From: Thermococcus kodakarensis KOD1
GTDB taxonomy: Archaea; Methanobacteriota_B; Thermococci; Thermococcales; Thermococcaceae
Reading direction: 5' to 3'
Length of the DNA stretch: 32,000 nt
Assembly (NCBI RefSeq): GCF_000009965.1
Contig: NC_006624.1
Location: forward strand, 600,001 to 632,000
Shown here: positions 1 through 32,000 of the stretch, one piece after another
Position numbering within the stretch: the first letter of the stretch is position 1
How the letters are laid out: the number at the start of each line of letters is the position of its first letter
Program-made: the position numbers and the translations under genes
Notes under the pieces: generated by a model
What the model was told of the DNA's origin: nothing
The model's database searches: none
What the model saw: only the letters and a program-made list of their open reading frames with translations

Positions 1-104
1 GCCAAGAGCATCAGGCCGTAGGCCAAACCTATCAGCATGTATATCGGGTAGACGAAGCTCCTGAACCCGACGATTACGCTTGTCTTCAGCAGGTTCTTCA
101 TCAT
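1..104 (-). CDS. ABC-2-type transporter permease, N-terminal fragment (continues beyond window)
   Basis: The reverse complement of 1-104 reads MMKNLLKTSVIVGFRSFVYPIYMLIGLAYGLMLL, which is a hydrophobic helix. Its start overlaps the stop of the upstream ATPase gene (ATGATGA). Confidence 0.5.
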   Translation of the reverse strand, partial: MMKNLLKTSVIVGFRSFVYPIYMLIGLAYGLMLL

Positions 105-952
105 ACGAGCCGCCTCCCCGTCACCTTGAGGAATATCTCCTCCAAGGTCGGCTCCTCCGTGTTGATCCGCCTTATCTCGTGGTTCCTCAGGATATTCAGG
201 AACTCCTCGTTCTGGCCGATGCCCTCAAGCGGGAACTCCGCGGTCTTAACGCTCCCGTTCTCAACGTACTCGACCTTCACGAGCCTCTTCCCCATCTTGA
301 CCTTGAGCTCGCCTGGGTTATCAACCAGCCTTACGGAGCCGTCGACGATGAAGGCAACCCTGTCGCAAAGCTCATCGGCCACGTACATGTTGTGGGTGGT
401 GAGAAAAATCGTCTTCCCGCTTTCCCTCATCTCGAGGAATAGGTCTTTGAACTTTCTCGCACTCGCTGGGTCGAGGCCCTCAAGCGGCTCGTCGAGGAAG
501 AGTATGTCGGGGTCGGGGAGAAGGGCCCTCGCGATGTCGAGTTTCTTCCTCATGCCCTTCGAGAAGCCAGCAACGAGCTGATCAGCCTCCTTGTCGAGCC
601 CGACCATTTTGAGGACTTCCATCGGGTCGAGGTGCTTCTTGTAGAAGCTCGCGAAGAACTCGAGGTTTTCGAGGGCAGTCAAGCGGGAGTAAACCGCTGG
701 AAACTCGAATGAGACACCGATTCTGTTGTAGTAGTCCTTGCCCCACTCGCGCAGGTCTTTTCCGAGAACTTTGGCCGTTCCTTCATAGTCCCTGATTATC
801 TTGACGAGGATTTTGACGGTGGTCGTCTTTCCAGCCCCGTTCGGACCGAGAAAGCCGTAGATTTCGCCCTCCTCGACCTCGAAGCTTAAGTTTTCCACAC
901 CCCTAACATCGCCGTAGTACTTTCTAATATTCTTAACCTCAATTACAGGCAT
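101..952 (-). CDS. ABC transporter ATP-binding protein (ABC-2/DrrA-like exporter type)
   Basis: 283-aa ORF with Walker A GPNGAGKTT, signature-like FSKGMRKK, Walker B ILFLDEPLEGLD and H-loop TTHNM. Confidence 0.9.
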   Translation of the reverse strand: MPVIEVKNIRKYYGDVRGVENLSFEVEEGEIYGFLGPNGAGKTTTVKILVKIIRDYEGTAKVLGKDLREWGKDYYNRIGVSFEFPAVYSRLTALENLEFFASFYKKHLDPMEVLKMVGLDKEADQLVAGFSKGMRKKLDIARALLPDPDILFLDEPLEGLDPASARKFKDLFLEMRESGKTIFLTTHNMYVADELCDRVAFIVDGSVRLVDNPGELKVKMGKRLVKVEYVENGSVKTAEFPLEGIGQNEEFLNILRNHEIRRINTEEPTLEEIFLKVTGRRLV

Positions 953-1071
953 GCTTTCACCAATTCAAAATAGGGCTTTGAAGTAGTTATAGTTACCCCC
1001 GCACATGTGTGGGATGACCAAAAGGGCAATTTTTAAATACATTTGTATTCCATTTGTAGTTGGTGAAGAAA

Positions 1072-1398
1072 ATGGGAGAGACTGGGACAGACCACCCAAT
1101 CTCCGTGAGGCTTCCCGGATATGTTGTCGAAAAGATTGATGAGCTCGTGAGGGAGAAAGAGTTCAGAAGCCGCTCTGACTTCATAAAGTTCGCCGTCACG
1201 ATGGCACTGGGACAGATAATGATGGAAAAAGCGCGGAAAAGGGCAAAGAAGCTCACTCTAGAAGATCTTAAAAGAGAAGCGGAAGAGGCATGGGAGAAGC
1301 TTAAACGTGGGGAGTTCGAGGAAGAGGGGTCCGAAGTCCTAAAGGCTCTCAGGGAGATAAATGAGGAGACCAAGAGGCTTACGGGTGCAGAGGGATGA
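1072..1398 (+). CDS. Ribbon-helix-helix (CopG-like) antitoxin candidate
   Basis: The ORF spans 1060-1398, with an ATG at 1072 preceded by GGTGA (1062-1066) and TATA TTTTAAAT near 1031. The N-terminal PISVRLPGYVVEKIDELVREKEFRSRSDFIKFAV fits a strand-helix-helix pattern. The tail is acidic. There is a 4-nt ATGA overlap with the downstream PIN gene. Confidence 0.7.
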   Translation: MGETGTDHPISVRLPGYVVEKIDELVREKEFRSRSDFIKFAVTMALGQIMMEKARKRAKKLTLEDLKREAEEAWEKLKRGEFEEEGSEVLKALREINEETKRLTGAEG

Positions 1399-1835
1399 AA
1401 GTCGTCCTCGACACGAACGTCGTGCTGGCGGCCCTGATAAAGCCCGAGGGTTTATCGGCACTTCTAATCAAGGCCCTGGATGGAGAGCGGCTCATCAACT
1501 TCACGAGTGAGGATGCTCTCGACGAGCTTACCCTAAAAATTGGACTTTTAGCCGAAAAAGGAAAGATTTCTCCAGGCTGGGAAGAGACTTTAGCCCACTT
1601 CTTGAGGGGCTCCGAAATTGTCTCTCCATCCACTAGCTTTAACCTCTGCAGGGATCCGGACGACAATAAGTGGCTGGAGATATCTTATGAAGCGGGAGCA
1701 GGTTACATCCTTACCTGGGATGACGACCTCCTGAGCCTTCGAAATGAAGAAAAGGCTGTAAAACTCGGGAATCACGAGGTTAAAATCCTCAAACCCCTGG
1801 AATTCTATAGAGAGATTCTGAAATCAAAATGTTGA
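1395..1835 (+). CDS. PIN-domain ribonuclease toxin candidate (VapC-like)
   Basis: The N-terminus MKVVLDTNVVLAAL is typical of PIN domains. Later acidic positions (SEDALDEL, DPDDNKWL, TWDDDL) are also present. The gene is translationally coupled to the RHH gene. Confidence 0.75.
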   Translation: MKVVLDTNVVLAALIKPEGLSALLIKALDGERLINFTSEDALDELTLKIGLLAEKGKISPGWEETLAHFLRGSEIVSPSTSFNLCRDPDDNKWLEISYEAGAGYILTWDDDLLSLRNEEKAVKLGNHEVKILKPLEFYREILKSKC

Positions 1836-1918
1836 CTAGACAGGCAAATTACAACCTGCCTAAACAATCTCCCTAACTCCAACTGCCCCCAGAATAAGCC
1901 CCTTTCATAGGCTCCCGC

Positions 1919-2578
1919 CTACTCAATAACCCCTTCCAGAACCTTCTTCAAACCCTTCCTAAGGTGCTCCTTCACGGTTGATGGACTTAGGCCGAGCATC
2001 TGGGAGAGGTCCCTAAGCGTCACGCGCTTAGGACTATCAAAGTAGCCGCTTTTGTATGCCACCAGAAGGGTCTTTAGTTGTTTTTCTGTGAGCTTTGAGA
2101 ATATGCTCTCATTTGGCGTGTAATCTTCTATGCTAGCGACCTCCGCATTGTAGGTTCTCTTAATGGCCGATATAACTTCAGGGACCAGGTTCTCCTCACA
2201 CACGACGTAGAGAAAGCTCTCCTCGCGAGTCATCGTGCCCTTCTCAAATATTAAAAAGCCTCTTTTCTGGAGGTCAAGTATGTCGAAGGCTTCTTCTGCG
2301 TTAGGGTGTCTTGGGAGCTTTGCACGTGTGTACAGGTAGTAATGGCCGTTTTTTAGGGGTATCAGCTTGACGTCCTCTACATAAGGAAGGTTCCTCATTC
2401 GATTTATGACATCTTGGGGGTTAACTTCTTCTTTGAACTTCAATTCCACGAGCTTTATGATTTCGTCACCGACCATGAAGTGCGTGTCCCCGTATGCCCA
2501 CTCAATTGCCTCTATAAACCATTTAAAGTCCGAAAACACATCCGAAGAATTGAGAAACCTGAACTTTATCCGCTTCAT
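1919..2578 (-). CDS. Transcriptional regulator with C-terminal HTH_10 (bacterio-opsin-activator-type) domain
   Basis: The C-terminus LTEKQLKTLLVAYKSGYFDSPKRVTLRDLSQMLGLSPSTVKEHLRKGLKKV matches the HTH_10 pattern. I did not recognise the N-terminal roughly 150 aa. Confidence 0.7.
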   Translation of the reverse strand: MKRIKFRFLNSSDVFSDFKWFIEAIEWAYGDTHFMVGDEIIKLVELKFKEEVNPQDVINRMRNLPYVEDVKLIPLKNGHYYLYTRAKLPRHPNAEEAFDILDLQKRGFLIFEKGTMTREESFLYVVCEENLVPEVISAIKRTYNAEVASIEDYTPNESIFSKLTEKQLKTLLVAYKSGYFDSPKRVTLRDLSQMLGLSPSTVKEHLRKGLKKVLEGVIE

Positions 2579-2649
2579 GGGTCATCACTTGAGACACGCT
2601 GTTCTTGCGATTTTAAGTCTTACCGAAAAACAAAGAAAAATGAAAAGCC

Positions 2650-3981
2650 TCACTTCGTCGCCCTCGTTATGCCCACATCCTTGACGAGCACGTAGGGCGT
2701 CGATACTGGCGTGTTTACCTCCCACCAGTGGATGTGGTAGAGCTCTTTTCCGAGGGCTACGATGTTTTCGAGGATCCTCTGGAGGTTATCGCTTACGCGA
2801 ATGTTCCTTATCGGCTTCAGCTCGCCGTTCTCAACGAGAAAGATGCCGTCTCTCGGGATCGTTGAGAAGTCGCCAGCAACGTAGTTCTGGAAGCGCGTGT
2901 ACCAGACGTTGGTGATGTAGATGCCCTTCTTCACCTCGCTGAAGAGCTCCTCTTTTGAGTAGTCTCCAGGTTCGAGGACGATGTTCCAGGCGTGCGGCAT
3001 CACCAGGCCGGCGTTGGCGGTTGTTTCAGTCCCGTACTTCCTGGCGAGGCTCGTGTTGAGGAGGAACGTCCTGAAGGTTCCGTTCTCGATTATGGTCGTT
3101 TCCCTCGTTGGAACACCCTCGTCGTCGAACTTCCTCGTGCCGTAGCCGTTGGGCAGGTTCCCGATGTCCTTGATGGTTACTCCGTCAGCGGCGACCTTCT
3201 GCCCGAGCTTGTTGACGAGGAAGGAAAAGCCAGCTTCGGCGGCATAGGCGGAGGTCATGAAGCTCATGTAGCTGAGCAGGTTGGCGAAGGCCAGCGGGTC
3301 GAATATGACGTCGAACTTCCCTTCCGGCCCCTGCTCCGGGTTTCTGGCCAACCTTGCTATCTCTCCCGCCTTCCTTCCGGCGCTCTCGGGGTCGAACTTC
3401 TTGAGCACCCTCACGGAGTTCGTCCCGTGGCCGCTCTCGAGGTCGCCTATGAAGGCCCTGACGCTTATTTCTATCCCCGTTCCCTCGTCGAAAGCTTCCA
3501 CTCCGTTGCTCGTGGTCAGGTAGAGCTTGTTGTGGTCTGTGTAGAGGACTCCAGCAACTCTCTTCGCCCCTTCCTCAAGGGCCGCGTTTATTGCCCTCTC
3601 AACGTACTCGTTCGGTTCATCGAGCTCGACTATCGCCCTGTCAAAGGTCTCTGGAATATCCTTGTACTCGAAGGGCCCCTCGGCTATGCCGTAGTAGTCC
3701 TCCTTTGGAGACATGCCCCTTATGTTTGAAAGGAGCGTTTTCAGAATCCTCTCTATGTTCTCATTGCTCAGGTCGGTTATGGTAGTGCTCGCTACCCTCT
3801 TCTCCTTTTCGACGAAGAGCTCGATCTTCCTCTCGTGCCAGTTCTTCGCGACGGTTATCTCATTGTTGGCAAAGCGAACCTGTCTCCTGTTGGTCTCGTA
3901 GCTCAGGACAACGACGTCGCCGAAGCCGAGCTCCTTCGCCCTCTTAAGGATGAACTCGTTAACGTCGAACATCTTCACCAC
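2650..3981 (-). CDS. pmbA: TldE/PmbA-family protein (partner of TldD)
   Basis: 443-aa ORF that is paralogous in architecture to the adjacent TldD. I saw no HExxxH motif. Its start lies 1 nt after the tldD stop. Confidence 0.8.
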   Translation of the reverse strand: MVKMFDVNEFILKRAKELGFGDVVVLSYETNRRQVRFANNEITVAKNWHERKIELFVEKEKRVASTTITDLSNENIERILKTLLSNIRGMSPKEDYYGIAEGPFEYKDIPETFDRAIVELDEPNEYVERAINAALEEGAKRVAGVLYTDHNKLYLTTSNGVEAFDEGTGIEISVRAFIGDLESGHGTNSVRVLKKFDPESAGRKAGEIARLARNPEQGPEGKFDVIFDPLAFANLLSYMSFMTSAYAAEAGFSFLVNKLGQKVAADGVTIKDIGNLPNGYGTRKFDDEGVPTRETTIIENGTFRTFLLNTSLARKYGTETTANAGLVMPHAWNIVLEPGDYSKEELFSEVKKGIYITNVWYTRFQNYVAGDFSTIPRDGIFLVENGELKPIRNIRVSDNLQRILENIVALGKELYHIHWWEVNTPVSTPYVLVKDVGITRATK

Positions 3982-3982
3982 C

Positions 3983-5404
3983 TCACGGCCTCCTCAACGG
4001 AATATCCCGCAGTCTCGCGTGCGCTCCGCCCATCCAGACGGGAACTCCCTGTCCGGGCTCGCCCTTGCCGCAGGTTCCCGGGTAGAACTCAACTTCCTTT
4101 CCTACGGCGTCAACGCTGCTCCACAGTGCCCTCGTCGTTATCTCAAGGATGGGTCTCCTGACCGGGTGCTTTATCTCACCGTTCTCGATGAGGTAGGCCT
4201 CCCTTCCGATGTACCTCTGCTGGTAGCGCCTGTCGTCTATGTTCCACTCGTTGAAGCTCACCATGTAAACACCGAGCTTGATGTCTTCAATCAGCTCCTC
4301 GAAGGAGTGATCGCCCGGAGCCAGGTAGGTGTTCGCCATCCTAACTATCGGCTCGCGGTTGTAGTTGATCGCCCTGGCTGAGGCGTTTGAGCGCTGGCCG
4401 AGCTTGTAGGCGTACTCCCTGTTGGTGAGGAACTCGTTTATGATTCCGTTCCTTATGAGGTACCTCGGGCGGGCCTTAACGCCCTCGTCGTCGTAGAGGT
4501 AGAATCCCCAGCTGTTCGGGATAGTTGGGTCTTCTATGACTGTAACGACGTCGCTGCCGATTCTCTCCCCGAGCATGTCTGGTTTAACGAAGCTCTCCCC
4601 CGCCTGCGCCGCTTCCCTTCCGAAAATCCTATCTGCTTCGTAGGGATGTCCAACGCTCTCGTGGACTGCTATGCCAGCCACCTCGGGGCTTATCACGAGG
4701 TCAACCTTCCCCTCGGGCGGCTTCTGTCCCTCGTAAATGAGCCTCTTAAGGGCCATTACGTCCTTAACGGCCCACTTCCAGGGTTCGTCCTTCTCTAAGA
4801 GCTCAAGACCGCCGGAGAAAGCCCTCTGAACGAAGGGCGCCTGCTCCATCTGGCCGTTCTCAAAGACCACGAGGTTGTAGGTGAGAGACACTCTCGGGAT
4901 GTAGCTCTCAACGAAACCACCGTCGCTGTGGGCTATTATCTTGTGCCACATCCAGTCGGAGTAGCGAAGGAAGCGCATCGGCACGTTCACACCCGTTCCC
5001 TTTACCTCCTCCTCGACCTTCTTGAGGAGTTCAAGCTTCTCCTCCGGCGGTATGTCCCGGAAGTCCTTCCTCATCTTGACTTCGTAATAGACCTCGTGGA
5101 AGTCCTCCTCGGAGAAGCGTATAGGTTCGTTCCTCACCTTCGAGGCGGCTTTTGCCAGCTTCACGGCCTTTTTCACGGCCTCTGCAACGCTCTCCTTCGT
5201 CAGGACGTTGGTTGATGCAAAGCCCATGCCGCCGTCAACGAGAACCCTTATCCCTATGCCCCTGTCCGCGAGAATCCCGAGGCCCTCCGCGTTACCGTTC
5301 TTCATTACTAGCTCAGTACCATTCTTTTCTTCAAAACGCGCTTCGGCGTAGTCCGCCCCCAGTTCGAGGGCCTTTTCAACGGCGAACTCTACAAGTTCAT
5401 GCAT
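3983..5404 (-). CDS. tldD: TldD-family metalloprotease
   Basis: The ORF spans 3983-5413. It carries the HExxxH motif in VHESVGHPYEADR. The likely start is the ATG at 5404 (MHELVEF), after GGGGTGA; alternative in-frame starts are at 5410 and 5413. Confidence 0.85.
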   Translation of the reverse strand: MHELVEFAVEKALELGADYAEARFEEKNGTELVMKNGNAEGLGILADRGIGIRVLVDGGMGFASTNVLTKESVAEAVKKAVKLAKAASKVRNEPIRFSEEDFHEVYYEVKMRKDFRDIPPEEKLELLKKVEEEVKGTGVNVPMRFLRYSDWMWHKIIAHSDGGFVESYIPRVSLTYNLVVFENGQMEQAPFVQRAFSGGLELLEKDEPWKWAVKDVMALKRLIYEGQKPPEGKVDLVISPEVAGIAVHESVGHPYEADRIFGREAAQAGESFVKPDMLGERIGSDVVTVIEDPTIPNSWGFYLYDDEGVKARPRYLIRNGIINEFLTNREYAYKLGQRSNASARAINYNREPIVRMANTYLAPGDHSFEELIEDIKLGVYMVSFNEWNIDDRRYQQRYIGREAYLIENGEIKHPVRRPILEITTRALWSSVDAVGKEVEFYPGTCGKGEPGQGVPVWMGGAHARLRDIPLRRP

Positions 5405-5536
5405 GCACATCACCCCGGTTTACTGCATAGAATAGTGCCCTCCGAAGTATAAAAATCTTTCCGCTTCGATTTGTGTCGAAATGTTGCACCCGTTTGGTTT
5501 TTAAGGCCGCTGATGAGATGCCGCCAGGTGGTGAAG

Positions 5537-5830
5537 ATGGAGATACGCGAGTTCCAGGGGATGATACGCGATATCTACTTTCACAAGGACTCGAAGAGAG
5601 GCATTGAGAGGACTTTCCTCTGGTTCGTTGAAGAAGTCGGTGAGCTGAGCGAGGCGATAAGGAAGAGAGACAAGGAAGCAATGGAAGAGGAGTTTGCAGA
5701 CGTTCTCGCCTGGCTCGCCAGCCTCGCCAACCTGCTTGGGATAGATCTCGAAGAGGCCGCGAAGAAGAAATATCCTGGAGTCTGTCCATACTGCGGCAAG
5801 AACCCATGCGAATGCGAGGAGAAGTTCTGA
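5537..5830 (+). CDS. mazG: MazG-like nucleotide pyrophosphohydrolase domain protein with C-terminal Cys cluster
   Basis: The ATG at 5537 is preceded by GGTGGTGA. The motifs EEVGELSEAIRK ... EEFADVLAWLASLANLLGIDLEEA fit the MazG EExxE/D pattern. The tail is CPYCGKNPCEC. Confidence 0.75.
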   Translation: MEIREFQGMIRDIYFHKDSKRGIERTFLWFVEEVGELSEAIRKRDKEAMEEEFADVLAWLASLANLLGIDLEEAAKKKYPGVCPYCGKNPCECEEKF

Positions 5831-5862
5831 ACTACCGGGTAAAAAGAGGGAAGCGGAAGTAT

Positions 5863-6753
5863 TCAGCCGAGGATTTCCCTCTTTATAACCTCGGCAATCT
5901 CAACTATGGCCTTTGAAGCCTTGGCCTCTGGGAAGGCCTCGACAACGGGCTTCAGCATGCTCATGCTCTCTGGAACGGCTCTGTCGTAGGGTATTCTTCC
6001 CAGTATCGGTATTCCTTCTTTCTCAGCCCACTCCTCAAGGCCAGTGAAGCCGGGGTTGATGTCGGCTTTGTTGATGATGAGGTAGGCCGGCTCCCTGAAG
6101 TGCTGGACGACCTTGTAGGCCCTCTGAACGTCGCTGAGCGAAGCCGGGGTAGGCTCTGCTATGAGTATGGCAACGTCTGCCCCACCGAGGCTCGCTATCA
6201 CCTGACAGCCTATTCCAGCGGCCGAATCAACTATCATGTGCTCGAGGTTGAGCTCCTTCATCAGCTTCGCGGCCCACTCCTTCTCCTCCGTGACGAGCTT
6301 TCCGCTCTCGGGCCTTCCGACGTCGAGCTGGGCCGAGATGAGCGGGAAGCCGTACTTGGTTGTCGCCTTCCTGATTACCCCTGAGCGGACTTCCTCAAGG
6401 GTTATGGTTCCGGCCACCGGGCAGACCAGGCCACAGACGTTGCAGCCCTCGCAGGTGAGCTCGTTCACGACGTAGTTGCCTTCGTCATCGATGTAGATGC
6501 ACCCGTAGGGACAGCGCTCGTAGCAGATTCCGCACCTTACGCAGCTCTCTGTGTTTATCCTGGCTATCTTGGCACCTATATGCTCCCTCTCCTCTTCCCA
6601 CTCGGTCACGCCGAGGAGCAAACCAAGGTTCGGGGCCTCAGCGTCGGCGTCAACTGCCACAAACGAGTAATCGTCCTTCAGAAGGTAGAGGAGCGAGGCC
6701 GTTATCGTGCTCTTTCCAACGCCGCCCTTACCGCTCGCTATCGCCACCTGCAT
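5863..6753 (-). CDS. MinD/ParA-superfamily P-loop ATPase with inserted 2x[4Fe-4S] ferredoxin domain (COG1149-type), copy 2
   Basis: It has a deviant Walker A SGKGGVGKST and the cluster motifs CVRCGICYERCP and CEGCNVCGLVCP. The ATG at 6753 follows GGAGGTGG, and the start overlaps the stop of copy 1 (GTGATG). Confidence 0.85.
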   Translation of the reverse strand: MQVAIASGKGGVGKSTITASLLYLLKDDYSFVAVDADAEAPNLGLLLGVTEWEEEREHIGAKIARINTESCVRCGICYERCPYGCIYIDDEGNYVVNELTCEGCNVCGLVCPVAGTITLEEVRSGVIRKATTKYGFPLISAQLDVGRPESGKLVTEEKEWAAKLMKELNLEHMIVDSAAGIGCQVIASLGGADVAILIAEPTPASLSDVQRAYKVVQHFREPAYLIINKADINPGFTGLEEWAEKEGIPILGRIPYDRAVPESMSMLKPVVEAFPEAKASKAIVEIAEVIKREILG

Positions 6754-7625
6754 CACGCACCACCTCCAAGGAACTCGGCAACCCTTTCGGCGAGGCCTTT
6801 GAATATCTCTGCCTCGGGATAGTCCGTCAGGGCTATGGGTTTTCCCTCGACGTAACTTTTGACTATGTTCTCGCTGTAGGGGATCTCAGCCACGATTTCG
6901 GCGCCGTACTTCTCCGCCAGCTCCCTGACCTTACCAACGTCTCCGAGGTCAGACCTGTTCACCACAACCCAAGTCGGGATCTTCATCAGCTTCCCGAGCT
7001 GTAGGATAAGCTCCGTGTCGTGTATGCCGAGGGGAGTGGGTTCTGTTACCGCTATGAGGAGCTTTGAGCCTTCGACTGCTTTTGAGACCGTGTTTCCAGT
7101 TCCAGCGGCCGTGTCCACCATGAGGAGACCTTCCCTGACCTCTTCGGCCCTCTTCTTCGCCGCAACCACGAGCGGCATTGACCTCTCCTCTCCCTCCCTG
7201 AGCTTCCCCGTGACGAGCGTGAAGCCGTAGGGTGTTGGGGTAACGTACGTGTGGCCTATAACTCTGAAGGCCTCTTGAATGGCCCCTGGTACAGGACAGA
7301 CTATCTCACAGGCCCTGCAGCCGGAACAGAGGGTCGGCATGAGAAAGGGCGTCCCGTCCTTCAGCGTCACTATCGCGTGCTCCTCACACACCTCGGCGCA
7401 CTTCCTGCACTTGGTGCACTTCGAGTAGTCGAAGCGCGGCATGAACTGGTTCACGGGTTCTTCGTTGGCAAGCTCAACTCCCAGAAGTATGTGGTCGTTC
7501 GGTGCCTCGACGTCAAGATCCGCCAGAGTCAGCCTGACCCCAATCTTCCTGAGCGCCACCGCGAGGTTTGTCGCGACCGTTGATTTTCCGGTTCCGCCTT
7601 TTCCACCGCTCACCGCTATCTGCAA
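6753..7625 (-). CDS. MinD/ParA-superfamily P-loop ATPase with inserted 2x[4Fe-4S] ferredoxin domain (COG1149-type), copy 1
   Basis: It has Walker A SGGKGGTGKST and the cluster motifs CTKCRKCAEVCE and CSGCRACEIVCP. The ORF runs to 7685, but a TATA-like element and GGAGGTGA lie inside that extension. A TTG at 7625 gives MQIAVSGGKGG, which parallels the paralog's MQVAIASGKGG. Confidence 0.8.
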   Translation of the reverse strand: MQIAVSGGKGGTGKSTVATNLAVALRKIGVRLTLADLDVEAPNDHILLGVELANEEPVNQFMPRFDYSKCTKCRKCAEVCEEHAIVTLKDGTPFLMPTLCSGCRACEIVCPVPGAIQEAFRVIGHTYVTPTPYGFTLVTGKLREGEERSMPLVVAAKKRAEEVREGLLMVDTAAGTGNTVSKAVEGSKLLIAVTEPTPLGIHDTELILQLGKLMKIPTWVVVNRSDLGDVGKVRELAEKYGAEIVAEIPYSENIVKSYVEGKPIALTDYPEAEIFKGLAERVAEFLGGGA

Positions 7626-7642
7626 GCTCTCACCTCCGGAAA

Positions 7643-7684
7643 TTAGGGTAGCCGAATTGGTTATAAGCTTTGTGCATACGCTCA
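7643..7684 (-). promoter_or_regulatory. Internal promoter module: TGAGCGTATGCACA operator-like element, GCTTATAAC TATA box and TTCGGCTACCCTAA iron-box-like element
   Basis: Read on the minus strand it is TAATGAGCGTATGCACAAAGCTTATAACCAATTCGGCTACCCTAATTTCCGGAGGTGAGAGCTTG. The first 28 nt match the module at 31831 in 25 of 28 positions by my manual alignment. Confidence 0.6.
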
Positions 7685-8632
7685 TTACTCCCTGCTCTTC
7701 AGCCTCCTCATGTAGAACCTCTTCCCGTTGTACTCAAGCTCTATCAACTTCCCCTCTTTCAGGAGCTTCTCAACAATGCTCCAGTCTGCGTTTGCCTTCT
7801 CCAGAAACTCCGCAACGGCGTCCTCGCGCATTGGATGGACTGAGGTTATGCTCAGCAGATCCTCCTCAACGTTACCCGTAAAGGCGAAGGCGTTCCCCTC
7901 GTAGCCGATCAGGTATTCCACGCGCTCGTCCCCAAGGATTTCGCTGAAGACCTGATATGCGTGGTTGATGACATCTTCCTTCGCAGGTTTCACCCACGGT
8001 TCCGCCGGCGGTCTCGTTGGAACGGCTATGTAGGCTTTATCCGGTTTCAGCTCCCTCAGAAATTCCGCTATCTTCTCGAACTCGTTGCCATAGTCTATCC
8101 CGTCTATCAGCATCGTCTCGGTGACTATCTTTCCCTTGAACTCCTTCCTGAACTCCAGCATGCCCTCAAGGATCTTCTCAAGGCTCAGGCTCTTGTGGGG
8201 CCTGTCAATTCTCCTCCAGAGCGGCTCACTGACAGCATCAACTTTCAGCGAGACGAAGTCAAACTTCAGAAGGTCTTCCCTGACATCTTCTCTCCAGATG
8301 AGCGAGGAGTTAGTGAGGATAGCCGGGGGGATTTCAAGGGATTTCAAAAGCTCCGCCTCCTTCCCGAGGTTTATGTCGAGCGTGGGCTCTCCATCTGGAA
8401 CGAAGGTGATGTAGTCTATCCTCTCGCTCCTCGCGAGTGCCTCCTCGACTTTCTCCTTGACTTCTCTGAAGATCAGTTCGGGCTCGTAGAAGGGCCTCCT
8501 CTTGATTTCCATTCTGAGAGTTTTCCCTATCTGACAGTAAACGCAGGCGTAGGTGCATACCTTGTCGGGGATGTTGTTCACGCCGAGGCTCCTGCCGAGC
8601 CTCCTCGAGGGGACAGGTCCAAAGGCTATCAT
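7685..8632 (-). CDS. Radical SAM protein (NifB/MoaA-related Fe-S oxidoreductase type)
   Basis: The CxxxCxxC motif occurs in CTYACVYCQIG near the N-terminus. The 315-aa ORF has GGTGGTGGT upstream of its ATG. Confidence 0.8.
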   Translation of the reverse strand: MIAFGPVPSRRLGRSLGVNNIPDKVCTYACVYCQIGKTLRMEIKRRPFYEPELIFREVKEKVEEALARSERIDYITFVPDGEPTLDINLGKEAELLKSLEIPPAILTNSSLIWREDVREDLLKFDFVSLKVDAVSEPLWRRIDRPHKSLSLEKILEGMLEFRKEFKGKIVTETMLIDGIDYGNEFEKIAEFLRELKPDKAYIAVPTRPPAEPWVKPAKEDVINHAYQVFSEILGDERVEYLIGYEGNAFAFTGNVEEDLLSITSVHPMREDAVAEFLEKANADWSIVEKLLKEGKLIELEYNGKRFYMRRLKSRE

Positions 8633-8645
8633 ACCACCACCGGAG

Positions 8646-8659
8646 TTAGGTTAGCCTAA
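8646..8659. promoter_or_regulatory. DtxR/IdeR-type iron-box-like element TTAGGTTAGCCTAA between TATA box (8662-8671) and the radical-SAM start
   Basis: The minus-strand reading is ATTTATACGCCTTTAGGCTAACCTAACTCCGGTGGTGGTATG. The 14-mer equals the first 14 nt of the corynebacterial/mycobacterial 19-bp iron-box consensus TTAGGTTAGCCTAACCTAA. Confidence 0.6.
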
Positions 8660-8726
8660 AGGCGTATAAATCTTGTGAAGAACAAAAGCAATAAACGGGA
8701 AGCACGAACAAAGGGCGGGATGGTCT

Positions 8727-9356
8727 ATGCCAAAGATAGAGCCCTTTGAGAAACACCGCGACAGGTACGAGAACTGGTTCGAGAGAAACCGCTACGCTTA
8801 CCTTTCGGAGCTTGAGGCCGTTAAGAAACTTCTACCCAAGAAAGGAAAGGGAGCTGAGATAGGCGTCGGAACCGGAAGGTTCGCGGCTCCTCTCGGCATA
8901 AAGCTCGGCGTCGAACCTTCAAAAGCGATGGCCGAGATAGCAAGGACGAGAGGAATTGAGGTCATCGAGGGAACGGCTGAAAATCTTCCCTTCGAGGAGG
9001 ACAGCATGGACTACCTTCTGATGGTCACGACTATCTGCTTCGTCGACGACCCTGAGAAAGCTTTGAAGGAAGCCTACCGCGTCCTGAAGCCGGGTGGGGC
9101 ATTGATAATCGGCTTCGTTGATAGAAACAGCCCGATAGGGAGGTTCTACGAGGAGCACAAGAACGAAAGCGTCTTTTACAAGGAGGCGAGGTTCTTCTCG
9201 ACTGAGGAACTGTTGGAACTCCTCAAAAAGGTCGGCTTCAGGGAGTTCGAGATAGTGCAGACCCTCTTCCACAGGCTCAATGAGATTAAGTCCGTCGAGC
9301 CGGTAAAGCCGGGCTATGGTGAGGGTAGCTTCGTCGTGATAAAGGCGGTGAAGTGA
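8727..9356 (+). CDS. Class I SAM-dependent methyltransferase
   Basis: Motif I is AEIGVGTGRF, and a post-I acidic residue and LKPGGALII are present. 209 aa. Confidence 0.8.
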   Translation: MPKIEPFEKHRDRYENWFERNRYAYLSELEAVKKLLPKKGKGAEIGVGTGRFAAPLGIKLGVEPSKAMAEIARTRGIEVIEGTAENLPFEEDSMDYLLMVTTICFVDDPEKALKEAYRVLKPGGALIIGFVDRNSPIGRFYEEHKNESVFYKEARFFSTEELLELLKKVGFREFEIVQTLFHRLNEIKSVEPVKPGYGEGSFVVIKAVK

Positions 9357-9402
9357 GGGAAAGAGAATATTTGCGTAGGAACGGATTCAATTTTTATATT
9401 AC

Positions 9403-9422
9403 TCGATTTACTTCGATTTACT
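9403..9422 (+). repeat. Perfect tandem duplication of the 10-mer TCGATTTACT, just downstream of a TATA-like TTTTTATATT (9391-9400)
   Basis: Read directly: ACTCGATTTACTTCGATTTACTCAA. Confidence 0.8.
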
Positions 9423-9603
9423 CAATACAACAGCCCTATCCGGCGCACAGACCAAGAGTGCCGATTGGGTGATACCGCGGTGCCTTCTCCACAATGCTAA
9501 CGTGACCACCCGCTCAGAAAAGGACGTCGTAAGGACAAGTACACCGTTATTCTCTACCAGGCAACCGTACGAACTATTCAAAGTTCACCCTTTGAAGAAA
9601 GGC

Positions 9604-9655
9604 AAACATTTTTGTTTAACAAAAACACTTTTGTTAGCGCAAACTATTTAAACAA
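9604..9655 (+). promoter_or_regulatory. GAPN promoter element P1: AT-rich alternating half-sites TTTTGTT-T-AACAAAA-ACAC-TTTTGTT plus TATA TATTTAAA (9645-9652)
   Basis: About 44 of 52 positions are identical to 11216-11267 by manual alignment. The first 15 nt are identical to 20710-20724. Confidence 0.7.
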
Positions 9656-9663
9656 CCGTTGTA

Positions 9664-9680
9664 TATCACAGATGGTGATA
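9664..9680. promoter_or_regulatory. Thermococcales glycolytic motif (TGM) TATCAC-N5-GTGATA, the Tgr/TrmBL1 operator
   Basis: The exact sequence TATCACAGATGGTGATA lies 12 nt downstream of the TATA box and 4 nt upstream of the GAPN ATG. Confidence 0.8.
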
Positions 9681-9683
9681 TAT

Positions 9684-11207
9684 ATGGTTGAGCCCTTCGT
9701 CCCCGAGGGGGAAATATTCGAAGGAATCTTCCGGCAGAACGAGGGTATACCCGAATTCGCAACGTACGTAAACGGGGAGTGGGTGTTTACCGGGAAGACA
9801 GCGGAGGTAAGAAGCCCGATAGACGGCTCGCTGATAGCTAGGGTAAGCCTGAGCGATATGGCCCTTTCGAACCGGGCGGTGGCGGCGGCATATTCCGCTG
9901 GGAGGCATGAGATAAGGGACACGCCGGGTGAAAAGAGGTTGGAGGCTTTTTTAAAGGTGGCGGAGCTTATTAGGGACTCATTCGACGATTTCGTCACCGC
10001 CCTGGTGCTCGACGCCGGCAAGCCGCTTTCAAACGCCCGCGGTGAGGTTACCGCCACAATCGAGAGACTTGAGAAGACGACGATGGAGTTCGGCAGGTTG
10101 ATAGGGGACTACATTCCCGGCGACTGGAGCGCAGAAAGCCTTGGAAGCGAGGGGATAGTCAAGAGGGAGCCCTACGGGGTTGTGCTCGCAATAAGTCCCT
10201 ACAACTACCCGCTGTTTATCTCCACCGCCAAGATCGTTCCGGCCCTACTTGCCGGAAACGCCGTGCTTCTGAAGCCATCTTCCCAGGATCCCCTCGCTCC
10301 CCTACTCCTGTCAAGGGTTCTTCAGCTTGCGGGAATTCCTGAAAGCGCCTATCACCTTCTAACTGTCCCAGGAGCGCTGATGGACTCCATACTGGCCGAC
10401 AGAAGAATAAGGGCGGTCACGTTTACGGGCAGCACCGAGGTCGGCGAGCACATCCTATCCATGGGAGGTATAAAGTTCTACCACATGGAACTCGGTGGTA
10501 AGGACCCAGCGGTGGTTCTGGACGACGCTCCGCTCGAAGAAACCGTGGAAAAGCTTGTCAAAGGTATGGTGAGCTACTCCGGCCAGAGGTGCGATGCGAT
10601 AAGGCTAATCATCGCCGAGGAGGGGATATACGAGCAGCTTAAGAGAGAACTCGTGGCTGCCCTCTCAAAAATAGAGCCCGAGAACCCGCTTGAAGACGAG
10701 GACGCCATTATGGGGCCACTGATAAACGAGCGGAGCGCTGAAAAAATAGAAGAGGTTTACAGGGATGCCCTGGAGAAGGGAGCGGTGCCCCTAACGGGGT
10801 TCAAGAGGAAAGGAGCGTACGTATGGCCTGTTCTCCTGGAGGCCAGCAGGGAAGTTCTGCCTGGACTCAGGGCGTTCCAGGAGGATGTTTTCGGTCCGCT
10901 CACAATCCTGGTTAAGGTTTCGAACGAGGACGAGGCCGTTGAGCTTGCCAACTCATCGAGGTTTGGCCTGGACGCCGCAGTTTTCAGTGGGGACGATTCC
11001 AGGGCGAGGAAAGTCGCGAGGAGGCTTGAAGTCGGGGCCGTCTTCATAAACGAGTTTCCACGGCACGGGATCGGTTATTACCCCTTCGGGGGCATGAAAG
11101 ACAGCGGCATCGGAAGGGAGGGCATAGGCTATTCCATCGAGACCCTCACTACGACTAAGACGATCGTCAGGAACTATCGGGGAAGGGGTGTCTGGGACTA
11201 CATCTGA
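9684..11207 (+). CDS. gapN: Non-phosphorylating glyceraldehyde-3-phosphate dehydrogenase (GAPN), aldehyde dehydrogenase family
   Basis: It has the ALDH catalytic motifs MELGGKD and SGQRCDA. The ORF begins at 9612, but the TATA box and TGM lie inside that extension, so the ATG at 9684 (MVEPFVPEG) is more likely. A TGM operator in the promoter supports a glycolytic role. Confidence 0.8.
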   Translation: MVEPFVPEGEIFEGIFRQNEGIPEFATYVNGEWVFTGKTAEVRSPIDGSLIARVSLSDMALSNRAVAAAYSAGRHEIRDTPGEKRLEAFLKVAELIRDSFDDFVTALVLDAGKPLSNARGEVTATIERLEKTTMEFGRLIGDYIPGDWSAESLGSEGIVKREPYGVVLAISPYNYPLFISTAKIVPALLAGNAVLLKPSSQDPLAPLLLSRVLQLAGIPESAYHLLTVPGALMDSILADRRIRAVTFTGSTEVGEHILSMGGIKFYHMELGGKDPAVVLDDAPLEETVEKLVKGMVSYSGQRCDAIRLIIAEEGIYEQLKRELVAALSKIEPENPLEDEDAIMGPLINERSAEKIEEVYRDALEKGAVPLTGFKRKGAYVWPVLLEASREVLPGLRAFQEDVFGPLTILVKVSNEDEAVELANSSRFGLDAAVFSGDDSRARKVARRLEVGAVFINEFPRHGIGYYPFGGMKDSGIGREGIGYSIETLTTTKTIVRNYRGRGVWDYI

Positions 11208-11215
11208 TTTGTTTT

Positions 11216-11267
11216 AAATGTTTTTATTTAACAAAAACACTTTTGTTTACTCAAAATATTTAAAAAA
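11216..11267 (+). promoter_or_regulatory. Chelate-ABC operon promoter element P2 (copy of P1) with TATA TATTTAAA (11257-11264)
   Basis: The sequence is AAATGTTTTTATTTAACAAAAACACTTTTGTTTACTCAAAATATTTAAAAAA. It starts 9 nt after the GAPN stop. Confidence 0.7.
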
Positions 11268-11296
11268 TAGGTTCCCATCTTTGTCCGGTGGCTGTA

Positions 11297-12931
11297 ATGA
11301 AGAGGGCAGTTTCAGTTCTCATCCTCAGCCTTCTCCTTTTCGGGGTGATGGCCAGCGGGTGCATAGGGACGAAAACAACATCGAACACCTCAACAACCTC
11401 AAGCGGAGCAACAGCCACTTCTCCGACAGCCTCAAGCCAGTTATCCACCTCTACTGCATCCTCCAACGTTGTCCCGCTTACCCTCGTTGGGCCCGATGGC
11501 TCTGTTAAAACGCTAACCCTTTCAGACCTCAAGAGCCTCCCGCAGACGGTTGGAAAGGGCGGCCTGAAAACAAAGAAGGGGAGCATCAAGAGGATTGGAA
11601 CTTACAAGGGCGTTTCTTTGAAGGATTTGCTCTCAAAGTTCGGCTGGTTATCAAAGAACTACCGTTACGTAATAACTGCCGCCGATGGGTATTCAATAAC
11701 CGCTGACTACGGCTTCATATTTGGAAAGGGATTGGACACCTACGACGAAAAGGGGAACCCGATCAACGGCTCCGTGATTCCCATCCTCGCCTACGAGTAC
11801 AACGGGGAACCGATAGAATTCACCTTGGACGGTAAGGTGTATCCCCTCAAGCTCGTCCTCGTCGGGGACGAGACGATAGTAACCCCTGGGAACCGCTGGG
11901 TCAAGGCCGTTGTGAAAATAGAGGTTGTGAAGGCCGAAACACCGGGAGAAAGCGAGAACACTGGCTATGGGGAAGTGAAAGATTTTGCCAACAGAACCGT
12001 TAAGGTGAAGAGCCCGCCGGCGAGGATAGTCTCACTCTACGGACTGGTCACGCAAATGATATACTTTCTCGGAGTTGAGGACGGCAAGAAAGTCGTGGGA
12101 AGCACTCCGCTGGCAATAAACGACGCTTTTATCGGGCTTCTGGATCCTGGCGTTAAGAACAGGATGGTCTTCGTCGGAAACCCGAGGAATGCGAACGTTG
12201 AAACCGTCAAGTCCCTGAACCCGGACGTCGTTTTCACTGCCTACTGGGGGAGCGAAAAGATAAACGAGGAAATAGAGAGCCTTGGCATTCCAGTTATAGC
12301 CCTGAACCTTGAGACGGTCGATGGATACCTCAAGGGGCTCCTGACAGTGGGCAAAGTTCTTGGAAAGGAGGAAAAAGCAGAGAAGGCAATTTCGTATTAT
12401 CGCTCCGCTGTTGACTTCGTCACAAACAGGACATCAAAGCTTAAAGAGAGGCCCAGGGTTCTTCTCGTTCAGTACAGCATGAAGGATAAGGCGTTCAAAG
12501 CTCCAGGCAAGGAGTACTTCCAGAACAGATTAATAGAGATGGCAGGTGGGGAAAGCGTTTCCTCGAACCTTCCAGGTGGCTGGAACGTAGTGAACGTCGA
12601 GCAGGTCGCGAAGTGGAACCCAGATGTGATAATCGTCGTCAGCTACTCCCCCAAGAAACCATCGGCTAAGGTTAAGGAAGAAATACTAAACGACCCCGCG
12701 TGGAAGGGCATAAAGGCCGTTAAGGAGGGCAGGGTCTACGCGATGCCGAACGATGGCGAAAGCTGGGATTACCCCGCTCCAAAGTGGGTTCTCGGCCTCT
12801 ACTGGCTCGCCAAGGTTCTCCACCCGGAGCTCTTCGGCGACCTCGATGTCAGAGCCAAAGCCGACGACTTCTATCAGAAGTGGTACGGGATAGACCCAAA
12901 TAAGGTGGAGATAACCGGTGATATGCCGTGA
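11297..12931 (+). CDS. Lipoprotein: molybdopterin-oxidoreductase-like domain fused to an FhuD/BtuF-type (iron-chelate/cobalamin class) periplasmic binding domain
   Basis: The signal and lipobox are MKRAVSVLILSLLLFGVMASGC, followed by a Ser/Thr-rich linker. The N-domain pattern is TLSDLKSLP...YKGVSLKDLL...AADGYS...ILAYEYNGEP...PLKLV...RWVKAVVKIEV. The C-terminal part resembles class-8 binding proteins. The ATG at 11297 follows GGTGG; an alternative GTG is at 11288. Confidence 0.7.
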   Translation: MKRAVSVLILSLLLFGVMASGCIGTKTTSNTSTTSSGATATSPTASSQLSTSTASSNVVPLTLVGPDGSVKTLTLSDLKSLPQTVGKGGLKTKKGSIKRIGTYKGVSLKDLLSKFGWLSKNYRYVITAADGYSITADYGFIFGKGLDTYDEKGNPINGSVIPILAYEYNGEPIEFTLDGKVYPLKLVLVGDETIVTPGNRWVKAVVKIEVVKAETPGESENTGYGEVKDFANRTVKVKSPPARIVSLYGLVTQMIYFLGVEDGKKVVGSTPLAINDAFIGLLDPGVKNRMVFVGNPRNANVETVKSLNPDVVFTAYWGSEKINEEIESLGIPVIALNLETVDGYLKGLLTVGKVLGKEEKAEKAISYYRSAVDFVTNRTSKLKERPRVLLVQYSMKDKAFKAPGKEYFQNRLIEMAGGESVSSNLPGGWNVVNVEQVAKWNPDVIIVVSYSPKKPSAKVKEEILNDPAWKGIKAVKEGRVYAMPNDGESWDYPAPKWVLGLYWLAKVLHPELFGDLDVRAKADDFYQKWYGIDPNKVEITGDMP

Positions 12932-13875
12932 GGGGGCTTAAAGGCATCTTTCTTTTTTTCATGGTTATCATTCTGATATCGCCCTTCGTGGGTAGAATGC
13001 TCTTCAATCCGCTCTCGATGAGCGATCTCGATAAAACCATCCTCCTCCAGGTCAGACTCCCGAGGGTGGTTACTTCCCTCCTTGTCGGGGCTTCCCTTTC
13101 GCTTGCAGGTTTAACCTTCCAGAACGTCTTCAGGAACCCCCTGGCCGGGCCGAACCTCCTTGGGGTCACGAGCGGCTCGGCCTTCGGGGCGGTTCTGGCG
13201 ATACTCCTCTCTGCGGATCCTTACGTCATACAGATATCGGCCTTCCTCCTCGGCCTGCTTGCCGTTGGGGTGGTGTGGCGGCTTTCCCGCCTCGTTGGGA
13301 ACGGAATCCTCGGCTTAATTCTGGCCGGAATAGCGGTCTCGGCTTTCTTCTCCGCCCTCGTGGGAATGGCGAAGTATCTGGCCGATCCGTACGACAAACT
13401 GCCCGCGATAGTTTTCTGGCTCCTGGGAAGCTTCGCAGGCTTGCGGTGGGATGACGTGAGGATTATGCTGGTGCCACTCGTTGTGAGCATAGTTGGGATA
13501 ACGCTCCTCCGCTGGCCCCTGAACGTCATCAGCCTTAGTGAAGAGGAGGCTAGGGGGCTCGGAGTGAACGTGAGGCTCTACAGGGGGATTTTCATAGCCC
13601 TCGCCGCCCTCGGTGTTTCGGCATCGACGGCGATGGCTGGGATGATAAGCTGGGTTGGACTCGTGAGCCCCCACGTAGCCCGGCTGAGTGTTGGACACGA
13701 CACGAGAACGCTCGTCCCGGCAAGCGCCCTCGTTGGGGCGTCTCTTCTCCTAGTTTGTGACGACGTTGCGAGGAGCGTAACTACCTTTGAGGTTCCCCTG
13801 GGAGTCGTTACTGCCCTGATAGGCGCCCCGACCCTCATAATAATCCTGCGGAGGGGGATCTATGCTAAGGGTTGA
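12928..13875 (+). CDS. FecCD/BtuC-family ABC transporter permease
   Basis: 315-aa polytopic membrane protein with typical FecCD segments (LLVGASLSLAGLTFQNVFRNPLAGPNLLGVTSG, GLVSPH). It has a 4-nt overlap with the binding-protein gene. Confidence 0.85.
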   Translation: MRGLKGIFLFFMVIILISPFVGRMLFNPLSMSDLDKTILLQVRLPRVVTSLLVGASLSLAGLTFQNVFRNPLAGPNLLGVTSGSAFGAVLAILLSADPYVIQISAFLLGLLAVGVVWRLSRLVGNGILGLILAGIAVSAFFSALVGMAKYLADPYDKLPAIVFWLLGSFAGLRWDDVRIMLVPLVVSIVGITLLRWPLNVISLSEEEARGLGVNVRLYRGIFIALAALGVSASTAMAGMISWVGLVSPHVARLSVGHDTRTLVPASALVGASLLLVCDDVARSVTTFEVPLGVVTALIGAPTLIIILRRGIYAKG

Positions 13876-14623
13876 GGGGCTGGGCTTTTCATACGGCAGT
13901 AGGGAAGTCCTCAGGAACGTTACCTTTGAGCTTAAAAAGGGCGTTGGCTGTCTCCTTGGGCCAAACGGCGCCGGAAAAAGCACCCTCCTTAAGTGCATAG
14001 CCGGAATCCTCAATGGGAACGGTAGGATAACGCTCAACGGTACTGAGCTTTCCAGGTTGAGATTGAGGGAGCGTACGAGGCTCGTAAGCTACTCCCCCCA
14101 GGAATTCTCGCTGACGTTTCCGTACACGGTCTTTCAAACCGTGCTGATGGGCAGGAACCCCCACATCGACCCCCTGAGCGGGCCGGGAAAGGTGGACGAA
14201 GAGATGGCGATGAAGGCCCTCCGCACCCTCGGACTTGAGAACCTCGCGGAGAGACCCTTCGGCGAGCTCAGTGGAGGCCAGAAAAGGCTCGTAATGATAG
14301 CCAGAACGCTCGCGCAGGGTGGAGAGCTTTTCCTCTTTGACGAGCCCACTTCGTTCCTCGACTTCAGGAACCAGCACCTCGTTCTCAGCGTTATCAGGAA
14401 GCTCTCAAAGGAGAGAACAGTGCTGGTCTCACTCCACGATCCCAACCAGGCCCTGACCTTCTGCGATACGGTTTTCCTCCTGAAAGACGGGGGGATAATA
14501 GCGAGCGGAGAACCGGCTGAAGTTCTCAACGAGGAGAATCTGATGGAGTTATACAGGATGAAAGTGAAGCGGTTTAAGGCCGACGGCGGCTTTTTCATAT
14601 ACCCCCTGGAGGTGGTTGGATGA
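13862..14623 (+). CDS. ABC transporter ATP-binding protein (FepC/BtuD type)
   Basis: Walker A GPNGAGKSTLL, signature LSGGQKRLVMIA, Walker B LFLFDEPTSFLD and H-loop SLHD. Confidence 0.9.
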   Translation: MLRVEGLGFSYGSREVLRNVTFELKKGVGCLLGPNGAGKSTLLKCIAGILNGNGRITLNGTELSRLRLRERTRLVSYSPQEFSLTFPYTVFQTVLMGRNPHIDPLSGPGKVDEEMAMKALRTLGLENLAERPFGELSGGQKRLVMIARTLAQGGELFLFDEPTSFLDFRNQHLVLSVIRKLSKERTVLVSLHDPNQALTFCDTVFLLKDGGIIASGEPAEVLNEENLMELYRMKVKRFKADGGFFIYPLEVVG

Positions 14624-15381
14624 AAAAAGTCCTCTCCCTTCTGCTCGTCCTCATGGCATGCGGGTGCATCGGGGCTTCCGAAAAACAGACGCCCAGCAAT
14701 GTTTCAACACCAAGTTATTCAAAAATTTCAACCTATCCCTTGGGAAATCCTCCAAACTGGTCAAACTGGACACTAGCTGTTCTGAATGACAACAGAACCT
14801 ACACGTGGGAAGAACTCTCAAAACTATCGAACGACACGATGAGAATACCGGATTTGAACCTCGGAAGAACCGTCGAGTGGAGGGGAGTTAGACCTCAGAG
14901 ACTTGGAAGGGGAGACTTCGTTACGGTAATAAATGAAAACGGGGAAGTGGTGAGCATACCCTATAACGTCTCAATGCTTCTGGCCATCTACATGGACGGG
15001 AAGCCGATGTCAACCCCGATAAGGCTCGTGGCGAGTCTCTCCTACGGCTGCCGGTGCAACTGGCTTCCTGGAATAAGGTTAGTGGACTTCGTGAACCGCT
15101 CCAAGGCCTTGGGGGTCTACGGCGAGGTGAACAACGAACTCTGGCTGTCCCCAAGGAGCTTTGCCGCCCTTGGAAACGGCTCGGTGCACCTGAACGAACT
15201 GCTCGATAAAGCTGACGTTAGGCCAATCGCCAGGAGGGTGATCTTCATTACACCCAACGGGGAGCTTCCATACAGCCTCGCCAAGATAAAGAAGCTGAAC
15301 CCGTTGGTTGTTTTTGAGGGGAAGTTTAAAGTGCCCTCACTGGGTATAGAAGACCTAAGAGGAATAAGGCTTGAGGGGTGA
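14620..15381 (+). CDS. Secreted lipoprotein with molybdopterin-oxidoreductase-like domain, many N-x-S/T sequons
   Basis: The lipobox is MKKVLSLLLVLMACGC. The segment TWEELSKL...VEWRGVRPQRL...LLAIYMDGKPM...PIRLV...WLPGIRLVDFV parallels the N-domain of the 11297 protein. There is a 4-nt overlap with the ATPase gene. Confidence 0.6.
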   Translation: MKKVLSLLLVLMACGCIGASEKQTPSNVSTPSYSKISTYPLGNPPNWSNWTLAVLNDNRTYTWEELSKLSNDTMRIPDLNLGRTVEWRGVRPQRLGRGDFVTVINENGEVVSIPYNVSMLLAIYMDGKPMSTPIRLVASLSYGCRCNWLPGIRLVDFVNRSKALGVYGEVNNELWLSPRSFAALGNGSVHLNELLDKADVRPIARRVIFITPNGELPYSLAKIKKLNPLVVFEGKFKVPSLGIEDLRGIRLEG

Positions 15382-15385
15382 TTGA

Positions 15386-16123
15386 ATGCTGCTTTCGGAG
15401 ATCAAGAAAAAGGCTTTGAATCTTGCAAACGGGCTTGAGCTTTTAGATTTCGGCTTTGCCCTGCCCTACACGTGGGTCTTAATTGAAGGTCCTGAAGGAA
15501 AATCCCTAGGCGTTGCAATGACCCTCCCGGAGGAGGTTCAGAGGTACACCAACTCCATAAGTGAGCCTTCCATCGAGGCCTTCATTGAAAGGATCGACAG
15601 CCTGAACGTCATCGAGAGAACCCTCGGGATAGCGGCGGTAAACGCGGTCTCCCAGTACCACCTCGACGTCTCAGACCTTCCAGATGTTGACGTGGTTGAG
15701 CTTGTTGAAGGCTTCAGTGAGGTAGCAGTGATAGGCAACATGCCACCCGTTGTCAGGGCACTCCGCGAGAAAGGAGTTAAGACCCTCGTTTTCGAGCGGA
15801 ATCCAAAGCTCTGGGACAGGGAGACGCTCAGCGACGCTCTGGAATACATTCTCCTCCCCGAGGTTGAAGCGGTCATTGTCAGCGGCTCAGCACTGGTTAA
15901 CGGAACGCTTGAGATGATCCTCGACCGGGCGAAAAAGGCGGAACTGGTAATCCTGACCGGCCCAACTGCCCAGATACACCAGGAGCTCGTTAAAGGAACT
16001 GGGATTACTCACCTCGCGGCGATGAAAGTGATAGACCTTGAAAGGGCGCTCCTCGGCCTCAAGCTCGGCTCCTTCAGGGGCTTTGAGAAGGGGAACAGGA
16101 AGTACGTGGTGGAGGTTCCGTAG
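15386..16123 (+). CDS. DUF4213/DUF364-like protein (putative heavy-metal chelation, Rossmann-like)
   Basis: 245 aa. The family assignment is from memory of the pattern (GxAxT ... IGxxxP ... VxxSGSxLVNGT). The gene is last in the chelate ABC operon. Confidence 0.5.
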   Translation: MLLSEIKKKALNLANGLELLDFGFALPYTWVLIEGPEGKSLGVAMTLPEEVQRYTNSISEPSIEAFIERIDSLNVIERTLGIAAVNAVSQYHLDVSDLPDVDVVELVEGFSEVAVIGNMPPVVRALREKGVKTLVFERNPKLWDRETLSDALEYILLPEVEAVIVSGSALVNGTLEMILDRAKKAELVILTGPTAQIHQELVKGTGITHLAAMKVIDLERALLGLKLGSFRGFEKGNRKYVVEVP

Positions 16124-16633
16124 TTATTTTGCGAACCTCCCATCATCTTTTGCCTCTGGGAGCTTGTGAACGTTTTCTTCAAGCCAGCCTGTTCTCACTC
16201 CCTCTCTGTAGTCAAATTCTGGCACGTAGGGCTTTATATCCAGGAGGGGAGTTCCATCTAGGACATCAACATCCTCAACTATCAGGACGTTTCCGCGCCT
16301 TTCAACGAGTCTCACTATCGAGATGCCGATGGGATTCGGGCGCGCGGGTGCCCTCGTGGCGAACACGCCATGGTAGTTCTCGTCCATGTATGGCCTTACT
16401 AGGAGACTCTTGAACCTCGCCCTGTGGAAGTGGTAGATCAAAATTACGTGGGAGAATCCCTCAATGTCCTTCAGTCCTTCCTCAAACTCGGGAAACACAT
16501 CAACGGTTCCTCTGATTCCCCTCGCCGCAGAGGCCTGTATGGGGACGTCTTTTGGCTCCTTGAAGGGGCTGTGAATAACTCCAATCGGGCGATAGCATAT
16601 TTCTTCCAAAGGATAGCTTTTGGCCTTGCTCAT
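16124..16633 (-). CDS. trmO: TsaA/TrmO-like tRNA methyltransferase (YaeB/UPF0066 family)
   Basis: The segments IGVIHSPFK ... FSHVILIYHFH ... RPNPIGISIVRL ... DGTPLLDIKPY are typical of the TsaA-like domain. Confidence 0.7.
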   Translation of the reverse strand: MSKAKSYPLEEICYRPIGVIHSPFKEPKDVPIQASAARGIRGTVDVFPEFEEGLKDIEGFSHVILIYHFHRARFKSLLVRPYMDENYHGVFATRAPARPNPIGISIVRLVERRGNVLIVEDVDVLDGTPLLDIKPYVPEFDYREGVRTGWLEENVHKLPEAKDDGRFAK

Positions 16634-16719
16634 TTTATCCCCCCATCAAAACCTGGGACGAAGGCTTTAAGTCTAACCCACAGCAAAAAAGATTTAGAAG
16701 CTATTTTGAACTCCCAACC

Positions 16720-17382
16720 ATGAGGCTGATAATCTTAAACGACAACGTTCCAGCTGAGGGTTTGCTAAACGACTGGGGATGGAGCGTCCTCGTTGAGGGT
16801 AGAAACCGCTTTATCTTCGACGCAGACACGAACCCTCTCGTCCTAGCCCACAACTCAAAGGCTCTTGGTGTTTCCCTCAACGACCTTGACTTTGCTTTCC
16901 TGAGCCACTGGCACTACGACCACTACGGTGGCCTTCCTTACGTGGGGGAGCTGAACCCTGGGCTTAGGCTCTACGCTCCACCTGGGAACAGGGCGATGGC
17001 CCTTAGATGGGGCTTCGATGTGATGGAGGTCTTCACTGCTGGAGAAATCGCCAAGGGCATCTGGACTTCGGGGCCTCTGGATGACTTCGAGCAGGCCCTT
17101 GGGGTGGAGACATCATCGGGCCTCGTCGTCATCGTCGGCTGTTCCCATCCGGGCGTTGATAGGCTCACGAAGGCCCTCCTGGATGTTTCAGGCTATGAGA
17201 AGGCTCACCTAGTCATCGGGGGTTACCACGGGCCGTCTAGGAGAACACTTGACAGATTAGCAGAGATGGCAGAGTTCATAGCGCCTGCCCACTGCTCCGG
17301 AGATTTCGCAAAAGCCTACGTGAGGAAAACCTATCCCGAGAAGTACGTGGGAGTGATGACGGGGAGTATCATCGAGGTCTGA
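16720..17382 (+). CDS. MBL-fold metallo-hydrolase (COG1237-like)
   Basis: The HxHxDH motif occurs in SHWHYDHYGG, and later His/Asp ligand positions (GCSHPG, PAHCSG) are present. Confidence 0.7.
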   Translation: MRLIILNDNVPAEGLLNDWGWSVLVEGRNRFIFDADTNPLVLAHNSKALGVSLNDLDFAFLSHWHYDHYGGLPYVGELNPGLRLYAPPGNRAMALRWGFDVMEVFTAGEIAKGIWTSGPLDDFEQALGVETSSGLVVIVGCSHPGVDRLTKALLDVSGYEKAHLVIGGYHGPSRRTLDRLAEMAEFIAPAHCSGDFAKAYVRKTYPEKYVGVMTGSIIEV

Positions 17383-17436
17383 GAACGTTCTTAAAAAGAA
17401 GAAAAAGAAAGCGGTGATGCCCCATGGCGTGGAAGG

Positions 17437-17883
17437 CTATGCTCTCACCTTAATCGGATTCTTTGAAACATCCTTAACAGGCAGGTAGGCTATTACTGAA
17501 AGCACCCCAAGGACGAGGTAAGTGGTCACGTCATCAAGTGGGCTCCAGCCAGCGAAGTCTTCGTTGTGAAGCAGGTACGCCTCTATTGCATCTGACCCCA
17601 TGACGAGCACCGCAATGAGTGCAAGGCCAATGCTCAGCAGTGCACCCACGTAGAGGTAGGAGACGCTCCTAAGGTCGCCCTCAACGGCCCTCTTGAGACC
17701 TGTTAGATAGACCGCGCTTATCGTGAAGAGGGCGAAGGCAGCGAAGAGGTCTCCAGTTGGAACTCCAATGACCTTGATCTCCTTTCCGAAGTAGGCGAGC
17801 ACCTCGATTATCCCACCGATGAGGTAGAGGAGGCCGAAGATCCCAGTCAGCCATTTCACCTGTCCAAGGTTTATTCTGCTCAT
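17437..17883 (-). CDS. Small polytopic membrane protein, translationally coupled to feoB
   Basis: The ORF extends to 18012, but that portion overlaps feoB. The ATG at 17883 (MSRINLGQVKWLTGIFGLLYL...) overlaps the feoB stop (ATGA). About four hydrophobic helices follow. Confidence 0.65.
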   Translation of the reverse strand: MSRINLGQVKWLTGIFGLLYLIGGIIEVLAYFGKEIKVIGVPTGDLFAAFALFTISAVYLTGLKRAVEGDLRSVSYLYVGALLSIGLALIAVLVMGSDAIEAYLLHNEDFAGWSPLDDVTTYLVLGVLSVIAYLPVKDVSKNPIKVRA

Positions 17884-19898
17884 AGGAACACACCCCCCAC
17901 CGCGACTATGAGCAGGGCCACTATGTACGCCAAGATCAGCTCGTAGGCCACCGCAAAGAGTGCCCACTTCCAGCCAGCTTCCTGCTTTATGACGGCTATA
18001 GTGGCAAGACACGGCACGTATATCAGCGAGAATGCCATGAACGCGTAGGCTGTTGCAGGGTTAAACGCTCCGCTCGCCGCCATTGCCTGTGAGATCGCCT
18101 GTTCATTATCCCCAACGCCGTAGAGTACTCCAAGTGTCCCGACCACGATCTCCTTGGCTATGAAGCCGAAGAACAGCGCCACCGCGGCCTTCCAGTCCCA
18201 GCCCATCGGCGCGAAGAGCGGCTGTAGGGCGTGCCCAAGCGAAGCCACCCAGGACTTTGCGAGCAGTTCTCCGTTCTCAAGGGCCTCTGAGCCGAGGTAT
18301 CCACTGGGTCCAGTCACTGAGAGCAGCCAGACCACGATGACGCCTGCGAAGATAACGGTTCCAGCCTTCCTGAGGAACTTCTCCGTCCTCGTCCAGGCAG
18401 TGCCAAAGATGGTTCCCCAGTTGGGCCTGTTGTATGGTGGGAGCTCCATCACGAAGTAGGAGGGCTCGCCCTTGAATATGAGCTTCCTGAAGAGCCAGGC
18501 TATGATGAGGGCGAACGCTATGCCGAGGAGGTACATGCTGGTGATTACCGTTCCTTCCCTCCCGGCGAAGAACGCTCCGGCGAAGACGGCGTATATCGGC
18601 AGCCTCGCTGGACAAGACATCAGCGGGTTCACGAGTATCGTTAGAATTCTGTCCTTCTCGTCTTCAAGGGTTCTCGTTGCCATTATTGCCGGGACGTTGC
18701 ATCCAAAGCCCATTATCATCGGGATCACGGACTTTCCATGGAGGCCGAAGTGGTGCATTACCCTGTCCATGACAAAGGCGGCCCTCGCCATGTACCCGCT
18801 GTCCTCCAGCCACGAGAACGCTAAGAACAGGAACGCTATCGGCGGCAGGAACACCAGGACGCTCCCGAGGCCGCCTATGATGCCGTCCCTGAGGAGAGAG
18901 GCTAGAGCGTCGTTCGCAACGTGTGCCCCGACTTCATCCCCGAGCCAGCTGAAGAACCAGTCTATAATATCGCTGAAGGGCGCCGAAACGTCGAAGGTGA
19001 ACTTGAAGACGGCCCACATAAGGCTGATGAAGATTGGGACTCCGAGGTATTTGTGGGTGAGAACCTCGTCCAGCATGTCGCTGAAGGTTATCCTATCCTC
19101 TTTCTTCACGATGGCCCGCTTGGCTATCTCCTCTATCAGGCCGTAGCGCTCATCCGCCAGTGCGAGCTCAACGTCCCCGTATTTCTTGTGGAGCTCTCCC
19201 GAGACGTTTATAAGCTCCCTCAGGATATCGTCCCTTAATCTGCTTTTCTCGACTATCCCCCTGGCCTCGTCATCGCCTTCGAGGAGTTTTATGGCGAGCC
19301 ACCTCGGGTTATAATTCCTTACCAGCTCGTCGTCCCGTTCGATGACCCTCATGATGCGCTCGATATAGGCTTCAAAGTTCGGGTACTCGATGGGGCGCGG
19401 CTTTCCCTTGATGGCTTCGACTATTTTTGCCTTGAGCTCCTCGATTCCCTTTCCTTCAGAGGCGACCATCGGAACTACTGGAACCCCAAGGGCCTCCTCC
19501 AGCTTCTTCGGGTCTATTTTGTAGCCCTTCTCTTCCGCGAGGTCCATCTTGTTCAGGGCCACCACGACGTTGGCTCCAATCTCGAGGAGCTGGAGCGTGA
19601 GGTAGAGGTTGCGCTCAAGGTTGGATGCATCGACGATGTCAACGACCACTCTGGGCTTCTCCTTCACTATGAAGTCCCTCGCTATCTTCTCATCAATGGA
19701 ATAGGCGGTTAGGCCGTATACACCCGGAAGATCAACGACCCTGAACTTCATCTCCTTGTATTCAAACTCTCCCTCCTTCTTCTCGACGGTAACGCCCGGC
19801 CAGTTGCCCACGTGCTGTCTAAGGCCGGTTAATGCGTTGAAGAGGGTAGTTTTACCCGCGTTTGGGTTTCCTATCAGGGCGATCACGACTTCACTCAT
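17880..19898 (-). CDS. feoB: Ferrous iron transporter FeoB
   Basis: The N-terminal G-domain has GNPNAGKTTLFNALTG, DLPG and NKMD. A large polytopic membrane domain follows. 672 aa. Confidence 0.95.
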   Translation of the reverse strand: MSEVVIALIGNPNAGKTTLFNALTGLRQHVGNWPGVTVEKKEGEFEYKEMKFRVVDLPGVYGLTAYSIDEKIARDFIVKEKPRVVVDIVDASNLERNLYLTLQLLEIGANVVVALNKMDLAEEKGYKIDPKKLEEALGVPVVPMVASEGKGIEELKAKIVEAIKGKPRPIEYPNFEAYIERIMRVIERDDELVRNYNPRWLAIKLLEGDDEARGIVEKSRLRDDILRELINVSGELHKKYGDVELALADERYGLIEEIAKRAIVKKEDRITFSDMLDEVLTHKYLGVPIFISLMWAVFKFTFDVSAPFSDIIDWFFSWLGDEVGAHVANDALASLLRDGIIGGLGSVLVFLPPIAFLFLAFSWLEDSGYMARAAFVMDRVMHHFGLHGKSVIPMIMGFGCNVPAIMATRTLEDEKDRILTILVNPLMSCPARLPIYAVFAGAFFAGREGTVITSMYLLGIAFALIIAWLFRKLIFKGEPSYFVMELPPYNRPNWGTIFGTAWTRTEKFLRKAGTVIFAGVIVVWLLSVTGPSGYLGSEALENGELLAKSWVASLGHALQPLFAPMGWDWKAAVALFFGFIAKEIVVGTLGVLYGVGDNEQAISQAMAASGAFNPATAYAFMAFSLIYVPCLATIAVIKQEAGWKWALFAVAYELILAYIVALLIVAVGGVFL

Positions 19899-20122
19899 CC
19901 TATCACCTCCACCTGAATCTTCATCGCCAGCCCCCTTCCGAGGGCGAGCTGTGTTCCCCTAACGGTTACCATCATCGGACCGGCCATTTGGTTCCTGACC
20001 ACGACTACCTCAGTGCCGGGCGACAGTCCGAGCTCCGCCAGCCTGTGGATTACTCCCCTTCCCCCGGCGATTCCCCTTATGACAGCCCTTCTGCCCTCTT
20101 CCACGAATGCCAGGGGCATCAT
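19895..20122 (-). CDS. feoA: FeoA-family protein
   Basis: 75-aa small SH3-like FeoA pattern (RLAELGLSPGTEVVVV...GPMMV). It overlaps the feoB start by 4 nt. Confidence 0.85.
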   Translation of the reverse strand: MMPLAFVEEGRRAVIRGIAGGRGVIHRLAELGLSPGTEVVVVRNQMAGPMMVTVRGTQLALGRGLAMKIQVEVIG

Positions 20123-20335
20123 TCACTCCACCTCTACGTAGTCCGCCTCTTCCTTCCGAAGTGAGAGCTTGTAGCCGCGAACCTCGACCTCTATCGGGTC
20201 GCCGAGCGGTGCCCTCTTCACGACCTTTACTACAGCTCCTGGAGTCACGCCCATAGTCAGAAGACGGGCCTTTGGGCCGCCCCTAATGCCCACGACCCTT
20301 ACGGTTCTTCCGGGTTCAACTTCGCTGAGCCTCAT
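20123..20335 (-). CDS. feoA: FeoA-family protein (second copy)
   Basis: The sequence reads MRLSEVEPGRTVRVVGI...RLLTMGVTPGAVVKVV...GDPIEVEVRG. The ATG at 20335 follows GGGGGTGG. The ORF-track start at 20353 is less likely. Confidence 0.8.
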   Translation of the reverse strand: MRLSEVEPGRTVRVVGIRGGPKARLLTMGVTPGAVVKVVKRAPLGDPIEVEVRGYKLSLRKEEADYVEVE

Positions 20336-20370
20336 TCTACCACCCCCATGCACAATTGCGTATATCGTGC

Positions 20371-20384
20371 TTAGGTATCCCTAA
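20371..20384. promoter_or_regulatory. Iron-box-like element TTAGGTATCCCTAA in the feoA 5' region
   Basis: It follows the TTAGG-N4-CCTAA pattern. It lies between the feo TATA box (plus-strand CTTAAATAAC, 20415-20424, read on the minus strand) and the feoA start at 20335. Confidence 0.55.
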
Positions 20385-20389
20385 CAACT

Positions 20390-20408
20390 TCAGAGTAGGC
20401 TAACCTAA
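20390..20408. promoter_or_regulatory. Iron-box-like element (minus-strand TTAGGTTAGCCTACTCTGA)
   Basis: By my count it matches the 19-bp DtxR/IdeR consensus in 16 of 19 positions. It lies immediately downstream of the feo TATA box. Confidence 0.6.
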
Positions 20409-20468
20409 CATTCCCTTAAATAACTTTCTGTTTGTAAAGAAATACTTGGATGTTTGAAAACCCAAGAA

Positions 20469-20487
20469 TTAGGTTAGCCTAATCTAA
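20469..20487. promoter_or_regulatory. Near-consensus DtxR/IdeR iron box TTAGGTTAGCCTAATCTAA
   Basis: It matches TTAGGTTAGCCTAACCTAA in 18 of 19 positions. It sits in the feo/mod divergent intergenic region. Confidence 0.7.
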
Positions 20488-20609
20488 CTAAAATGCTCCA
20501 AAATAGGTAGCATAGGTCAGTTGAAACCAAAAATGGATGGGTTTGAAAAAGAACTAAAAGAGTTTGAAATCACGAACAAGGCCACAGATTTGTTCCTTTT
20601 TTCGATTTC

Positions 20610-20623
20610 CGTGCATATGCACG
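20610..20623. promoter_or_regulatory. Perfect 14-bp palindrome CGTGCATATGCACG, followed by GCTTAAAAGC (TATA-like)
   Basis: It has the same GTGCATATGCAC core as 25229-25242 and is related to 31834-31847 and 7671-7684. It lies about 150 nt upstream of the modA start. Confidence 0.5.
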
Positions 20624-20709
20624 AATTAGGGCTTAAAAGCTTTTTCTTGTATCTTCTCTATTTTCAACTCCAAAACTCTGAGGCCTTGGTAAACACTTCC
20701 ACTTACTAT

Positions 20710-20740
20710 AAACATTTTTGTTTATCCAAAATGTTTAAAT
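20710..20740 (+). promoter_or_regulatory. modA promoter element P3: short version of P1/P2 with TATA GTTTAAAT
   Basis: AAACATTTTTGTTTA is identical to P1 positions 9604-9618. The following CCAAAATGTTTAAAT matches P2's TCAAAATATTTAAAA in 12 of 15 positions. The internal 18-nt unit is absent. Confidence 0.6.
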
Positions 20741-20769
20741 TCCAAATCCAAAACTTCTTCGGTGGTTCG

Positions 20770-21588
20770 ATGAGAGGCGTTAAAATCCTACTACTCGTCG
20801 GGGTTTTGGCTGGTATCCTCCTCGTTGCAGGATGCATCGGTTCTGAAAACGCCCCCGGGAGTTCGGAGAAAAAGCCCTTTGCGGGCCAAACGGTCGTCGT
20901 CTGCTCCGGGGCCGGCCTCATGAAGCCAATGGAGGAGCTGATAGGGATGTTCGAGAACGAGACCGGCGCCAAGGTTGAGGTCCACTACGGCGGGAGCAGC
21001 GAGATCTTCGGAATTCTTCAAACGACCTGCGGCTGCGACGTCTTCGTTCCAGGGGCGTGGTACTACACCCAGCAGGCGGCCGAGAGGGGCTACATCCTCA
21101 ACGGCACCGTGAAGAACGTCACCTACCACATCCCTGTCATAGCGGTTCCAAAGGGCAACCCGAAGGGCATTCACTCCCTCGAAGACCTCGCGAAGCCAGG
21201 AGTCAGGGTTGTCCTCGGCGACCCGAAGGCGGCCGCCATAGGGAAGGTGTCCCGGAAAGTCCTCGAAAAGAATGGCCTGTGGGAGGAAGTGAAGCCGAAC
21301 GTCGTGACTTTCACGCCGACGGTGAACCAGCTGCTCATCTACATAGCGACTGGTCAGGCGGATGCGGCAATAATCTGGGAGGACATGACGACCTGGGCGC
21401 AGTCAAAGGGCAAGATCGAGGTCGTTGAGATACCTTCGGAGCAGAACATCATCAAGACTATTCCCACGGCGGTAACGGTCTGCGCGGAGAAGGACGGCCA
21501 CCTTGAGGTTGCTAAAGCCTTCAACGGGTTCATAGCAAACCACACCGAGATCTGGGAGAAGTGGGGGTTCAGGCCATGGCGGGGCTGA
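20770..21588 (+). CDS. modA: Molybdate/tungstate ABC transporter substrate-binding lipoprotein (ModA-like)
   Basis: The ATG at 20770 follows GGTGG. The lipobox is MRGVKILLLVGVLAGILLVAGC. The pattern VVVCSGAGLMKPMEEL...VHYGGSSEIFGIL...DVFVPGA...IAVPKGNP is ModA-like. Confidence 0.75.
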   Translation: MRGVKILLLVGVLAGILLVAGCIGSENAPGSSEKKPFAGQTVVVCSGAGLMKPMEELIGMFENETGAKVEVHYGGSSEIFGILQTTCGCDVFVPGAWYYTQQAAERGYILNGTVKNVTYHIPVIAVPKGNPKGIHSLEDLAKPGVRVVLGDPKAAAIGKVSRKVLEKNGLWEEVKPNVVTFTPTVNQLLIYIATGQADAAIIWEDMTTWAQSKGKIEVVEIPSEQNIIKTIPTAVTVCAEKDGHLEVAKAFNGFIANHTEIWEKWGFRPWRG

Positions 21589-22373
21589 ACTTCAGGAGCT
21601 TGACGATTTCGGTGGCCTTCATCTTCACGTTCCTCCTTTTCGCGGCGATAGCGACACTCTTCCTCCTGCCGAAGCCCAGCGATGTGCTTGAGGCCCTGAA
21701 ATCGGAGGAGATGCTCTACTCGCTCAAACTGTCCCTGATCACGGCCTCGCTCTCGACCGTTCTCGTAATCCTCATGGGGGTACCGATAGGATACGCACTC
21801 TCACGCTTCAACTTCCCTGGAAAGAGCGCCGTCAAATCCATCTTAGACCTCCCGATGGCCTTCCCGGAGCTCGTCCTCGGTTTAGCTTTGCTCCTCCTCT
21901 TCGGCAGAACTCCTGTTGGTGAGGCCCTGAGCGACCTCGGGGTGAGGGTCGTCTTCACCAAGCTCGGCATAGTGGTCGCCCAGTTCTTCACGGCCCTGCC
22001 CTACGCCGTCAGGGTCATCTACACGACGTTTGAGGGGATAAGCCCGCGCTACGAGCTCGTCGCGAGGAGCCTCGGCTACTCCGAGTTCGAGACCTTCAGA
22101 AAGGTAACGCTCCCGATGGCGAAGAACGGACTCCTCGCCTCGACAGTCATCTCCTTCGCGCGTTCCATGGGTGCCTTCGGCGCGGTGCTGATCCTCGCGG
22201 GCGGGAGCTACATGAACACTGAGATACTGCCAGTTACGCTCTACCTGAATATCTCCTACGGCAACATCGGAATGGCAATAACGAGCGGAATCGTCCTCGT
22301 CGTCGTGTCGTTCATCGCGATACTCCTCACTGAGAGGCTGGAGGGTGGTGGAAGTGCCTCTGTTAGAGGTTGA
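21576..22373 (+). CDS. modB: Molybdate/tungstate ABC transporter permease (ModB-like)
   Basis: It is a polytopic protein with an EAA-loop-like segment ARSLGYSEFETFRKVTLP. The ATG is at 21576, with an alternative GTG at 21561. It overlaps the end of modA. Confidence 0.8.
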   Translation: MAGLNFRSLTISVAFIFTFLLFAAIATLFLLPKPSDVLEALKSEEMLYSLKLSLITASLSTVLVILMGVPIGYALSRFNFPGKSAVKSILDLPMAFPELVLGLALLLLFGRTPVGEALSDLGVRVVFTKLGIVVAQFFTALPYAVRVIYTTFEGISPRYELVARSLGYSEFETFRKVTLPMAKNGLLASTVISFARSMGAFGAVLILAGGSYMNTEILPVTLYLNISYGNIGMAITSGIVLVVVSFIAILLTERLEGGGSASVRG

Positions 22374-23409
22374 GAACCTCAGTATTGACCTTGGGGACTT
22401 CCATCTCAGGGACGTTTCGCTCTCCGTTGAAGAGAACGACTATCTGACTATAATAGGGCCAACGGGGGCTGGAAAGTCCGTCCTTCTTGAGGCCATAGCG
22501 GGCTTTTATCCGCTTCTAAAGGGAAGGGTCATACTTGAGGGCAAGGATATAACGAGGGAGCCGCCTGAGAGGAGAGGAATGAGCATCGTCTATCAGGACT
22601 ACGTTCTCTTCCCACACATGACGGTTTTCGAGAACATAGCCTTCGGCCTCAGGAAGAAGGGCCTCGTAAGGGCTGAGATCGAGAGGGAAGTAAGGCACAT
22701 AGCGGAGGAGCTCCACATAGACCACCTGCTCCACAGGAAGCCGGGGACGCTTAGCGGCGGGGAGCAACAGAGGACGGCCCTCGCGAGGGCGCTCGTCGTC
22801 AGACCAAGAGTTCTCCTCATGGACGAACCTTTTTCTGCCCTCGACTCCAAAACGCGCGAAAAGCTCCGCTCCCTCGTTAGGAATGTGATAGACGAGTACG
22901 GAACGACGGTCCTCCACGTCACCCACGACTTCGAGGACGTCTTTGCCCTGGCCAAGCACGTGGCTGTCATGAGGGACGGAAGGATAGTTCAGTTCGGCAC
23001 TCCCGAGGAAGTCTTCTCAAGGCCCGCAGACGAGTTCATCGCTGACTTCGTGAGAACCAACCTGCTCCGCGGGGAGGTCGTTGGGAAGGAGGGAGAACTC
23101 ACCGCCGTCAGGGTTGGAAACGTCATTCTTTATACCGCCGACGATGCCGAAGGAAAAGTGACTCTCTCCATTAGGCCAGAGGATATAATACTAGCGAGGG
23201 AACCAGGGGAATGCTCCGCCCAGAACGTCGTGCCAGTCCTCATCGAGTCACTGGAGAAGCGCGGCCACCTCGTCTGGCTTAGCCTATCCTCAGAGGGAGT
23301 TCCCCTCAGTGCCGTTGTAACGCCGAACGCCGCAGAGCTGCTCGGCATAAAGCCCGGCGAGAAGTTCTACGCCATGTTCAAGGCAAGTGCCCTGAGGGTG
23401 ATAAAATGA
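22345..23409 (+). CDS. modC: Molybdate/tungstate ABC transporter ATP-binding protein with C-terminal TOBE/Mop-like domain
   Basis: Walker A GPTGAGKS, signature LSGGEQQRTALARAL and Walker B LLMDEPFSALD are present. A roughly 110-aa C-terminal extension follows. The start is a GTG at 22345, with nearby alternative GTGs. Confidence 0.85.
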   Translation: MVEVPLLEVENLSIDLGDFHLRDVSLSVEENDYLTIIGPTGAGKSVLLEAIAGFYPLLKGRVILEGKDITREPPERRGMSIVYQDYVLFPHMTVFENIAFGLRKKGLVRAEIEREVRHIAEELHIDHLLHRKPGTLSGGEQQRTALARALVVRPRVLLMDEPFSALDSKTREKLRSLVRNVIDEYGTTVLHVTHDFEDVFALAKHVAVMRDGRIVQFGTPEEVFSRPADEFIADFVRTNLLRGEVVGKEGELTAVRVGNVILYTADDAEGKVTLSIRPEDIILAREPGECSAQNVVPVLIESLEKRGHLVWLSLSSEGVPLSAVVTPNAAELLGIKPGEKFYAMFKASALRVIK

Positions 23410-23820
23410 ACCCGGGGAGACTGTTTGAAATCTACCTCGGGAGGACTGTCCATACTTCGACGAGACGAGCGAGTTCCTGAGAATCGAGGGAAAAGGCACA
23501 ATGGAGATAGTCTCCAGGAAGGAGGGAATAGCAGCCTTCACGGAGGGGCTATCCTCCTTTCTCTTCTCCCTCAGCTTAAACGTTCGGTTTCTCCCAAGCG
23601 GGAGCGAATTTAAAGCGGGTTCAACGCTACTCCACGCGGAAGGTGATTTGGAAACACTCTTCAAGGTCTGGCGGGTTTCCCAGACCTTTCTCTCGATAAC
23701 CTGCGCGATAGTCACCGAAACTAGAAGGCTCGTTGAAAGGGCCAGGAAAGCGAACCCGGACGTTGTCATAGCAACGACTCGGAAAGCCTACCCTGAGAAG
23801 TTCGTGGAAGTGAGGGAGTA
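23406..23820 (+). pseudogene. modD: modD-like (NadC/ModD phosphoribosyltransferase-fold) gene remnant: frameshifted and 3'-truncated
   Basis: The ATG at 23406 overlaps the modC stop (ATGA). Frame A reads MNPGRLFEIYLG and stops soon after. The shifted frame continues as EDCPYFDETSEFLRIEGKGTMEIVSRKEGI...LHAEGDLETLFKVWRVSQTFLS...ANPDVVIATTRKAYP, which is ModD/NadC-like. Similarity ends near 23800, where the opposite-strand gene begins. Confidence 0.6.
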
Positions 23821-24360
23821 TCATCGAGCTCTGATTTCAAGGAACTCAACGAGGAGGTTAAAGAACCGCGTGGTTCTCCCCAAGGGAGTTATAAAGCGGT
23901 AGACCAGCAGTTCCTCCCGGATTTCTTCTCTCTGGAACTCCTTTGGTAGGCCATCAAACTTTCCGCTTCTTGAGAGCTCTTTTACAACCCTCCAGCCATC
24001 GGAAAAGAGCGCGTTGAAGTACTCCTTCAGCCACTTCTCGTCGATTCTCCTTACGAAGAGCTCCCCCTCCCTTGACAAGCGGTAGTAGGTGTGGTGCTTG
24101 TGGACTTCGAAGGCCTTCTTGAACCTCGCCTTACTTCTCTTTATCGCACTTCCAGAGTCTCGCTCCACCAGTCCAGCTTCCATCAGATCTCTTATTGCAT
24201 CTTCGATGAGAGAAAGGGGTAGCTCGCTCATTTTCACCATCATCTTGGCGTAATCCACTCCGGCTTTCTTAAGGTGGGCCAGGACGTAGAGGTGAACCGG
24301 AAGGAGTTCAAGGCCTCGGTACGAACCTGGGCGTTCTTTCTGCGTATTCCCTCCATCCAT
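23821..24360 (-). CDS. Winged-helix DNA-binding protein (DUF2250-like) with C-terminal extension
   Basis: The sequence HLYVLAHLKKAGVDYAKMMVKMSELPLSLIEDAIRDLMEAGLVERDSGSAIKR...EVHKHHTYYRLSREGE looks like a wHTH. The start is uncertain because there is a 53-nt overlap with the upstream gene. Confidence 0.55.
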   Translation of the reverse strand: MDGGNTQKERPGSYRGLELLPVHLYVLAHLKKAGVDYAKMMVKMSELPLSLIEDAIRDLMEAGLVERDSGSAIKRSKARFKKAFEVHKHHTYYRLSREGELFVRRIDEKWLKEYFNALFSDGWRVVKELSRSGKFDGLPKEFQREEIREELLVYRFITPLGRTTRFFNLLVEFLEIRAR

Positions 24361-24745
24361 CGCCGAACATCTCCTCGAGGGCTTTCTCCTCCTCGCCTAT
24401 GAACCCGAGCACGCCCGCCCAGTAAACGAGAGGAAGTAAGAGCATGAAGCCACCGAAGAGGAGAGAGAATCCCGGAATCACGAGAAAGCCCCAGATGGAG
24501 TATATCGGATGCCTCACCCTTGAGTAGCAGCCCTCCGTGAGCAGTTTCCCCTTCGAGTAAGCCCTTGAGACCTGAAGGTAGCAGAGAAACCAGAGGGAGA
24601 GGCCGAGGAATACCATCAGGAACCCAAGGACTGGAAACGCGAGAAAGCTAACCCCAAGCCTCTCGTCTAGGTAAAACGCCAGAACCGCATAGATGGAAGA
24701 AAGGAGGGCAACCTTTGGAAAGATGCCCCAGAACTTCATGTTCAC
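24308..24745 (-). CDS. Membrane methyltransferase of the ICMT/PEMT-like family
   Basis: It has four hydrophobic helices. The segments SRVRHPIYS and EEKALEEMFGDGWREYAERTPRFVP fit the isoprenylcysteine carboxyl methyltransferase-like pattern. A GTG start overlaps the upstream stop (GTGA); an alternative ATG lies two codons in. Confidence 0.65.
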   Translation of the reverse strand: MNMKFWGIFPKVALLSSIYAVLAFYLDERLGVSFLAFPVLGFLMVFLGLSLWFLCYLQVSRAYSKGKLLTEGCYSRVRHPIYSIWGFLVIPGFSLLFGGFMLLLPLVYWAGVLGFIGEEEKALEEMFGDGWREYAERTPRFVPRP

Positions 24746-25161
24746 TCCTCTATCGGCGGTTTTTCGGTCTTCTTTTTCTGCACCTGCTCCCAGAGGTCGT
24801 CGAAGTTCTCCACGACCCGCTGGAGTGCAAGGTTTAGATCCCTCGTCCTCGTGAAGAATGCCACCTTGTTGGTCTTGTCCCGGATTCTCAGGAAGTTCGG
24901 GCCCATCCTGAAAGCTGCTAAAACGTCAACGTCGAGGAGCTGGCTGACGACTGCCTTGAACTTCCTCGGGTCGCCGTGCCCCTCGTCGTGTTCTTCCTCT
25001 ATGTCTTTAGCCTTGTTGTGCCTCTTTTCGAGGAGTTTTATGCTTCCATCCTCGCAGATTTCGTAGATCGCGAAGAACTCTGAATCACCGTAGTGTGCAT
25101 CTATGAGGTGTTCATCATCTTCCATTCCGAACGCGACTTTGAGGCATCTCTTCTCAGCCAT
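24742..25161 (-). CDS. NifX/NifB-C-terminal-like (dinitrogenase FeMo-cofactor-binding fold) protein, paralog 1
   Basis: The sequence LKVAFGMEDDEHLIDAHYGDSEFFAIYEI...VDVLAAFRMGPN fits the family pattern. The ORF extends to 25212, but a TATA box (CTTATAAAAC) and AGGTGA lie inside it. The start is the ATG at 25161 (or 25167). Confidence 0.6.
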   Translation of the reverse strand: MAEKRCLKVAFGMEDDEHLIDAHYGDSEFFAIYEICEDGSIKLLEKRHNKAKDIEEEHDEGHGDPRKFKAVVSQLLDVDVLAAFRMGPNFLRIRDKTNKVAFFTRTRDLNLALQRVVENFDDLWEQVQKKKTEKPPIEE

Positions 25162-25202
25162 GAGCATCACCTGAAATTCCTTCGGTAGGGGTTTTATAAG
25201 GA

Positions 25203-25216
25203 TTAGGCTCACCGAA
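25203..25216. promoter_or_regulatory. Iron-box-like element TTAGGCTCACCGAA in the divergent NifX-like promoter region
   Basis: It follows the TTAGG-N4-CC(T/G)AA pattern. The minus-strand reading TTCGGTGAGCCTAA resembles 7643-7656 (TTCGGCTACCCTAA). Confidence 0.45.
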
Positions 25217-25228
25217 AACTTTAAATGC

Positions 25229-25242
25229 TGTGCATATGCACA
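25229..25242. promoter_or_regulatory. Perfect 14-bp palindrome TGTGCATATGCACA between divergent NifX-like genes
   Basis: It is flanked by TTTAAAT (25220-25226). It is 33 nt upstream of the ATG at 25275 and 68 nt upstream of the ATG at 25161 on the other strand. Confidence 0.6.
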
Positions 25243-25274
25243 AAATAATAGACGAAAGAATGGAGGTGGTTGGC

Positions 25275-25898
25275 ATGAGGATCGCTGTCCCGACTAACGG
25301 TGGAGGTAGAGAAGACACGGTCGCCCCGGTCTTCGCGAGGGCACCGGCATTTTACATAGCGGACGTTGACGAGAACGGGAACATCGTCAGCGAGAAGGTC
25401 ATTCAGAACAGCGCCGCAATGGCCGGCGGAGGGGCCGGACCAATGGCAGTCCAGACCCTCATCAACGAGGGCGTTGAGGCAATAATAGCTCCTCAGGTCG
25501 GCCCGAACGCACTCGGTGCCATACAGGCCGCTGGTATCAGGCTCTACCAGGTCGCTCCAGGGACACCAGTGGAGGAGGCCATAAAGAGCGTCGTGAGCGG
25601 TGAAGCGGCCCAGTTCACGGCACCCGCTCCGCAGGCTCCCGTCGCTCCAGCGGCCCCTGCAACTCCGGTAGCACCGGTGCCGCCAGCGTACGGCCCAGCC
25701 TACCCGGCTTATCCTGCCTACGGCTACGGTTTCGGCCCTGGTTGGGGCAGAGGCTGGGGCCGCGGATGGGGTAGAGGACGCGGCTTCGGCAGAGGTTGGG
25801 GCAGAGGAGGAAGAGGCTGGGGAGCGAGGCTCGGCTACTGCCCGTGGACAGGAATGCCCAGCAGGAGAACCCTCCGCCGGTATTACGGCTGGTGGTGA
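25275..25898 (+). CDS. NifX/NifB-C-terminal-like domain fused to a Pro/Ala linker and a GW/RG-repeat tail
   Basis: The ATG at 25275 follows GGAGGTGG. The N-domain reads MRIAVPTNGGG...VAPVFARAPAFYIADVDENG...EAIIAPQVGPNALGAIQAAGIRLYQ. The tail reads APAPQAPVAPAAPATPVAPVPPAYGPAYPAYPAYGYGFGPGWGRGWGRGWGRGRGFGRGWGRGGRGWG...LGYCPWTG...RRYYGWW. Confidence 0.8.
   Translation: MRIAVPTNGGGREDTVAPVFARAPAFYIADVDENGNIVSEKVIQNSAAMAGGGAGPMAVQTLINEGVEAIIAPQVGPNALGAIQAAGIRLYQVAPGTPVEEAIKSVVSGEAAQFTAPAPQAPVAPAAPATPVAPVPPAYGPAYPAYPAYGYGFGPGWGRGWGRGWGRGRGFGRGWGRGGRGWGARLGYCPWTGMPSRRTLRRYYGWW
25740..25823 (+). repeat. Coding micro-repeat (GGN-TGG-GGN-MGN units) specifying GWGRGWGRGWGRGRGFGRGWGRGGRGWG
   Basis: Read directly: GGTTGGGGCAGAGGCTGGGGCCGCGGATGGGGTAGAGGACGCGGCTTCGGCAGAGGTTGGGGCAGAGGAGGAAGAGGCTGGGGA. 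Confidence 0.85.
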
Positions 25899-25931
25899 GG
25901 CCTTTCCCTTTAACTTTTTGAGGTGCCCAAA

Positions 25932-26177
25932 ATGCCGCGCGGTTACGGAAGGGGTATGGGCAGGGGTGGAAGATTCGGCCCGTATCCACCCTATTATGGA
26001 GGCTTCTTCGGCCGTTTTGGACTCTACGGAATAATAGACCTAATCTTCCTGCTCCTGATCCTCTACCTGCTCTTCAAGCTCTTCCTAGTGGCTGCGACCT
26101 ATGTTATAGCCCTCGTGGTGCTCTACATGCTCTGGGGCTTCATAAGTCCGAGGAGAGGCCGCTGGTTCTGGCCTTAG
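25932..26177 (+). CDS. Small membrane protein with MPRG-type RG/aromatic-rich N-terminus (DUF5320-like flavour) and two TM helices
   Basis: The ATG at 25932 follows GAGGTG. The sequence is MPRGYGRGMGRGGRFGPYPPYYGGFFGRF, then the hydrophobic IIDLIFLLLILYLLFKLFLVAATYVIALVVLYMLWGF, then the tail RRGRWFWP. Confidence 0.6.
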   Translation: MPRGYGRGMGRGGRFGPYPPYYGGFFGRFGLYGIIDLIFLLLILYLLFKLFLVAATYVIALVVLYMLWGFISPRRGRWFWP

Positions 26178-26208
26178 CTCTCTTTTCCATGCTTCTTTTT
26201 CAGGCCGT

Positions 26209-26919
26209 TCAGTACAGGTTTTTGAGCCGCTCTATCGAGAGGTATGTGAACAGCAGTGTTAGGAATATCAAGATCAGTGCGGAGTAAACGGGATGGACGA
26301 CTTCTGTGTACTTCAACATCGAGAAGCGGAGCCCCTCCACGAGATAAGTCATCGGTGTCAGGTAGCCTGCTATCAAAAACCAGCGTGGAAAGAGGAGGAG
26401 GGAAGCTATGGCACCGCTCGTGAACATCATGGGGAGTCTAAGGAGGTTCAGCCAGGTCATGGCGCTTATCGGGTTCTCGACGACGAGCGATATGTAGAGG
26501 GCCAATCCAGAAAAGGCCAGCCCGCCGAGGAAGGCGTAGCCAACAACCATAGGCACGTTCCAGACTGGATAGACCATGAAGTGTGACACCAGAGCGAGGC
26601 TTACTAGAGCCACAAAGAGGCCGAAGAGGGAGCCGACTAAGAGCTTGGCAAGGATTATCTCGATGTAGCTCACAGGAGCAACGAGGAGGCGTTCAAACGT
26701 TCTGAGCCTCCTCTCGAAGATTATGGACGAGGCCACAAATGAAGTCGTACCGAAGACTATCGAGATCGAGACGAGACCCGGGGCGAGGTGGTCTATGTCG
26801 CCGAAGCGGACTATGAACGCTAACGTGAAGACGATCGGGAACACAACGCCCCAGCTTATTGAGCCCGGCTTGAGGACGTACTCCTTGAGTTCCTTCCTCG
26901 CTATCGTGAGAACCTTCAA
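26209..26919 (-). CDS. ABC-2-type transporter permease
   Basis: It has six predicted hydrophobic segments. The ORF runs to 26943. A TTG at 26919 overlaps the ATPase stop (TTGA) and gives MKVLTIARKELKEY, a typical ABC-2 N-terminus. Confidence 0.75.
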   Translation of the reverse strand: MKVLTIARKELKEYVLKPGSISWGVVFPIVFTLAFIVRFGDIDHLAPGLVSISIVFGTTSFVASSIIFERRLRTFERLLVAPVSYIEIILAKLLVGSLFGLFVALVSLALVSHFMVYPVWNVPMVVGYAFLGGLAFSGLALYISLVVENPISAMTWLNLLRLPMMFTSGAIASLLLFPRWFLIAGYLTPMTYLVEGLRFSMLKYTEVVHPVYSALILIFLTLLFTYLSIERLKNLY

Positions 26920-27860
26920 AGAGGACACCCCCCGCAGCCGCACGCTCCGCCTTTTGGAACCTCTGTCGTCAGCTCTATGAAGACTTCCTCTATGCTCGGC
27001 GCCTCTGTCGAGACCTTCAGGACTTTAAAGCCGAGCTCTTCTCTGAGCTTGCACAGCTCTGCCATGAAGGCGTCGGCATCTGGAACCGTTATCACGATAT
27101 CTCCCTCATCGAAGGTCGGGCCATAAGCTGAGAGGGCATCGAGGAGCTTGTTGGAGAGCGGCTCGACCTGAAGCCTGATCCTCGTCCCCTTCCCAATGAG
27201 CTTCGGAAGCTCCGTCCGCGTCCCCTCGGCGATTATCTTTCCTTTGTTCATTATAGCGACTCTCTGCGGTATCGTCTCAGCTTCAACCATATTGTGGGTT
27301 GTGAGGAAAATAGTCATGCCCCTCTTGTTCAGCTCCCTTATGAGCGCCCTCAGGGCCTTGGCGGAGTGGACGTCGAGGCCGTTTGTAGGCTCATCAAGAA
27401 AGAGTATCTCGGGTTCGTGAACCAGCGCTGCCGCTATCGTTACCCTCCTCTTGAAGCCCGAGCTGAGCTTTCCGAACTTCCTCTTTGCCGGGAGGTTGAA
27501 CTCCTTAATGAGTCTGGCCACGTTCTCCTTTGGAGCGTCGTAGAGGTTTGCGGTGAACTTCAGGTTCTCCTCGACGGTAAGTTCCTCGTAAAGGTTGGAT
27601 ATGTCGGGGACAAGGCCTATCGAGCGCCTAACCATTAGGCCTTCCTTCTTCACGTCGTAGCCGTTCACGTAGGCCTCTCCAGAGGTTATCCTGGTGAGAG
27701 TCGTGAGCATTCTCACTGTCGTTGTCTTTCCGGCCCCGTTCGGGCCGAGAAGTGCAAAGGCCTCCCCGCGCTTAACCGTGAAGCTTATCCCCCTAACGGC
27801 CTCAAAGTCGCCGTATCTCTTCACGAGGTTTTTCGCTATTATTGCTTCCTCCGCAGCCAT
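26916..27860 (-). CDS. ABC transporter ATP-binding protein with C-terminal Cys-rich tail
   Basis: Walker A GPNGAGKTTT, signature-like LSSGFKRR, Walker B ILFLDEPTNGLD and H-loop TTHNM. The C-terminus ends GGACGCGGCPL. Confidence 0.9.
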   Translation of the reverse strand: MAAEEAIIAKNLVKRYGDFEAVRGISFTVKRGEAFALLGPNGAGKTTTVRMLTTLTRITSGEAYVNGYDVKKEGLMVRRSIGLVPDISNLYEELTVEENLKFTANLYDAPKENVARLIKEFNLPAKRKFGKLSSGFKRRVTIAAALVHEPEILFLDEPTNGLDVHSAKALRALIRELNKRGMTIFLTTHNMVEAETIPQRVAIMNKGKIIAEGTRTELPKLIGKGTRIRLQVEPLSNKLLDALSAYGPTFDEGDIVITVPDADAFMAELCKLREELGFKVLKVSTEAPSIEEVFIELTTEVPKGGACGCGGCPL

Positions 27861-28996
27861 ATCAGCACCCCGAGGAGGGCTATCCCGACCAGGATTCCAC
27901 CAGCGATGAGGGGGCTGTAGCCGGGTTTTACTGAGCTTTTCTCTCCCGCGGTTTCCGACTGGCCCTGGGCGGTTGGAGCAACTGAGTAGGCCACTATGAC
28001 GCTGTAGCAGTTGTCTATCTCGTGGGAGCCGTAGTCAACGACGAAGTAGCCCGTGGGAGAGAAGCCGACGTGGTAAACAGTCCCGTTGAAGCTCTCGAAC
28101 CACTCGACCGTCCCGTTGGGGGCTATAAGCTCGACGTTCTTTCCGTAGGCCACCACAGTGTAGCCTTTAAACGTTGCAACGTCGTTGGCATAACTCAGGA
28201 GGGGCGTTGAATAGAGGAGCTTTCCGGCAGAGTCAAGGAGCGTCACGTTCCCCGTCATTCCTGCGGCCGCTATGTACTCCCCGTCGGTTGAAATCGAGCG
28301 GACGTAGCCGTTGAAGTGCCTTTTCCAGATGACTGAGCCGCTATCCGAGAGAAAAATCAACTCGCTCCAGCTCTCGTCCTGCGGAACTACAAGAACTGCT
28401 ATGCCGTTTTTGAGAGGTACAATCTTCCTAACGGCTCCATTAAATGCTTTCTTCCACAGGAGTGTTCCATCGAGCTTGAATACATGTATTCCAGCATTGC
28501 TACCTGCGAGAACTCTTTCACCTGAAAGGACAACGCTCCAGACGTATTTCCCAATGTTCCTCTCCCACTTCAGCTCCCCGTCCTGGAAAAGGTAAACGTA
28601 GCCAGCGGCATCCCCCGCGACGGCGACTTTCCCATCGGCCGATATGGAGACGCTCACAACAGCTTCCCTTAGCTTCCTTTCCCAGAGCAGTTTTTTGGGC
28701 TCCGAAAACGCCTGAACCCAGCTTCCTTCCGTCCCTATCAGGAGGACGTTGTTGTCAGAAAGGGCCGAAGAATATGCGATGCCCCTTGTTGGAGCTTTGA
28801 GGAGGAGCTTTCCCTCGGGAGAGAGCAGCTCAGCGTCATAGCCAAAGGCTAGCCCAACGTAGCCTTTCGAGTTGAAAGAGACCGAAAACGCCGCGCACTG
28901 ATCGGTGTATCTCCACATTTGAACCGGCTCGGCGAGAGCCAGCGGGAGGGTGAGCGTTAGGATCAGCATAAAGGCCGCTGGAAGTCCCAACTCCAT
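27839..28996 (-). CDS. Membrane-anchored PQQ-like/BamB-like beta-propeller repeat protein
   Basis: The N-terminal signal is MELGLPAAFMLILTLTLPLALA. Repeated G-x-(L/V)-x-W-(E/K)-(R/K) blades follow (LLWERKL, ELKWERNI, LLWKKAF, VIWKRHF, VEWFESF). The C-terminal TM anchor is PLIAGGILVGIALLGVLIWLRRKQ. The gene overlaps the ATPase start by 22 nt. Confidence 0.7.
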   Translation of the reverse strand: MELGLPAAFMLILTLTLPLALAEPVQMWRYTDQCAAFSVSFNSKGYVGLAFGYDAELLSPEGKLLLKAPTRGIAYSSALSDNNVLLIGTEGSWVQAFSEPKKLLWERKLREAVVSVSISADGKVAVAGDAAGYVYLFQDGELKWERNIGKYVWSVVLSGERVLAGSNAGIHVFKLDGTLLWKKAFNGAVRKIVPLKNGIAVLVVPQDESWSELIFLSDSGSVIWKRHFNGYVRSISTDGEYIAAAGMTGNVTLLDSAGKLLYSTPLLSYANDVATFKGYTVVAYGKNVELIAPNGTVEWFESFNGTVYHVGFSPTGYFVVDYGSHEIDNCYSVIVAYSVAPTAQGQSETAGEKSSVKPGYSPLIAGGILVGIALLGVLIWLRRKQ

Positions 28997-29067
28997 CTCT
29001 CACACCATCTTTGATTTCAAAACCCCAAAAATAAACCTTCCGCATGGGATCCGAACTCCGCTCGGGC

Positions 29068-29694
29068 TTAGTCCTTATCGTTCTTTGCCACTATGAGCCT
29101 GACCACGCCGCTGTAGTAGGCTTCCTCTTTCTCCACTTTGAAGTGCTTCCTCACGAGCTTGTGGGTGTCCCTCAGCGGGTCGTCGTCGAGGAGAGGCTTG
29201 AGAATGAGCTTCATCGGCAGGAGGAAGAGGTAATTCACCAGCTCGCTCTCACTCTTGGTGTGTTCAAGGAAAATCGCCATTCCATCGGGCTTGAGGACTC
29301 GTTTTATTTCTTCTATGGCCCTTTCCGGCTCTGGAACGGTGCAGAAGACGAAGGAAGAGACAACGGTGTCGAAGAAGTCATCAGGAAAGGGAAGGCTCTC
29401 TGCCTCGGCAACCTTGAACTTTACATCCATTCCAAGTTCTTTCGCCCTTTTCTTGGCCATCTCGAGCATTTTCTCTGAGCCGTCAATGGCGTAGAGCTCC
29501 ACGTCCTGGGGGTAGTACCTGAGGGTCTTCCCAGTTCCAACGCCTATTTCGAGCGTTTTGCCTTCCGCGAGAGAAACCGCACTCTCCCTGAGTGGATTGA
29601 AGAACCTATCAAGCGGCCTTTCAAGTAGCTCGTAAAAGCCCGCTATCCTGTCGTACTTCTCGCGGTACATAAAAGACACCGAAAGGGGGCTCAC
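29068..29694 (-). CDS. Class I SAM-dependent methyltransferase (UbiE/COQ5-like)
   Basis: Motif I is LEIGVGTGKT, and LKPDGMAIFLEH is present. It has a 4-nt overlap with the sufB/D stop. Confidence 0.8.
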   Translation of the reverse strand: MSPLSVSFMYREKYDRIAGFYELLERPLDRFFNPLRESAVSLAEGKTLEIGVGTGKTLRYYPQDVELYAIDGSEKMLEMAKKRAKELGMDVKFKVAEAESLPFPDDFFDTVVSSFVFCTVPEPERAIEEIKRVLKPDGMAIFLEHTKSESELVNYLFLLPMKLILKPLLDDDPLRDTHKLVRKHFKVEKEEAYYSGVVRLIVAKNDKD

Positions 29695-31031
29695 ATGCCC
29701 CCGCTTACAGCAAGCTCGATTATCTTCCTTATCTCAACGAGGAACTCCATCGGGATGTCCTTGAGCATCGGATCGAGGAAGCCTTTGACTATGAGCTGGG
29801 TTGCCTTCTCCTCGTCCAGTCCGCGGCTCATAAGGTAGAAGAGCTCCTCTTCCCTTATCTTGCCTATCGCCGCCTCGTGGCTGAGTTCGGCATCGTCAAC
29901 CCTGCTTATAAGCCCCGGATAGGTCTCCATAACCGCCTTGTCGCTCATGAGGAGTGCGTCACAGCTTATGTGTCCCTTCGTCTTCGGAGCGTCCGCCTCG
30001 ATGATTCCCCTCGTCACGACGGTGCTCTCGTCCATTATGACTGCCTTGCTAGCGTTGATTCCGCTCGCTCCCGGCCCCTGGAGGAACATCCTGCCGCCGA
30101 GGTCAACGTAAAAGTCCTTCTGGCCGAGGATTATGCCGTTCAGCTCGACGTGGCCGCCCTCCTCGACCCAGTAGTGTGGATCTCCTATGTTGCTCTTTCC
30201 AGAGCCGAGGGTTACCGTCGTGTTGATGAAGCGCGCGCCCCTCCCTACCTTTGCTCTCGTCATGGGCCTCGTGTGGACGTACTCCGGCCAGTTCTGGAGG
30301 ACTGTGAGCTGGGCCTTCGCCCCCTCGTGGAAGTAGGCCTCAGTCATGTCGAGATGTAGGGAGTGCTTGAGGAGTATCGGAGCGGTACAGCCCTCGATGA
30401 GGTGGAACTCGGTGTTCCTCTCGGCTATGATGATTATGTGTGGCGCCTGGGCCAGCGCACTCTCCTGGATGAGGAAGAACAGGTGCAGCGGGAAGGGAAC
30501 CTTCAAGCCTTCCTTCACGTAGAGGAATATTCCGCCGTTCCATACTGCCGTATGATAGGCAGTAAGCTTGCTCTCGTCTGCGCGGAAGAGCTTGAGGAAG
30601 TGCTGCTTGACTATGTCGGGGTATTTTCTAACGGCCTCCTCCGTCGGGAGGACTATGAGGCCCTTCTTGGCCCAGTCCTGCAGGAACTGGTTGTATATGA
30701 CGCCCGTGTCCGTCTGAACCGCAAGCCCGGCTATGTACTTCTGCTCCACCTCGCTTATGCCCAGCCTGTCGAGGAGGGCCTTCATCTCTGGCGGGAGGTC
30801 GTCGAGGCTCTCTATATGGTCGGGAAGGCCTTTTACCTCTGGTTTGGCTATGAAGTGAAGGAGCTGCTCCTCGCTTATGACAGGGTCTTTGTGAGGTGCC
30901 CTCTCAAAGGCTTCCAGCGCCTTGTACCTTATCTTTGTCATCCACTCCGGCTCTTTGTTCCTCCTTGCGAGCTCTTCAATCTGGTTCTCGATGATGGCCT
31001 TTGCATCGGCCATTGTTATAGTTTCAGTCAT
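29691..31031 (-). CDS. sufB: Fe-S cluster assembly scaffold protein SufB/SufD family
   Basis: 446 aa. The C-terminus DDAELSHEAAIGKIREEELFYLMSRGLDEEKATQLIVKGF is the classic SufB/D ending. It overlaps the sufC stop by 4 nt. Confidence 0.85.
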   Translation of the reverse strand: MTETITMADAKAIIENQIEELARRNKEPEWMTKIRYKALEAFERAPHKDPVISEEQLLHFIAKPEVKGLPDHIESLDDLPPEMKALLDRLGISEVEQKYIAGLAVQTDTGVIYNQFLQDWAKKGLIVLPTEEAVRKYPDIVKQHFLKLFRADESKLTAYHTAVWNGGIFLYVKEGLKVPFPLHLFFLIQESALAQAPHIIIIAERNTEFHLIEGCTAPILLKHSLHLDMTEAYFHEGAKAQLTVLQNWPEYVHTRPMTRAKVGRGARFINTTVTLGSGKSNIGDPHYWVEEGGHVELNGIILGQKDFYVDLGGRMFLQGPGASGINASKAVIMDESTVVTRGIIEADAPKTKGHISCDALLMSDKAVMETYPGLISRVDDAELSHEAAIGKIREEELFYLMSRGLDEEKATQLIVKGFLDPMLKDIPMEFLVEIRKIIELAVSGGM

Positions 31032-31768
31032 GCTCCCACCTCCTCGAATATCCTGGCAAACCCTTCGCGGTCTATCTGGTCAACGAGCTCGCCGGAGCCG
31101 GTCTTGACGATCCTGCCGTCCTTCATGACGTGAACCGTGAGCTTCTCCCTGTCGAGGTGGCCGAGGATTCTGCCGTAGTGTGTGATGAGGAGTATCGCCG
31201 TCCCGCGCTGGTGGAGCTCCTCTATCTTCCTGCTGATTATGCTGAGGGAATCCACATCAACGCCACTGTCCGGCTCATCCAAAATGAGAAGCTTCGGCTC
31301 GATGAGAAGTGCCTGAAGTAGCTCAAGCCTCTTCCTCTCACCACCGGAGAAGCCAACGTTCACGTAGCGGTGAAGGTCTTCCTCCTTGAACCAGAGCTCC
31401 TTGGCCTTTTCAACTACGAGATCGTAGGCCTCAGCGGGGTCCATTCCCTTCAGCTCCACGAGCACCTGCTGGAGGAACTCTATGACCTTAACTCCTTCGA
31501 CCTCGGGTGGAACCTGAAACGCGAGCAGAATCCCCCTCTTCGCCCTCTCGTCGGGACCGAGTTCGGTGATGTCTTCCCCCTCGAAGAGGATTTTTCCATC
31601 GGTAACTCTGTACTTGGGATGACCCGCTATCGTCAGGGCCAGCGTTGACTTTCCTGAGCCGTTCGGCCCCATGATTACATGAAACTCACCCGGGTTAACT
31701 TCAAGATCTACGCCCCTTAGAATCTCCTTGTCCTCAACTGAGACGTGAAGGTTCTCAACTTTGAGCAT
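31028..31768 (-). CDS. sufC: Fe-S cluster assembly ATPase SufC
   Basis: Walker A GPNGSGKSTL, signature FSGGERKRLELLQ, Walker B LILDEPDSGVD and H-loop ITHY. The ATG at 31768 (MLKVENLHV) follows GGAGGTGA. The ORF-track start at 31846 includes the promoter. Confidence 0.9.
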   Translation of the reverse strand: MLKVENLHVSVEDKEILRGVDLEVNPGEFHVIMGPNGSGKSTLALTIAGHPKYRVTDGKILFEGEDITELGPDERAKRGILLAFQVPPEVEGVKVIEFLQQVLVELKGMDPAEAYDLVVEKAKELWFKEEDLHRYVNVGFSGGERKRLELLQALLIEPKLLILDEPDSGVDVDSLSIISRKIEELHQRGTAILLITHYGRILGHLDREKLTVHVMKDGRIVKTGSGELVDQIDREGFARIFEEVGA

Positions 31769-31833
31769 TCGCTCACCTCCGTGGGTAACGTTGATGGGAC
31801 GTTTTTTAAGCATTTTGGAACAGACTTGTGTAA

Positions 31834-31872
31834 TGAGCATATGCACAAGGCTTTTAACTTAGGCTTTCCTAA
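31834..31872 (+). promoter_or_regulatory. Promoter module: TGAGCATATGCACA operator-like element, GCTTTTAAC TATA box and TTAGGCTTTCCTAA iron-box-like element (31859-31872)
   Basis: The sequence is TAATGAGCATATGCACAAGGCTTTTAACTTAGGCTTTCCTAACTCCGATGGAGGTGAAGGACATG. It is a twin of the 7643-7684 module. Its box and downstream part also resemble the radical-SAM promoter (TTAGGCTAACCTAACTCCGGTGGTGGT). Confidence 0.6.
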
Positions 31873-31892
31873 CTCCGATGGAGGTGAAGGAC

Positions 31893-32000
31893 ATGAGGAT
31901 AATCGTATCAACCGTTACCGGAGGGCTCGACGACAGGGTGAACCCGGCCTTTGGAAGAACGCCGACGTTCACGATCGTGGACGTTGAGAACGGAGAGATA
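31893..32000 (+). CDS. NifX/NifB-C-terminal-like protein, paralog 3 (5' part only; runs off window)
   Basis: The ATG at 31893 follows GGAGGTGA. My own translation is MRIIVSTVTGGLDDRVNPAFGRTPTFTIVDVENGEI, which parallels the 25275 protein. This ORF is not in the supplied track because it is open-ended. Confidence 0.7.
   Translation, partial: MRIIVSTVTGGLDDRVNPAFGRTPTFTIVDVENGEI

What the first reader, a model, noticed from the sequence alone, without database searches (positions are those of the whole stretch)
5863..8672. Radical-SAM plus two MinD-ferredoxin ATPases: a Nif-like metallocluster toolkit with no assigned function
Three co-oriented genes encode a CxxxCxxC radical-SAM enzyme and two paralogous MinD/ParA-type ATPases. 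Each ATPase carries an inserted 2x[4Fe-4S] ferredoxin domain, and they are translationally coupled (GTGATG overlap). With the three NifX/NifB-C-like carriers elsewhere in the window, the parts list mirrors nitrogenase cofactor assembly: radical-SAM chemistry, a NifH-like P-loop ATPase with Fe-S centres, and NifX-type carriers. No nitrogenase genes are visible in this window. As far as I know, the function of this gene set in such archaea is not established. The shared promoter signals (separate findings) argue that the genes act together.
Basis: partly seen in the sequence, partly recalled or inferred. Interest (0 to 1): 0.8.

Follow-up and report, generated by a model that had tools for sequence, protein, structure and literature searches.

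The report
Iron-regulated ORP-type Fe-S ATPase pair plus radical-SAM
These Thermococcus kodakarensis genes (TK0703, TK0702, TK0701) are an archaeal, iron-regulated version of the poorly understood "orange protein" (ORP) gene set of anaerobes, and a radical-SAM enzyme turns out to be a recurrent extra partner of that gene set in many lineages.

Summary
On the minus strand lie a radical-SAM gene (TK0703, 8632-7685) and two paralogous MinD/Mrp-class P-loop ATPases. These are TK0702 (7625-6753) and TK0701 (6756-5863). Each carries an inserted 2x[4Fe-4S] ferredoxin domain, and the TK0702 stop overlaps the TK0701 start.

The genes are not NifH or NifB family members. They belong to the anaerobe-wide family typified by Orp3/Orp4 of the Desulfovibrio ORP complex, whose function is still unknown.

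- The A-type/B-type ATPase pair is adjacent in 25 of 39 sampled loci from Bacteria and Archaea. It is fused, always A then B, in 31 natural fusion proteins.
- NifX-like genes and curated MrpORP homologues flank the pair in other phyla.
- 41 of 84 loci of the TK0703-type radical-SAM family have such genes within 4 kb.
- In Thermococcales, the radical-SAM gene and the ATPase pair each have their own promoter with a DtxR-type iron operator. Similar operators sit near FeoAB, the NifX/IssA-like genes and SmsCB.
- Thermococcales A subunits have lost two switch-region cysteines that nearly all other sampled A subunits keep.

Best reading: an iron-starvation-induced, ATP-driven heterodimer that handles Fe-S or metal-sulfide clusters together with NifX-like carriers. 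The chemistry is unproven.

The parts
7685..8632 (-). TK0703, a radical-SAM enzyme (315 aa) with an N-terminal GPVPSRRLGRSLG motif, a CxxxCxxC motif (C26, C30, C33) and a C-terminal winged-helix-like domain. It has no auxiliary-cluster cysteines.
   Evidence: ORF and translation. Pfam PF04055 at 65.6 bits. 100% identity to BAD84892. Family alignment and invariant motifs. Weak MarR-like match of residues 220-308.
8643..8671 (-). TK0703 promoter. It has a TATA box (TTTATA, 8670-8665), then a perfect DtxR-type operator (TTAGGCTAACCTAA, 8659-8646) and then a GGTGGTGG ribosome-binding site.
   Evidence: Sequence. Motif search found 7 hits against 0.19 expected. The same layout is seen in T. peptonophilus, P. 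horikoshii and P. pacificus.
7626..7684 (-). Spacer carrying a second promoter for TK0702-TK0701. It has a GCGTATGCAC half-palindrome (7682-7670), a TATA-like CTTATAA (7667-7661), a DtxR-like box (TTCGGCTACCCTAA, 7656-7643) and GGAGGTGA.
   Evidence: It is conserved in T. peptonophilus and is a perfect match in P. horikoshii.
6753..7625 (-). TK0702, the 'A-type' MinD/Mrp-class ATPase (290 aa from TTG 7625) with an inserted 2x[4Fe-4S] ferredoxin domain (about residues 62-118). It lacks the switch I and switch II cysteines found in most relatives.
   Evidence: AlphaFold2 model with pLDDT 94.6. Foldseek hits to MinD, FleN, ApbC, HypB and NifH.
5863..6756 (-). TK0701, the 'B-type' paralogue (296-297 aa) with the same ferredoxin insert. 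Its start overlaps the TK0702 stop. It keeps only the switch II cysteine (C184).
   Evidence: The protein was detected and rose 3.7-fold under heat stress and 2.0-fold under oxidative stress (PMC4473059).
5841..5845 (-). Oligo-T run just downstream of the TK0701 stop. It is a probable archaeal terminator.
   Evidence: Sequence. The terminator role is inferred.
8727..9356 (+). TK0704, a class I SAM methyltransferase that diverges from TK0703. The same family sits next to the radical-SAM gene or the ATPase pair in distant clusters.
   Evidence: Pfam Methyltransf_11. The family recurs in 9 loci. NCBIfam gives only weak hits.
24742..25161 (-). NifX-like gene 1 (139 aa).
   Evidence: Pfam Nitro_FeMo-Co. 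The cluster is named NifB/NifX family. Hit to an HMM built here from NifX-like neighbours.
25203..25243 (.). Divergent control region between NifX-like gene 1 and the IssA-like gene. It has a DtxR-like box (25203-25216), a TATA-like TTTAAAT and the palindrome GTGCATATGCAC (25228-25243).
25275..25898 (+). IssA-type protein: a NifX-like domain plus a Gly/Arg/Trp-rich tail that contains one cysteine.
   Evidence: Pfam. Sequence. It fits the description of IssA in PMC5524996.
31833..32000 (+). Composite promoter (palindrome 31836-31848, TATA-like element, DtxR-like box 31859-31872) followed by the start of NifX-like gene 3 (ATG 31894). The gene is truncated by the window end.
20354..20520 (.). Intergenic region between FeoA and the ModA/WtpA-like gene, holding two DtxR-type boxes (20395-20408 and 20469-20482). 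It belongs to the same putative regulon.
   Evidence: FeoA and modA identified by NCBIfam.

Best explanation
TK0702 and TK0701 are the archaeal counterparts of Orp3 and Orp4.

Proposed assembly. The two paralogous deviant-Walker-A (MinD/Mrp/NifH-class) ATPases form an ATP-dependent A/B heterodimer. Each subunit carries a 2x[4Fe-4S] ferredoxin module inserted between switch I and switch II.

Proposed role. The dimer works with NifX-fold cluster carriers. Here these are two NifX-like proteins and an IssA-type thioferrate protein; in other lineages an MrpORP-type carrier is also present. ATP binding and hydrolysis would gate electron transfer from the ferredoxin modules. That would allow an Fe-S or metal-sulfide cluster to be reductively assembled, released or handed over on the carrier.

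Regulation. In Thermococcales the system belongs to an iron regulon. DtxR-type operators lie between the TATA box and the start codon, which implies repression when Fe(II) is plentiful and induction under iron shortage, alongside FeoAB, the NifX/IssA-like genes and the SmsCB Fe-S assembly genes.

Radical-SAM partner. TK0703 is a recurrent accessory partner, often accompanied by a TK0704-type methyltransferase. It most likely modifies or generates a small ligand or the carrier-bound cluster. It is not part of the core, because most ATPase-pair loci lack it.

Shown versus inferred. Shown: architecture, pairing, fusions, synteny, operators and expression of the TK0701 protein. Inferred: the heterodimer, Fe-S occupancy, ATPase-gated electron or cluster transfer, the direction of regulation, and the radical-SAM substrate.
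For: Architecture
- The signature lysine and Walker A, the switch I Asp, the Walker B Asp and 8 ferredoxin cysteines are invariant in 41 diverse homologues.
- The AlphaFold2 model is confident (pLDDT 94.6). Its nearest structures are MinD, FleN, ApbC, HypB and NifH.

Heterodimer
- A-type and B-type genes are adjacent in 25 of 39 MinD-ferredoxin loci sampled from many bacterial and archaeal phyla, and 2 further loci hold fusions.
- Among cluster representatives, 31 of 31 two-module fusion proteins are A-like at the N-terminus and B-like at the C-terminus.
- A and B have distinct conserved signatures.

Link to carriers and ORP
- A NifX-like gene is present in 24 of 39 loci and an Mrp-like gene in 16 of 39.
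- Mrp-like neighbours in L004, L008 and L046 score 557, 510 and 531 bits against the 450-bit cutoff of the NCBIfam MrpORP equivalog.
- The literature states that Orp3 and Orp4 are paralogues with two [4Fe-4S] motifs, that they complex with ORP and MrpORP, and that MrpORP loads clusters onto Orp proteins in vitro (PMC6345978).

Radical-SAM link
- TK0703-type genes lie within 10 kb in 7 of 39 ATPase-centred loci.
- 41 of 84 radical-SAM loci have a gene of the A/B/Mrp/NifX group within 4 kb, typically in the order X-A-B-R. The next most frequent neighbours are MBL-fold (12 loci), TK0704-like methyltransferase (9), DUF5320 (8) and FeoB (4).
- The R-A-B trio is kept in Pyrococcus horikoshii in an otherwise different neighbourhood.

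Iron regulation
- TTAGGYTARCCTAA occurs 7 times against 0.19 expected. It matches the DtxR consensus TTAGGTTAGCCTAACCTAA (PMC7762939).
- The operators are conserved at the same positions in three other Thermococcales.
- TK0107 is the DtxR homologue (PMC12827226).
- Fur-family genes sit in 5 distant clusters.
- In Palaeococcus the radical-SAM gene abuts FeoAB.
- The TK0701 protein rises under heat and oxidative stress.
Against: - No biochemical data exist for any Thermococcales member.
- Orthology to D. vulgaris Orp3/Orp4 was not tested by direct sequence comparison. It rests on architecture, synteny and the MrpORP model.
- In T. kodakarensis the NifX-like genes are 16-25 kb away, and no MrpORP-type gene is in the window.
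- Thermococcales A subunits lack both conserved switch cysteines (0 of 12, against 47 and 48 of 48 in other A-type proteins). Whatever site those residues form elsewhere is missing here, so the mechanism may differ.
- The only phenotype reported for ORP genes in Desulfovibrio was interpreted as a cell-division defect.
- In Palaeococcus the radical-SAM gene is separate from the ATPase pair.
- Binding of DtxR to these boxes, and the sign of regulation, are inferred from position only.
Confidence: 0.55

Rival explanations
1. The ATPase pair is a dedicated ATP-driven low-potential reductase, in the manner of NifH, BchL, CfbC or activases. Its main client would be the neighbouring radical-SAM enzyme, whose [4Fe-4S] cluster it reduces, or another hard-to-reduce enzyme. 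The NifX-like genes would be only loosely related.
For: Each subunit combines a P-loop ATPase with two ferredoxin clusters. NifH and BchL appear among the structural neighbours. The radical-SAM gene is adjacent in Thermococcus, Pyrococcus and many metagenomic loci.
Against: Most ATPase-pair loci lack the radical-SAM gene (32 of 39), whereas NifX-like genes are present in 24 of 39. Palaeococcus separates the two. No catalytic NifDK, BchNB or CfbD-like partner is present in the window.
Confidence: 0.15
2. The system handles molybdenum- or tungsten-sulfide species, for example thiotungstate or thiomolybdate storage, detoxification or delivery. This follows the Mo-Cu-S cluster found on the Desulfovibrio orange protein.
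For: ORP as isolated carries a [S2MoS2CuS2MoS2] cluster (PMC6345978). The window holds a ModA/WtpA-type ABC transporter, a ModD-like fragment and Oxidored_molyb-like domains. Palindrome and operator motifs lie near the modA-like gene.
Against: The operators are of the DtxR (iron) type and are shared with FeoAB and SmsCB. Distant clusters carry Fur-family regulators and FeoB, not Mo/W genes. T. peptonophilus and P. horikoshii keep the trio without adjacent Mo/W transport genes.
Confidence: 0.1
3. The pair is a MinD-like spatial regulator of cell division or cell organisation, as first proposed for the ORP complex in Desulfovibrio.
For: The ORP operons are described as 'putatively involved in cell division' (PMC6345978, PMC3897727, PMC4641369). 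MinD is the top structural neighbour.
Against: NCBIfam MinD models score 58-80 bits against cutoffs above 200. No MinC or MinE genes are nearby. The genes lie in an iron regulon and co-occur with cluster carriers. The ferredoxin inserts have no role in MinD biology.
Confidence: 0.07
4. TK0703 is an unrelated housekeeping enzyme, the tRNA wyosine synthase Taw1/TYW1 as the IMG annotation names it, and lies next to the ATPases by chance.
For: JGI names several orthologues 'wyosine synthetase'. There are weak profile matches to the MJ0257 and PH TYW1 structures (E about 6e-5).
Against: TK0703 has only three cysteines, so it lacks the auxiliary cluster that TYW1 needs (established knowledge of TYW1). 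No NCBIfam model passes its cutoff. Linkage to ORP-type genes recurs in 41 of 84 loci, and the gene has its own DtxR-type operator.
Confidence: 0.03

Closest known systems
[quoted passage not shown]
   Same: It also has two adjacent paralogous P-loop ATPases, each with two [4Fe-4S] ferredoxin motifs. They are genomically associated with NifX-fold proteins and Mrp-type carriers, are restricted to anaerobes, and have an unresolved function (PMC6345978). Homologous clusters sampled here contain curated MrpORP equivalogs.
   Different: In T. kodakarensis the pair sits with a radical-SAM gene and a methyltransferase, not with ORP, MrpORP or DUF134. Regulation is through DtxR-type operators rather than sigma54/OrpR. 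The A subunit has lost the family's switch I and switch II cysteines. Direct sequence orthology to DVU2103/DVU2104 was not tested.
Mrp/Nbp35/ApbC Fe-S cluster carriers and ATPase-type HypB
   Same: They share the deviant Walker A motif and the dimeric SIMIBI fold. They are among the top Foldseek hits (ApbC 8zkc, HypB 5auq and 3vx3) and have a metallocentre-delivery role.
   Different: TK0702 and TK0701 have no CxxC bridging motif. NCBIfam ApbC scores 46 and 31 bits against a cutoff of 348. The ferredoxin insert is absent from every solved structure found.
Nitrogenase Fe protein NifH (and BchL/CfbC), with NifB and NifX
   Same: NifH is also an ATPase dimer with Fe-S centres. Most relatives (not TK0702) have a switch II cysteine 7 residues after the Walker B Asp, as C132 is in NifH (NifH numbering from memory). 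NifX-fold carriers and a radical-SAM enzyme are present in the neighbourhood.
   Different: NifH family models fail (26 bits against 394). No NifDK- or NifEN-like partner is present. TK0703 has no NifB auxiliary-cluster ligands and no fused NifX domain. The organism has no nitrogenase genes in this window.
IssA thioferrate storage protein of Pyrococcus furiosus
   Same: The gene at 25275-25898 has the NifX-like domain plus a Gly-rich cationic tail with a single cysteine, as described for IssA. It shares promoter motifs with the ATPase pair.
   Different: IssA is a storage and carrier protein, not an ATPase. A functional link between IssA and Orp3/Orp4-type ATPases has not been reported in the papers read here.

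Membership tests
Radical SAM superfamily | CxxxCxxC motif and a core-domain match | tested here: met
   C26/C30/C33 are present. PF04055 scores 65.6 bits against a cutoff of 29.5.
TYW1/Taw1 (wyosine synthase) | A second (auxiliary) Fe-S cluster bound by additional conserved cysteines, and family-level sequence similarity | tested here: not met
   The protein has only 3 cysteines. No NCBIfam model passes its cutoff. The profile match to MJ0257 is only E = 6e-5.
NifB | A radical-SAM core with ligands for the K1/K2 auxiliary clusters, usually fused to a NifX-like domain | tested here: not met
   TK0703 has 3 cysteines and no Nitro_FeMo-Co domain. NCBIfam gives no nifB hit. The Foldseek match to NifB is generic (E = 2e-6, TM about 0.5).
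NifH/BchL/CfbC ATP-dependent reductases | Full-length family match, a bridging [4Fe-4S] cluster held by two cysteines per subunit, and a NifDK-type partner | tested here: not met
   nifH scores 26.4 bits against 394. Fer4_NifH matches residues 22-68 only. TK0702 has no cysteine outside the ferredoxin insert. No partner genes are present.
Mrp/Nbp35/ApbC | Deviant Walker A motif plus a conserved CxxC motif | tested here: not met
   The Walker A motif is present. There is no CxxC motif outside the ferredoxin insert. ApbC scores 46 and 31 bits against a cutoff of 348.
MinD (cell division) | Family-level match, with a MinC/MinE or equivalent partner and a membrane-targeting helix | tested here: not met
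   minD_arch scores 58.5 and 79.8 bits against a cutoff of 201.75. No Min partners are in the window. The membrane-targeting helix was not analysed.
ORP-complex ATPases (Orp3/Orp4 type) | A P-loop ATPase with two [4Fe-4S] ferredoxin motifs, occurring as an adjacent paralogous pair | tested here: met
   This matches the description of Orp3 and Orp4 in PMC6345978.
ORP-complex ATPases (Orp3/Orp4 type) | Genomic association with the NifX-fold ORP and with MrpORP | tested here: inconclusive
   This is met for the family: NifX-like genes occur in 24 of 39 loci, and MrpORP equivalogs score 510-557 bits against a cutoff of 450. In T. kodakarensis the NifX-like genes are 16-25 kb away, though they share promoter motifs, and no MrpORP is in the window.
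ORP-complex ATPases (Orp3/Orp4 type) | Direct sequence orthology to DVU2103/DVU2104 and a physical ORP complex | not testable with these tools
   The D. vulgaris sequences could not be obtained, and the defining paper (PMC3133258) is not held.
IssA (for the gene at 25275-25898) | An IPR003731/NifX-like domain plus a Gly-rich cationic C-terminal tail containing the single cysteine | tested here: met
   Pfam Nitro_FeMo-Co at 75 bits. The tail reads GRGWGRGWGRGRGFGRGWGRGG...GYCPW. Criteria are from PMC5524996.
DtxR/IdeR operator | A palindrome matching TTAGGTTAGCCTAACCTAA, placed so that it can occlude the promoter | tested here: met
   There are perfect 14-nt core matches at 8646-8659 and 20469-20482, with 7 hits against 0.19 expected. 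The consensus is from PMC7762939. Actual binding by TK0107 was not tested.

The most novel reading that the evidence does not exclude
The TK0703-type radical-SAM enzyme, often with its partner methyltransferase, together with the Orp3/Orp4-type ATPase heterodimer and NifX-fold carriers, forms a nitrogenase-independent assembly line. This line would build or remodel a complex Fe-S or metal-sulfide cluster, possibly one that is carbon-modified or methyl-modified. Functionally it would parallel NifB, NifH and NifX, would be widespread in anaerobes including DPANN archaea, and would be switched on by iron shortage. It could act on IssA thioferrate stores.
Probability: 0.12. Interest if true: 0.9.

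Novelty: new variant of a known kind. Interest (0 to 1): 0.6.

Why it matters
The Orp3/Orp4-type ATPase pair is one of the most widespread 'known unknowns' of anaerobic metal metabolism. This search found 435 clusters at 50% identity with E <= 1e-30, spanning many bacterial phyla, methanogens, Asgard archaea and DPANN archaea. It still has no function and no solved structure.

T. kodakarensis is genetically tractable, and this locus gives concrete handles:
- an iron (DtxR-type) regulatory link to Feo, SmsCB and IssA;
- a recurrent radical-SAM partner not mentioned in the ORP papers read here;
- natural A-B fusions that argue for a heterodimer;
- a lineage-specific loss of two conserved cysteines, which offers a natural comparison for the role of that site.

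If the system proves to mobilise or assemble clusters on NifX-fold carriers, it would fill a gap in how strict anaerobes traffic Fe-S units. It would also bear on the evolutionary origin of the nitrogenase maturation machinery.

Tried and rejected
- The literature search for Orp3/Orp4/DUF5320 returned papers on eukaryotic oxysterol-binding proteins.
- My guessed locus tags TK0621-0624 were wrong. The correct tags were derived from the accessions.
- The two key papers, Fievet 2011 (PMC3133258) and Leyn & Rodionov 2015 (PMC4285986), are not held. What I say about the DvH gene cluster beyond PMC6345978 is therefore from memory. I could not check whether the Thermococcales DtxR regulon has already been predicted to include these genes.
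- The supplement of the T. kodakarensis iron transcriptome paper did not contain TK0701-0704. The T. gammatolerans cadmium paper was uninformative.
- A third homologue search, using the radical-SAM profile, returned the same Thermococcales set. The radical-SAM model therefore had a shallow alignment and only pLDDT 71.6. Its Foldseek hits (viperin, Mmp10, HydE, NifB, LipA, TYW1; TM about 0.45-0.5) do not discriminate between functions.
- A phmmer search of TK0703 against the PDB gave only a spurious match to a designer PPR repeat protein.
- The look-up of encoding contigs had no record for the Palaeococcus ATPase.
- I considered and rejected NifH, NifB, TYW1, MinD and ApbC membership (see the membership tests).

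Full report
WHAT IS THERE

The window is from Thermococcus kodakarensis KOD1. The radical-SAM protein is 100% identical to BAD84892 (TK0703), and the upstream ATPase is BAD84891 (TK0702).

Three genes lie on the minus strand:
- TK0703, 8632-7685, 315 aa;
- TK0702, an ORF from 7685 to 6753;
- TK0701, 6756-5863.

TK0703 matches only the generic Radical_SAM family (65.6 bits). It has exactly three cysteines, C26, C30 and C33.

Both ATPases match the ParA/CbiA P-loop families and 4Fe-4S dicluster families. They are 31% identical to each other. In an alignment with 39 diverse relatives, the deviant Walker A motif (xKGGxGK[ST]), the switch I Asp, the Walker B Asp and all eight ferredoxin cysteines are invariant.

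TK0702 most likely starts at TTG 7625, not at 7685. This is the RefSeq start, giving 290 aa. It follows GGAGGTGA, and orthologues begin at the same point.

- 24742-25161 on the minus strand;
- an IssA-type gene at 25275-25898 with a GRGW-rich tail;
- a third gene starting at 31894 that is cut off by the window end.

The rest of the window is rich in metal-related genes:
- an Fe(III)-type ABC transporter (TK0706-0708);
- FeoAB (TK0714-0716);
- a ModA/WtpA-type transporter;
- DUF364, a TrmO-like gene and an MBL-fold gene;
- the SUF-like minimal system gene SmsB (977 bits against a cutoff of 650) with its SufC-like ABC ATPase partner (here called SmsC).

WHAT FAMILY THE ATPASES BELONG TO

No solved structure contains this architecture. 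Sequence and fold searches against the PDB hit only the P-loop part (MinD, FleN, FlhG, ApbC, HypB, NifH, BchL, Soj) or isolated ferredoxins. The AlphaFold2 model is confident, with pLDDT 94.6. The curated NCBIfam models for MinD, ApbC, NifH and MrpORP all score far below their cutoffs.

A search of 50%-identity cluster representatives found 435 clusters with E <= 1e-30. Among the best 150 hits are 31 proteins of about 600 aa that are tandem fusions of two complete modules. In all 31, the N-terminal half is closer to TK0702 and the C-terminal half is closer to TK0701.

A scan of one genome per species returned 39 loci with genuine members. They come from Zixibacteria, Planctomycetota, Dehalococcoidia, Desulfobacterota, Clostridia, Bacteroidota, Spirochaetota, Synergistota and Verrucomicrobia. 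Archaeal loci come from Micrarchaeota, Methanothrix, Thermoplasmatota, Thorarchaeota, Methanomethylicota and others. Across these loci:
- an A-type gene is directly followed by a B-type gene in 25, and 2 more hold fusions;
- a NifX-like gene is present in 24;
- an Mrp-like gene is present in 16.

Three of the Mrp-like neighbours pass the curated MrpORP equivalog cutoff, at 557, 510 and 531 bits against 450.

This pattern matches the ORP (orange protein) gene set of Desulfovibrio vulgaris. There, Orp3 and Orp4 are paralogues with two [4Fe-4S] motifs each. They form a complex with ORP, which binds a Mo-Cu-S cluster. MrpORP, an Mrp domain fused to a NifX-like domain, can load Fe-S clusters onto Orp proteins in vitro. 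The physiological role is only 'putatively cell division' (PMC6345978, PMC8359166, PMC3897727).

I therefore place TK0702 and TK0701 in the Orp3/Orp4-type family. One caveat applies: I could not align them directly with DVU2103 and DVU2104.

THE RADICAL-SAM GENE IS A GENUINE, RECURRENT PARTNER

TK0703 defines a tight family. Its features are an N-terminal [FY]GPVPSRRLGxSLG motif, CxYxCxYCQxG[RK]T, GEPTL, NRP and TRPPAE motifs, and a C-terminal winged-helix-like domain.

TK0703-type genes lie within 10 kb in 7 of the 39 ATPase-centred loci.

I also collected 80 metagenomic loci centred on this radical-SAM family, at 48-80% identity to TK0703. In these, the order NifX - A - B - radical-SAM recurs many times. 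Of 84 radical-SAM loci overall, 41 have a gene of the A/B/Mrp/NifX group within 4 kb. No other family comes close:
- MBL-fold, 12 loci;
- TK0704-type methyltransferase, 9;
- DUF5320, 8;
- FeoB, 4.

Among loci with at least 3 kb of sequence on both sides, 7 of 17 have A or B within 5 kb, and 9 of 17 have a NifX-like gene within 7 kb.

Pyrococcus horikoshii keeps the radical-SAM - A - B trio in an otherwise different neighbourhood. In T. peptonophilus the trio lies only about 3 kb from the NifX-like and IssA-like genes. KOD1 therefore has extra genes inserted between them, running from the aldehyde dehydrogenase at 9612 (TK0705 by numbering, the GAPN tag as I remember it) to the ModA/WtpA-type transporter. 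Palaeococcus pacificus is the exception: its radical-SAM gene sits next to FeoAB, and the ATPase gene is elsewhere on the chromosome.

TK0703 is not TYW1/Taw1, despite the IMG name, and it is not NifB. It has no auxiliary-cluster cysteines, no family model passes its cutoff, and its structural neighbours are generic (viperin, Mmp10, HydE, NifB, LipA, TYW1; TM about 0.45-0.5, on a model with pLDDT 71.6). Its substrate remains unknown.

REGULATION

The 14-nt palindrome TTAGGYTARCCTAA occurs seven times in the window against 0.19 expected. It matches the core of the DtxR consensus TTAGGTTAGCCTAACCTAA (PMC7762939).

- A perfect copy lies between the TATA box and the ribosome-binding site of TK0703.
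- A weaker copy occupies the same position in the spacer upstream of TK0702.
- Further copies lie in the FeoA/ModA-like intergenic region (two copies), between NifX-like gene 1 and the IssA-like gene, and between SmsC and NifX-like gene 3.

Both the TK0703 box and the TK0702 box are conserved in T. peptonophilus, P. horikoshii (a perfect box upstream of the A gene) and P. pacificus. T. kodakarensis encodes a DtxR homologue, TK0107 (PMC12827226).

A second palindrome, GTGCATATGCAC, occurs seven times against 0.22 expected. Together with the box it forms a composite promoter: palindrome, TATA, DtxR-like box, ribosome-binding site. This layout is shared by TK0702, NifX-like gene 1 and NifX-like gene 3.

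They support co-regulation, and they specifically point to iron. Three further observations fit:
- Fur-family genes occur in five distant clusters.
- FeoB lies next to the radical-SAM gene in four loci.
- The TK0701 protein has been detected and rises 3.7-fold under heat stress and 2.0-fold under oxidative stress (PMC4473059).

A THERMOCOCCALES-SPECIFIC TWIST

Most family members have two further cysteines:
- One is in switch I. Its position varies: DCD in the mixed set (86% of A-type, 71% of B-type proteins) or DVDCPN in DPANN archaea.
- The other is in switch II, in the motif G(T/I)x-C, often His-Cys. It is present in 92% of A-type and 100% of B-type proteins.

The switch II cysteine lies seven residues after the Walker B Asp. 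That is the spacing of Cys132 in NifH; the NifH numbering is from my own knowledge.

All 12 Thermococcales A-type proteins lack both cysteines, whereas 47 of 48 and 48 of 48 other A-type proteins have them. TK0701 keeps only the switch II cysteine. If these residues form an inter-subunit metal or cluster site, which is inference, Thermococcales have lost it.

HOW IT MOST LIKELY WORKS

Shown:
- two paralogous, coupled ATPases, each with a ferredoxin insert;
- natural fusions in the order A then B;
- conserved linkage with NifX-fold carriers, MrpORP and a specific radical-SAM family;
- iron-type operators.

Inferred:
- The two proteins form an ATP-sandwich heterodimer, as other deviant-Walker-A ATPases do.
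- Nucleotide-driven switch movements control electron flow from, or cluster exchange at, the ferredoxin modules. These are inserted between switch I and switch II, which is topologically where NifH carries its cluster ligand.
- The clients are clusters held on NifX-fold proteins, including IssA thioferrate.
- The system is derepressed when Fe(II) is scarce.
- The radical-SAM enzyme, sometimes with a methyltransferase, performs an accessory modification.

My confidence in this general picture is about 0.55. The rivals are a dedicated ATP-driven reductase for the radical-SAM enzyme (0.15), handling of Mo/W-sulfide species (0.10), a MinD-like cell-organisation role (0.07), and an unrelated tRNA enzyme (0.03).

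NOVELTY AND VERDICT

The finding is genuine and is more than chance. It is not a new kind of system. It is an archaeal, iron-regulated variant of the ORP-type gene set, whose function is a long-standing open question.

Four things appear to be new relative to the papers I could read:
- the recurrent radical-SAM (and methyltransferase) partner;
- the A-B fusions;
- the DtxR-type and composite promoters that tie the pair to the NifX/IssA-like genes, Feo and SmsCB;
- the loss of the conserved switch cysteines in Thermococcales.

I could not check Leyn & Rodionov 2015, which may already list these genes in a predicted DtxR regulon.

Interest is 0.6.

Noticed in passing
window 7670-7682, 20609-20624, 25228-25243, 31833-31848: A second palindromic motif, GTGCATATGCAC, occurs 7 times against 0.22 expected. 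It sits 11-14 nt from DtxR-like boxes in the promoters of TK0702, NifX-like gene 1 and NifX-like gene 3, and is perfectly conserved upstream of the P. horikoshii ATPase gene. It is probably the site of a second, unidentified regulator.
   Followed up: partly
window 25275-25898 (+) and 25923-26177 (+): The first gene is an IssA-type protein with a long GRGWGRGWGRG tail. It is followed by an 84-aa ORF that starts MPKMPRGYGRGMGRGGRFG and ends in a hydrophobic segment. The N-terminus of that ORF resembles, as I recall it, the Gly/Arg-rich start of DUF5320 proteins, which recur in ORP-like clusters elsewhere, but Pfam gave no hit.
   Followed up: partly
window 29691-31846 (-): The SufB-like gene is an SmsB of the SUF-like minimal system (977 bits against a cutoff of 650), with a SufC-like ATPase (here called SmsC) upstream. 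It diverges from NifX-like gene 3, and the two share one control region.
   Followed up: partly
window 11288-12931 (+) and 14620-15381 (+): The substrate-binding protein of the Fe(III)-type ABC transporter (TK0706) has an extra N-terminal domain with a match to Oxidored_molyb. The unannotated 253-aa gene after the transporter has a faint match to the same domain. These are unusual fusions with no obvious explanation.
   Followed up: no
window 15386-17382; L001 7877-9906; distant loci L004, L029, L040, L118, L121: TrmO-like, MBL-fold, DUF364 and TK0704-like methyltransferase genes lie in the same region in Thermococcus. TrmO_N (6 loci), MBL (13), the methyltransferase (9) and ARMT1/DUF89 (9) also recur next to ORP-type ATPase pairs in unrelated phyla. 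This suggests a larger conserved module.
   Followed up: partly
A3 alignment (one search hits); L006, L050: The ATPase pair is common in DPANN archaea (Woesearchaeota, Micrarchaeota, Aenigmarchaeota, Diapherotrites, Pacearchaeota) and appears in a MAG labelled Saccharibacteria. Organisms with very small genomes therefore keep it.
   Followed up: no
window 20521-20700 (+): The ModA/WtpA-like ORF as listed starts at TTG 20521, but its first roughly 100 nt contain a palindrome and box-like promoter elements (20609-20640). The real start is probably further downstream.
   Followed up: no
window 993-1835: A PIN-domain gene (1395-1835) is preceded by a ribbon-helix-helix ORF (1060-1398). This is a VapBC-type toxin-antitoxin pair unrelated to the finding.
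   Followed up: no
window 23821-24360 (-); L163 10300-10806; L001 7351-7890: A DUF2250 protein of unknown function (archaea-specific according to Pfam) lies near the NifX-like gene or the ATPase pair in T. kodakarensis, T. peptonophilus and P. horikoshii.
   Followed up: no

Follow-up and report, generated by a model that had tools for sequence, protein, structure and literature searches.

Iron boxes and a GCATAYGC-core palindrome at five promoter regions of a metal-related gene neighbourhood in Thermococcus kodakarensis KOD1

DtxR/IdeR repressors, among them C. diphtheriae DtxR, P. furiosus DtxR (PF0851) and T. kodakarensis TK0107, share the dyad TTAGG-N4-CCTAA, and their sites lie on or adjoining the TATA box or transcription start site (TSS) of ferrous-iron uptake genes. 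In the Thermococcales, DtxR is accepted as the regulator of iron, and its archaeal regulon was reportedly reconstructed by Leyn and Rodionov in 2015. The same dyad and placement are found in the DNA analysed here, but most of the boxes are paired with an unrelated second operator across the TATA box, and the targets extend beyond importers to issA, NifX-like, MinD-ferredoxin and radical SAM genes. Operators of the occlusion repressors SurR, TrmB/TrmBL1 and Phr likewise abut or overlap BRE/TATA or sit between TATA and TSS, and operator position predicts repression versus activation. Unlike in those systems, two distinct operators here sandwich one TATA box, and do so in both orientations, including a ~70-bp bidirectional control region.

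Published work on the P. furiosus IssA/SipA-SipB system covers the protein and its physiology, and production of IssA requires iron and sulfide to be both abundant; we found no description in the literature of its cis-elements or regulator. TK0724, the T. kodakarensis orthologue, shares the NifX-type domain, the cationic G/W/R tail and a strong, fast induction by S0, and the issA promoters of P. furiosus and KOD1 have the box-TATA-palindrome element in common. The Desulfovibrio vulgaris ORP complex comprises the MinD-ferredoxin ATPases Orp3/Orp4, the NifX-like proteins Orp5/Orp8 and MrpORP, and is under the control of sigma-54, IHF and OrpR, an Fe-S-sensing activator. In both systems, MinD/ParA ATPases with a 2x[4Fe-4S] ferredoxin insertion occur as a pair divergent from small Nitro_FeMo-Co genes, one control region serves two divergent units, and the distribution is restricted to anaerobes; the MinD-ferredoxin pair resembles Orp3/Orp4, the likeness to DVU2103/2104 being one of architecture. 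However, the archaeal promoters are without sigma-54 or an enhancer-binding protein and have a DtxR site and a predicted DUF134-type site instead, and there is no fused MrpORP in the archaeal system. IscR, SufR and RirA perform an analogous job, adjusting genes of Fe-S assembly and storage to the supply of iron and the demand for Fe-S, but belong to protein families unrelated to DUF134.

Gene content and operator positions

The window, a stretch of 32,000 nucleotides, is positions 600,001-632,000 of T. kodakarensis KOD1 and spans TK0696-TK0732; its gene coordinates are identical to those in published KOD1 dRNA-seq tables, and the locus tags are consistent with three papers. Pfam, NCBIfam and published locus tags identify two MinD/ParA-ferredoxin ATPases, a radical SAM protein, a Peripla_BP_2/FecCD/ABC chelate importer, FeoA-FeoA-FeoB, SufCB, ModABC plus a ModD-like fragment, and three Nitro_FeMo-Co proteins (Table 1), which bears out the metal-gene content proposed by an earlier sequence-only reading. 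The same reading assigned these genes to an iron plus W/Mo cofactor economy with an uncharacterised core. Nothing connects the operators with W or Mo, and the NifX-like proteins score 26.5 with the NCBIfam nifX model, under its cut-off of 112; from their sequences they are classed here as IssA-family proteins (thioferrate Fe-S storage) and not as Mo-cofactor carriers. TK0724, the "RG-tail NifX" protein, shares 61% identity over its full length with P. furiosus PF2025 and is by homology IssA/SipA, the characterised thioferrate iron-sulfur storage protein. With the Orp3/Orp4 architecture of the MinD-ferredoxin pair, the core is thus partly characterised.

Table 1 Features of the window (positions counted from its first letter)
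Feature	Position	Strand	Description
TK0701 + TK0702	5863..7625	-	paired MinD/ParA P-loop ATPases, inserted 2x[4Fe-4S] ferredoxin domain, Orp3/Orp4-like; TK0702 start revised to TTG at 7625
Iron box	7643..7656		TTAGGGTAGCCGAA; between TATA and SD/TTG start of TK0702 (MinD-ferredoxin B)
TATA-like box	7661..7668	-	GCTTATAA; TK0702-TK0701 internal promoter; no entry here in TSS map
Palindrome	7671..7684		TGTGCATACGCTCA, degenerate, 2 mismatches; 3 nt 5' of TK0702 TATA, overlaps TK0703 stop codon
TK0703	7685..8632	-	radical SAM protein, subfamily unassigned
Iron box	8646..8659		TTAGGTTAGCCTAA; divergent TK0703/TK0704 region; just 3' of TK0703 TATA; -47..-34 of TK0704 TSS (8693)
TK0714-TK0716	17880..20353	-	feoB-feoA-feoA, ferrous iron transporter operon
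Iron box	20371..20384		TTAGGTATCCCTAA; proximal feoA (TK0716) promoter; second of tandem pair 3' of TATA
Iron box variant	20395..20408		GTAGGCTAACCTAA; first of tandem pair; 6 nt 3' of proximal feoA TATA
Iron box	20469..20487		TTAGGTTAGCCTAATCTAA; leader of distal feoA transcript, +129..+142
Palindrome	20610..20623		CGTGCATATGCACG, 12-bp core exact; -12..-1 of mapped distal feoA TSS (20610, - strand)
Distal feoA TATA	20633-20639	-	TTTTAAG; -29..-23
TK0722	24308..24739	-	ICMT/PEMT-like membrane protein; next gene 3' of NifX1, start overlapping
TK0723 (NifX1)	24742..25167	-	Nitro_FeMo-Co; kept throughout Thermococcales; TSS 25172
NifX1 TATA	25192..25199	-	TTATAAAA; -27..-20 of TSS 25172
Iron box	25203..25216		TTAGGCTCACCGAA; between divergent TATA boxes of TK0723/TK0724; -47..-34 (issA TSS), -44..-31 (NifX1 TSS)
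issA TATA	25220..25226	+	TTTAAAT; -30..-24 of TSS 25250
Palindrome	25229..25242		TGTGCATATGCACA, exact; -21..-8 of mapped issA TSS (25250), between TATA and TSS (repressor position)
TK0724 (IssA/SipA orthologue)	25275..25898	+	N-terminal Nitro_FeMo-Co domain, Pro-rich linker, cationic GWGRG tail
TK0725	25932..26177	+	small membrane protein, RG-rich N-terminus; occupies SipB position
Palindrome	31834..31847		TGAGCATATGCACA, 1 mismatch; about -47..-34 of TK0732 TSS, abutting BRE
TK0732 TATA	31851..31857	+	CTTTTAA; -30..-24 of TSS 31881
Iron box	31859..31872		TTAGGCTTTCCTAA; -22..-9 of TK0732 TSS (repressor position)
TK0732 (NifX3)	31893..32000	+	Nitro_FeMo-Co; truncated by window edge, genomic end 632357

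Seven iron boxes had been listed. Six are exact matches to TTAGGN4CCKAA, against 0.09 expected from dinucleotide shuffles; the seventh, placed earlier at 20390, lies at 20395 and has one mismatch. A PWM trained solely on boxes of other genomes picks out just these seven (scores 15.6-21.6; next independent match at most 7.7), and all of them fall in non-coding DNA, which makes up ~6% of the window. The iron box itself is already known as the classical DtxR/IdeR operator, and the 20469 site is identical at 18 of 19 positions to the classical DtxR 19-mer. All four GCATAYGC palindromes claimed before are present, again in non-coding DNA and far above chance (0.49 expected); the core itself is at 7674, 20613, 25232 and 31837, and the coordinates given earlier (7671, 20610, 25229, 31834) are starts of the 14-mer TGTGCATATGCACA, which is matched exactly at 25229, with one mismatch at 31834, and with two at 7671 and at 20610, there in the flank. 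The proposed enrichment over background also held: counts in shuffles are far lower, one iron box and no palindrome occur in 116,934 bases of sufC-anchored Thermococcus DNA, and neither motif occurs in the next 9 kb of the KOD1 genome past the window. This second operator, the palindrome TTGTGCATATGCACAA, is apparently undescribed.

The operators are confined to five promoter regions: rSAM/TK0704, MinD-Fer, feoAAB, NifX1/issA and NifX3. At the composite promoters, iron box and palindrome are separated by 11-19 bp with the TATA box alone between them; therefore, one operator lies on the BRE side and the other on the TATA-to-TSS side, and which of them takes the BRE side varies with the direction of transcription. 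The CCGAA half-site of the 25203 box probably doubles as the issA BRE. The layout at feoAAB differs: the palindrome is at the distal promoter, and iron boxes occupy the proximal promoter and the leader; the 20610 palindrome is part of the feoA promoter, not that of modA. Boxes without a palindrome partner occur at the rSAM and proximal feoA promoters. Since the palindrome is 5' of the mapped TSS at issA (core at -20..-9), TK0732 (-46..-35) and distal feoA (-12..-1), it acts as DNA and not as RNA.

Composite elements number 17 across 11 Thermococcales sequences of all three genera, including P. furiosus issA (PF2025), Pa. pacificus sipA (PAP_06520) and T. barophilus. The issA-type box arrangement recurs in P. 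furiosus, Pa. pacificus and the sequences L009, L082 and L084. One ~70-bp composite region is shared by a MinD-Fer pair and a divergent gene of the NifX family, NifX1 in L082 and L084 and issA in L172, and the 7671 palindrome is a relic of such an ancestral MinD-Fer/NifX1 control region. A T. barophilus-like NifX1 promoter has the iron box and no palindrome, and TK0703 orthologues in L083 and L084 have an iron box of their own.

Candidate binders of the palindrome

Which protein reads the second operator? The sequence associations point most probably to the uncharacterised DUF134/UPF0251 protein. We searched 448 kb around 80 DUF134 genes for the 14-mer, allowing up to two mismatches, and found 47 sites versus 1.4 in shuffles; these loci were picked for containing DUF134, so that co-location is partly built in; independent of that choice are how enriched the motif is and which genes follow it. 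The great majority of the sites (44/47) are in lineages whose DUF134 is merely 51-65% identical to the Thermococcus protein. Upstream of a listed gene type lie 56 of 65 sites, at a median of 19.5 nt, and the gene types that follow are DUF134 (15), IssA-like (7), MinD/Mrp (3), rSAM (1) and RG/W-rich DUF5320-type (38). A Baldrarchaeia locus has copies matching 15/16 and 14/16 directly after the TATA boxes of two operons, DUF5320-Fe_dep_repr_C-DUF134 and NifX-ParA. The first of these operons co-encodes a protein with the DtxR C-terminal domain, which could contribute. In contrast to distant archaea, the palindrome never precedes DUF134 in the Thermococcales.

DUF134 is a sigma-70-region-4-like HTH protein with a disordered, Arg/Gly/Trp-rich N-terminus; the sigma-4-like HTH core is modelled with confidence and superposes on ECF region 4 with an rmsd of 0.5-1.0 A, and the recognition helix is invariant between phyla. 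Cysteines are absent from DUF134 of the Thermococcales proteins examined, which makes an IscR-type cluster-ligating sensor unlikely. The gene is found in the close relative KS-1 and many other Thermococcales and is unconfirmed in KOD1.

The assignment to DUF134 is a prediction, and an alternative hypothesis is that the palindrome is a genuine operator of another regulator: a DtxR-family paralogue, the DUF2250 winged-helix protein TK0721, the HTH_10 protein TK0697 or SurR. The DUF2250 gene is directly 3' of NifX1 in KOD1, L009 and L082, and a palindrome-preceded operon of L089 includes an Fe_dep_repr_C protein. However, homologues of DUF2250 and HTH_10 occur at 0 of 80 DUF134 loci, yet the palindrome is found at 30 of the 63 distant ones; an Fe_dep_repr_C homologue occurs at 1 of 80, the L089 copy has no HTH domain match, and TK0721 is not induced by S0 in the KOD1 dRNA-seq data. 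SurR is credited by one paper with the P. furiosus sulfur response generally, including up-regulation of iron and Fe-S genes upon S0, but its motif GTTn3AAC is absent from all five KOD1 promoter regions. We regard a regulator other than DUF134 as unlikely.

Sulfur response and extent of the regulated set

The published KOD1 dRNA-seq libraries, which are single and semi-quantitative, sample cells 20 min after the addition of S0. In the four operator-bearing NifX/IssA, MinD-Fer and rSAM units, all eight genes rise 1.8-30x: TK0724 30, TK0725 5.8, TK0703 4.5, TK0701 3.5, TK0732 2.9, TK0722 2.6, and TK0723 and TK0702 1.8 each. The other 25 genes are at 0.4-1.7x, and the two groups differ (Mann-Whitney p = 1.5e-5 by gene, 0.002 by transcription unit); TK0724 alone is individually significant at p<0.05. 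Although feoAAB bears operators, it is silent in these data: feoB is among the 25 unresponsive genes, feoA is nearly readless, and feoAAB transcripts are near-absent in the iron-replete libraries. TK0704 is expressed and unresponsive to S0 though its iron box has the same position as that of issA, and for this reason the box may not repress issA. In Pa. pacificus, two NifX-type genes and the CobQ/MinD-ferredoxin pair account for four of the five genes most induced by S0, and feoAB is up too.

These data bear on the larger claim of the sequence-only reading, that all 26 kb form a single locus for an iron plus W/Mo cofactor economy, its transporters, sufCB and NifX-like carriers being co-regulated and responding together through both operators. 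Metal-related genes are genuinely dense in the window, and the same families re-cluster elsewhere in changed order: DUF134, MTase, MinD-Fer, NifX1, TrmO, DUF364, rSAM, IssA and SufB lie within 20 kb in Palaeococcus, and TrmO, NifX and ParA are neighbours in Baldrarchaeia. The operators do unite the NifX-like, MinD-ferredoxin, radical-SAM, RG-tail and feoAAB genes, but modABC, the chelate importer and sufCB have promoters of their own: modA (TSS 20762) and TK0706 (TSS 11287) have neither operator nearby, and the conserved sufC promoter has neither motif in 8 of 9 related Thermococcus genomes. None of these units responds to S0 (sufB 0.90, sufC 1.30; modABC 1.7/0.9/0.7; TK0706-08 1.1/0.75/0.86), and modABC-TK0720 is a separate unit in another data set. 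Moreover, GAPN, TrmO, MBL, an ABC-2 exporter, a PQQ propeller and methyltransferases are scattered between the metal-related genes, and the 26-kb gene order is broken even in the closest relative. A single coordinated locus is therefore improbable, being largely refuted already by the TSS map and expression data. More improbable still is that the palindrome extends the DtxR operator or is a lineage-specific core-promoter/initiator element of duplicated paralogous promoters, as the near-identity of the 7672 and 31835 promoters over ~30 nt and the constant proximity of both motifs in Thermococcales might suggest, because the distal feoA promoter has a palindrome and no iron box, iron boxes stand alone at the rSAM and proximal feoA promoters, distant archaea show 44 palindromes versus 2 boxes, the perfect 16-bp dyad, kept from phylum to phylum, is of the kind typically bound by dimeric transcription factors, and the variable distance of the 12-bp core from the TSS (-12..-1, -20..-9, -46..-35, -69..-58) rules out a fixed core-promoter element.

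A model for two-operator control

The reading that we favour, and hold to be probable, is that five promoter regions of the window share a two-operator code, a DtxR iron box plus a likely DUF134 palindrome. For the binding proteins, the sign of regulation and the ligand, we infer the following scheme. The iron box would be read by Fe2+-loaded TK0107 and the palindrome by a DUF134 protein encoded outside the window, together controlling issA-sipB, two more IssA-family NifX-like genes, the MinD-ferredoxin pair with the radical SAM gene, and feoAAB. Both proteins would obstruct assembly of the pre-initiation complex. When S0 is reduced to sulfide with iron present, iron sulfide would form, free Fe2+ would drop and DtxR would be released from its sites, which would also account for the rise of feoAB on S0. 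If the DUF134 reading is true, the dual operators could explain how Fe-S storage genes jointly sense iron and sulfide.

Promoter placement of the two operators

The iron box of this region is an element of an already known kind. Seven sites match the DtxR/IdeR operator pattern TTAGGTTAGCCTAACCTAA (14-bp core TTAGG-N4-CCTAA), and the box at 20469, TTAGGTTAGCCTAATCTAA, agrees at 18 of 19 positions with the classical DtxR/IdeR 19-mer operator. The sequence-only reading had listed seven iron boxes and four palindromes, and this was borne out. TTAGGN4CCKAA was matched at six distinct positions against 0.09 expected, the seventh site being a one-mismatch variant at 20395, and the GCATAYGC core of the palindrome is present at four positions against 0.49 expected (the coordinates in that reading are start positions of the 14-mer TGTGCATATGCACA). 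A position weight matrix trained solely on boxes of other genomes recovered exactly the seven iron boxes, with scores of 15.6–21.6 and the next independent match at or below 7.7, and all seven lie in the non-coding DNA that makes up ~6% of the window. Background Thermococcus DNA (117 kb anchored on sufC) contained one iron box and no palindrome; neither occurs in the 9 kb past the window end. The metal-related gene content described for the window is likewise confirmed by Pfam and NCBIfam.

Secondary sources name DtxR (TK0107 in KOD1, PF0851 in P. furiosus) as the functional iron regulator of Thermococcales, describe Fur as cryptic in this order, and refer to comparative-genomic reconstructions of archaeal DtxR regulons. 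The boxes in the window are putative DtxR sites, placed in this operator class by their sequence and their position in promoters. At the iron-acquisition promoter, tandem iron boxes stand downstream of the proximal feoA TATA, which is a repressing position, and the box of TK0732 (NifX3) is also at a repressing position relative to its transcription start site (TSS).

Positions of TATA boxes and operators relative to mapped TSSs. TSSs are window coordinates; other values are relative to the TSS unless stated.
Promoter	TSS	TATA	Iron box	Palindrome	Remarks
issA (TK0724)	25250	-30..-24	-47..-34	-20..-9	
NifX1 (TK0723)	25172	own	common to issA		TATA on the opposite side of the iron box
TK0732	31881	-30..-24	-22..-9	-46..-35	
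distal feoA	20610, minus strand	-29..-23		-12..-1	palindrome directly before TSS
TK0704	8693		-47..-34 (window 8646)		box upstream of TK0704 TATA; downstream of that TATA when read toward the rSAM gene
modA	20762	own	none	none	
TK0706	11287		none	none	

The TSSs come from the supplementary tables of the KOD1 primary transcriptome (PMC4247193), and the gene coordinates of the window equal those listed there for NC_006624.1 less 600,000. In the issA, TK0732 and distal feoA promoters the palindrome precedes the mapped TSS and so acts as DNA. A role of the palindrome at 20610 as a W/Mo operator of modA is ruled out by these positions, as it directly precedes the minus-strand feoA TSS and modA starts elsewhere. 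The three feoA iron boxes are distributed between the 257-nt leader and the proximal promoter. The 416-bp feoA–modA spacer yielded no convincing small ORF, and a search for ncRNA with Rfam gave no match anywhere in the window. The spacer also carries GTTTGAAA three times (about 20441–20570). The distal feoA TSS is mapped (257-nt leader; window 20354–20770), yet gene-body reads are almost nil, a pattern suggesting that transcription is blocked or attenuated where the iron boxes lie.

Two annotation matters were observed at the radical-SAM (rSAM) and MinD-ferredoxin genes. The sole TSS assigned to the rSAM gene TK0703 is at window 8894 on the minus strand, 262 nt upstream of the start codon and within TK0704, to which it is antisense; the published TSS map has no TSS at the iron-box promoter of TK0703. 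The RefSeq model of TK0702, which starts at 7685, probably has 20 codons too many at its N-terminal end (7625–7685). An alternative start, TTG at 7625 preceded by the Shine–Dalgarno sequence GGAGGTG, gives the N-terminus (M)QIAVSGGKGGTGKS, which is conserved among orthologues, and the annotated extension spans the iron box, TATA and palindrome.

Response to elemental sulfur and extent of the regulon

Published dRNA-seq data allow a comparison of a pyruvate culture (Pexp) with the same condition 20 min after addition of S0 (PS). Eight genes rise: TK0701 (3.5-fold), TK0702 (1.8), TK0703 (4.5), TK0722 (2.6), TK0723 (1.8), TK0724 (30.2), TK0725, at the SipB position (5.8), and TK0732 (2.9). The other 25 genes lie between 0.41 and 1.72, including sufB (0.90), sufC (1.30), modABC (1.72, 0.93 and 0.73), TK0706–08 (1.14, 0.75 and 0.86) and feoB (1.05). 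The separation of the two groups is complete (Mann–Whitney test, p = 1.5e-5 when genes are compared and 0.002 when transcription units are), although, because the libraries are single and semi-quantitative, it is supportive and not conclusive. In Pa. pacificus, two NifX-type genes, of which SipA rises 75-fold, and the CobQ/MinD-ferredoxin pair make up four of the five genes most strongly induced by S0, and feoAB increases as well; SipA and SipB rise in T. onnurineus; and in a histone-mutant data set modABC–TK0720 moves as a separate unit.

An operator role at sufCB was dropped. The apparent sufC start codon ATGCTTAAAAAA is in fact a BRE/TATA, and its conservation extends from Thermococcus to DHVE2; the TSS of TK0732 assigns the operator pair near sufC to that gene and not to sufCB. 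In eight of nine Thermococcus relatives sufC has a co-directional upstream neighbor and neither motif, the divergent NifX3 gene with its operator pair being found beside sufC only in the closest relative. The sufC promoter itself (window 31790–31830, minus strand; loci L001–L018) carries an element, TTCACATCTGTGTCCAGAAATGCTTAAAAA, common to Thermococcus through DHVE2/Aciduliprofundum, and a CACA-N2-TGTG dyad just upstream of the BRE may be a separate operator for sufCB.

The proposal that the 26 kb form a single Fe/W/Mo locus is largely contradicted by the separate promoters of modABC, TK0706–10 and sufCB and by their failure to respond to S0. Shared operators do link metal genes, as had been suggested, but only part of the list: the NifX/IssA, MinD-ferredoxin, rSAM and feo genes are joined in this way, and modABC, the TK0706 importer and sufCB are not. 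What is coordinated is a small regulon for Fe–S storage and handling that responds to S0 and iron.

The composite element and its gene families

In the closest relative the gene order is NifX3–sufCB–SipB–IssA–NifX1–ICMT–DUF2250–MBL, with no feo, mod or ABC-2 genes between. The composite element, an iron box and a palindrome flanking one TATA box, is conserved, and the gene order is not, even in this relative. Composite elements number 17 in 11 Thermococcales sequences, with the operators 11–19 nt apart (mostly 12–16) and only the TATA box in the spacer. In KOD1, P. furiosus, Pa. pacificus and three further loci (L009, L082 and L084), every issA-type promoter reads box(CCGAA)–3 nt–TATA–2 to 4 nt–TGTGCATATGCACA, and T. 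barophilus issA has the identical layout with one mismatch in the box. Judged by its sequence, the invariant CCGAA half-site beside the TATA would double as a CGAAA-type BRE. A palindrome-like TGTGCAAATGCTCA also occurs within the issA coding region, about 170–215 nt from the start, in Pa. pacificus (L173 10174) and T. barophilus (L174 6216), and a similar intragenic site is absent from TK0724 of the window.

A region of ~70 bp separates the MinD-ferredoxin pair from a divergent NifX-family gene, which is NifX1 in T. onnurineus-like and Palaeococcus genomes and issA in P. furiosus; this control region runs in the order Shine–Dalgarno sequence, iron box, TATA, palindrome, start. Such an ORP-like arrangement with a single control region is seen in L082, L084 and P. 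furiosus COM1 (L172). In the window 17 kb separates the two units, and each carries a copy of the element. KOD1 has evidently split an ancestral MinD-ferredoxin/NifX-family module, each half of which retained the control region (7643–7684 and 25203–25242). In COM1 the MinD-ferredoxin genes divergent from issA (L172 4084–5836) are called as five short fragments, and an IS605-type transposase lies just downstream of issA; this suggests either an ORP-like pair decaying in that strain or gene-calling artefacts.

TK0724, an RG-tail NifX-like protein, is by sequence the IssA/SipA orthologue. Its N-terminal match to PF02579 (Nitro_FeMo-Co, IPR003731; E 4.8e-21) leads into a Pro-rich linker and then a cationic tail of GWGRG type, rich in Gly, Trp and Arg, GWGRGWGRGWGRGRGFGRGWGRGGRGWG; this layout agrees with the published description of IssA. 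Aligned over 100% of its length, the protein shares 61% identity with the 179-aa P. furiosus PF2025; its identity to PAP_06520 is 60%, and its 30-fold rise at 20 min has p 0.039 in the published dRNA-seq. The biochemical properties of IssA are thioferrate binding and nanoparticle formation.

TK0701 and TK0702 are an adjacent paralogous pair of MinD/ParA P-loop ATPases into which a two-[4Fe-4S] ferredoxin domain is inserted, as matches to CbiA/ParA and Fer4 show (Fer4 at residues ~65–135). They share this architecture with Orp3/Orp4 of the Desulfovibrio orange-protein (ORP) complex, whose partners in that complex are small NifX-like proteins. The likeness has limits: ORP of Desulfovibrio uses sigma-54/OrpR, whereas the window genes have archaeal BRE/TATA promoters with mapped TSSs, and the fused MrpORP carrier finds only weak partial matches in the window (60 bits against a cut-off of 450).

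For the NifX-like genes, NifX proper or Mo/W cofactor handling was considered and rejected. The NifX equivalog TIGR02663 reaches 26.5 bits, under its cut-off of 112, and modABC has its own TSS and no operator in common with them; ModA itself exceeds the NCBIfam modA threshold. The rSAM protein TK0703 gave only generic or far sub-threshold matches, with no informative PDB relative, and its match to a tungsten-cofactor rSAM maturase (E 1e-4) reaches 21 bits where the cut-off is 380. Of the core that had been called uncharacterized, IssA and the ORP-like architecture are known.

Some neighboring genes deserve separate mention. A gene with a TrmO_N domain (window 16124–16633, TK0711; L083 9127–9621; L084 10635–11153; L089 9232–10026) repeatedly adjoins NifX-like genes in Thermococcus, Palaeococcus and Baldrarchaeia, and may be functionally tied to the IssA/ORP-like module beyond a tRNA methyltransferase role. 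The published tags name TK0705 as GAPN, TK0706–08 as an Fe(III) ABC transporter, TK0714–16 as feoB/feoA/feoA and TK0717–19 as a molybdate ABC transporter. In the "Fe(III)" binding protein TK0706 (operon TK0706–TK0710, window 11288–16123) Peripla_BP_2 is fused at its N-terminal side to an Oxidored_molyb-like region (E 3e-7), TK0709 matches an Oxidored_molyb-like domain weakly, and TK0710 is DUF364/DUF4213 ("heavy-metal chelation"). Given the lack of an iron box, good expression in rich medium and no response to S0, the iron-siderophore label of this operon is doubtful.

DUF134/UPF0251, a candidate regulator, and a proposed model for dual control

Which protein would read the palindrome? SurR is disfavored, as its motif GTTn3AAC is absent from all five promoter regions, and so are DUF2250 (TK0721) and HTH_10 (TK0697), which have no homologue in any of the 80 DUF134 loci. 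The candidate regulator at the palindrome is DUF134/UPF0251, whose binding is predicted from sequence. Several Thermococcales carry a gene of this family (Pfam DUF134, sigma-70 region-4-like) no more than ~8 kb from issA or NifX1, and the family is found in the close relative KS-1 and many Thermococcales genomes. From synteny with KS-1 (L175), the KOD1 gene would be expected close to PTPS and Alba genes. In a metagenome scan anchored on a DUF134 alignment, which yielded 80 loci (448 kb) selected for DUF134, the 14-mer palindrome TGTGC-N4-GCACA (up to two mismatches) occurs 47 times against 1.4 in shuffles. Forty-four of the 47 are in loci whose DUF134 is 51–65% identical to the Thermococcus protein, and those loci hold two iron boxes. 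Of 65 palindrome sites, 56 lie, at a median of 19.5 nt, upstream of DUF134 (15), IssA-like (7), MinD/Mrp (3) or radical SAM (1) genes or of small RG/W-rich genes, many of them DUF5320 (38). An IssA-type domain is found within 4 kb in 38 of 63 distant DUF134 loci. In a Baldrarchaeia genome (L089), copies matching at 15 and 14 of 16 positions follow the TATA boxes of a DUF5320–Fe_dep_repr_C–DUF134 operon and a NifX–ParA operon, and a Bathyarchaeia genome has a TATA with GTGC-N4-GCAC after it in the interval that separates DUF134 from DUF5320–NifX. The DUF134 recognition helix SRGTVWR...SARKK is invariant across phyla, and the AlphaFold model has a three-helix core (pLDDT 89–96) resembling ECF sigma region 4 (sigma-70 region 4) at an rmsd of 0.5–1.0 Å, with a disordered, RG-rich N-terminus. 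An autoregulatory palindrome upstream of Thermococcales DUF134 was looked for and is absent. The literature searched gave no functional account of DUF134/UPF0251, and the exact 12-mer palindrome appeared in no relevant paper.

Several features of these neighborhoods were recorded alongside. Iron boxes are frequent in Thermococcales DUF134 neighborhoods (L092–L108), with 17 in 89 kb; in KS-1 one (L175 6441) follows the DUF134 gene at a distance of 87 nt, within a 1-kb gap that carries no annotation; and a gene of the PTPS (6-pyruvoyl-tetrahydropterin synthase) family recurs close to DUF134 or in divergent orientation to it. In the Baldrarchaeia locus (L089 7255–8426) a protein that has the DtxR C-terminal (Fe_dep_repr_C) domain alone, with no detected HTH, sits between the DUF5320 gene and DUF134 in one palindrome-preceded operon, and may serve DUF134 as an iron-sensing partner. 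Arg, Gly and Trp are abundant in the N-terminus of DUF134, as in MPMGMGRGWGKGRGRRRK (L082 16341–16697; L084 7199–7540; L175 6001–6354), and this N-terminus resembles the IssA tail and the DUF5320/RG-rich proteins downstream of the palindrome.

With DtxR on one flank of the TATA box and a palindrome-binding protein on the other, recruitment of TFB/TBP or RNA polymerase would be blocked. The direction of transcription would set which protein covers the BRE side and which the TSS side, and for this reason one ~40-bp element could serve divergent genes. When S0 and iron are present, capture of Fe2+ by sulfide would release DtxR, a step that fits the increase of feoAB seen upon S0 addition in three species, and an Fe–S or sulfide-derived signal would remove the palindrome-binding protein. 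Together these two steps would allow expression only with both elements present, and SipA/IssA expression has been reported solely with iron and sulfide both present. At issA the iron box may not act as a repressor site, since TK0704, with a box at the identical position, is expressed and unresponsive to S0.

A wider reading, which we consider rather unlikely, would make DUF134/UPF0251 a pan-archaeal sensor-regulator of inorganic iron-sulfide. Its cationic tail, sharing the chemistry of the thioferrate-binding tail of IssA and of the DUF5320 proteins it would control, would bind anionic Fe–S species directly and so release the protein from TTGTGCATATGCACAA; in Thermococcales it would form, with DtxR across one TATA, an iron AND sulfide gate for Fe–S mineral storage. 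The iron box, IssA and the ORP-like architecture are already known. What appears to be new is the second operator, together with its pairing with the iron box around a TATA and its link across phyla to DUF134 and DUF5320. How issA is regulated, a long-standing question, becomes directly testable in a genetically tractable organism. DUF134/UPF0251, a family without known function that is widespread in anaerobic archaea, is now a candidate regulator, and DUF5320 and the RG-rich small proteins, equally without known function, are linked to iron–sulfur storage. In practical terms, the elements define compact promoter modules, responsive to sulfur and iron, that could be used in engineering Thermococcus and Pyrococcus. 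Finally, the regional picture is corrected, in that modABC, the TK0706–10 importer and sufCB are neighbors of the regulon and not members.

Follow-up and report, generated by a model that had tools for sequence, protein, structure and literature searches.

The junction between a radical-SAM gene and the first of a pair of MinD-type ATPase genes of Thermococcus kodakarensis KOD1 raises the question of whether the ATPase pair has a promoter of its own and, if so, to which signals that promoter responds. A sequence-only reading of the window (the whole stretch of 32,000 nt that was analysed) had described an element at this junction as a duplicate of the promoter of a NifX-like gene 24 kb away, and it had proposed separate control of the pair and one dedicated regulator shared by the two promoters. 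The junction was resolved into the following parts.

8646..8671, minus strand: radical-SAM promoter, with TATA box ATTTATAC at 8664-8671 and box B TTAGGCTAACCTAA at 8646-8659, without box A
7685..8632, minus strand: radical-SAM gene, which precedes the module head-to-tail and ends with TAA at 7685-7687
7671..7684, minus strand: box A of the MinD1 promoter, TGAGCGTATGCACA, an imperfect 14-bp palindrome directly after the radical-SAM stop
7660..7667, minus strand: TATA box CTTATAAC, read from the sequence
7643..7656, minus strand: box B, TTCGGCTACCCTAA, which departs at one position from the palindrome TTAGG-N4-CCTAA and is placed downstream of the TATA box, ahead of the predicted start site
7636..7637, minus strand: predicted transcription start (G), placed from the TATA-to-start distances of T. 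onnurineus
7630..7637, minus strand: Shine-Dalgarno site GGAGGTGA, kept in orthologous promoters
6753..7625, minus strand: MinD1, TTG start at 7625, 290 aa, a MinD/ParA-type P-loop ATPase with an inserted 4Fe-4S ferredoxin domain
5863..6756, minus strand: MinD2, the second ATPase of the pair, overlapping the MinD1 stop

The similarity between the two promoters was examined by pattern search. When up to 3 mismatches were allowed, only two matches to the 28-mer were found in the window, at 7660-7687 (minus strand) and at 31831-31858 (plus strand), with 0 and 3 mismatches, in agreement with the claimed identity of 25 of 28 positions; such matches were seen in 0 of 100 dinucleotide-preserving shuffles. 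A repeat finder widened the match to 29 nt, 26 of them identical (90%; 7660-7688 on the minus strand and 31830-31858 on the plus strand), and about 4e-4 such pairs were expected in the window by a binomial estimate. Over the whole module of 68-71 nt, 52 of the 71 aligned columns were common to both copies; the single indel, of 3 nt, falls between the TATA box and box B. The TTMGGCTNNCCTAA box, the Shine-Dalgarno site and the start codon said to follow the match were indeed present at their places after both copies. The strand had been given correctly for the copy at 7660-7688 and not for the second one, which lies on the plus strand; although they run in opposite directions along the window, both copies face their own genes in the same way. 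As to the overlap with the radical-SAM stop codon, the 28-mer takes in the TAA, whereas the palindromic core (7671-7684) only abuts it.

Additional sites were located in the window as follows.

31834..31895, plus strand: NifX-like promoter module, with box A at 31834-31847, TATA box at 31850-31857, box B TTAGGCTTTCCTAA at 31859-31872, Shine-Dalgarno site GGAGGTGA at 31880-31887 and ATG at 31893
25193..25277: divergent IssA/SipB-like promoter region, with box B at 25203-25216, shared TATA box at 25219-25226 and a perfect box A at 25229-25242
25275, plus strand: ATG start of issA
25161, minus strand: ATG start of the SipB-like gene
20371-20384, 20395-20408 and 20469-20482, minus strand: three B boxes upstream of feoA, which starts near 20335 (minus strand)
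23821..24360, minus strand: DUF2250 winged-helix protein (Pfam DUF2250), the last gene of the SipB-like/ICMT-like/DUF2250 cluster

Rather than duplicating a single promoter, the element is a member of a family that has three or more full copies in the window, together with further sites that carry only box B, and dozens of copies in relatives. The third full copy (25203-25242) lies between the IssA-like and SipB-like genes, where a second TATA box at 25193-25200 serves the SipB-like gene. The layout of the family is box A (TGNGCATATGCACA), TATA box, box B (TTAGG-N4-CCTAA), Shine-Dalgarno site and start codon, and it is a conserved archaeal promoter family in front of iron-sulfur genes throughout the Thermococcales, including Thermococcus and Pyrococcus. 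Box B has 7 sites in the window, all at promoter positions, against 0.74 expected; box A has 3 sites with at most 1 mismatch in the 32 kb. Each box also occurs alone, namely box B at the radical-SAM and feoA promoters, and box A ahead of genes for small Gly/Arg-rich proteins. According to the full contig (L100), the NifX-like gene encodes 154 aa and is followed by no co-directional gene within 80 nt.

The junction module has the arrangement expected of an archaeal BRE/TATA promoter, in which a TATA box stands about 24-28 nt upstream of a purine start and a Shine-Dalgarno site and start codon follow at fixed distance. Transcription of MinD1 is predicted to start at about G7637, which lies 26.5 nt from the TATA centre, with GGAGGTGA and the TTG downstream; the predicted 5' UTR of about 12 nt would have the Shine-Dalgarno site at its very beginning. 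The proposed TTG start at 7625 was supported, since in 22 of 26 regions the distance of boxes A and B from a conserved TTG/ATG-CAGATAGC start is the same. The start itself (TTG, ATG or GTG followed by CAGATAGC) is conserved, with the Shine-Dalgarno site 6-8 nt upstream, the in-frame extension of MinD1 is absent in other species, and the Pfam domains of the extended open reading frame begin only at residue 22-23. The Pfam domains found in MinD1 were CbiA, ParA and Fer4. A structured RNA element or riboswitch was ruled out: no Rfam match was obtained in the whole window, and the junction folded no better than shuffled sequence (z = +1.0).

To follow the module in relatives, 26 distinct MinD1 upstream regions of other Thermococci were compared as an unbiased sample. 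Boxes A and B were found at a fixed distance from the MinD1 start in 22 of the 26, and the sequence upstream of box A was unrelated. In related Thermococci loci totalling 365 kb (mostly from a metagenome scan, together with contigs found by exact protein look-up, while a genome-contig scan gave at least 6 Thermococci loci), 48 non-identical A-TATA-B modules were found, which fall into three gene-specific classes. An AT-rich 8-mer between A and B was conserved in all modules, and the distance from A to B ranged from 9 to 16 nt. A contig resembling P. horikoshii (L096) carries the same radical-SAM/[A-TATA-B]/MinD1 junction, followed by MinD2; its junction box A is a perfect palindrome (TGTGCATATGCACA), and its radical-SAM promoter has the same design as that of T. 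kodakarensis. The order B-TATA-A-issA is kept in P. furiosus, Palaeococcus pacificus, T. barophilus and T. onnurineus.

Published dRNA-seq start sites of T. onnurineus were mapped onto the modules of contig L099. Three sister promoters (TON_0917, TON_0919 and TON_0921) have mapped starts at a distance of 24.5-27.5 nt from the TATA centre. The SipB-like and issA starts are 4 nt and 8 nt past box A, respectively, and that of the NifX-like gene (TON_0921) is 9 nt past box B; the latter is an internal start, and its box A overlaps the stop codon of the gene ahead of it, which is read in the same direction. The T. onnurineus table lists no start for MinD1 (TON_0916), in spite of its high expression. 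In the P. furiosus supplementary tables, PF2025 and the CobQ pseudogene were found in annotation tables only, without a retrievable start site, and the box A string was absent from the T. kodakarensis supplements.

In sulfur, CO and formate media, the T. onnurineus expression values were 142389, 181 and 92 for issA, 17972, 2440 and 341 for MinD1, and 11975, 612 and 54 for the NifX-like gene. The module genes were 7- to 1500-fold up in sulfur medium (about 1000-fold for issA); TON_0918, which is of the DUF2250 type, has neither an A nor a B box and showed no sulfur regulation. The suggested co-regulation was supported, the MinD pair and the NifX-like, SipB-like and IssA genes of T. onnurineus all being strongly up in sulfur medium. 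In Palaeococcus, SipA, radical-SAM and CobQ-type genes and feoAB are sulfur-induced. Module genes belong to the slower 'secondary' sulfur response, the primary response being under the control of SurR, and sipA/issA expression is reported to be sulfide-responsive and iron-dependent. That the modules are promoters and that their genes form a regulon is held with high confidence. The best overall explanation, which we consider likely, is that the junction carries a working promoter for the MinD1-MinD2 pair, one of a Thermococcales-wide family of sulfur-induced iron-sulfur promoters. The family would drive issA/sipA and the genes for SipB-like, NifX-like, MinD-type ATPase, small Gly/Arg-rich and DUF364 proteins, and box B alone would be used at the radical-SAM and feoAB promoters.

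The separate control claimed for the ATPase pair holds in part. The internal promoter would bring the input of box A, yet the radical-SAM promoter upstream also has a box B, and no run of at least 5 T lies between the radical-SAM gene and MinD1 (a T5 run was found at 5841-5845, past the MinD2 stop). In the absence of such a terminator, read-through from the radical-SAM promoter into the ATPase pair is likely. The same two features would suit a bidirectional promoter of which only a remnant with little or no activity is left, with the ATPase pair expressed by read-through and box A playing no role at this junction. Such a remnant would also agree with the degenerate TATA-distal half of box A in several MinD1 promoters, with the loci (L006 and L084) in which MinD1 lacks the module and has joined the SipB-like gene in one operon, and with the missing TON_0916 entry. 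It is nevertheless improbable, given the full module with a perfect box A at the same head-to-tail junction in the Pyrococcus contig, its constant distance from the start codon in 22 of 26 lineages, and the mapped primary start of TON_0921, which has the same design and the same head-to-tail setting. The degeneracy of the distal half does suggest that box A may be weak or partly a relic at the MinD1 promoter.

The promoter core consists of one nearly symmetric TATA box closely flanked by two different 14-bp palindromes. At the MinD1 and NifX-like promoters, box B stands between the TATA box and the start site (predicted for MinD1), where a bound protein would block recruitment of RNA polymerase, and box A stands just upstream of the TATA box, over the BRE position. 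When the module is read the other way (issA, SipB-like and Gly/Arg-rich genes), box A comes to lie between the TATA box and the start site.

The sequence of box B and its presence at feoAB point to an iron-loaded repressor of the DtxR family as its reader. Two of them, the boxes at 8646 and 20469, reproduce nt 1-14 of the DtxR consensus TTAGGTTAGCCTAACCTAA exactly; the TTAGG..CCTAA palindrome of iron boxes was thus found, and it was found at iron-uptake genes, namely at feoA in the window and, as two B boxes, at the feoAB operon of another locus (L001). DtxR homologues are present in T. kodakarensis (TK0107) and P. furiosus (PF0851), and iron transporters including feoAB have been linked to DtxR. 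From motif similarity and gene context, box B is somewhat more probably a DtxR operator than not. The archaeal DtxR homologue of A. fulgidus is MDR1, and repressors of the MDR1 type block polymerase recruitment from between the TATA box and the start site. The resemblance of box B to DtxR/IdeR iron boxes covers the sequence, the feoAB promoters and the position between TATA box and start site. In contrast to the 19-bp double-dimer site of DtxR, box B has 14 bp and room for one dimer, and some of the genes that carry it, for iron-sulfur storage and assembly, respond to sulfur and iron by induction and not by repression. Classical DtxR logic, in which the iron-loaded protein represses, does not obviously agree with the need for iron in sipA induction that has been reported and is known here second-hand.

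Box A is most likely the operator of a second factor, to judge from its place upstream of the TATA box at two promoters and between the TATA box and the start site in the reverse reading. A separate factor on box A, and the sign (repressor or activator) of each box, are inferred. The idea of one dedicated shared regulator was not favoured, as there are two palindromes at a variable distance of 9-16 nt and box B resembles the operator of a general iron regulator, DtxR, which does not serve these genes exclusively; two factors are likelier than one because the palindromes are separate and their distance varies. One dedicated regulator might still read A and B as a single composite site, the two boxes occurring together in 48 modules in constant order around the TATA box. 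This is a decidedly poor prospect, because their spacing varies, A and B are palindromes in their own right, box B matches an operator already known from a family of global regulators, and B is found without A at radical-SAM and feoA and A without B at the small Gly/Arg-rich genes.

The best-conserved part of box A is its TATA-proximal half, ATGCACAAAG, which overlaps the BRE position; at the MinD1 promoter, too, the TATA-proximal end of box A overlaps the expected position of the BRE. Together with the very high expression of these genes in sulfur medium, this might indicate an extended core-promoter element (an unusual BRE or an upstream element) that boosts promoter strength and is no factor site. 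Such an element is very improbable: box A is a true palindrome and is perfect wherever it stands downstream of the TATA box (issA and SipB-like genes), where no BRE sits; it is limited to one functional gene set, with the 3 sites in 32 kb given above; and expression differs by up to about 1500-fold between conditions, for which a regulator is needed. The weakest alternative, a recent intragenomic duplication or small mobile repeat of no regulatory meaning, could appeal to the closeness of the window copies (26 of 29), which exceeds that between the MinD1 and NifX-like modules in most other genomes, and it can be dismissed with near certainty, as orthologous modules stand at orthologous genes in many genomes of Thermococcus, Pyrococcus and Palaeococcus, the likeness does not reach beyond the boxes, which keep their register to the start codon, and the repeat search gave only 29-nt arms.

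For the preferred reading, in which box A is the operator of a second factor, known archaeal regulators were compared. Like the sites of SurR (GTTn3AAC) and TrmBL1/Tgr (TGM), whose effect depends on position relative to BRE/TATA, the box palindromes are placed upstream or downstream of these elements. Neither of the two motifs occurs in or near the modules, however, and box A is another sequence. None of the 13 GTTn3AAC matches in the window was near a module, the long form GTTn3AACn5GTT was absent from it, and the sole window match to the TGM (TATCAC-N5-GTGATA) was at 9664, upstream of an ALDH-family gene. In the literature searched, box A was not found (the box sequences matched only unrelated primers and the DtxR consensus), nor was a regulator or cis-element for the issA/sipA response; the locus tags of DtxR brought up unrelated papers only. 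To our knowledge, no regulator has been named for the secondary sulfur response.

The DUF2250 protein is a candidate for the box A factor, albeit a doubtful one. Its gene (TON_0918 in T. onnurineus, TK0721 type) was found in 28 of 54 related loci; of the 24 loci that have the SipB-like gene as well, most carry the two side by side. The AlphaFold2 model of the protein (mean pLDDT 86) resembles MarR-type regulators, and the predicted fold aligns with MarR, YusO, MepR-like and AspA structures. The similarity is weak (Foldseek E ~2e-3, TM 0.4-0.5), and, in contrast to the MarR family, DUF2250 has no cysteine and an unusual invariant basic wing, KRSKARFKKAFEVHKHH. Against PDB sequences, nothing significant was obtained with the single sequence, and marginal MarR and AspA matches were obtained with a profile. 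Among the homologues listed, none came from P. furiosus, Palaeococcus or T. barophilus, yet box A is present there. In DUF2250 loci outside the Thermococcales (Archaeoglobus, L097; metagenome, L098), neither A or B boxes nor linkage to these genes was found.

The possible bidirectional use of the module was compared with the BRE-TATA-BRE promoters of P. furiosus, in which the second direction has mostly been described as non-functional antisense (Grunberger et al. 2019, PMC6640164). The module resembles them in its single, nearly symmetric TATA box (TTTAAA, TTATAA or TTTTAA types) and in its divergent gene pairs, with only 71-120 bp between starts. In contrast to those promoters, both directions of the module would serve genes, and each side has its own predicted palindromic operator. 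In T. onnurineus, the SipB-like start lies 24.5 nt from the centre of the sole TATA-like element in an intergenic region of 71 bp, and the same TATA box would be needed by MinD1 on the other side, whose start is absent from the table.

A joint reading, which we put forward tentatively and as less than probable, is that box A is the cis-element of the SurR-independent secondary sulfur response and is read by a new regulator family, with DUF2250 as the leading candidate, and that box A and the DtxR box flank a symmetric TATA box for direction-specific gating. If so, box A would gate the issA, SipB-like and Gly/Arg-rich genes and box B those of the MinD-type, NifX-like and DUF364 proteins; each box would in addition overlap the BRE serving the other direction, and a single 45-bp unit would combine an iron signal with a sulfide or iron-sulfur signal. 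IssA/SipA is a major iron-sulfur storage protein of these archaea and among their most strongly sulfur-induced gene products; the modules offer precise, conserved 14-bp targets with start sites mapped in a model strain, so that issA/sipA regulation becomes directly testable.

With regard to annotation, the gene starts given by the open reading frame track were corrected for MinD1, issA, the SipB-like gene and sufC. The orthologues of MinD1 are TON_0916, TK0702 and the P. furiosus 'SipB' pseudogene. In P. furiosus, the module occurs in both orientations between issA and the MinD1 pseudogene, and the 'SipB' fragments lie within this frameshifted MinD1 ('CobQ') pseudogene, which is driven by the same module and to which they most likely belong.

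The window, from a Thermococcus, is a neighbourhood of iron and sulfur genes, in which the following were placed.

5863-6756, minus strand: MinD2, a MinD/ParA-type ATPase with an inserted 4Fe-4S domain
6753-7625, minus strand: MinD1, a MinD/ParA-type ATPase with an inserted 4Fe-4S domain
7685-8632, minus strand: radical-SAM gene
17880 to ~20335, minus strand: feoAB
in the window: tungstate/molybdate-type ABC transporter
24742-25161, minus strand: SipB-like NifX-domain gene; next come an ICMT-like and a DUF2250 gene
25275-25898, plus strand: IssA homologue with a Gly/Arg-rich tail
29691-31768, minus strand: sufCB
from 31893: NifX-like gene

MinD1 has a conserved start context, in which CAGATAGC comes after TTG, ATG or GTG and a Shine-Dalgarno site precedes the start codon by 6-8 nt; its in-frame extension is absent from every other lineage compared, and in the extended ORF the Pfam domains start at residue 22-23. 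Together, these observations place the MinD1 start, on comparative grounds, at TTG 7625, the codon preferred in the sequence-only reading. Automatic gene calls cut through promoter elements at issA (GTG 25230), the SipB-like gene (GTG 25212) and sufC (GTG 31846); by conserved Shine-Dalgarno/ATG positions, these genes start at 25275, 25161 and 31768, respectively. The closest relative of the IssA homologue is from T. alcaliphilus (95% identity), and C-terminal tandem Gly/Arg/Trp-rich repeats of the GFGPGWGRG type (repeat family D3) were noted at 25727-25966.

A pattern search of the window with the 28-mer TAATGAGCGTATGCACAAAGCTTATAAC (7660-7687, minus strand) gave exactly one further site, which differs at 3 positions and spans 31831-31858 on the plus strand; none of 100 dinucleotide-preserving shuffles of the window gave any match. 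The repeat finder lengthened the pair (I4) to 29 nt at 90% identity, and about 4e-4 such pairs are expected by chance (binomial estimate). When the whole modules of MinD1 and the NifX-like gene were aligned, 52 of 71 columns were identical, with a single 3-nt indel. The match described in the sequence-only reading was thus borne out, and the box, Shine-Dalgarno site and start codon that follow it were located as described in both copies; its positions for the two copies held, and its strand did not, as the second copy sits on the plus strand. Where an overlap with the radical-SAM stop codon had been claimed, the palindromic core only abuts the stop, and the conserved block, previously treated as one unit, resolves into two palindromes around a TATA box, namely box A (TGNGCATATGCNCA) and box B (TTAGG-N4-CCTAA). 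With up to 1 mismatch, box B was found at 7 sites in the window versus 0.74 expected, all 7 in promoter regions.

Box B and box A sites in the window (at most 1 mismatch)
7643: box B, MinD1
8646: box B, radical-SAM gene
20371, 20395 and 20469: box B, feoA
25203: box B, issA/SipB-like region
31859: box B, NifX-like gene
7671: box A
25229: box A, perfect palindrome
31834: box A

Given box B at 25203 and box A at 25229, the minus strand from 25242 to 25203 therefore holds a third complete A-TATA-B module; its box A, in plus-strand orientation, stands immediately before issA.

Conservation was analyzed in at least 46 Thermococci loci gathered by scanning genomes with MinD1 and metagenomes with the SipB-like protein, and loci of P. 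furiosus, Palaeococcus pacificus, T. barophilus, a P. horikoshii-like contig and T. onnurineus were added by exact protein look-up. The scan-derived loci (365 kb) contained 48 non-identical A-TATA-B modules in gene-specific classes, with A-to-B gaps of 14 nt at MinD1, 10-11 nt at the NifX-like gene (protein beginning MRIIVSTV), and 12-13 nt, with a perfect box A, at the SipB-like or DUF364 gene divergent from issA. In a motif-independent sample comprising every MinD1 orthologue preceded by 90 nt or more of available sequence (26 distinct regions), A and B stood at a constant distance from the MinD1 start in 22 regions; two had box B only, and two were without the module because there the SipB-like gene precedes MinD1 in a fused operon. 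The sequence upstream of box A was unrelated among lineages, and the pattern reads as a classical phylogenetic footprint. On the P. horikoshii-like contig, the junction comprises, in order, the radical-SAM stop codon TGA, TAT, TGTGCATATGCACA, ACGTTTAAAAACG, TTAGGCTAACCTAA, TTCTAGGAGGTGAAGGG and ATG-CAGATAGC, and the head-to-tail radical-SAM/module/MinD1 junction thereby appears outside the window's genome as well. In several loci (L002 3226-3711, also L054, L056 and L067), MinD1 is paired divergently with a rubrerythrin/ferritin-like gene (161 aa) located on the box A flank of the module.

The primary transcriptome of T. onnurineus NA1 provides start sites for TON_0917 (SipB-like), TON_0919 (IssA) and TON_0921 (NifX-like) (PMC5316973, supplement); TON_0916 (MinD1) has no entry in that start-site table. 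The published sites were placed on the T. onnurineus sequence (L099), where gene coordinates were consistent at an offset of 843310. Transcription starts 4 nt past box A at the SipB-like gene (box A -17 to -4, TATA centre -24.5), 8 nt past box A at issA (box A -21 to -8, TATA centre -27.5, box B -48 to -35), and 9 nt past box B at the NifX-like gene (box B -22 to -9, TATA centre ~-27, box A -46 to -33). Box A of TON_0921 overlaps the TGA stop of the co-directional upstream gene TON_0920; here an internal promoter of the layout seen at the radical-SAM/MinD1 junction of the window is verified. From the TATA-to-start distances measured in T. onnurineus, transcription in the window is predicted to start at G7637 or G7636 for MinD1 (UTR ~12 nt) and at ~G31880 for the NifX-like gene. 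The T. onnurineus genes listed next are strongly co-regulated between sulfur and CO/formate media.

Expression in T. onnurineus on sulfur / CO / formate (PMC5316973; CO versus formate column order assumed from the paper's text)
issA: 142389 / 181 / 92
TON_0920: 25622 / 40 / 18
NifX-like: 11975 / 612 / 54
MinD1: 17972 / 2440 / 341
MinD2: 6013 / 786 / 164
SipB-like: 3302 / 314 / 76

In Palaeococcus pacificus, SipA, the radical-SAM and CobQ-type genes and feoAB are also sulfur-induced. Among the alternatives, the chief one left is a weak junction promoter, with most transcription of the ATPase pair arising by read-through, because the radical-SAM gene and MinD1 have no terminator between them. 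A single composite A+B site, a mobile repeat, SurR or TGM sites, and an RNA element were each tested as explanations of the module and proved weak.

As to the A-TATA-B module as a regulated promoter, box B matches the DtxR/IdeR operator in sequence, its copies at 8646 and 20469 (TTAGGTTAGCCTAA) being nt 1-14 of the consensus TTAGGTTAGCCTAACCTAA; it is also present at feoAB, and iron transporters including feoAB have been linked to DtxR in P. furiosus. A dimer on box B, between TATA and the start site, would block polymerase recruitment. Box A is a separate palindrome, since the A-to-B distance ranges from 9 to 16 nt, box B stands alone at the radical-SAM and feoA promoters, and box A stands alone (TATA-A-ATG) before small Gly/Arg-rich protein genes. 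At MinD1 and the NifX-like gene, box A precedes TATA and covers the BRE; at issA and the SipB-like gene, it comes after TATA and before the start site. Only one TATA-like element is present in compact divergent pairs (for example, in the 71-bp TON_0916/0917 intergenic region), which fits the bidirectional BRE-TATA-BRE promoters described in P. furiosus. The module would then be one pre-initiation site with two flanking operators, and box A may repress, activate, or do either according to position, the last option being that of SurR and TrmBL1. Precedents exist for regulated archaeal promoters, for DtxR boxes and for bidirectional promoters with a shared TATA; box A, the composite design and its conservation across sulfur-induced iron-sulfur genes are new in the accessible literature, and the box B sites may already be on record in published work on DtxR regulons. 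Small stand-alone Gly/Arg-rich proteins with the TATA-A-ATG promoter were seen in relatives (L003 1478-1660, L081, the P. horikoshii-like contig L096 near 5752, and TON_0920).

The DUF2250 protein is a candidate box A factor, as a lead rather than a finding. Its gene is present in 28 of 54 related loci; where it occurs together with the SipB-like gene (24 loci), the two are mostly adjacent. The AlphaFold2 model (mean pLDDT 86) shows a winged-helix fold with likeness to MarR-type regulators, and the protein has an invariant basic wing. Counting against this role, the protein has no cysteine, the T. onnurineus gene lacks both sulfur regulation and any A or B box in its promoter, and P. furiosus, Palaeococcus and T. 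barophilus are absent among the homologues listed. A DUF134 helix-turn-helix protein, encoded beside the radical-SAM/MinD cluster of T. barophilus (L095 9604-9957), is a possible second candidate for lineages where DUF2250 was not seen.

In P. furiosus, the gene divergent from issA is a frameshifted 'CobQ' (MinD1) pseudogene (L093 5489-5836 and downstream), with A-TATA-B at the pseudogene and B-TATA-A at issA. By locus-tag numbering it fills the PF2026-2028 interval, and PF2026, the historical 'SipB' of P. furiosus, appears to be a fragment of it. The T. onnurineus 'SipB' (TON_0916) is intact MinD1, and the name therefore does not denote the NifX-domain SipB-like protein. Some 170-215 nt into the issA coding region, Palaeococcus (L094 6174) and T. 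barophilus (L095 6216) have TGTGCAAATGCTCA, a box-A-like sequence, with a weaker variant, TGTTCAAATGCTCA, at the matching position in P. furiosus (L093 6174); it could reflect coding conservation or an auxiliary operator.

A second, unrelated promoter-like module was observed in the window, a 52-nt direct repeat (AAACATTTTTGTTTAACAAAAACACTTTTGTT...TATTTAAA) at 9604-9655, 11216-11267 and 20691-20742 (85% and 65% identity), upstream of an ALDH-family gene, a periplasmic-binding-protein/FecCD ABC operon and a WtpA/ModA-like binding protein; it may be the site of another metal-responsive regulator. Shortly downstream of its first copy, a perfect TGM motif (TrmBL1/Tgr site), TATCACAGATGGTGATA, lies at 9664-9680, upstream of the ALDH-family gene (9612-11207). 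This gene may encode a GAPN-type glycolytic enzyme; its called start, TTG 9612, is probably too far upstream. Between feoA and the WtpA-like gene, 425 bp of intergenic sequence (20336-20760) contain three B boxes and, at 20610-20623, an orphan palindrome resembling box A, CGTGCATATGCACG, with no obvious gene; the called WtpA-like start inside this region, TTG 20521, is probably wrong. Another box-A-like palindrome, TGAGCGAATGCTCA (31762-31775), overlaps the sufC Shine-Dalgarno site and ATG; it may be a chance occurrence, because the start codon is part of it, or could be a weak operator, because relatives induce sufBC with sulfur. A ribbon-helix-helix (CopG) and PIN-domain pair at 1060-1835 is likely a toxin-antitoxin module, and an AF2212-like/PIN pair follows the NifX-like gene just past the window end (source contig L100, 8663-9329).

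Follow-up and report, generated by a model that had tools for sequence, protein, structure and literature searches.

A candidate tungsten/molybdenum-linked ABC importer with SUOX-fold lipoproteins encoded by TK0706–TK0710 of Thermococcus kodakarensis

Related systems

MolBC-A of Haemophilus influenzae (HI1470/HI1471/HI1472) is a type II ABC importer of molybdate/tungstate. The TK0706–TK0710 operon of Thermococcus kodakarensis has the same three-part importer layout. Its FecCD-fold permease and ATPase have MolB and MolC as their best solved relatives, and its class III binding domain is homologous to MolA, with a W-[GD]-Y-P-x-P motif common to both. However, in the archaeal operon the binding protein carries an additional sulfite-oxidase (SUOX)-fold domain and is a lipoprotein, and the operon also encodes a two-domain SUOX lipoprotein and a DUF364 protein. 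WtpABC and ModABC, the archaeal tungstate-molybdate importers, may share the metal theme, and a sister family has a WtpA paralogue set within a SUOX trio. They differ in being of the type I class with an SBP_bac_11 binding protein.

PruR (PDB 7kom, 7kp2, 7kos and 7rkb) binds pterins in the periplasm of Agrobacterium, Vibrio and Klebsiella; the pterin is sandwiched by a Tyr and a Trp, and an Asn adds a hydrogen bond (PMC11194511). The N-terminal domain of TK0706 likewise lacks cysteine and is a small secreted protein module with the SUOX fold, in the size range of about 140–160 residues (Z 13.7–15.5). It has Tyr and Trp at the pterin-sandwich positions and Asp in place of Asn at the hydrogen-bonding position. 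The identity is just 18–24%, and the N-domain lacks the PW motif of PruR and carries a conserved F-x-T-Y-D loop. Its family accompanies ABC importer parts, by fusion or as separate genes, rather than a DcpA-type c-di-GMP enzyme and often occurs in tandem arrays; pterin binding there is putative.

The sulfite oxidase family (chicken SO, SorA, SoxC and YedY/MsrP) shares the Moco-binding-domain fold (Z 10.7–14.9), and the Oxidored_molyb match of TK0706 exceeds the Pfam threshold. The T. kodakarensis SUOX domains differ in lacking the Mo-ligand cysteine, in Sec/lipobox rather than Tat export, and in having no dimerisation domain, heme or YedZ partner.

DUF364 proteins include Dhaf4260 (PDB 3l5o), 3npg and Streptomyces Orf5. 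Genes of this family neighbour Fe, W, Mo and V transporters, and a flavin or pterin ligand was predicted from the structure (PMC2954201). In M. maripaludis, a DUF364 gene in a mod operon is cofit with nifH (bioRxiv 10.1101/2024.03.05.583561). Orf5, a methyl-azetidine-carboxylate synthase from a secondary-metabolite cluster, is the lone characterised enzyme and cyclises a SAM derivative, methyl-SAM, into an azetidine amino acid (PMC12930334). TK0710 has both Pfam domains of these proteins, but such an activity in it would be hypothetical.

Organization of the operon and its products

The window analysed is a 32,000-nucleotide stretch of the T. kodakarensis KOD1 genome. TK0706–TK0710 form one chained operon at 11297–16123 that encodes, in order, a binding lipoprotein, a FecCD permease, an ATPase, a second lipoprotein and a DUF4213+DUF364 protein. 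The coordinates of all five open reading frames were confirmed (Table 1). Successive junctions are overlaps of 4, 14 and 4 nt and a gap of 4 nt, and the description of the genes as translationally chained therefore holds.

Table 1. Features of the TK0706–TK0710 region (window coordinates)
Feature	Position	Strand	Basis or detail
Operon promoter region	11216..11267	+	TATA-like TATTTAAA, upstream palindrome TTTTTGTT-T-AACAAAAA
TK0706, SUOX-fold domain fused to class III (Peripla_BP_2) substrate-binding domain	11297..12931	+	lipoprotein
Signal peptide with lipobox (Cys22 at 11360-11362), then Ser/Thr-rich linker of ~33 residues	11297..11461	+	read from translation
Cysteine-less PruR-like SUOX-fold domain, 158 aa	11462..11935	+	AF2 and structure search
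Substrate-binding domain, MolA / 4ovk / 4hn9 subfamily	11975..12928	+	MolA E 2e-28
TK0707, FecCD/BtuC-type permease, closest to MolB	12928..13875	+	Pfam FecCD E 8e-81
TK0708, ABC ATPase, closest to MolC	13862..14623	+	Pfam ABC_tran
TK0709, lipoprotein with two SUOX-fold domains (~14755-15099, 15088-15378)	14620..15381	+	profile and structure comparison
C-x-C-N-W motif (Cys144, Cys146, Trp148) of TK0709 domain 1	15049..15063	+	invariant in 11 family members
TK0710, cytoplasmic DUF4213+DUF364 protein	15386..16123	+	Pfam 122.5 and 46.4 bits
TrmO_N-like (UPF0066) gene, convergent with and abutting TK0710	16124..16633	-	Pfam TrmO_N E 2e-41

The promoter nearly duplicates that of GAPN (9604–9655), with which it shares a long identical block. 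A scan of the window allowing up to 3 mismatches found no DtxR-type iron box at the TK0706 promoter, whereas four neighbouring promoters have one and boxes elsewhere in the window number 14, against 1.8 expected. The surroundings of the operon are iron-themed, with FeoB, IssA and the iron-box promoters. A ModA-type operon lies 4.4 kb downstream inside the window. The TrmO_N-like gene also adjoins the operon in a second genome, G018, and is possibly an associated partner.

TK0706 combines an N-terminal domain with a Peripla_BP_2 domain (Pfam E 6e-35), in agreement with the preliminary description. Its Oxidored_molyb match (30.6 bits, cut-off 24 bits; residues 93–220) covers just the C-terminal two thirds of the Pfam profile. 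Orthologues with 59–69% identity occur in five other Thermococcaceae genomes. Both lipoproteins carry a lipobox (ASGC in TK0706 and ACGC in TK0709), and neither translated signal contains a twin-arginine motif. These Sec/lipobox signals uphold the earlier placement of the extra domains outside the cytoplasm.

MolA is the best-scoring characterised match of the TK0706 binding domain, and other matches include H. pylori CeuE (Ni) and IsdE. The positions equivalent to MolA ligands are W320, Y410, Y453 and Y495 (P0001 numbering). These aromatic residues are invariant in the five aligned Thermococcaceae sequences (TK0706 and four orthologues), and the pocket, as read from the alignment, looks aromatic. 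In contrast, the basic K221 and R264, by which MolA binds its oxyanion, align to invariant tyrosines in TK0706, so that no oxyanion site of the MolA type is conserved.

The AF2 model of the N-domain (pLDDT 97.4) matches PruR (7kom) first in Foldseek, followed by sulfite oxidases. It superimposes on 7kom with a Z-score of 15.5 over 128 of 134 residues (VIA) and on sulfite oxidases with Z-scores of 14–15, which bears out the proposed Mo-pterin-binding fold of the SUOX/YedY type. The conserved family residues include DGY (11684–11692), YD (11741–11746) and a Trp (11897–11899), and the D-G-Y falls on the N-x-Y of PruR in the HMM alignment. At the positions equivalent to the pterin site, the Asp is invariant across 45 homologues, of which 41 retain the Tyr and 38 the Trp. 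Conservation falls on polar and aromatic residues of the pocket, namely the invariant Asp, four Tyr, the Trp and a Lys. The F-x-T-Y-D loop is specific to the family. The N-domain contains no cysteine anywhere, and no conserved Mo-ligand Cys appears in the columns of the 45 homologues. Because it combines this lack of cysteine with a Sec/lipobox signal, the N-domain is not a Moco enzyme. A role as Mo-pterin enzymes was ruled out for all SUOX-fold domains of the operon, which have no Cys ligand, a Sec signal and no dimerisation or heme partner.

TK0709 is rich in N-x-S/T sequons. Its Oxidored_molyb match (17.8 bits) is under the Pfam cut-off, but its first domain belongs to the N-domain family by profile–profile comparison (Prob 96–97%, E 1e-10) and by an ESM Atlas structure match. 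The C-terminal domain (residues 157–253) is a second, shorter SUOX fold with Z-scores of 11.0 to SoxC and 9.1 to PruR. Thus, the fold attributed to this lipoprotein is confirmed and the domain count is not: the operon encodes three SUOX-fold domains rather than two, none with the Mo-ligand cysteine. The C-x-C-N-W motif sits in the loop preceding the pocket Trp. TK0709 homologues were found in Thermococci only.

The permease and ATPase are nearest to MolBC, a relationship missed by the preliminary description. TK0707 scores 225 bits against HI1471 (2nq2_A), compared with 173 for FhuB, 157 for HmuU and 148 for BtuC; TK0708 scores 138 bits against HI1470 (2nq2_C) and 123 against FhuC. TK0710, the sole DUF364 gene product of the genome, is almost the same in length and sequence class as the uncharacterised family member 3npg (E 1e-100). 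Together with the Pfam matches, this makes TK0710 a genuine DUF364 protein, not merely a DUF364-like one.

Distribution and genomic company

Of 97 Thermococcaceae genomes, 6 carry the operon intact and about five retain remnants; given this patchiness, the operon is dispensable. A DUF364 gene occurs in 89 of 96 Thermococcaceae, in most cases with no transporter of the TK0706–TK0708 kind. The DUF364 gene accompanying the operon belongs to a dedicated paralogue clade (99/99 support) or is the resident single copy (T. kodakarensis and G018).

In five sister-family genomes from three genera, a second WtpA paralogue (TIGR03730 270–297 bits, cut-off 242.75; PDB 2onk E 7e-67) is preceded, at a distance of under 100 bp, by the closest unfused N-domain homologue (profile E 1e-53 to 1e-56). 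Next come a SUOX protein with two domains and a protein resembling TK0709. The latter keeps the GCxCNW motif as GCACNW or GCVCNW at only ~24% overall identity. The SUOX trio is thus retained although its binding protein is of another class. This association with a tungstate-binding paralogue, also missed earlier, moves the likely theme away from a generic metal chelate and towards tungsten/molybdenum.

In another family, f4, a TrmO_N gene lies directly upstream of a Peripla_BP_2–DUF364–FecCD–ATPase operon, which is divergent beside wtpA-wtpC; DUF364 is within 5 kb of WtpA in 5 of 8 f4 genomes. T. kodakarensis has a canonical WtpA elsewhere in its genome, in addition to the ModA-type system. 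In Thermoplasmata-like archaea, homologues of the SUOX-fold domain occur in fusions with a YkoE-like ECF (vitamin-type) S component and with a calcineurin-like phosphoesterase. In large surface proteins that also contain cohesin/dockerin, PKD or pilin-like parts, the module stands in tandem arrays of 2–7 copies. In all, SUOX modules recur beside importers of three different classes.

Candidate cargo and proposed mechanism

The operon is best explained as a type II (MolBC-A-like) ABC importer in recurrent DUF364-linked Mo/W acquisition gene sets. That it is a Mo/W-linked importer with SUOX-fold capture domains is a tentative assignment, which we rate as not quite an even chance. It is favoured by the MolBC-A-nearest core, the WtpA link in the sister family, the wtpA-wtpC neighbourhood in f4, the DUF364 literature, the missing iron box and the downstream ModA-type operon. 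DUF364 tracks the block, and the SUOX fold has lost catalysis. Against it stand the tyrosines at the MolA Lys and Arg positions, and the pterin rather than metal ligand of PruR, the sole characterised cysteine-less SUOX-fold protein. The S-component and phosphoesterase fusions fit an organic ligand better than an oxyanion, WtpA and ModA-type systems are already present, the operon is patchy, and DUF364 mostly occurs without the transporter. The arguments on function are all drawn from context.

The SUOX-fold domains may instead have kept an ancestral ability to bind pterin rings. They would then capture extracellular molybdopterin or tungstopterin, a precursor such as cPMP, or another pterin, for passage through the aromatic-lined binding domain and a BtuCD-like translocator to DUF364 processing inside the cell. 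Capture of a pterin-like compound, as suggested earlier, has a real precedent in PruR, the top structural match (PMC11194511). Such salvage is consistent with the largely retained Asp, Tyr and Trp, the W/Y-rich pocket without the MolA Lys and Arg, the fusions of SUOX relatives, and the ligand predicted for DUF364 (PMC2954201). However, all 5 operon-bearing genomes examined encode MoaC and MoaE and therefore make their own molybdopterin, the PW motif is missing, the pocket loop differs by the T-Y-D insertion, and the SUOX trio of the sister family is partnered by an oxyanion binder of the WtpA type. Large cofactors are the typical cargo of type II importers, which fits pterin salvage, but pterin cofactors are labile, more so near 85 °C, and we know of no pterin importer of this kind. 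We consider pterin salvage unlikely.

Import of a metal chelate, with an iron(III), Ni, Co or Zn complex bound by the SUOX-fold domains and a small SAM-derived chelator possibly made by the DUF364 (and TrmO_N) proteins, would suit the iron-themed neighbourhood. Peripla_BP_2 is dominated by siderophore, heme and B12 binders, with CeuE and IsdE among the matches. The azetidine chemistry of Orf5 (PMC12930334) is related to nicotianamine-type metallophore synthesis, from which we infer a metallophore link. Tk0706–0708 are also named as iron(III) transporters in a review-style list, which reflects annotation rather than experiment (PMC12827226) and counts to that extent against the Mo/W assignment. 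The operon proteins nevertheless score far under the cut-off of the curated NCBIfam Fe-siderophore, heme and BtuF equivalogs, and the promoter lacks the iron box of its four neighbours. The system is accordingly no ordinary siderophore or cobalamin importer, in line with the earlier view that it does not serve simple siderophore uptake. The permease and ATPase are clearly nearer to MolBC than to FhuBC, HmuUV or BtuCD, and the SUOX trio travels with a WtpA paralogue; a metal chelate is rather improbable. Least probable of these readings is that the SUOX domains bind nothing, serving as spacers or cell-envelope (S-layer) modules that position an ordinary binding protein, with TK0709 an unrelated envelope protein. 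The tandem copies in surface proteins, as often seen for structural repeats, and the Ser/Thr stalk fit this role. Yet the conserved positions line a pocket and are not confined to the core, GCxCNW is invariant across two families at only ~24% overall identity, and the modules recur specifically beside importers.

In the proposed Mo/W mechanism, the SUOX-fold domains on their glycosylated Ser/Thr stalk would bind a tungsten/molybdenum species, most likely tungstate/molybdate or a thio-derivative from sulfidic vent fluid, and would pass it to the tethered binding domain. The loaded domain would dock on the TK0707/TK0708 translocator, and TK0710 would act on the imported species in the cytoplasm. 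The extracellular processing envisaged in the preliminary description has no counterpart here, as the operon encodes no enzyme for it.

Our literature search found no published description of SUOX-fold/tungstate cassettes, and what is new here is that a MolA-like binding protein carries a fused SUOX-fold domain. The extracellular SUOX accessory probably helps to capture tungsten/molybdenum or a pterin compound, a role that can be tested in the genetically tractable T. kodakarensis.

SUOX-fold domains of the two lipoproteins

The five genes TK0706–TK0710 lie head to tail, with overlaps of 4, 14, and 4 nt followed by a 4-nt gap. Each of the two lipoproteins, TK0706 and TK0709, begins with a lipobox signal and lacks a twin arginine; in TK0706 the signal is followed by a Ser/Thr-rich stalk of ~33 residues. 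A published list of six operons annotated for iron(III) transport in T. kodakarensis includes Tk0706–0708 (PMC12827226). A literature search for TK0706–0710 and TON_0298–0303 found nothing beyond one annotation list.

Genes of the operon and their Pfam matches
Gene	Position	Strand	Type	Pfam match
TK0706	11297-12931	+	ORF	Peripla_BP_2 (E 6e-35) + Oxidored_molyb (30.6 bits, cut-off 24)
TK0707	12928-13875	+	ORF	FecCD
TK0708	13862-14623	+	ORF	ABC_tran
TK0709	14620-15381	+	ORF	Oxidored_molyb (17.8 bits, sub-threshold)
TK0710	15386-16123	+	ORF	DUF4213 + DUF364

Residues 59–216 of TK0706 (11462–11935), the N-domain, were modelled with AF2 from a 45-homologue alignment, with a mean pLDDT of 97.4. The preliminary description had assigned a Mo-pterin-binding fold to this region (11297–11950), and the model proves it right: Foldseek ranks PruR (7kom), a periplasmic pterin-binding protein, at the top and sulfite oxidases next. 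VIA-align gives a Z score of 15.5 over 128 of 134 residues against PruR, 14–15 against SoxC, chicken sulfite oxidase, and SorA, and 10.7 against YedY. The domain sequence searched directly against PDB sequences yields chance matches only, and the family profile is required.

The cysteine ligand of molybdenum, which might have been expected with this fold, is not conserved. The N-domain contains no cysteine, and profile alignment via PruR places Gly-Ser at the former ligand position. No conserved ligand cysteine is found among the 45 homologues, whose sole frequent cysteine column is a buried helix position away from the ligand site. The lack of cysteine, the Gly-Ser at the ligand site, and Sec export together rule out a Moco enzyme.

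The conserved residues of the N-domain are polar and aromatic. In domain numbering, Asp75 is invariant among the 45 homologues, Tyr111 is present in 44, Tyr77 and Tyr83 in 41 each, Trp146 in 38, Tyr94 and Asp95 in 36 each, and Lys148 in 34. Profile alignment matches Asp75-Gly-Tyr77 with the N-x-Y of PruR, and Trp146 is equated with the pterin Trp of PruR by motif position, not by superposed structure. In PruR, the Asn hydrogen-bonds the pterin and the Tyr stacks on it, with the Trp opposite (PMC11194511).

The N-domain thus shares the Moco-binding fold of the SUOX-family molybdoenzymes (PF00174) but not their Mo-ligand cysteine. These enzymes are loaded with cofactor in the cytoplasm and are exported by Tat or stay cytoplasmic, unlike the lipobox-bearing TK0706 and TK0709. 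With PruR it shares a small, secreted, cysteine-less SUOX fold; however, PruR has a PW motif in place of the Gly-Ser, and its operon partner is a DcpA-type GGDEF/EAL protein, whereas the partners of the N-domain are ABC importer genes.

TK0709 contains two SUOX-fold domains, where the preliminary description had rightly seen a Mo-pterin-type domain but counted one. Residues 49–158 match the N-domain family profile (hhalign Prob 96–97%, E 1e-10 and 7e-9), and the ESM Atlas model matches Oxidored_molyb clusters over residues 46–162. The fold of this first domain rests on these two methods, the AF2 model of the whole protein being poor (pLDDT 49.9, 11-sequence alignment) and usable only in the C-terminal domain. 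That part, residues 157–253, is better modelled and matches SoxC, SorA, and PruR with Z scores of 11.0, 9.9, and 9.1; its fold is seen by structural search only, as hhalign finds no match to the N-domain family profile (Prob 1.3%). This bears out the original observation and raises the count to three SUOX-fold domains, all of them non-catalytic.

A Y-G-C-x-C-N-W motif is invariant in the TK0709 family, and in the hhalign register its C-x-C-N-W directly precedes the pocket Trp. One relative from a Logan assembly, P0009, looks corrupted, with many residues turned to F, L, or I, probably an assembly or base-calling artefact, and was excluded from sub-alignments.

Transporter core and DUF364 protein

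The best solved relatives of the permease and ATPase belong to MolBC-A, the type II molybdate/tungstate importer of Haemophilus influenzae. The permease TK0707 scores 225 bits with MolB, against 173 with FhuB, 157–159 with HmuU/BhuU, and 148 with BtuC; the ATPase TK0708 scores 138 bits with MolC against 123 with FhuC. The binding domain of TK0706 matches, in PDB order, the uncharacterised structural-genomics entries 4ovk and 4hn9 and then MolA (3psa/3psh, E 2e-28), which is third best overall and best among characterised proteins.

In MolA, K221 and R264 surround the oxyanion, with Y114 and Y301 nearby (recent preprint). A register with an offset of 21 fits all four residues and aligns K221 with Y410, R264 with Y453, Y114 with W320, and Y301 with Y495 of TK0706, the last keeping the tyrosine. 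These four positions are invariant in five aligned Thermococcaceae sequences (TK0706 and four orthologues). The machine is thus MolBC-like, but Tyr stands in place of the Lys and Arg of MolA, whose oxyanion site is not conserved here.

A clear grouping with siderophore or cobalamin binders, which would have spoken against the preliminary description, is not seen. None of the curated siderophore, heme, B12, and F420-0 models brings TK0706 near its cut-off: the scores are 91.6 for IsdE (cut-off 298.65), 48.8 for BtuF (234), 52.6 for the ferrichrome binder (374), and 30 for FepB (205). The DtxR-type iron box has 14 matches in the window against 1.8 expected, and none at the TK0706 promoter (11208–11296). 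A sigma-70 promoter scan was set aside, as the host is an archaeon.

The GAPN gene upstream is flanked by near-identical promoter segments (9604–9655 and 11216–11267) containing a palindrome, TTTTTGTT-T-AACAAAAA, and a TATA-like TATTTAAA. In the related genome G018, the methyltransferase and binding-protein genes are direct neighbours, and GAPN is absent from between them. From these two observations, the insertion of GAPN seems to have brought along a copy of the operon promoter, or the reverse.

The DUF364 and DUF4213 domains of TK0710 score 122.5 and 46.4 bits, both above the Pfam threshold, and the protein, whose length fits the ~230–250 residues of the family, matches 3npg, an uncharacterised DUF364-family protein, with an E value of 1e-100. 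DUF364 occurs in 89 of 96 other Thermococcaceae genomes, mostly alone. The family has been linked to transporters of several metals (Fe, W, Mo, and V; PMC2954201), a mod operon that includes a DUF364 gene shows cofitness with nifH (bioRxiv 10.1101/2024.03.05.583561), and the sole member assayed as an enzyme cyclises a SAM derivative (PMC12930334).

A maximum-likelihood tree of DUF364 contains an operon-type clade with 99/99 support (G025, G042, G016, G089, G091, G092, and G085b), and TK0710 joins two stand-alone copies, those in G027 and G070, at 100/100. The G027 copy sits between a homologue of the TK0704 methyltransferase and a β-lactamase-fold (TK0712-like) gene, the same genes that bracket the TK0710 region in T. 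kodakarensis. According to the tree, the importer block precedes either its own DUF364 paralogue or a resident one, a placement that argues for functional coupling but is no proof of it.

A short gene encoding only TrmO_N (UPF0066) abuts DUF364 at 16124–16633 on the minus strand, and likewise in G018. In f4, another family compared, such a gene (L071 6587–7060) heads an SBP-DUF364-FecCD-ATPase operon beside wtpABC. The protein may serve these systems as a second SAM-binding partner and not act as a tRNA methyltransferase.

Distribution and genomic company

Homologues of TK0709 are found in Thermococci only (11 clusters among 5.8 billion proteins). The fused binding protein and TK0709 occur together in G018, G025, G042, G052, and G089, that is, with T. 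kodakarensis, in 6 of 97 Thermococcaceae genomes. The four of these that were fetched with flanks (G018, G025, G042, and G089) share a collinear block of SBP, permease, ATPase, in places an extra two-domain SUOX gene, TK0709, and DUF364, which usually adjoins a homologue of the TK0703 radical-SAM gene. Operon remnants are present in G012, G016, G085, G091, and G092. In G012 (locus L029), the binding-protein and permease genes are fragmentary and the ATPase, TK0709, and DUF364 genes are still present; loci L077 (G091), L079 (G092), L081 (G085), and L091 (G016) retain no more than fragments of SUOX or TK0709 genes beside an operon-type DUF364.

The N-domain family is wider, with 426 representative clusters at E values up to 1e-3, most of them metagenomic. 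In many members the domain is repeated two to seven times in tandem, the proteins reaching 1556 residues and in some cases also containing cohesin/dockerin, PKD, pilin-like, or FmdE parts. Among the long homologues scanned, fusion to Peripla_BP_2 is confined to the Thermococcus cluster. In P0080, a metagenomic protein of 549 residues, the C-terminal SUOX-fold domain is fused to an FmdE-like one (23.8 bits, narrowly over cut-off), which by domain assignment is another link to Mo/W-associated proteins. Many Thermococcus genomes also encode a separate, stand-alone Oxidored_molyb protein of ~200 residues (e.g., L063 7238–7831; Pfam 91 bits), and this subfamily adjoins ABC-2 type exporter, peroxiredoxin, and rubrerythrin genes.

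Among unfused homologues, the one nearest to the N-domain is a lipoprotein of ~181 residues (37% identical; profile E 1e-53 to 1e-56), found in five genomes (three genera) of a sister family. Immediately downstream of its gene is a second WtpA paralogue, which scores 270–297 bits on TIGR03730 (cut-off 242.75) and matches A. fulgidus ModA/WtpA with an E value of 7e-67; the canonical WtpA (376–383 bits) is elsewhere in these genomes. A two-domain SUOX protein and a TK0709-like protein keeping GCxCNW follow. The SUOX trio thus stays the same beside either WtpA or Peripla_BP_2, two structurally unrelated classes of binding protein, of which WtpA is by family assignment a tungstate/molybdate binder.

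In f4, a TrmO_N/Peripla_BP_2/DUF364/FecCD/ATPase operon is divergent from an adjacent wtpA-wtpC, and DUF364 lies <5 kb from WtpA in five of eight genomes. Two further candidate links were rejected. In G094, DUF364 and WtpA are 5.4 kb apart with unrelated genes between them and do not form an operon. Complementarity with WtpA is uninformative: G025, the one operon-bearing genome that lacks WtpA, carries a different PBP_like_2 binder, and the same is true of other genomes without WtpA.

Downstream of TK0710, at a distance of 4.4 kb, is a ModA-type operon. Its 355-residue ModA-type ORF (20521–21588) is over-extended, with a lipoprotein start (MRGVKILLL...AGC) ~83 codons in, near 20770, and the apparent 125-residue N-terminal extension is an ORF-calling artefact. 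NCBIfam assigns the protein to modA and not to WtpA (80.5 bits, cut-off 62.5); T. kodakarensis has its WtpA at G000:C1:12455–13276.

SUOX-fold domains also accompany ECF importers. In a Thermoplasmata-like uncultured archaeon (MAG CAYPLQ010000019.1, L094 5395–14758), one gene string encodes a 1570-residue protein with seven SUOX repeats, a calcineurin-like phosphoesterase–SUOX fusion, an ECF S-component (ABC_cobalt/YkoE-like)–SUOX fusion, EcfA-EcfA, and EcfT. The SUOX and phosphoesterase pair recurs in a Thermoplasmata MAG (L095).

Possible cargo and implications

The best-supported reading, with somewhat less than an even chance, is a Mo/W-linked importer of the MolBC type with extracellular SUOX-fold capture domains. 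Salvage of a pterin cofactor is unlikely. The ECF/SUOX fusions (ECF importers being of vitamin type), the precedent of PruR, and the aromatic residues at the TK0706 pocket positions make a pterin-type cargo possible, but MoaC and MoaE are present in all five operon-bearing genomes, so that salvage is not needed. Import of iron or another chelate, the function under which the first three genes are annotated, is less likely than salvage, and the least probable reading is that the SUOX-fold domains are purely structural.

A receptor-assisted importer for a pterin-bound W/Mo cofactor or precursor is doubtful, ranking between the last two. In such a system, the cysteine-less SUOX-fold copies at the surface would catch released cofactor, the MolBC-like translocator would import it, and DUF364 would recycle it. 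Such a system, if real, would be the first route by which prokaryotes are known to take up cofactors of the molybdopterin type.

Thermococcales depend on tungsten enzymes. To our knowledge, the described Mo/W uptake routes are ModABC, WtpABC, TupABC, and MolBC-A only, each with a single soluble or tethered binding protein, and we know the SUOX fold almost only from enzymes. No description of SUOX-fold domains as importer accessories was found in the literature searched. Three elements are new: the SUOX-fold domain fused to the MolA-like binding protein of a type II importer, the lipoprotein with CxC, and the occurrence in a genetically tractable model archaeon.

An extracytoplasmic, cofactor-less SUOX layer would add to the acquisition of Mo/W (or pterin) a first step that has gone unrecognised, and the SUOX fold would gain a second function after PruR signalling and DUF364 a testable context. 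The layer travels with three importer classes: type II here, WtpA-type in the sister family, and ECF in Thermoplasmata-like archaea. With its routine gene-deletion genetics and well-studied W enzymes, T. kodakarensis KOD1 probably carries the most practical copy for studying the whole class.

Follow-up and report, generated by a model that had tools for sequence, protein, structure and literature searches.

The window, a 32,000-nucleotide stretch of Thermococcus kodakarensis KOD1 (NC_006624.1, positions 600,001 to 632,000), is an Fe/S island that encodes FeoAB, an Fe-type ABC transporter, two MinD-Fer4 proteins, SufBD/SufC, and three NifX paralogs. Its plus strand carries a gene for a protein in which a NifX-type domain leads, via a Pro/Ala linker, into a GW/RG tail; the next gene is a small open reading frame (ORF) that begins MPRGYGRGMGRGGRFG (Table 1). 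An earlier note on this DNA had given the coordinates, the sequences, the 33-nt gap, and the RRGRWFWP end of the small ORF as we find them. The second NifX-like gene heads an overlapping three-gene set, and the same acidic NifX paralog is found close to issA in T. alcaliphilus and T. siculi. At most other Thermococcales loci, the third, NifX2, comes immediately after the small ORF. A literature search returned nothing relevant on DUF134 together with NifX or on PF02579 in Thermococcus. A Wtp/Mod-type ABC transporter adjoins the issA region in the window and raised the idea that the Arg-rich tail binds tungstate; we rejected this link as coincidence because the two do not adjoin each other in P. 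furiosus, T. siculi, P. yayanosii, T. alcaliphilus, or Pa. pacificus.

Table 1. Features of the issA region, in window coordinates
Feature	Position	Strand	Details
DUF2250 winged-helix protein	23821-24360	-	E 7.6e-35
ICMT-like membrane methyltransferase	24308-24745	-	ICMT/PEMT matches below cut-off
Second NifX-like gene	24742..25161	-	divergent, acidic, no RG tail; PF02579 E 7.5e-13
issA promoter core, TATA-like CTTTAAAT	25219-25226	+	then 3 nt to palindrome
Perfect palindrome GTGCATATGCAC	25230-25241	+	within issA promoter core 25219..25241; probable operator
Gene of the probable IssA ortholog	25275-25898	+	ATG 25275, stop 25896-25898; 207 aa
NifX-type domain (IPR003731 / PF02579)	25275..25604	+	aa 1-110, pI 4.5
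Pro/Ala-rich linker	25605..25712	+	aa 111-146; 11 Pro in 36 residues, zero charged
Cationic, aromatic, Gly-rich tail	25713..25895	+	aa 147-207; PAY/GYG repeats first
GW/RG repeats GWGRGWGRGWGRGRGFGRGWGRGGRGWG	25740-25823	+	aa 156-183
Invariant tail core WGARLGYCPWTGMPSRR	25818-25868	+	aa 182-198; holds the sole Cys
Spacer between issA and small ORF	25899..25931	+	exactly 33 nt; T5 tract 25915-25919
Shine-Dalgarno site GAGGTG of small ORF	25920-25925	+	within the spacer
Small membrane protein ORF (predicted)	25932..26177	+	81 aa, pI 10.5
RG/aromatic head of small protein	25932-26024	+	aa 1-31
40-residue hydrophobic helix (predicted)	26025-26144	+	aa 32-71, uninterrupted
Basic-aromatic end SPRRGRWFWP	26145-26174	+	C-terminus
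Terminator-like hairpin	26155..26200	+	T runs 26183-26186, 26196-26200; consensus match only
One-mismatch palindrome copy	31835-31846	+	ahead of NifX2
Third NifX-like gene, NifX2	31893 (ATG) to 32000 (window end)	+	RG-tailed paralog, incomplete in window

The gene at 25275 is almost certainly an issA ortholog

The N-terminal region of the first protein matches PF02579 (Nitro_FeMo-Co) in Pfam over aa 13 to 106 (E 4.4e-21), which bears out the earlier call of a NifX-like domain with a low-complexity tail. AlphaFold2 models this domain with a pLDDT of ∼95, and its nearest solved structures are MTH1175 (1eo1), TM1290 (1rdu), and ORP (2wfb). The whole protein is 61% identical to a P. furiosus homolog (P0083) at 100% coverage (E 3e-64). 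That homolog agrees with published IssA on every reported count (179 aa, 19 kDa, 1 Cys, and 4 Met), and the figures of the IssA paper for the tail (70 residues, among them 11 Pro, 7 cationic, 14 aromatic, and 15 Gly) are reproduced as well (PMC5524996). The window protein displays the marks of the IssA clade, namely, a NifX-type domain, a linker with a single-Cys tail, and orthology to PF2025 together with features of the locus, and its architecture and tail motif are common to 83 Thermococcales clusters. Orthology thus assigns the gene, almost certainly, to P. furiosus IssA/SipA (PF2025, UniProt Q8TZG9), iron-sulfur storage protein A (Vaccaro et al. 2017, PMC5524996), and its function is inferred from that relationship.

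The first protein is already known, as IssA/SipA, an identity that the earlier note had missed, and the literature explains its striking tail, whose role the earlier note had taken to be unknown: the cationic, aromatic, Gly-rich, one-Cys tail was described in 2017 with thioferrate as its proposed ligand, and a Pro-rich linker was described likewise (PMC5524996). P. furiosus IssA stores iron and sulfur as anionic thioferrate (FeS2-)n in particles of 20 to 300 nm, so that the self-association raised in the earlier note is real for this family. Native particles contain ∼38 Fe per monomer and no protein besides IssA, whereas apo-IssA is monomeric and forms oligomers only with Fe-S bound. A Zn content of about one per IssA monomer is also reported. 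In the published model, the acidic NifX-type domain nucleates or binds the Fe-S polymer, and the disordered cationic tail neutralizes and wraps the polyanion and drives assembly (PMC5524996). PF2025, TON_0919, and PAP_06520 are induced by S0 or sulfide only if iron is sufficient; PAP_06520 (P0080), the Palaeococcus pacificus ortholog, is the top S0-induced gene in that organism. Whether IssA serves storage or detoxification is debated, and the latter is possible because thioferrate-like iron still forms in cells without IssA (PMC8219758).

Upstream of the gene, the palindrome GTGCATATGCAC is probably an operator for issA. The layout CCGAAAAnTTTAAAT-N3-GTGCATATGCAC-AAAATAAT is kept ahead of issA in 20 Thermococcales loci and is the same in P. 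furiosus, and the window holds three copies of the palindrome against a chance expectation of 0.01. Nothing relevant on the palindrome was found in the literature.

The IssA tail is related to free-standing DUF5320-type proteins

Beyond its repeats and invariant core, the tail of the window protein closes with ARLGYCPWTGMPSRRTLRRYYGWW, the last residues being RRYYGWW. The C-terminal region from aa 110 onward has a pI of 11.2. The GYCP.TG motif occurs in 83 homolog clusters, with exactly one Cys in 80 and a GWW end in 73. AlphaFold2 assigns the tail a pLDDT of 42 to 54, i.e., it is predicted to be disordered, and these values lend no support to a tail that folds back onto the NifX domain. With one fixed-spacing pattern, no canonical G-quadruplex was detected in the RG-coding DNA.

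The earlier note had pointed to DUF5320. In a direct HMM scan with PF17253, neither the small ORF nor IssA, whether full length or as the tail, gave a match even at E ≤ 10, and we rejected membership for both window proteins. Queried with nothing but the tail, a word-indexed protein search retrieved only 3 matches because the tail sequence is of low complexity. Free-standing GYCPWTG proteins from Thermoplasmatota and WOR-3, in turn, score 34.4, 32.0, and 30.2 bits against PF17253 (Pfam gathering threshold, 27 bits), covering profile positions 1 to 99, 12 to 99, and 17 to 99, respectively. Aligned with these proteins by hhalign, IssA tails reach 99.6% probability (E 1.2e-23, 42 columns). By profile comparison, the IssA tail is homologous to free-standing DUF5320-type GYCPWTG proteins, a relationship that appears to be unreported. 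The DUF5320 lead was therefore sound for the tail, by way of its homology to members of the family, and unsound for the small ORF. Three close IssA-like proteins (P0100, P0102, and P0105) combine a NifX domain with a DUF5320-positive tail, and both they and the free-standing members end in heptad-like sequence, e.g., ...LEERLKEIEKRLKELK.

A conserved, predicted membrane protein is encoded beside issA

The small ORF is very probably a real, selected, and narrowly distributed gene for a predicted membrane protein that is linked to issA as an accessory. Among eight pairs of close orthologs, dN/dS is 0.10 to 0.20 in seven and 0.54 in the one that remains, whose members are near-identical, and an HMM of the protein retrieves 24 loci at E ≤ 2e-18, the next match standing at 0.69. 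Profile scans placed it in no Pfam or NCBIfam family, and public records label it "hypothetical protein." Our literature search found no study of the protein, TON_0920 included; it is absent from the T. onnurineus sulfur proteome tables, where TON_0920 is its gene by positional guess only. As a conserved gene beside issA, it appears to be unreported.

Where the earlier note saw two transmembrane helices, the sequence does hold a hydrophobic stretch of 40 residues, but AlphaFold2 models aa 32 to 71 as one helix (pLDDT 89 to 96); a tight hairpin in place of a single span is possible. The hydrophobic core, with D36, Y45, K49, and Y57, is the most conserved part of the protein. The N-terminal MPRGxGRG motif is kept in almost all members, and the RG head is short and variable, with only one or two RG units in some orthologs. 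The basic flanks may be mere positive-inside topology signals. Two candidate identities were rejected. The protein is not a DUF5320 member, as it is a predicted membrane protein lacking a Pfam match, and hhalign finds only 4 columns to align with the GYCPWTG/DUF5320 set (27% probability). Nor is it SipB (PF2026/TON_0916): no homolog of the small ORF occurs in the P. furiosus issA locus, and SipB is annotated as "ATPase C-terminus," a MinD/CbiA-type ATPase fragment. In P. furiosus, MinD/CbiA-type fragments are divergent from issA.

The small gene is genomically locked to the IssA tail module

The small gene lies 30 to 68 nt downstream of issA in 19 of 23 Thermococcales loci. Spacers of this length carry a T4 to T6 tract in 17 of 18 loci and a Shine-Dalgarno site in nearly all. 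In the reverse test, the small protein used as the query led to 30 metagenome loci, 26 of which had enough upstream DNA; in 25 of these, the ORF immediately upstream carries GYCP.TG, and the 26th (the L001 contig) has an upstream IssA with the mutated motif GYCPEPG, so that issA precedes the small gene in 26/26. The fusion and the adjacent ORF are thus kept in relatives, and the tail is in frame in 83 homolog clusters, which upholds the earlier note on a point where it had placed its own refutation.

An HMM search of the P. furiosus issA locus found no small gene, and an IS605-type element occupies that place; the gene is likewise not next to issA in Pa. pacificus or in one metagenome-assembled genome. 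Pa. pacificus still strongly induces issA. In DHVE2/Aciduliprofundum, the small gene belongs to a tight four-gene operon, directly before free-standing GYCPWTG and NifX genes; here the NifX domain is encoded apart from the tail module, the coiled coils of the two gene products match, and such a split beside the small gene appears to be unreported. The linkage therefore survives changes of gene order and architecture. We conclude that the small gene is genomically locked to the IssA tail module.

Head-tail resemblance and rival explanations

The earlier note described the head of the small protein and the tail of IssA as matching. Among 79 window ORFs of at least 60 aa, these two proteins rank highest in RG/GR dipeptides per 30 aa (14 for IssA and 7 for the small ORF, with ≤4 for the others). 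Head and tail are also close in R+G (52% versus 54%) and in aromatic residues (26% versus 25%), and neither contains acidic residues. The match holds for composition; homology was rejected, as hhalign aligns only 4 to 7 columns at 26% probability.

One explanation of this likeness, raised in the earlier note, is direct cation-pi docking of head and tail, the membrane protein being a dedicated receptor for the NifX-like carrier with no mineral ligand. The equal composition of the segments, the strict adjacency of the genes, and the similar ends of IssA (RRYYGWW) and the DHVE2 small proteins (RRYYGRRW and RRYYGRWR) fit such docking. However, repulsion is to be expected between two strongly cationic segments without acidic residues if no polyanion lies between them as a bridge, the segments share neither homology nor a common motif, and IssA oligomerizes only with Fe-S. 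Docking to a membrane protein is also not obligatory, since P. furiosus makes homomeric IssA particles with no small gene beside issA. We regard this reading as quite improbable. Somewhat less improbable, though still unlikely, is that the small protein is a real part of the issA operon with another job, such as Fe/S export or import, regulation of a transporter, or stabilization of the membrane when sulfide stress sets in, and that its basic ends are topology signals only. Basic flanks are common among small hydrophobic proteins, RG content varies widely among heads, and conservation peaks in the hydrophobic core, all of which favors such a job; the preserved MPRGxGRG N terminus sits poorly with it, as does a linkage that, across two archaeal orders, is specifically to the GYCPWTG tail module and not to transporters.

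RG/aromatic modules might alternatively bind nucleic acids, e.g., G-quadruplexes, or form condensates like eukaryotic RGG proteins, in place of binding an inorganic polyanion. A survey of G4-binding motifs in archaea flagged DUF5320 and DUF134 proteins of Methanosarcina mazei for the RG motifs that they contain (PMC7565180), and the DUF134 regulators of issA-type clusters begin MPxGxGRGRGRG. Against this, native P. furiosus IssA is Fe/S loaded and is the sole protein of its particle, and the regulation and gene neighborhood of IssA are all Fe/S related, which makes the idea very improbable. A trivial explanation, in which a local repeat expansion without function gave rise to the tail and the small ORF exists by chance, has a negligible probability. 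Repeat number does vary among clusters (6 to 18 RG dipeptides in tails of 66 to 115 aa), but the tail stays in frame around an invariant GYCP.TG core, and the small ORF, present in 24 loci, shows purifying selection. Recent DNA repeat expansion is ruled out as the origin of the tail: its codons have diverged, and Tandem Repeats Finder reports only a 12-bp unit present three times at 75% match.

Proposed role of the small protein

The best overall explanation, to which we give a probability of about 0.7, is an IssA ortholog with a linked accessory gene for a small membrane protein. The small ORF would be cotranscribed with issA but less strongly, since the T5 tract ahead of its own Shine-Dalgarno site may act as a partial terminator. 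The hydrophobic helix would keep the protein in the membrane and present, at the cytoplasmic face, a short RG/aromatic peptide resembling the IssA tail together with the basic-aromatic C-terminal end. Through this display, the protein would therefore bind the same ligand, thioferrate, or join the tail network. More tentatively, it may tie IssA-thioferrate particles to the membrane or nucleate them there, in the place where Fe2+ (via FeoB) and sulfide arise. It would be an accessory part of the IssA store and not a required one.

Equally tentative is a broader view in which IssA is one form of a modular system composed of a NifX-type domain, a DUF5320-type RG/GYCPWTG module, and a membrane anchor or seed. 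The RG/GYCPWTG module would bind an anionic iron-sulfide polymer, and the small membrane protein would anchor or seed the particles. The first two parts are fused in Thermococcales; in DHVE2 they are separate and would be joined via matching coiled coils (a "split IssA"). The small protein, which P. furiosus lacks beside issA, would make the store membrane associated in most Thermococcales.

IssA is the one system known in biology to store iron in the form of an iron-sulfide polymer. The small gene may bear on how IssA particles are seeded, positioned, and used, as well as on storage versus detoxification. As the model organism P. furiosus lacks the small gene common beside issA, a conserved accessory part may have been missed. 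The homology of the tail with DUF5320-type proteins also supplies a concrete ligand hypothesis for an uncharacterized family common in anaerobes; if the modular reading is true, DUF5320 gains its first functional assignment, the binding of thioferrate or other Fe-S polyanions.

Comparison with known systems

The window protein shares with P. furiosus IssA the NifX-type domain, the Pro-rich linker, the tail with its single Cys in LGYCPWTGMPSRR, the YYGWW end, the promoter with the GTGCATATGCAC palindrome, and an Fe/S neighborhood of MinD-Fer4 "SipB"-type genes, Suf, and NifX paralogs. It is longer (207 versus 179 aa), with an extended linker and more GW/RG units, and is followed by a small membrane gene that the P. 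furiosus locus lacks. Thioferrate particles were measured in P. furiosus; for the window protein, orthology predicts the same function.

NifX, NafY, the NifB C-terminal domain, orange protein (ORP, 2wfb), MTH1175 (1eo1), and TM1290 (1rdu) have their fold in common with the IssA N terminus, and the PF02579 fold binds Fe-S or Mo-S clusters, which are anionic, with less than a complete set of Cys ligands. These carriers have no RG tail and carry one cluster, in contrast to the mineral-like polymer store of IssA, and the nitrogenase context is missing around the window gene.

DUF5320 (PF17253) comprises uncharacterized small RG-rich proteins of anaerobes with a C-terminal coiled coil. In free-standing members, the N-terminal RG and GYCPWTG part is homologous to the IssA tail, and the gene neighborhood is of the same kind (NifX-like, MinD-Fer4, and DUF134). 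The window IssA tail differs in having no coiled coil and ending in RRYYGWW; the small ORF has just the MPRG/RG start in common with the family and encodes a predicted membrane protein, unlike DUF5320 proteins.

Magnetosome Mms6/MamC-type proteins are small membrane proteins that organize iron minerals at membranes. By analogy, the small protein may likewise pair a short membrane anchor with a charged low-complexity peptide directed toward an iron mineral, with no sequence relationship between the two. The magnetosome peptides are acidic and face an oxide within a vesicle, whereas the peptide of the small protein is basic and would face a cytoplasmic anionic iron sulfide.

The NifX-like protein is an ortholog of IssA

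The window is an iron/sulfur island. Features of issA, of the small gene that follows it, and of their surroundings are collected in the table.

Coordinates of features in the window (nucleotide positions unless marked aa)
Feature	Position	Strand	Remarks
Two MinD-Fer4 genes and radical SAM gene	5863-8632		
Fe-type ABC transporter	from 11288		
FeoAB	17880-20122		
Palindrome copy	20611-20622		between feoA and Wtp/Mod binding-protein gene
Wtp/Mod-type (tungstate/molybdate) ABC transporter	~20800-23409		
Acidic NifX paralog, ICMT-like methyltransferase, DUF2250 operon	23821-25161	-	
Palindrome copy	25230-25241		issA promoter
issA	ATG 25275, stop 25896-25898	+	207 aa; GGAGGTGG precedes ATG
IssA Nitro_FeMo-Co (PF02579) domain	aa 13-106		Pfam E = 4.4e-21
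IssA Pro/Ala linker	aa 111-146		after NifX-type domain
IssA tail	aa 156-183 for GWGRGWGRGWGRGRGFGRGWGRGGRGWG		PAY/GYG repeats, then GWGRGWGRGWGRGRGFGRGWGRGGRGWG
Small ORF	25932-26177	+	81 aa; 33-nt spacer after issA; start MPRGYGRGMGRGGRFG, end RRGRWFWP
ABC-2 exporter			listed after issA and small gene
SufBD/SufC	29691-31846	-	
Palindrome copy	31835-31846		between sufC and NifX2 gene
RG-tailed NifX paralog (NifX2)	from 31893 (31893-32000)		cut by window end

The sequence agrees with an earlier note that described a NifX-like domain, a linker, PAY repeats, and a GW/RG tail, followed at 33 nt by a small open reading frame (ORF); the NifX-family assignment is borne out by the match to PF02579. 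The protein ends in ARLGYCPWTGMPSRRTLRRYYGWW. A search of 5.8 billion proteins returned 175 relatives, the strong ones nearly all full length (∼175 to 225 aa), drawn from Thermococcus, Palaeococcus, and Pyrococcus, and sharing the tail. Among the homologs, P. furiosus P0083 is 61% identical over 100% coverage (E = 3e-64). The published PF2025 (first named SipA, now IssA) has 179 aa (19 kDa), divided between a 109-residue IPR003731 domain and a 70-residue tail of pI 10.7. The tail holds the sole Cys, 15 Gly, and 11 Pro (9 in 23 residues), together with 14 aromatic and 7 cationic residues (Vaccaro et al. 2017, PMC5524996). Because P0083 agrees with all of these counts, plus 4 Met, we conclude that it is IssA and that the window gene is an ortholog of this characterized protein, IssA/SipA. 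The exact sequences of window IssA and the small protein are missing from a 15-billion-protein collection, in which the source genome is therefore unrepresented.

The gene issA is the most strongly S0-induced gene, with induction requiring sufficient iron; its product was purified as SDS-insoluble particles of 20 to 300 nm with ∼38 Fe per monomer, in which Fe and S are held as linear anionic thioferrate, (FeS2-)n, and in vitro it could rebuild the ferredoxin [4Fe-4S] cluster (PMC5524996). Apo-IssA is a monomer and assembles solely with Fe-S bound; the NifX domain binds Fe/S, and the authors proposed that the cationic, aromatic, Gly-rich tail, whose sequence they noted as conserved within Thermococcales, neutralizes and wraps the thioferrate polyanion (PMC5524996). 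Cells without IssA still form thioferrate-like iron, and a detoxification role has been suggested (PMC8219758). In Pa. pacificus, the IssA ortholog PAP_06520 (P0080) is the top S0-induced gene of the organism according to the literature.

The tail is conserved and related to a DUF5320 subfamily

The tail, whose absence or loss of frame in close relatives the earlier note would have taken as a sign of local repeat expansion, is kept: GYCP.TG occurs in 83 of 115 aligned IssA homolog clusters (exactly GYCPWTG in 74), with exactly one Cys in 80 of the 83, and a GWW terminus occurs in 73. Across the same clusters, RG dipeptides number 6 to 18 per homolog and tail length ranges from 66 to 115 aa; the repeat count drifts around a fixed core motif and C-terminal end. 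The two window ORFs have the highest RG density among the 79 window ORFs of at least 60 aa. At the DNA level, repetition in the RG-coding region is weak (a 12-bp unit, three times, 75% match), so it is kept at the protein level, and recent DNA repeat expansion is ruled out as the origin of the tail. The AlphaFold2 model of window IssA has a confident NifX domain (pLDDT ∼95) and an entirely disordered tail (pLDDT 42 to 54), with no sign of the tail docking back onto the domain.

The resemblance to DUF5320 (PF17253) suggested earlier does not hold directly, neither window protein matching that profile even at E ≤ 10, but it does hold for relatives of the tail. Free-standing small GYCPWTG proteins are present in IssA-related loci of Thermoplasmata, DHVE2/Aciduliprofundum, and WOR-3 genomes. 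Their GW/RG repeats are joined by an invariant G.GA.LGYCPWTG.P..GW.RW core and a stretch rich in Tyr and Pro, and most of them end in a coiled coil. Three exceed the DUF5320 gathering cut-off of 27 bits (34.4, 32.0, and 30.2 bits) over almost the whole profile. Thermococcales IssA tails match these proteins in profile-profile comparison (hhalign, 99.6% probability, E = 1.2e-23, 42 columns), and the close IssA-like proteins P0100, P0102, and P0105 from metagenomes combine a NifX domain, an RG region, and a coiled coil, the latter two passing DUF5320. From these matches we conclude that the IssA tail is a DUF5320-subfamily N-terminal module from which the coiled coil has been lost. We found no functional literature on DUF5320.

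The DHVE2/Aciduliprofundum NifX protein lacks the RG tail and ends in a coiled coil (...EEEIRMLEEEKxYIEERLEEIKKRLKELK) that closely resembles that of the adjoining GYCPWTG protein (...DEKTxLENEAxxLEERLKEIExRLKELK). We infer that the two may be a "split IssA" whose halves pair via their coiled coils. Such loci are L027 to L032 (e.g., L030:3153-4492), where the neighbor protein is of the GYCPWTG/DUF5320 type.

A small membrane gene is linked to the tail module

The small ORF is a real gene under selection: dN/dS is 0.10 to 0.20 in seven of eight close ortholog pairs (0.54 in the remaining pair, whose members are almost identical); nearly all orthologs have GGAGG or GAGGTG 5 to 10 nt upstream; and a 40-member HMM detects the protein in 24 of the fetched loci at E ≤ 2e-18, the next match being at 0.69. 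The family has a narrow spread, with 13 clusters (50% identity) in a search of 1.84 billion representatives; the protein matches no Pfam or NCBIfam family, and public records label it "hypothetical protein." SipB, a fragment of a MinD/CbiA-type ATPase, is a different protein.

Conserved features are an N-terminal MPRGxGRGxGR, a variable Tyr/Phe/Gly spacer, a hydrophobic core (D36, Y45, K49, Y57, frequently with Pro-Tyr in mid-helix), and a C-terminal end that is basic and aromatic. Where the earlier note had two transmembrane helices, there is a single unbroken 40-residue hydrophobic stretch (aa 32 to 71), modeled by AlphaFold2 as one helix (pLDDT 89 to 96); two helices are possible, as a tight hairpin that would leave both basic ends cytoplasmic. 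The match seen between the head (aa 1 to 31) and the IssA tail is one of composition (R+G, 52% versus 54%; aromatic, 26% versus 25%; acidic residues, none in either) but not of sequence (hhalign, 4 to 7 columns, ∼26% probability).

As the earlier note proposed checking, the adjacent small gene is kept in orthologs: of 23 Thermococcales loci, 19 have it, at a distance of 30 to 68 nt downstream of issA. Conversely, metagenome contigs searched with the small protein gave 30 loci, 26 with enough upstream DNA, 25 of which carry a GYCP.TG ORF immediately upstream in the same orientation; the other is the L001 contig, whose IssA motif is mutated to GYCPEPG. Part of these contigs are sources of previously fetched MAG loci, making the two tests partly dependent. 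In five DHVE2/Aciduliprofundum loci, the small gene directly precedes the free-standing GYCPWTG gene, and at least in L030 a tight four-gene operon encodes the RG-rich protein, small membrane protein, GYCPWTG-coiled coil, and NifX-coiled coil, with gaps of 0 to 6 nt or overlaps. The small gene is thus linked to the tail module, and this linkage outlasts altered gene order and architecture.

In four DHVE2 loci (L029:3144-3578, L030:3162-3611, L031:64-411, and L032:3174-3626), the RG-rich ORF precedes the small membrane ORF in the same reading frame with a single TGA between; the RG-rich ORFs start MPxGDCTGP... in L029, L030, and L032, and each of the four closes with ...GGRW or GGNW. The junction, read from translation, appears to combine a Shine-Dalgarno-like GGTG, stop codon, and start codon and looks like translational coupling; alternatively, stop-codon readthrough may yield a long-headed membrane protein.

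P. furiosus, Pa. pacificus, and one MAG have no small gene beside issA. The neighbor of issA in P. furiosus (strain COM1, L033:8541-9950, also L034) is instead an IS605-type TnpB/OrfB gene with a resolvase-type gene, 157 nt downstream, in the small-gene position of other Thermococcales; the MinD-Fer4 genes on the opposite side are fragmented, SipB being one fragment. The issA locus of this model organism therefore looks rearranged. The T. onnurineus proteome detected TON_0919 (SipA) and TON_0921 (NifX-like, taken by position as NifX2) on sulfur only. TON_0920, between them and by position the presumed small-gene equivalent, is absent from the proteome tables, not a surprising gap for a protein that is hydrophobic and of only 9 kDa.

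A putative operator and the gene neighborhood

The perfect palindrome GTGCATATGCAC has three copies in the window, one with a mismatch, versus 0.01 expected. It occurs exactly, 20 to 50 bp upstream of issA, in 20 of 20 Thermococcales loci (L001 to L015, L033 to L035, L037, and L038) with the layout CCGAAAAnTTTAAAT-N3-palindrome conserved, and P. yayanosii has a second copy before NifX2. This palindrome probably serves as operator for a regulator that responds to Fe/S; none of the literature searched describes it.

issA and the tungstate/molybdate transporter do not stay adjacent across loci, and we treat their adjacency in the window as coincidental. The window holds three NifX paralogs. The three overlapping genes of the operon divergent from issA encode a NifX-like protein that is acidic (EEEHDEGHGD insert), a membrane methyltransferase of 145 aa resembling ICMT/PEMT (an assignment below Pfam cut-offs), and a winged-helix protein of the DUF2250 family; T. 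siculi keeps this trio in order near issA (L035:4153-5481). NifX2, with its C-terminal GMGRGMGRGRG...W tail, directly follows the small ORF in most Thermococcales (L001 to L015) and in the window lies 5.7 kb downstream, beside sufCBD. Unrelated proteins of these clusters share an MPxG/RG-rich N terminus (L012:8144-8512, L014:7669-8037, L022:4537-5065, and others), among them DUF134 regulators (MPWGMGRGRGRGRRRK...), a PF04060 "FeS" protein (MMRGIGRGNGKGNGRGRGY...), and a zinc-ribbon protein (MFRGRGAGQGRGR...). Such a common tag could reflect a shared ligand or co-assembly.

A possible role at the membrane

Comparative evidence establishes IssA orthology and a selected, syntenic small membrane gene. 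We tentatively propose, with a probability of about 0.3, that the small protein is a tether or nucleator of IssA particles. It would display tail-like chemistry at the cytoplasmic membrane face, so that it would bind the same thioferrate polyanion, or use that polyanion to become part of the tail network, and thereby tether or seed particles at the membrane. A T4-T6 tract precedes the small-gene Shine-Dalgarno site in 17 of 18 loci and could reduce expression relative to IssA, which would fit a substoichiometric anchor. Direct cation-pi docking of head and tail with no bridging anion, the earlier suggestion, seems less likely, both segments being strongly cationic. The absences in P. furiosus, Pa. 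pacificus, and one MAG, and P. furiosus particles in which IssA is the sole protein (PMC5524996), count against an obligatory role for the small gene.

The observation in the earlier note is real, and its centerpiece is the ortholog of a characterized protein, the striking tail being a previously described feature with a proposed ligand, thioferrate. Beyond IssA as described, the remaining interest, drawn solely from comparative genomics, lies in an undescribed accessory membrane gene, the homology of the IssA tail to DUF5320 with a proposed split form in DHVE2, and a putative conserved operator.

Follow-up and report, generated by a model that had tools for sequence, protein, structure and literature searches.

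The segment 31829-31895 of the analysed window, a stretch of 32,000 nucleotides covering positions 600001-632000 of Thermococcus kodakarensis KOD1 (all coordinates below are window coordinates unless stated otherwise), is the core promoter of the NifX-like gene TK0732. With a rough probability of 0.7, we read it as carrying a predicted DtxR box (box B) and a box for a second regulator (box A), which would bring iron and sulfide inputs to TK0732 and not to the neighboring sufC.

Parts of the TK0732 promoter

All sequence strings quoted in the earlier note were recovered at the coordinates given there, and the promoter module that it proposed for the NifX-like gene proved real. Because a published dRNA-seq transcription start site (TSS) lies at 31881, GCTTTTAAC can be identified as the TATA box (Table 1). 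In T. kodakarensis, the TATA box is located ~23 bp upstream of the TSS (Jaeger 2014), and the TK0732 element, which is A/T-rich and ends ~23 bp before the mapped TSS, conforms to this archaeal core-promoter geometry. The leader is 12 nt long and contains the Shine-Dalgarno (SD) sequence. The BRE position reads CACAAG in KOD1 and GCAAAC in most orthologues; it is also the 3' half of box A, and sequence cannot separate the two. An RNA-level element, such as a hairpin, a riboswitch or a terminator, was rejected, given that the mapped TSS lies downstream of both palindromes; a scan of the window against Rfam yielded no match.

The TK0732 module is, as had been suggested, the twin of a module at 7621-7689. 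The reported match to the radical-SAM promoter in 23 of 27 positions is numerically exact, but the 7 nt that separate box B from the SD vary among orthologues, and the 27-mer match in this part consists mostly of the ribosome-binding site.

Table 1. Positions of the TK0732 promoter parts, of the other promoters with box A or box B, and of related features in the window
Feature	Sequence	Position	Strand	Remarks
Box A of TK0732	TGAGCATATGCACA	31834-31847	.	Near-palindrome; -47..-34 from TSS; 3' end overlaps expected BRE
TATA box of TK0732	GCTTTTAAC	31850-31858	+	-31..-23; mapped TSS, published geometry, high information content in alignment
Box B of TK0732	TTAGGCTTTCCTAA	31859-31872	.	TTAGG-N4-CCTAA palindrome; -22..-9
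Primary TSS of TK0732		31881	+	Jaeger et al. 2014 Table S2, TTS0631881_+ (genome 631881)
Shine-Dalgarno of TK0732	GGAGGTGA	31880-31887	+	Invariant among orthologues
TK0732, 5' part		31893-32000	+	ATG 31893-31895
TATA box of sufC	GCTTAAAAAA	31803-31812	-	Not part of TK0732 module
Conserved upstream element of sufC itself	TTTGGAACAGACTTGTGTAA	within 31803-31833	-	CTGGACA-N4/5-TGTGAA in other species; outside TK0732 module
Box B, issA (TK0724)/TK0723 divergent region		25203-25216	.	-47..-34 from TK0724 TSS, -44..-31 from TK0723 TSS
TATA box of issA/TK0724	CTTTAAAT	25221-25228	+	TSS 25250
Box A of issA/TK0724	TGTGCATATGCACA	25229-25242	.	Perfect palindrome; -21..-8 from TK0724 TSS
Box A of TK0702 (MinD-Fer4 ATPase)	TGAGCGTATGCACA	7671-7684	-	
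TATA-like element of TK0702	GCTTATAAC	7660-7668	-	Architecture conserved in P. furiosus, P. horikoshii, L084, L112
Box B of TK0702	TTCGGCTACCCTAA	7643-7656	-	
Box B alone, radical-SAM TK0703/methyltransferase TK0704		8646-8659	.	-47..-34 from TK0704 TSS (8693)
Two box B copies, proximal feoAB (TK0716-0714) promoter		20371-20408	-	Conserved in L113
Distal box B of feoAB	TTAGGTTAGCCTAATCTAA	20469-20487	.	18/19 to bacterial DtxR/IdeR consensus
TK0721 (DUF2250), candidate box-A regulator		23821-24360	-	Last gene of TK0723-0722-0721 operon

The full TK0732 protein (154 aa) consists of a NifX/IPR003731-type domain and a Gly/Met/Arg-rich tail; the N-terminal Nitro_FeMo-Co domain (Pfam PF02579) was recognized both in the fragment present in the window and in the full gene, and the tail, GMGPGMGRGMGGMGRGMGRGRGGGMGGGRGGGWGW, is of the cationic, Gly-rich, unstructured C-terminal kind described for IssA (PMC5524996). 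IssA is a NifX-domain protein with such a tail that is upregulated by sulfide only if iron is sufficient (PMC5524996). The orthologue of the 179-aa P. furiosus protein PF2025 is TK0724 (61% identity over the full length), and PAP_06520 is a published SipA homologue. TK0732 is not an orthologue of PF2025 but a paralogue, with ~42-47% identity to the TK0724-type domain, and TK0723, TK0724 and TK0732 are paralogues of each other. On sequence grounds, TK0732 is an IssA-family paralogue and an iron-sulfur-storage-type gene. In KOD1 dRNA-seq data, the response to S0 was 30-fold for TK0724, 4.5-fold for TK0703, 2.9-fold for TK0732 and 1.3-fold for sufC, all from single libraries with an adjusted p of 1. 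The supplement of PMC12827226 contains no locus tags of these genes.

Conservation and distribution of boxes A and B

We compiled a phylogenetic footprint from 26 distinct promoters of TK0732 orthologues, in which information content was high at box A, at the TATA box and at both half-sites of box B, and low in the N4 spacer, after box B and upstream of box A. The conservation of the palindromes in orthologous promoters, which the earlier note had put forward as a check, was confirmed for both boxes of the NifX-like gene, and, judged by this alignment, box A and box B are under purifying selection. Part of the box A conservation in TK0732-type promoters could reflect core-promoter constraint, its 3' part coinciding with the BRE.

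Box A, with the family consensus T-G/T-W-GCATATGC-W-M-A (core GCATATGC), is a palindrome distinct from box B. Both motifs are enriched in the window, with 14 matches to box A at <=3 mismatches (1.1 expected) and seven matches to TTAGG-N4-CCTAA at <=1 mismatch (0.74 expected). Their pairing in the window is far beyond chance: A-B pairs 20-34 nt apart occur three times (7671/7643, 25229/25203 and 31834/31859), compared with none in 300 dinucleotide shuffles.

In the regulon map, box A accompanies box B at the orthologues of TK0732, TK0724 and TK0702, and box B stands alone at the radical-SAM/methyltransferase genes and feoA. The A-TATA-B arrangement is reused, with the same polarity as at TK0732, at MinD-Fer4 ATPase genes (for TK0702, the published TSS data hold no entry). 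At issA, the order is swapped to B-TATA-A instead of A-TATA-B, and this order was found at issA/sipA (TK0724, PF2025) in Thermococcus, Pyrococcus and Palaeococcus. The 14-mer of the issA box A is unchanged in 20 of 20 issA promoters from metagenome contigs, in locus L007, in P. furiosus and in T. barophilus, and reads TGTGCATATGCTCA in Pa. pacificus; both promoter classes were also found in P. furiosus issA (PF2025), Pa. pacificus, T. barophilus and P. horikoshii. The TSS of TK0723, which diverges from issA, is at 25172 (published dRNA-seq), and the box B between TK0703 and TK0704, when read toward TK0703, lies directly downstream of a shared TATA box (8664-8671). TK0717, which encodes a ModA/WtpA-type transporter, was dismissed as a target, its mapped TSS (20762) having no box nearby.

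The joint occurrence of A and B at three promoters per genome, always flanking one TATA box, could mean that they form a single composite operator for one regulator or for a fixed heteromeric complex. We consider this unlikely, given that feoAB and the radical-SAM gene have box B without box A, that box A is found alone at P. horikoshii 4752 and, as an A-like site without box B, at window position 20610, that the spacing from A to B ranges from 23 to 32 nt, and that the two motifs are unrelated palindromes.

Relation to sufC

The earlier note had further proposed that one site is shared divergently by sufC (TK0731) and the NifX-like gene, coordinating suf-based Fe-S assembly with the latter. 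Such a bidirectional site would agree with the arrangement in KOD1, where sufC is the minus-strand neighbor of TK0732 across a divergent spacer of 124 bp, and with the S0 induction of both sufBD and issA in P. furiosus. However, the adjacency of sufC and TK0732 is restricted to KOD1 and its nearest relatives (L007 and L091, with a sufC remnant in L084), whereas the TK0732 orthologues mostly keep A-TATA-B without a nearby sufC, as a rule immediately downstream of issA; L084 retains an intact module even though its sufC is reduced to a fragment. A genome scan based on sufC returned mostly bacterial sufC, with 17 usable archaeal loci. Nine further sufC loci of the Thermococcus type (L004-L006, L008-L012 and L013, which is more distant) have another upstream neighbor and no A/B boxes upstream of sufC; next to the sufC TATA box, they keep a conserved element of another kind. 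The response to S0 also separates the two genes (1.3-fold for sufC against 2.9-fold for TK0732, in the single libraries with adjusted p of 1 mentioned above).

In KOD1, boxes A and B lie ~55-90 bp upstream of the predicted sufC start, and the published dRNA-seq data contain no TSS entry for TK0731; an effect of A/B on sufC in KOD1 alone is conceivable, although no finding supports it. A weak A-like palindrome that spans the sufC start codon (31762-31775) was set aside, since the SD, the ATG and the coding sequence account for its conservation. As far as these loci can be compared, the A-TATA-B unit belongs to TK0732 and not to the neighboring sufC; a shared site is decidedly unlikely, which corrects the idea of an operator common to suf and the NifX-like gene.

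Predicted regulators and proposed mechanism

Box B is a predicted DtxR/IdeR-type iron box. The DtxR consensus is TTAGGTTAGCCTAACCTAA (PMC7762939), and scoring was performed against the bacterial, 19-bp DtxR/IdeR consensus, to which the copies at feoAB match in 18/19 (20469-20487) and 16/19 (20390-20408) positions, with none expected by chance. The box B of TK0732 has perfect TTAGG/CCTAA half-sites, yet reaches 15/19 in its best 19-bp register (31854-31872) against this bacterial consensus, and in most TK0732 orthologues, the TATA-proximal half is TTCGG rather than TTAGG. The motif family is found at an iron-acquisition promoter, with three copies upstream of feoAB in KOD1, conserved in locus L113. 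TK0107 is named in the literature as a DtxR homologue and is thought to control iron acquisition, and we infer that box B would be its operator.

In bacteria, IdeR exerts dual control, as a repressor of uptake genes and an activator of storage genes. The set of promoters described here resembles the DtxR/IdeR system in the TTAGG...CCTAA half-sites (18/19 at feoAB), in covering both an uptake system for iron (feoAB) and a gene for iron(-sulfur) storage (issA), and in the location of box B, which follows the promoter core at uptake genes and precedes it at the storage gene, a difference that parallels repression versus activation. It differs in that the unit is a 14-bp palindrome, TTMGG-N4-CCTAA, and not a 19-bp box, that the promoter is of the archaeal TBP/TFB type, that storage involves IssA/thioferrate and not ferritin, and that a second operator accompanies the site. 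A further known system is MDR1 of Archaeoglobus fulgidus, a metal-dependent repressor of the DtxR family that controls its own ABC-transporter operon via tandem sites, its operators at or downstream of the TATA box blocking RNA polymerase recruitment; the same block is the mechanism that we propose for box B at -22..-9. To our knowledge, no partner operator or polarity switch has been described for MDR1.

The genes that carry box A answer to S0, a condition governed by SurR, and box A might thus be the site of a characterised Thermococcales regulator (SurR, TrmB/TrmBL1, Phr or Fur). This is very unlikely. The SurR operator GTTn3AAC (extended GTTn3AACn5GTT) is absent from all four intergenic regions, that is, upstream of TK0731/0732, TK0723/0724, TK0702 and TK0703/0704, and the TrmBL1 motif TATCAC-N5-GTGATA is absent here as well; Fur has been reported to be cryptic in KOD1, and we know of no resemblance of box A to the TGM, Phr or Fur consensus sequences. 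In the literature searched, the box A string gave only unrelated eukaryotic or primer matches and none in an archaeal context; parts of the present picture may already be published, for instance in comparative work on archaeal DtxR regulons. SurR and TrmBL1 do provide a position rule, by which an operator upstream of the BRE/TATA activates and one downstream represses, and because we apply this rule, the swapped slots of A and B are read as a change of sign. Unlike these single-factor switches, the promoters described here have two operators bracketing one TATA box.

That the three similar promoters are relics of gene-plus-promoter duplication, or simply a strong BRE/TATA core, without dedicated regulators, as the paralogy of TK0723, TK0724 and TK0732 and the overlap of box A with the BRE at TK0732 might suggest, is hardly credible, considering that the boxes stay constant while spacers and flanks drift (orthologues down to ~58% protein identity, three genera), that box A at issA follows the TATA box, a position at which a BRE would not be expected, that non-homologous genes (MinD-Fer4, radical-SAM, feoA and a TK0725-like ORF) also carry A and B, and that lineage L099 lost both boxes by decay but kept the TATA box.

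Under the preferred reading of two separate operators, the TK0732 promoter likely receives two inputs, iron via DtxR (TK0107) and an S0/sulfide-linked signal via the box-A factor. Fe2+-loaded TK0107 bound to box B between the TATA box and the TSS would block RNA polymerase recruitment at TK0732, TK0702, TK0703 and feoAB, and DtxR bound to box B upstream of the BRE/TATA at issA may permit or assist TFB/TBP recruitment, a role suggested by position alone. Box A would be bound by a second dimeric regulator that answers the S0/sulfide state and causes repression when it covers the BRE (TK0732 type) or the gap between TATA and TSS (issA type). The unit would thereby be a two-input promoter cassette for iron and sulfide, the polarity of which sets the sign of the iron input, with transcription exiting through A at issA and through B at TK0732. 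This would explain the published induction of issA by sulfide, which requires sufficient iron. If DtxR represses from the upstream position too, some other source would be required for the iron dependence of issA, for example, a box-A factor sensing Fe-S species.

More tentatively, box A may be the operator of an uncharacterised sulfide/Fe-S regulator, possibly TK0721, so that, together with DtxR, the direction of the cassette would decide whether iron switches the gene on (issA) or off (TK0732, MinD-Fer4). Purely as a hypothesis, TK0721 would be the best candidate for the box-A factor. Its AF2 model (pLDDT 86) suggests a MarR-like winged helix, and MarR-family structures make up nearly all of its top 50 matches in the PDB, which are weak (E ~3e-3, TM 0.4-0.5); some TK0721 homologues match Pfam MarR_2, and a sequence search of the PDB returned nothing significant. 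In five loci, TK0721 is associated with the TK0723 operon, and in P. horikoshii with the radical-SAM-MinD cluster; it has no cysteines. No A box was found upstream of the TK0721-type gene in P. horikoshii or around the Archaeoglobus homologue. We rejected another possible regulator, a conserved 246-aa ORF divergent from issA in several species, which by sequence reads as a DUF364-type protein and not as a DNA binder.

Among functional parallels, the Desulfovibrio orange-protein (ORP) system depends on a sigma54 activator. Unlike the promoters studied here, it is bacterial and without a DtxR box. It is similar in that MinD/Mrp-type ATPases with 4Fe-4S inserts are co-regulated with small NifX-domain proteins (ORP/MrpORP set; PMC6345978). 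TK0702, TK0724 and TK0732 give weak matches to the NCBIfam MrpORP model, all far below the family cut-off, and we claim no membership. Another comparison is P. furiosus issA, the orthologue of TK0724 and an IssA-family paralogue of TK0732, the promoter of which carries B-TATA-A; the literature searched describes its physiology, and no cis-element or regulator assigned to it was found there.

To conclude, the analysis points to a conserved regulon that comprises issA, TK0732, MinD-Fer4 ATPases and a small Gly/Arg-rich membrane protein, beside a broader iron regulon, and to a compact natural case of combinatorial control of an archaeal promoter, in which a single TATA box is framed by two operators within a unit that occurs in either polarity. 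The module offers two defined 14-bp targets at mapped positions relative to the TSS together with a candidate factor, and since T. kodakarensis is genetically tractable, the question is directly testable. In Pyrococcus, sulfur induces no gene more strongly than IssA/SipA; if the proposed cassette is correct, it would supply the missing cis/trans basis for the sulfide induction of issA at sufficient iron and would be an example of sign inversion by flipped promoter polarity around a single TATA box.

Two palindromes around a single TATA box

Upstream of the NifX-like gene TK0732, two independently conserved palindromes, box A (14 bp, with the core GCATATGC and the forms TGTGCATATGCACA, TTTGCATATGCAAA and TGAGCnTATGCAAA) and box B (TTAGG-N4-CCTAA), bracket one TATA box. 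All strings quoted in the earlier note for this module were found in place, and its 23 of 27 match between the TK0732 segment and the radical-SAM promoter string is exact. Both boxes are strongly over-represented within the window, with 14 matches to box A (up to three mismatches; 1.1 expected), 7 to TTAGG-N4-CCTAA (up to one mismatch; 0.74 expected) and three A-B pairs spaced 20-34 nt apart (at about 7650, 25210 and 31850), compared to none in 300 dinucleotide-preserving shuffles.

Genes in the window were identified with Pfam, and locus tags were taken from the tables of Jaeger et al. (2014), the supplement of which also provided the gene coordinates for the conversion (KOD1 coordinate on NC_006624.1 = window position + 600,000). 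The window encodes MinD/ParA ATPases with 4Fe-4S inserts (TK0701 and TK0702), a radical SAM protein (TK0703), a methyltransferase (TK0704), feoB/feoA (TK0714-0716), a ModA-type ABC transporter (TK0717-0719), a DUF2250 protein (TK0721), NifX-domain (Nitro_FeMo-Co) proteins (TK0723, TK0724 and TK0732), and sufBD and sufC (TK0730 and TK0731). The gene set at 5863-8632, 24742-25898 and from 31893 onward resembles the Desulfovibrio orange-protein (ORP) set in combining two MinD/Mrp-type ATPases with 4Fe-4S inserts, a radical-SAM protein and several small NifX-domain proteins; the NCBIfam MrpORP model gave weak matches to this set, far below the cut-off.

Features of the module and of related promoters (window positions; last column, position relative to the TSS)
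Feature	Sequence	Position	Strand	Relative to TSS
Box A, TK0732	TGAGCATATGCACA	31834-31847		-47 to -34
TATA box, TK0732	GCTTTTAAC	31850-31858		-31 to -23
Box B, TK0732	TTAGGCTTTCCTAA	31859-31872		-22 to -9
SD, TK0732	GGAGGTGA	31880-31887
TSS, TK0732		31881
ATG, TK0732		31893
TATA box, sufC	GCTTAAAAAA	31803-31812	opposite
sufC's own element	TTTGGAACAGACTTGTGTAA	31811-31833	minus (sense)
Weak A-like palindrome, sufC start	TGAGCGAATGCTCA	31762-31775
TATA box, TK0724	CTTTAAAT	25221-25228
Box B, TK0724				-47 to -34
Box A, TK0724				-21 to -8
TSS, TK0724		25250
TK0724		25275-25898
TK0725		25932-26177
TSS, TK0723		25172	minus
Box B, TK0723				-44 to -31
TSS, TK0704		8693
Box B, TK0704				-47 to -34
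TATA box, TK0703/TK0704		8664-8671
A-like palindrome near feoA	CGTGCATATGCACG	20610-20623
TATA box next to it	GCTTTTAAG	20632-20640	minus
DtxR-type match (18/19), feoAB		20469-20487
DtxR-type match (16/19), feoAB		20390-20408

The dRNA-seq table of Jaeger et al. (2014) places the primary TSS of TK0732 at 631881, and the paper puts the TATA box and BRE at approximately 23 and 33 bp upstream of start sites, which identifies GCTTTTAAC as the TATA box of this gene. Box A thus abuts or overlaps the BRE, and box B lies between the TATA box and the TSS, followed by a 12-nt leader containing the SD. Because both palindromes are untranscribed at TK0732 and an Rfam scan of the window yielded no match, a role at the RNA level is excluded. 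In the TK0724 promoter, the order of the boxes is reversed relative to TK0732, and TK0723 has its own TATA box. The same TSS table contains no entry for sufC or TK0702.

At 8646-8671, a single TATA box appears to serve both directions: the TK0704 TSS uses it rightward, and leftward it predicts a TK0703 start about 9 nt before the ATG, with box B directly downstream; no leftward TSS is recorded for TK0703, which is barely expressed. Near feoA, the A-like palindrome lies just 3' of a minus-strand TATA box, and a published primary TSS falls exactly at 20610(-). This TSS was assigned to feoA, which lies 275 nt away, and could mark either an orphan transcript or a long feoAB leader that runs across three DtxR boxes.

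Conservation and distribution of the boxes

By its best match in P. furiosus (179 aa, 61% identity, full length), TK0724 is orthologous to IssA/SipA of that species, and its match in Palaeococcus pacificus is PAP_06520, a published SipA homologue. TK0732 is a paralogue that combines the same domain with a Gly/Met/Arg tail. TK0724 was also detected among chromosome-associated proteins of T. kodakarensis by chromatin mass spectrometry (PMC7325993); its very cationic tail, and not a role connected with DNA, may account for this.

Relatives of TK0732 were retrieved from metagenomes by protein similarity, independently of the motifs. The block TGAGCnTATGCAAA-cTTTTTTAAG-TTCGG-N4-CCTAA is conserved across 26 distinct orthologue promoters (68-94% identity), which come from KOD1, locus L007 and 24 metagenome contigs, and the N4 spacer, the 7 nt from box B to the SD and all sequence 5' of box A vary freely; conservation in orthologous promoters, on which the earlier note had staked the module, therefore holds for TK0732. 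Mapping the motifs onto all Thermococcales-type loci placed A and B upstream of TK0732 orthologues, B-TATA-A upstream of TK0724 orthologues, A-TATA-B upstream of MinD-Fer4 (TK0702-type) genes, and B without A in the radical-SAM/methyltransferase intergenic region and at feoA. In TK0724-type promoters, box A is exactly TGTGCATATGCACA in 20 of 20 metagenome contigs and in L007, down to about 58% protein identity. Both promoter classes were confirmed in the complete genomes of P. furiosus, Pa. pacificus, T. barophilus and P. horikoshii, the sole variant being box A of Pa. pacificus issA (TGTGCATATGCTCA).

Since the A-to-B spacing varies between 23 and 32 nt and either box can also stand alone, A and B are two sites rather than one composite site. 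They are also separable from the core promoter, as indicated by contig L099 (~3090-3200), where the promoter of a TK0732-like gene (89% identity) no longer has either box (TGATGCTTTCACA, CTCGCCATCCAACG) but retains the TATA box and SD; at issA and rSAM on this contig the boxes are still present, so this loss of regulation is promoter-specific. In L092 (3942-3955), box A of the TK0732 orthologue is TGAGTGTATACACA, with a C-to-T and a G-to-A change at the palindromic partners 5 and 10, which preserves the symmetry of the pair, and position 6 changed with its partner intact; the paired change, a single case, is what would be expected of the site of a dimeric factor.

A third arrangement, CTTATGCRAAC (possibly half of box A) followed by TTAGG-N4-CCTAA and then TATA, precedes more distant NifX-like genes (53-56% identity) in L115 (~3925-3990) and L116 (~1395-1460), and the motifs may extend past Thermococcales. 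Located 3' of issA, TK0725 encodes a small membrane protein whose N-terminus is rich in Gly, Arg and aromatic residues; L157 (~4650-4765) and L156 (3595-3813) were considered together with it. A short TK0725-like ORF of P. horikoshii is preceded by a TATA box and a box A of its own and thereby appears to belong to the box A regulon as well.

No support for a site shared with sufC

The earlier note proposed that a single site, shared divergently, coordinates suf with the NifX-like gene, but the comparison of loci does not support this link. Among 17 archaeal sufC loci recovered, a NifX-like gene is divergent from sufC only in L007; metagenome contig L091 has the KOD1 arrangement. In 9 other Thermococcus-type sufC loci, a different gene lies upstream of sufC, and neither box was found there. 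In most species, the TK0732 orthologue is located about 0.9 kb 3' of issA, in tandem, and in the KOD1 clade TK0725-0731 appear to be interposed. L084 (2645-3251), from a close KOD1 relative, points to a recent rearrangement of the suf insertion: only the first ~46 codons of sufC, interrupted by a frame break, and a piece of a methyltransferase gene separate TK0725 and TK0732, with the A-TATA-B module and the sufC promoter region both intact.

Expression is consistent with this separation. At 20 min after S0 addition to KOD1, TK0724 rose 30-fold (nominal p 0.04, adjusted p 1), TK0725 5.8-fold, TK0703 4.5-fold, TK0701 3.5-fold and TK0732 2.9-fold, compared to 1.3-fold for sufC. The restriction of the adjacency to the KOD1 clade, the other sufC loci without boxes and the unequal response leave the shared site unsupported, although the module might incidentally affect sufC in KOD1.

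Adjoining its TATA box, sufC has its own conserved element, which is kept in those nine loci and reads GCATTnCTGGACA-N4/5-TGTGAA in other Thermococcus species. This element includes a CACA-N2-TGTG-like inverted repeat, can be made out even in DHVE2 contigs and probably serves a suf regulator of its own as operator; a vestige of it is left in L092, where sufC is missing. The weak A-like palindrome over the sufC SD and start codon (TGAGCTAATGCTCA in other species) is probably coincidental, translation signals and first codons being the simplest explanation.

Candidate factors and a regulatory scheme

Upstream of feoAB, the window contains 18/19 and 16/19 matches to the bacterial DtxR/IdeR operator consensus, TTAGGTTAGCCTAACCTAA (PMC7762939), with none expected by chance. 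The DtxR homologue of T. kodakarensis, TK0107, is regarded as the likely controller of iron acquisition, and Fur is cryptic in this species. On these grounds, box B is assigned as a putative DtxR-family operator, with the 14-bp palindrome as the conserved unit; at TK0732, it has perfect TTAGG/CCTAA half-sites and matches 15/19 in a 19-bp register overlapping the TATA box.

Box A is confined to issA, TK0732, MinD-Fer4 and TK0725-like genes, and its regulon is thus narrower than the one marked by box B. A sequence check ruled out a SurR site, and a literature string search did not find the box A sequence in an archaeal context. A tentative lead for its factor, more probably wrong than right, is TK0721, which is co-transcribed with TK0723 next to issA, a linkage kept in five other loci; in P. 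horikoshii, the homologue lies instead beside the rSAM-MinD-MinD cluster and the A-box-preceded TK0725-like ORF. Homologues have been termed predicted transcriptional regulators in one source, and some match MarR_2; the confident AF2 model (pLDDT 86) has nearly exclusively MarR-family winged-helix regulators as its best PDB matches, with weak scores. Against this candidate, TK0721 contains no cysteines, the P. horikoshii homologue has no A box upstream, and an Archaeoglobus contig lacks the linkage.

Transcription leaves the same unit, A-TATA-TTCGG-N4-CCTAA, through B at TK0732 and TK0702 and through A at issA. In most cases, the half of B next to the TATA box is TTCGG (on the issA strand, CCGAA, then AA); with CCGAA-AA of B and GCAAA of A, each box has a BRE-like sequence facing the TATA box, and we speculate that this is how the cassette fires in either direction. 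In archaeal regulation by MDR1, SurR and TrmBL1, a factor that occupies the gap from the TATA box to the TSS prevents recruitment of the polymerase, and a factor placed on the BRE or further upstream either occludes TFB or aids its recruitment. By analogy, DtxR-Fe2+ at box B would repress TK0732, TK0702, TK0703 and feoAB when iron is plentiful and, in the upstream slot at issA, would permit or assist transcription, and the box A factor would repress until removed by an S0/sulfide-dependent signal. This scheme, which we infer as the simplest that fits the physiology, would give issA its published 'sulfide AND iron' logic and predicts that a drop in free iron, also one that follows sulfide production, favours TK0732 and the ATPases.

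Position-dependent regulation is established, as are archaeal DtxR-type boxes; Leyn and Rodionov reportedly studied archaeal DtxR regulons in 2015, and part of the box B sites may have been catalogued before. Three features appear to be undescribed in the accessible literature: box A, its constant pairing with B on either side of one TATA box, and the opposite polarity of the unit at issA and at the paralogue of issA. In this literature, no cis-element or regulator assigned to issA was found. The regulatory cassette is real, conserved and testable, has candidate factors for its boxes and bears on the control of issA.
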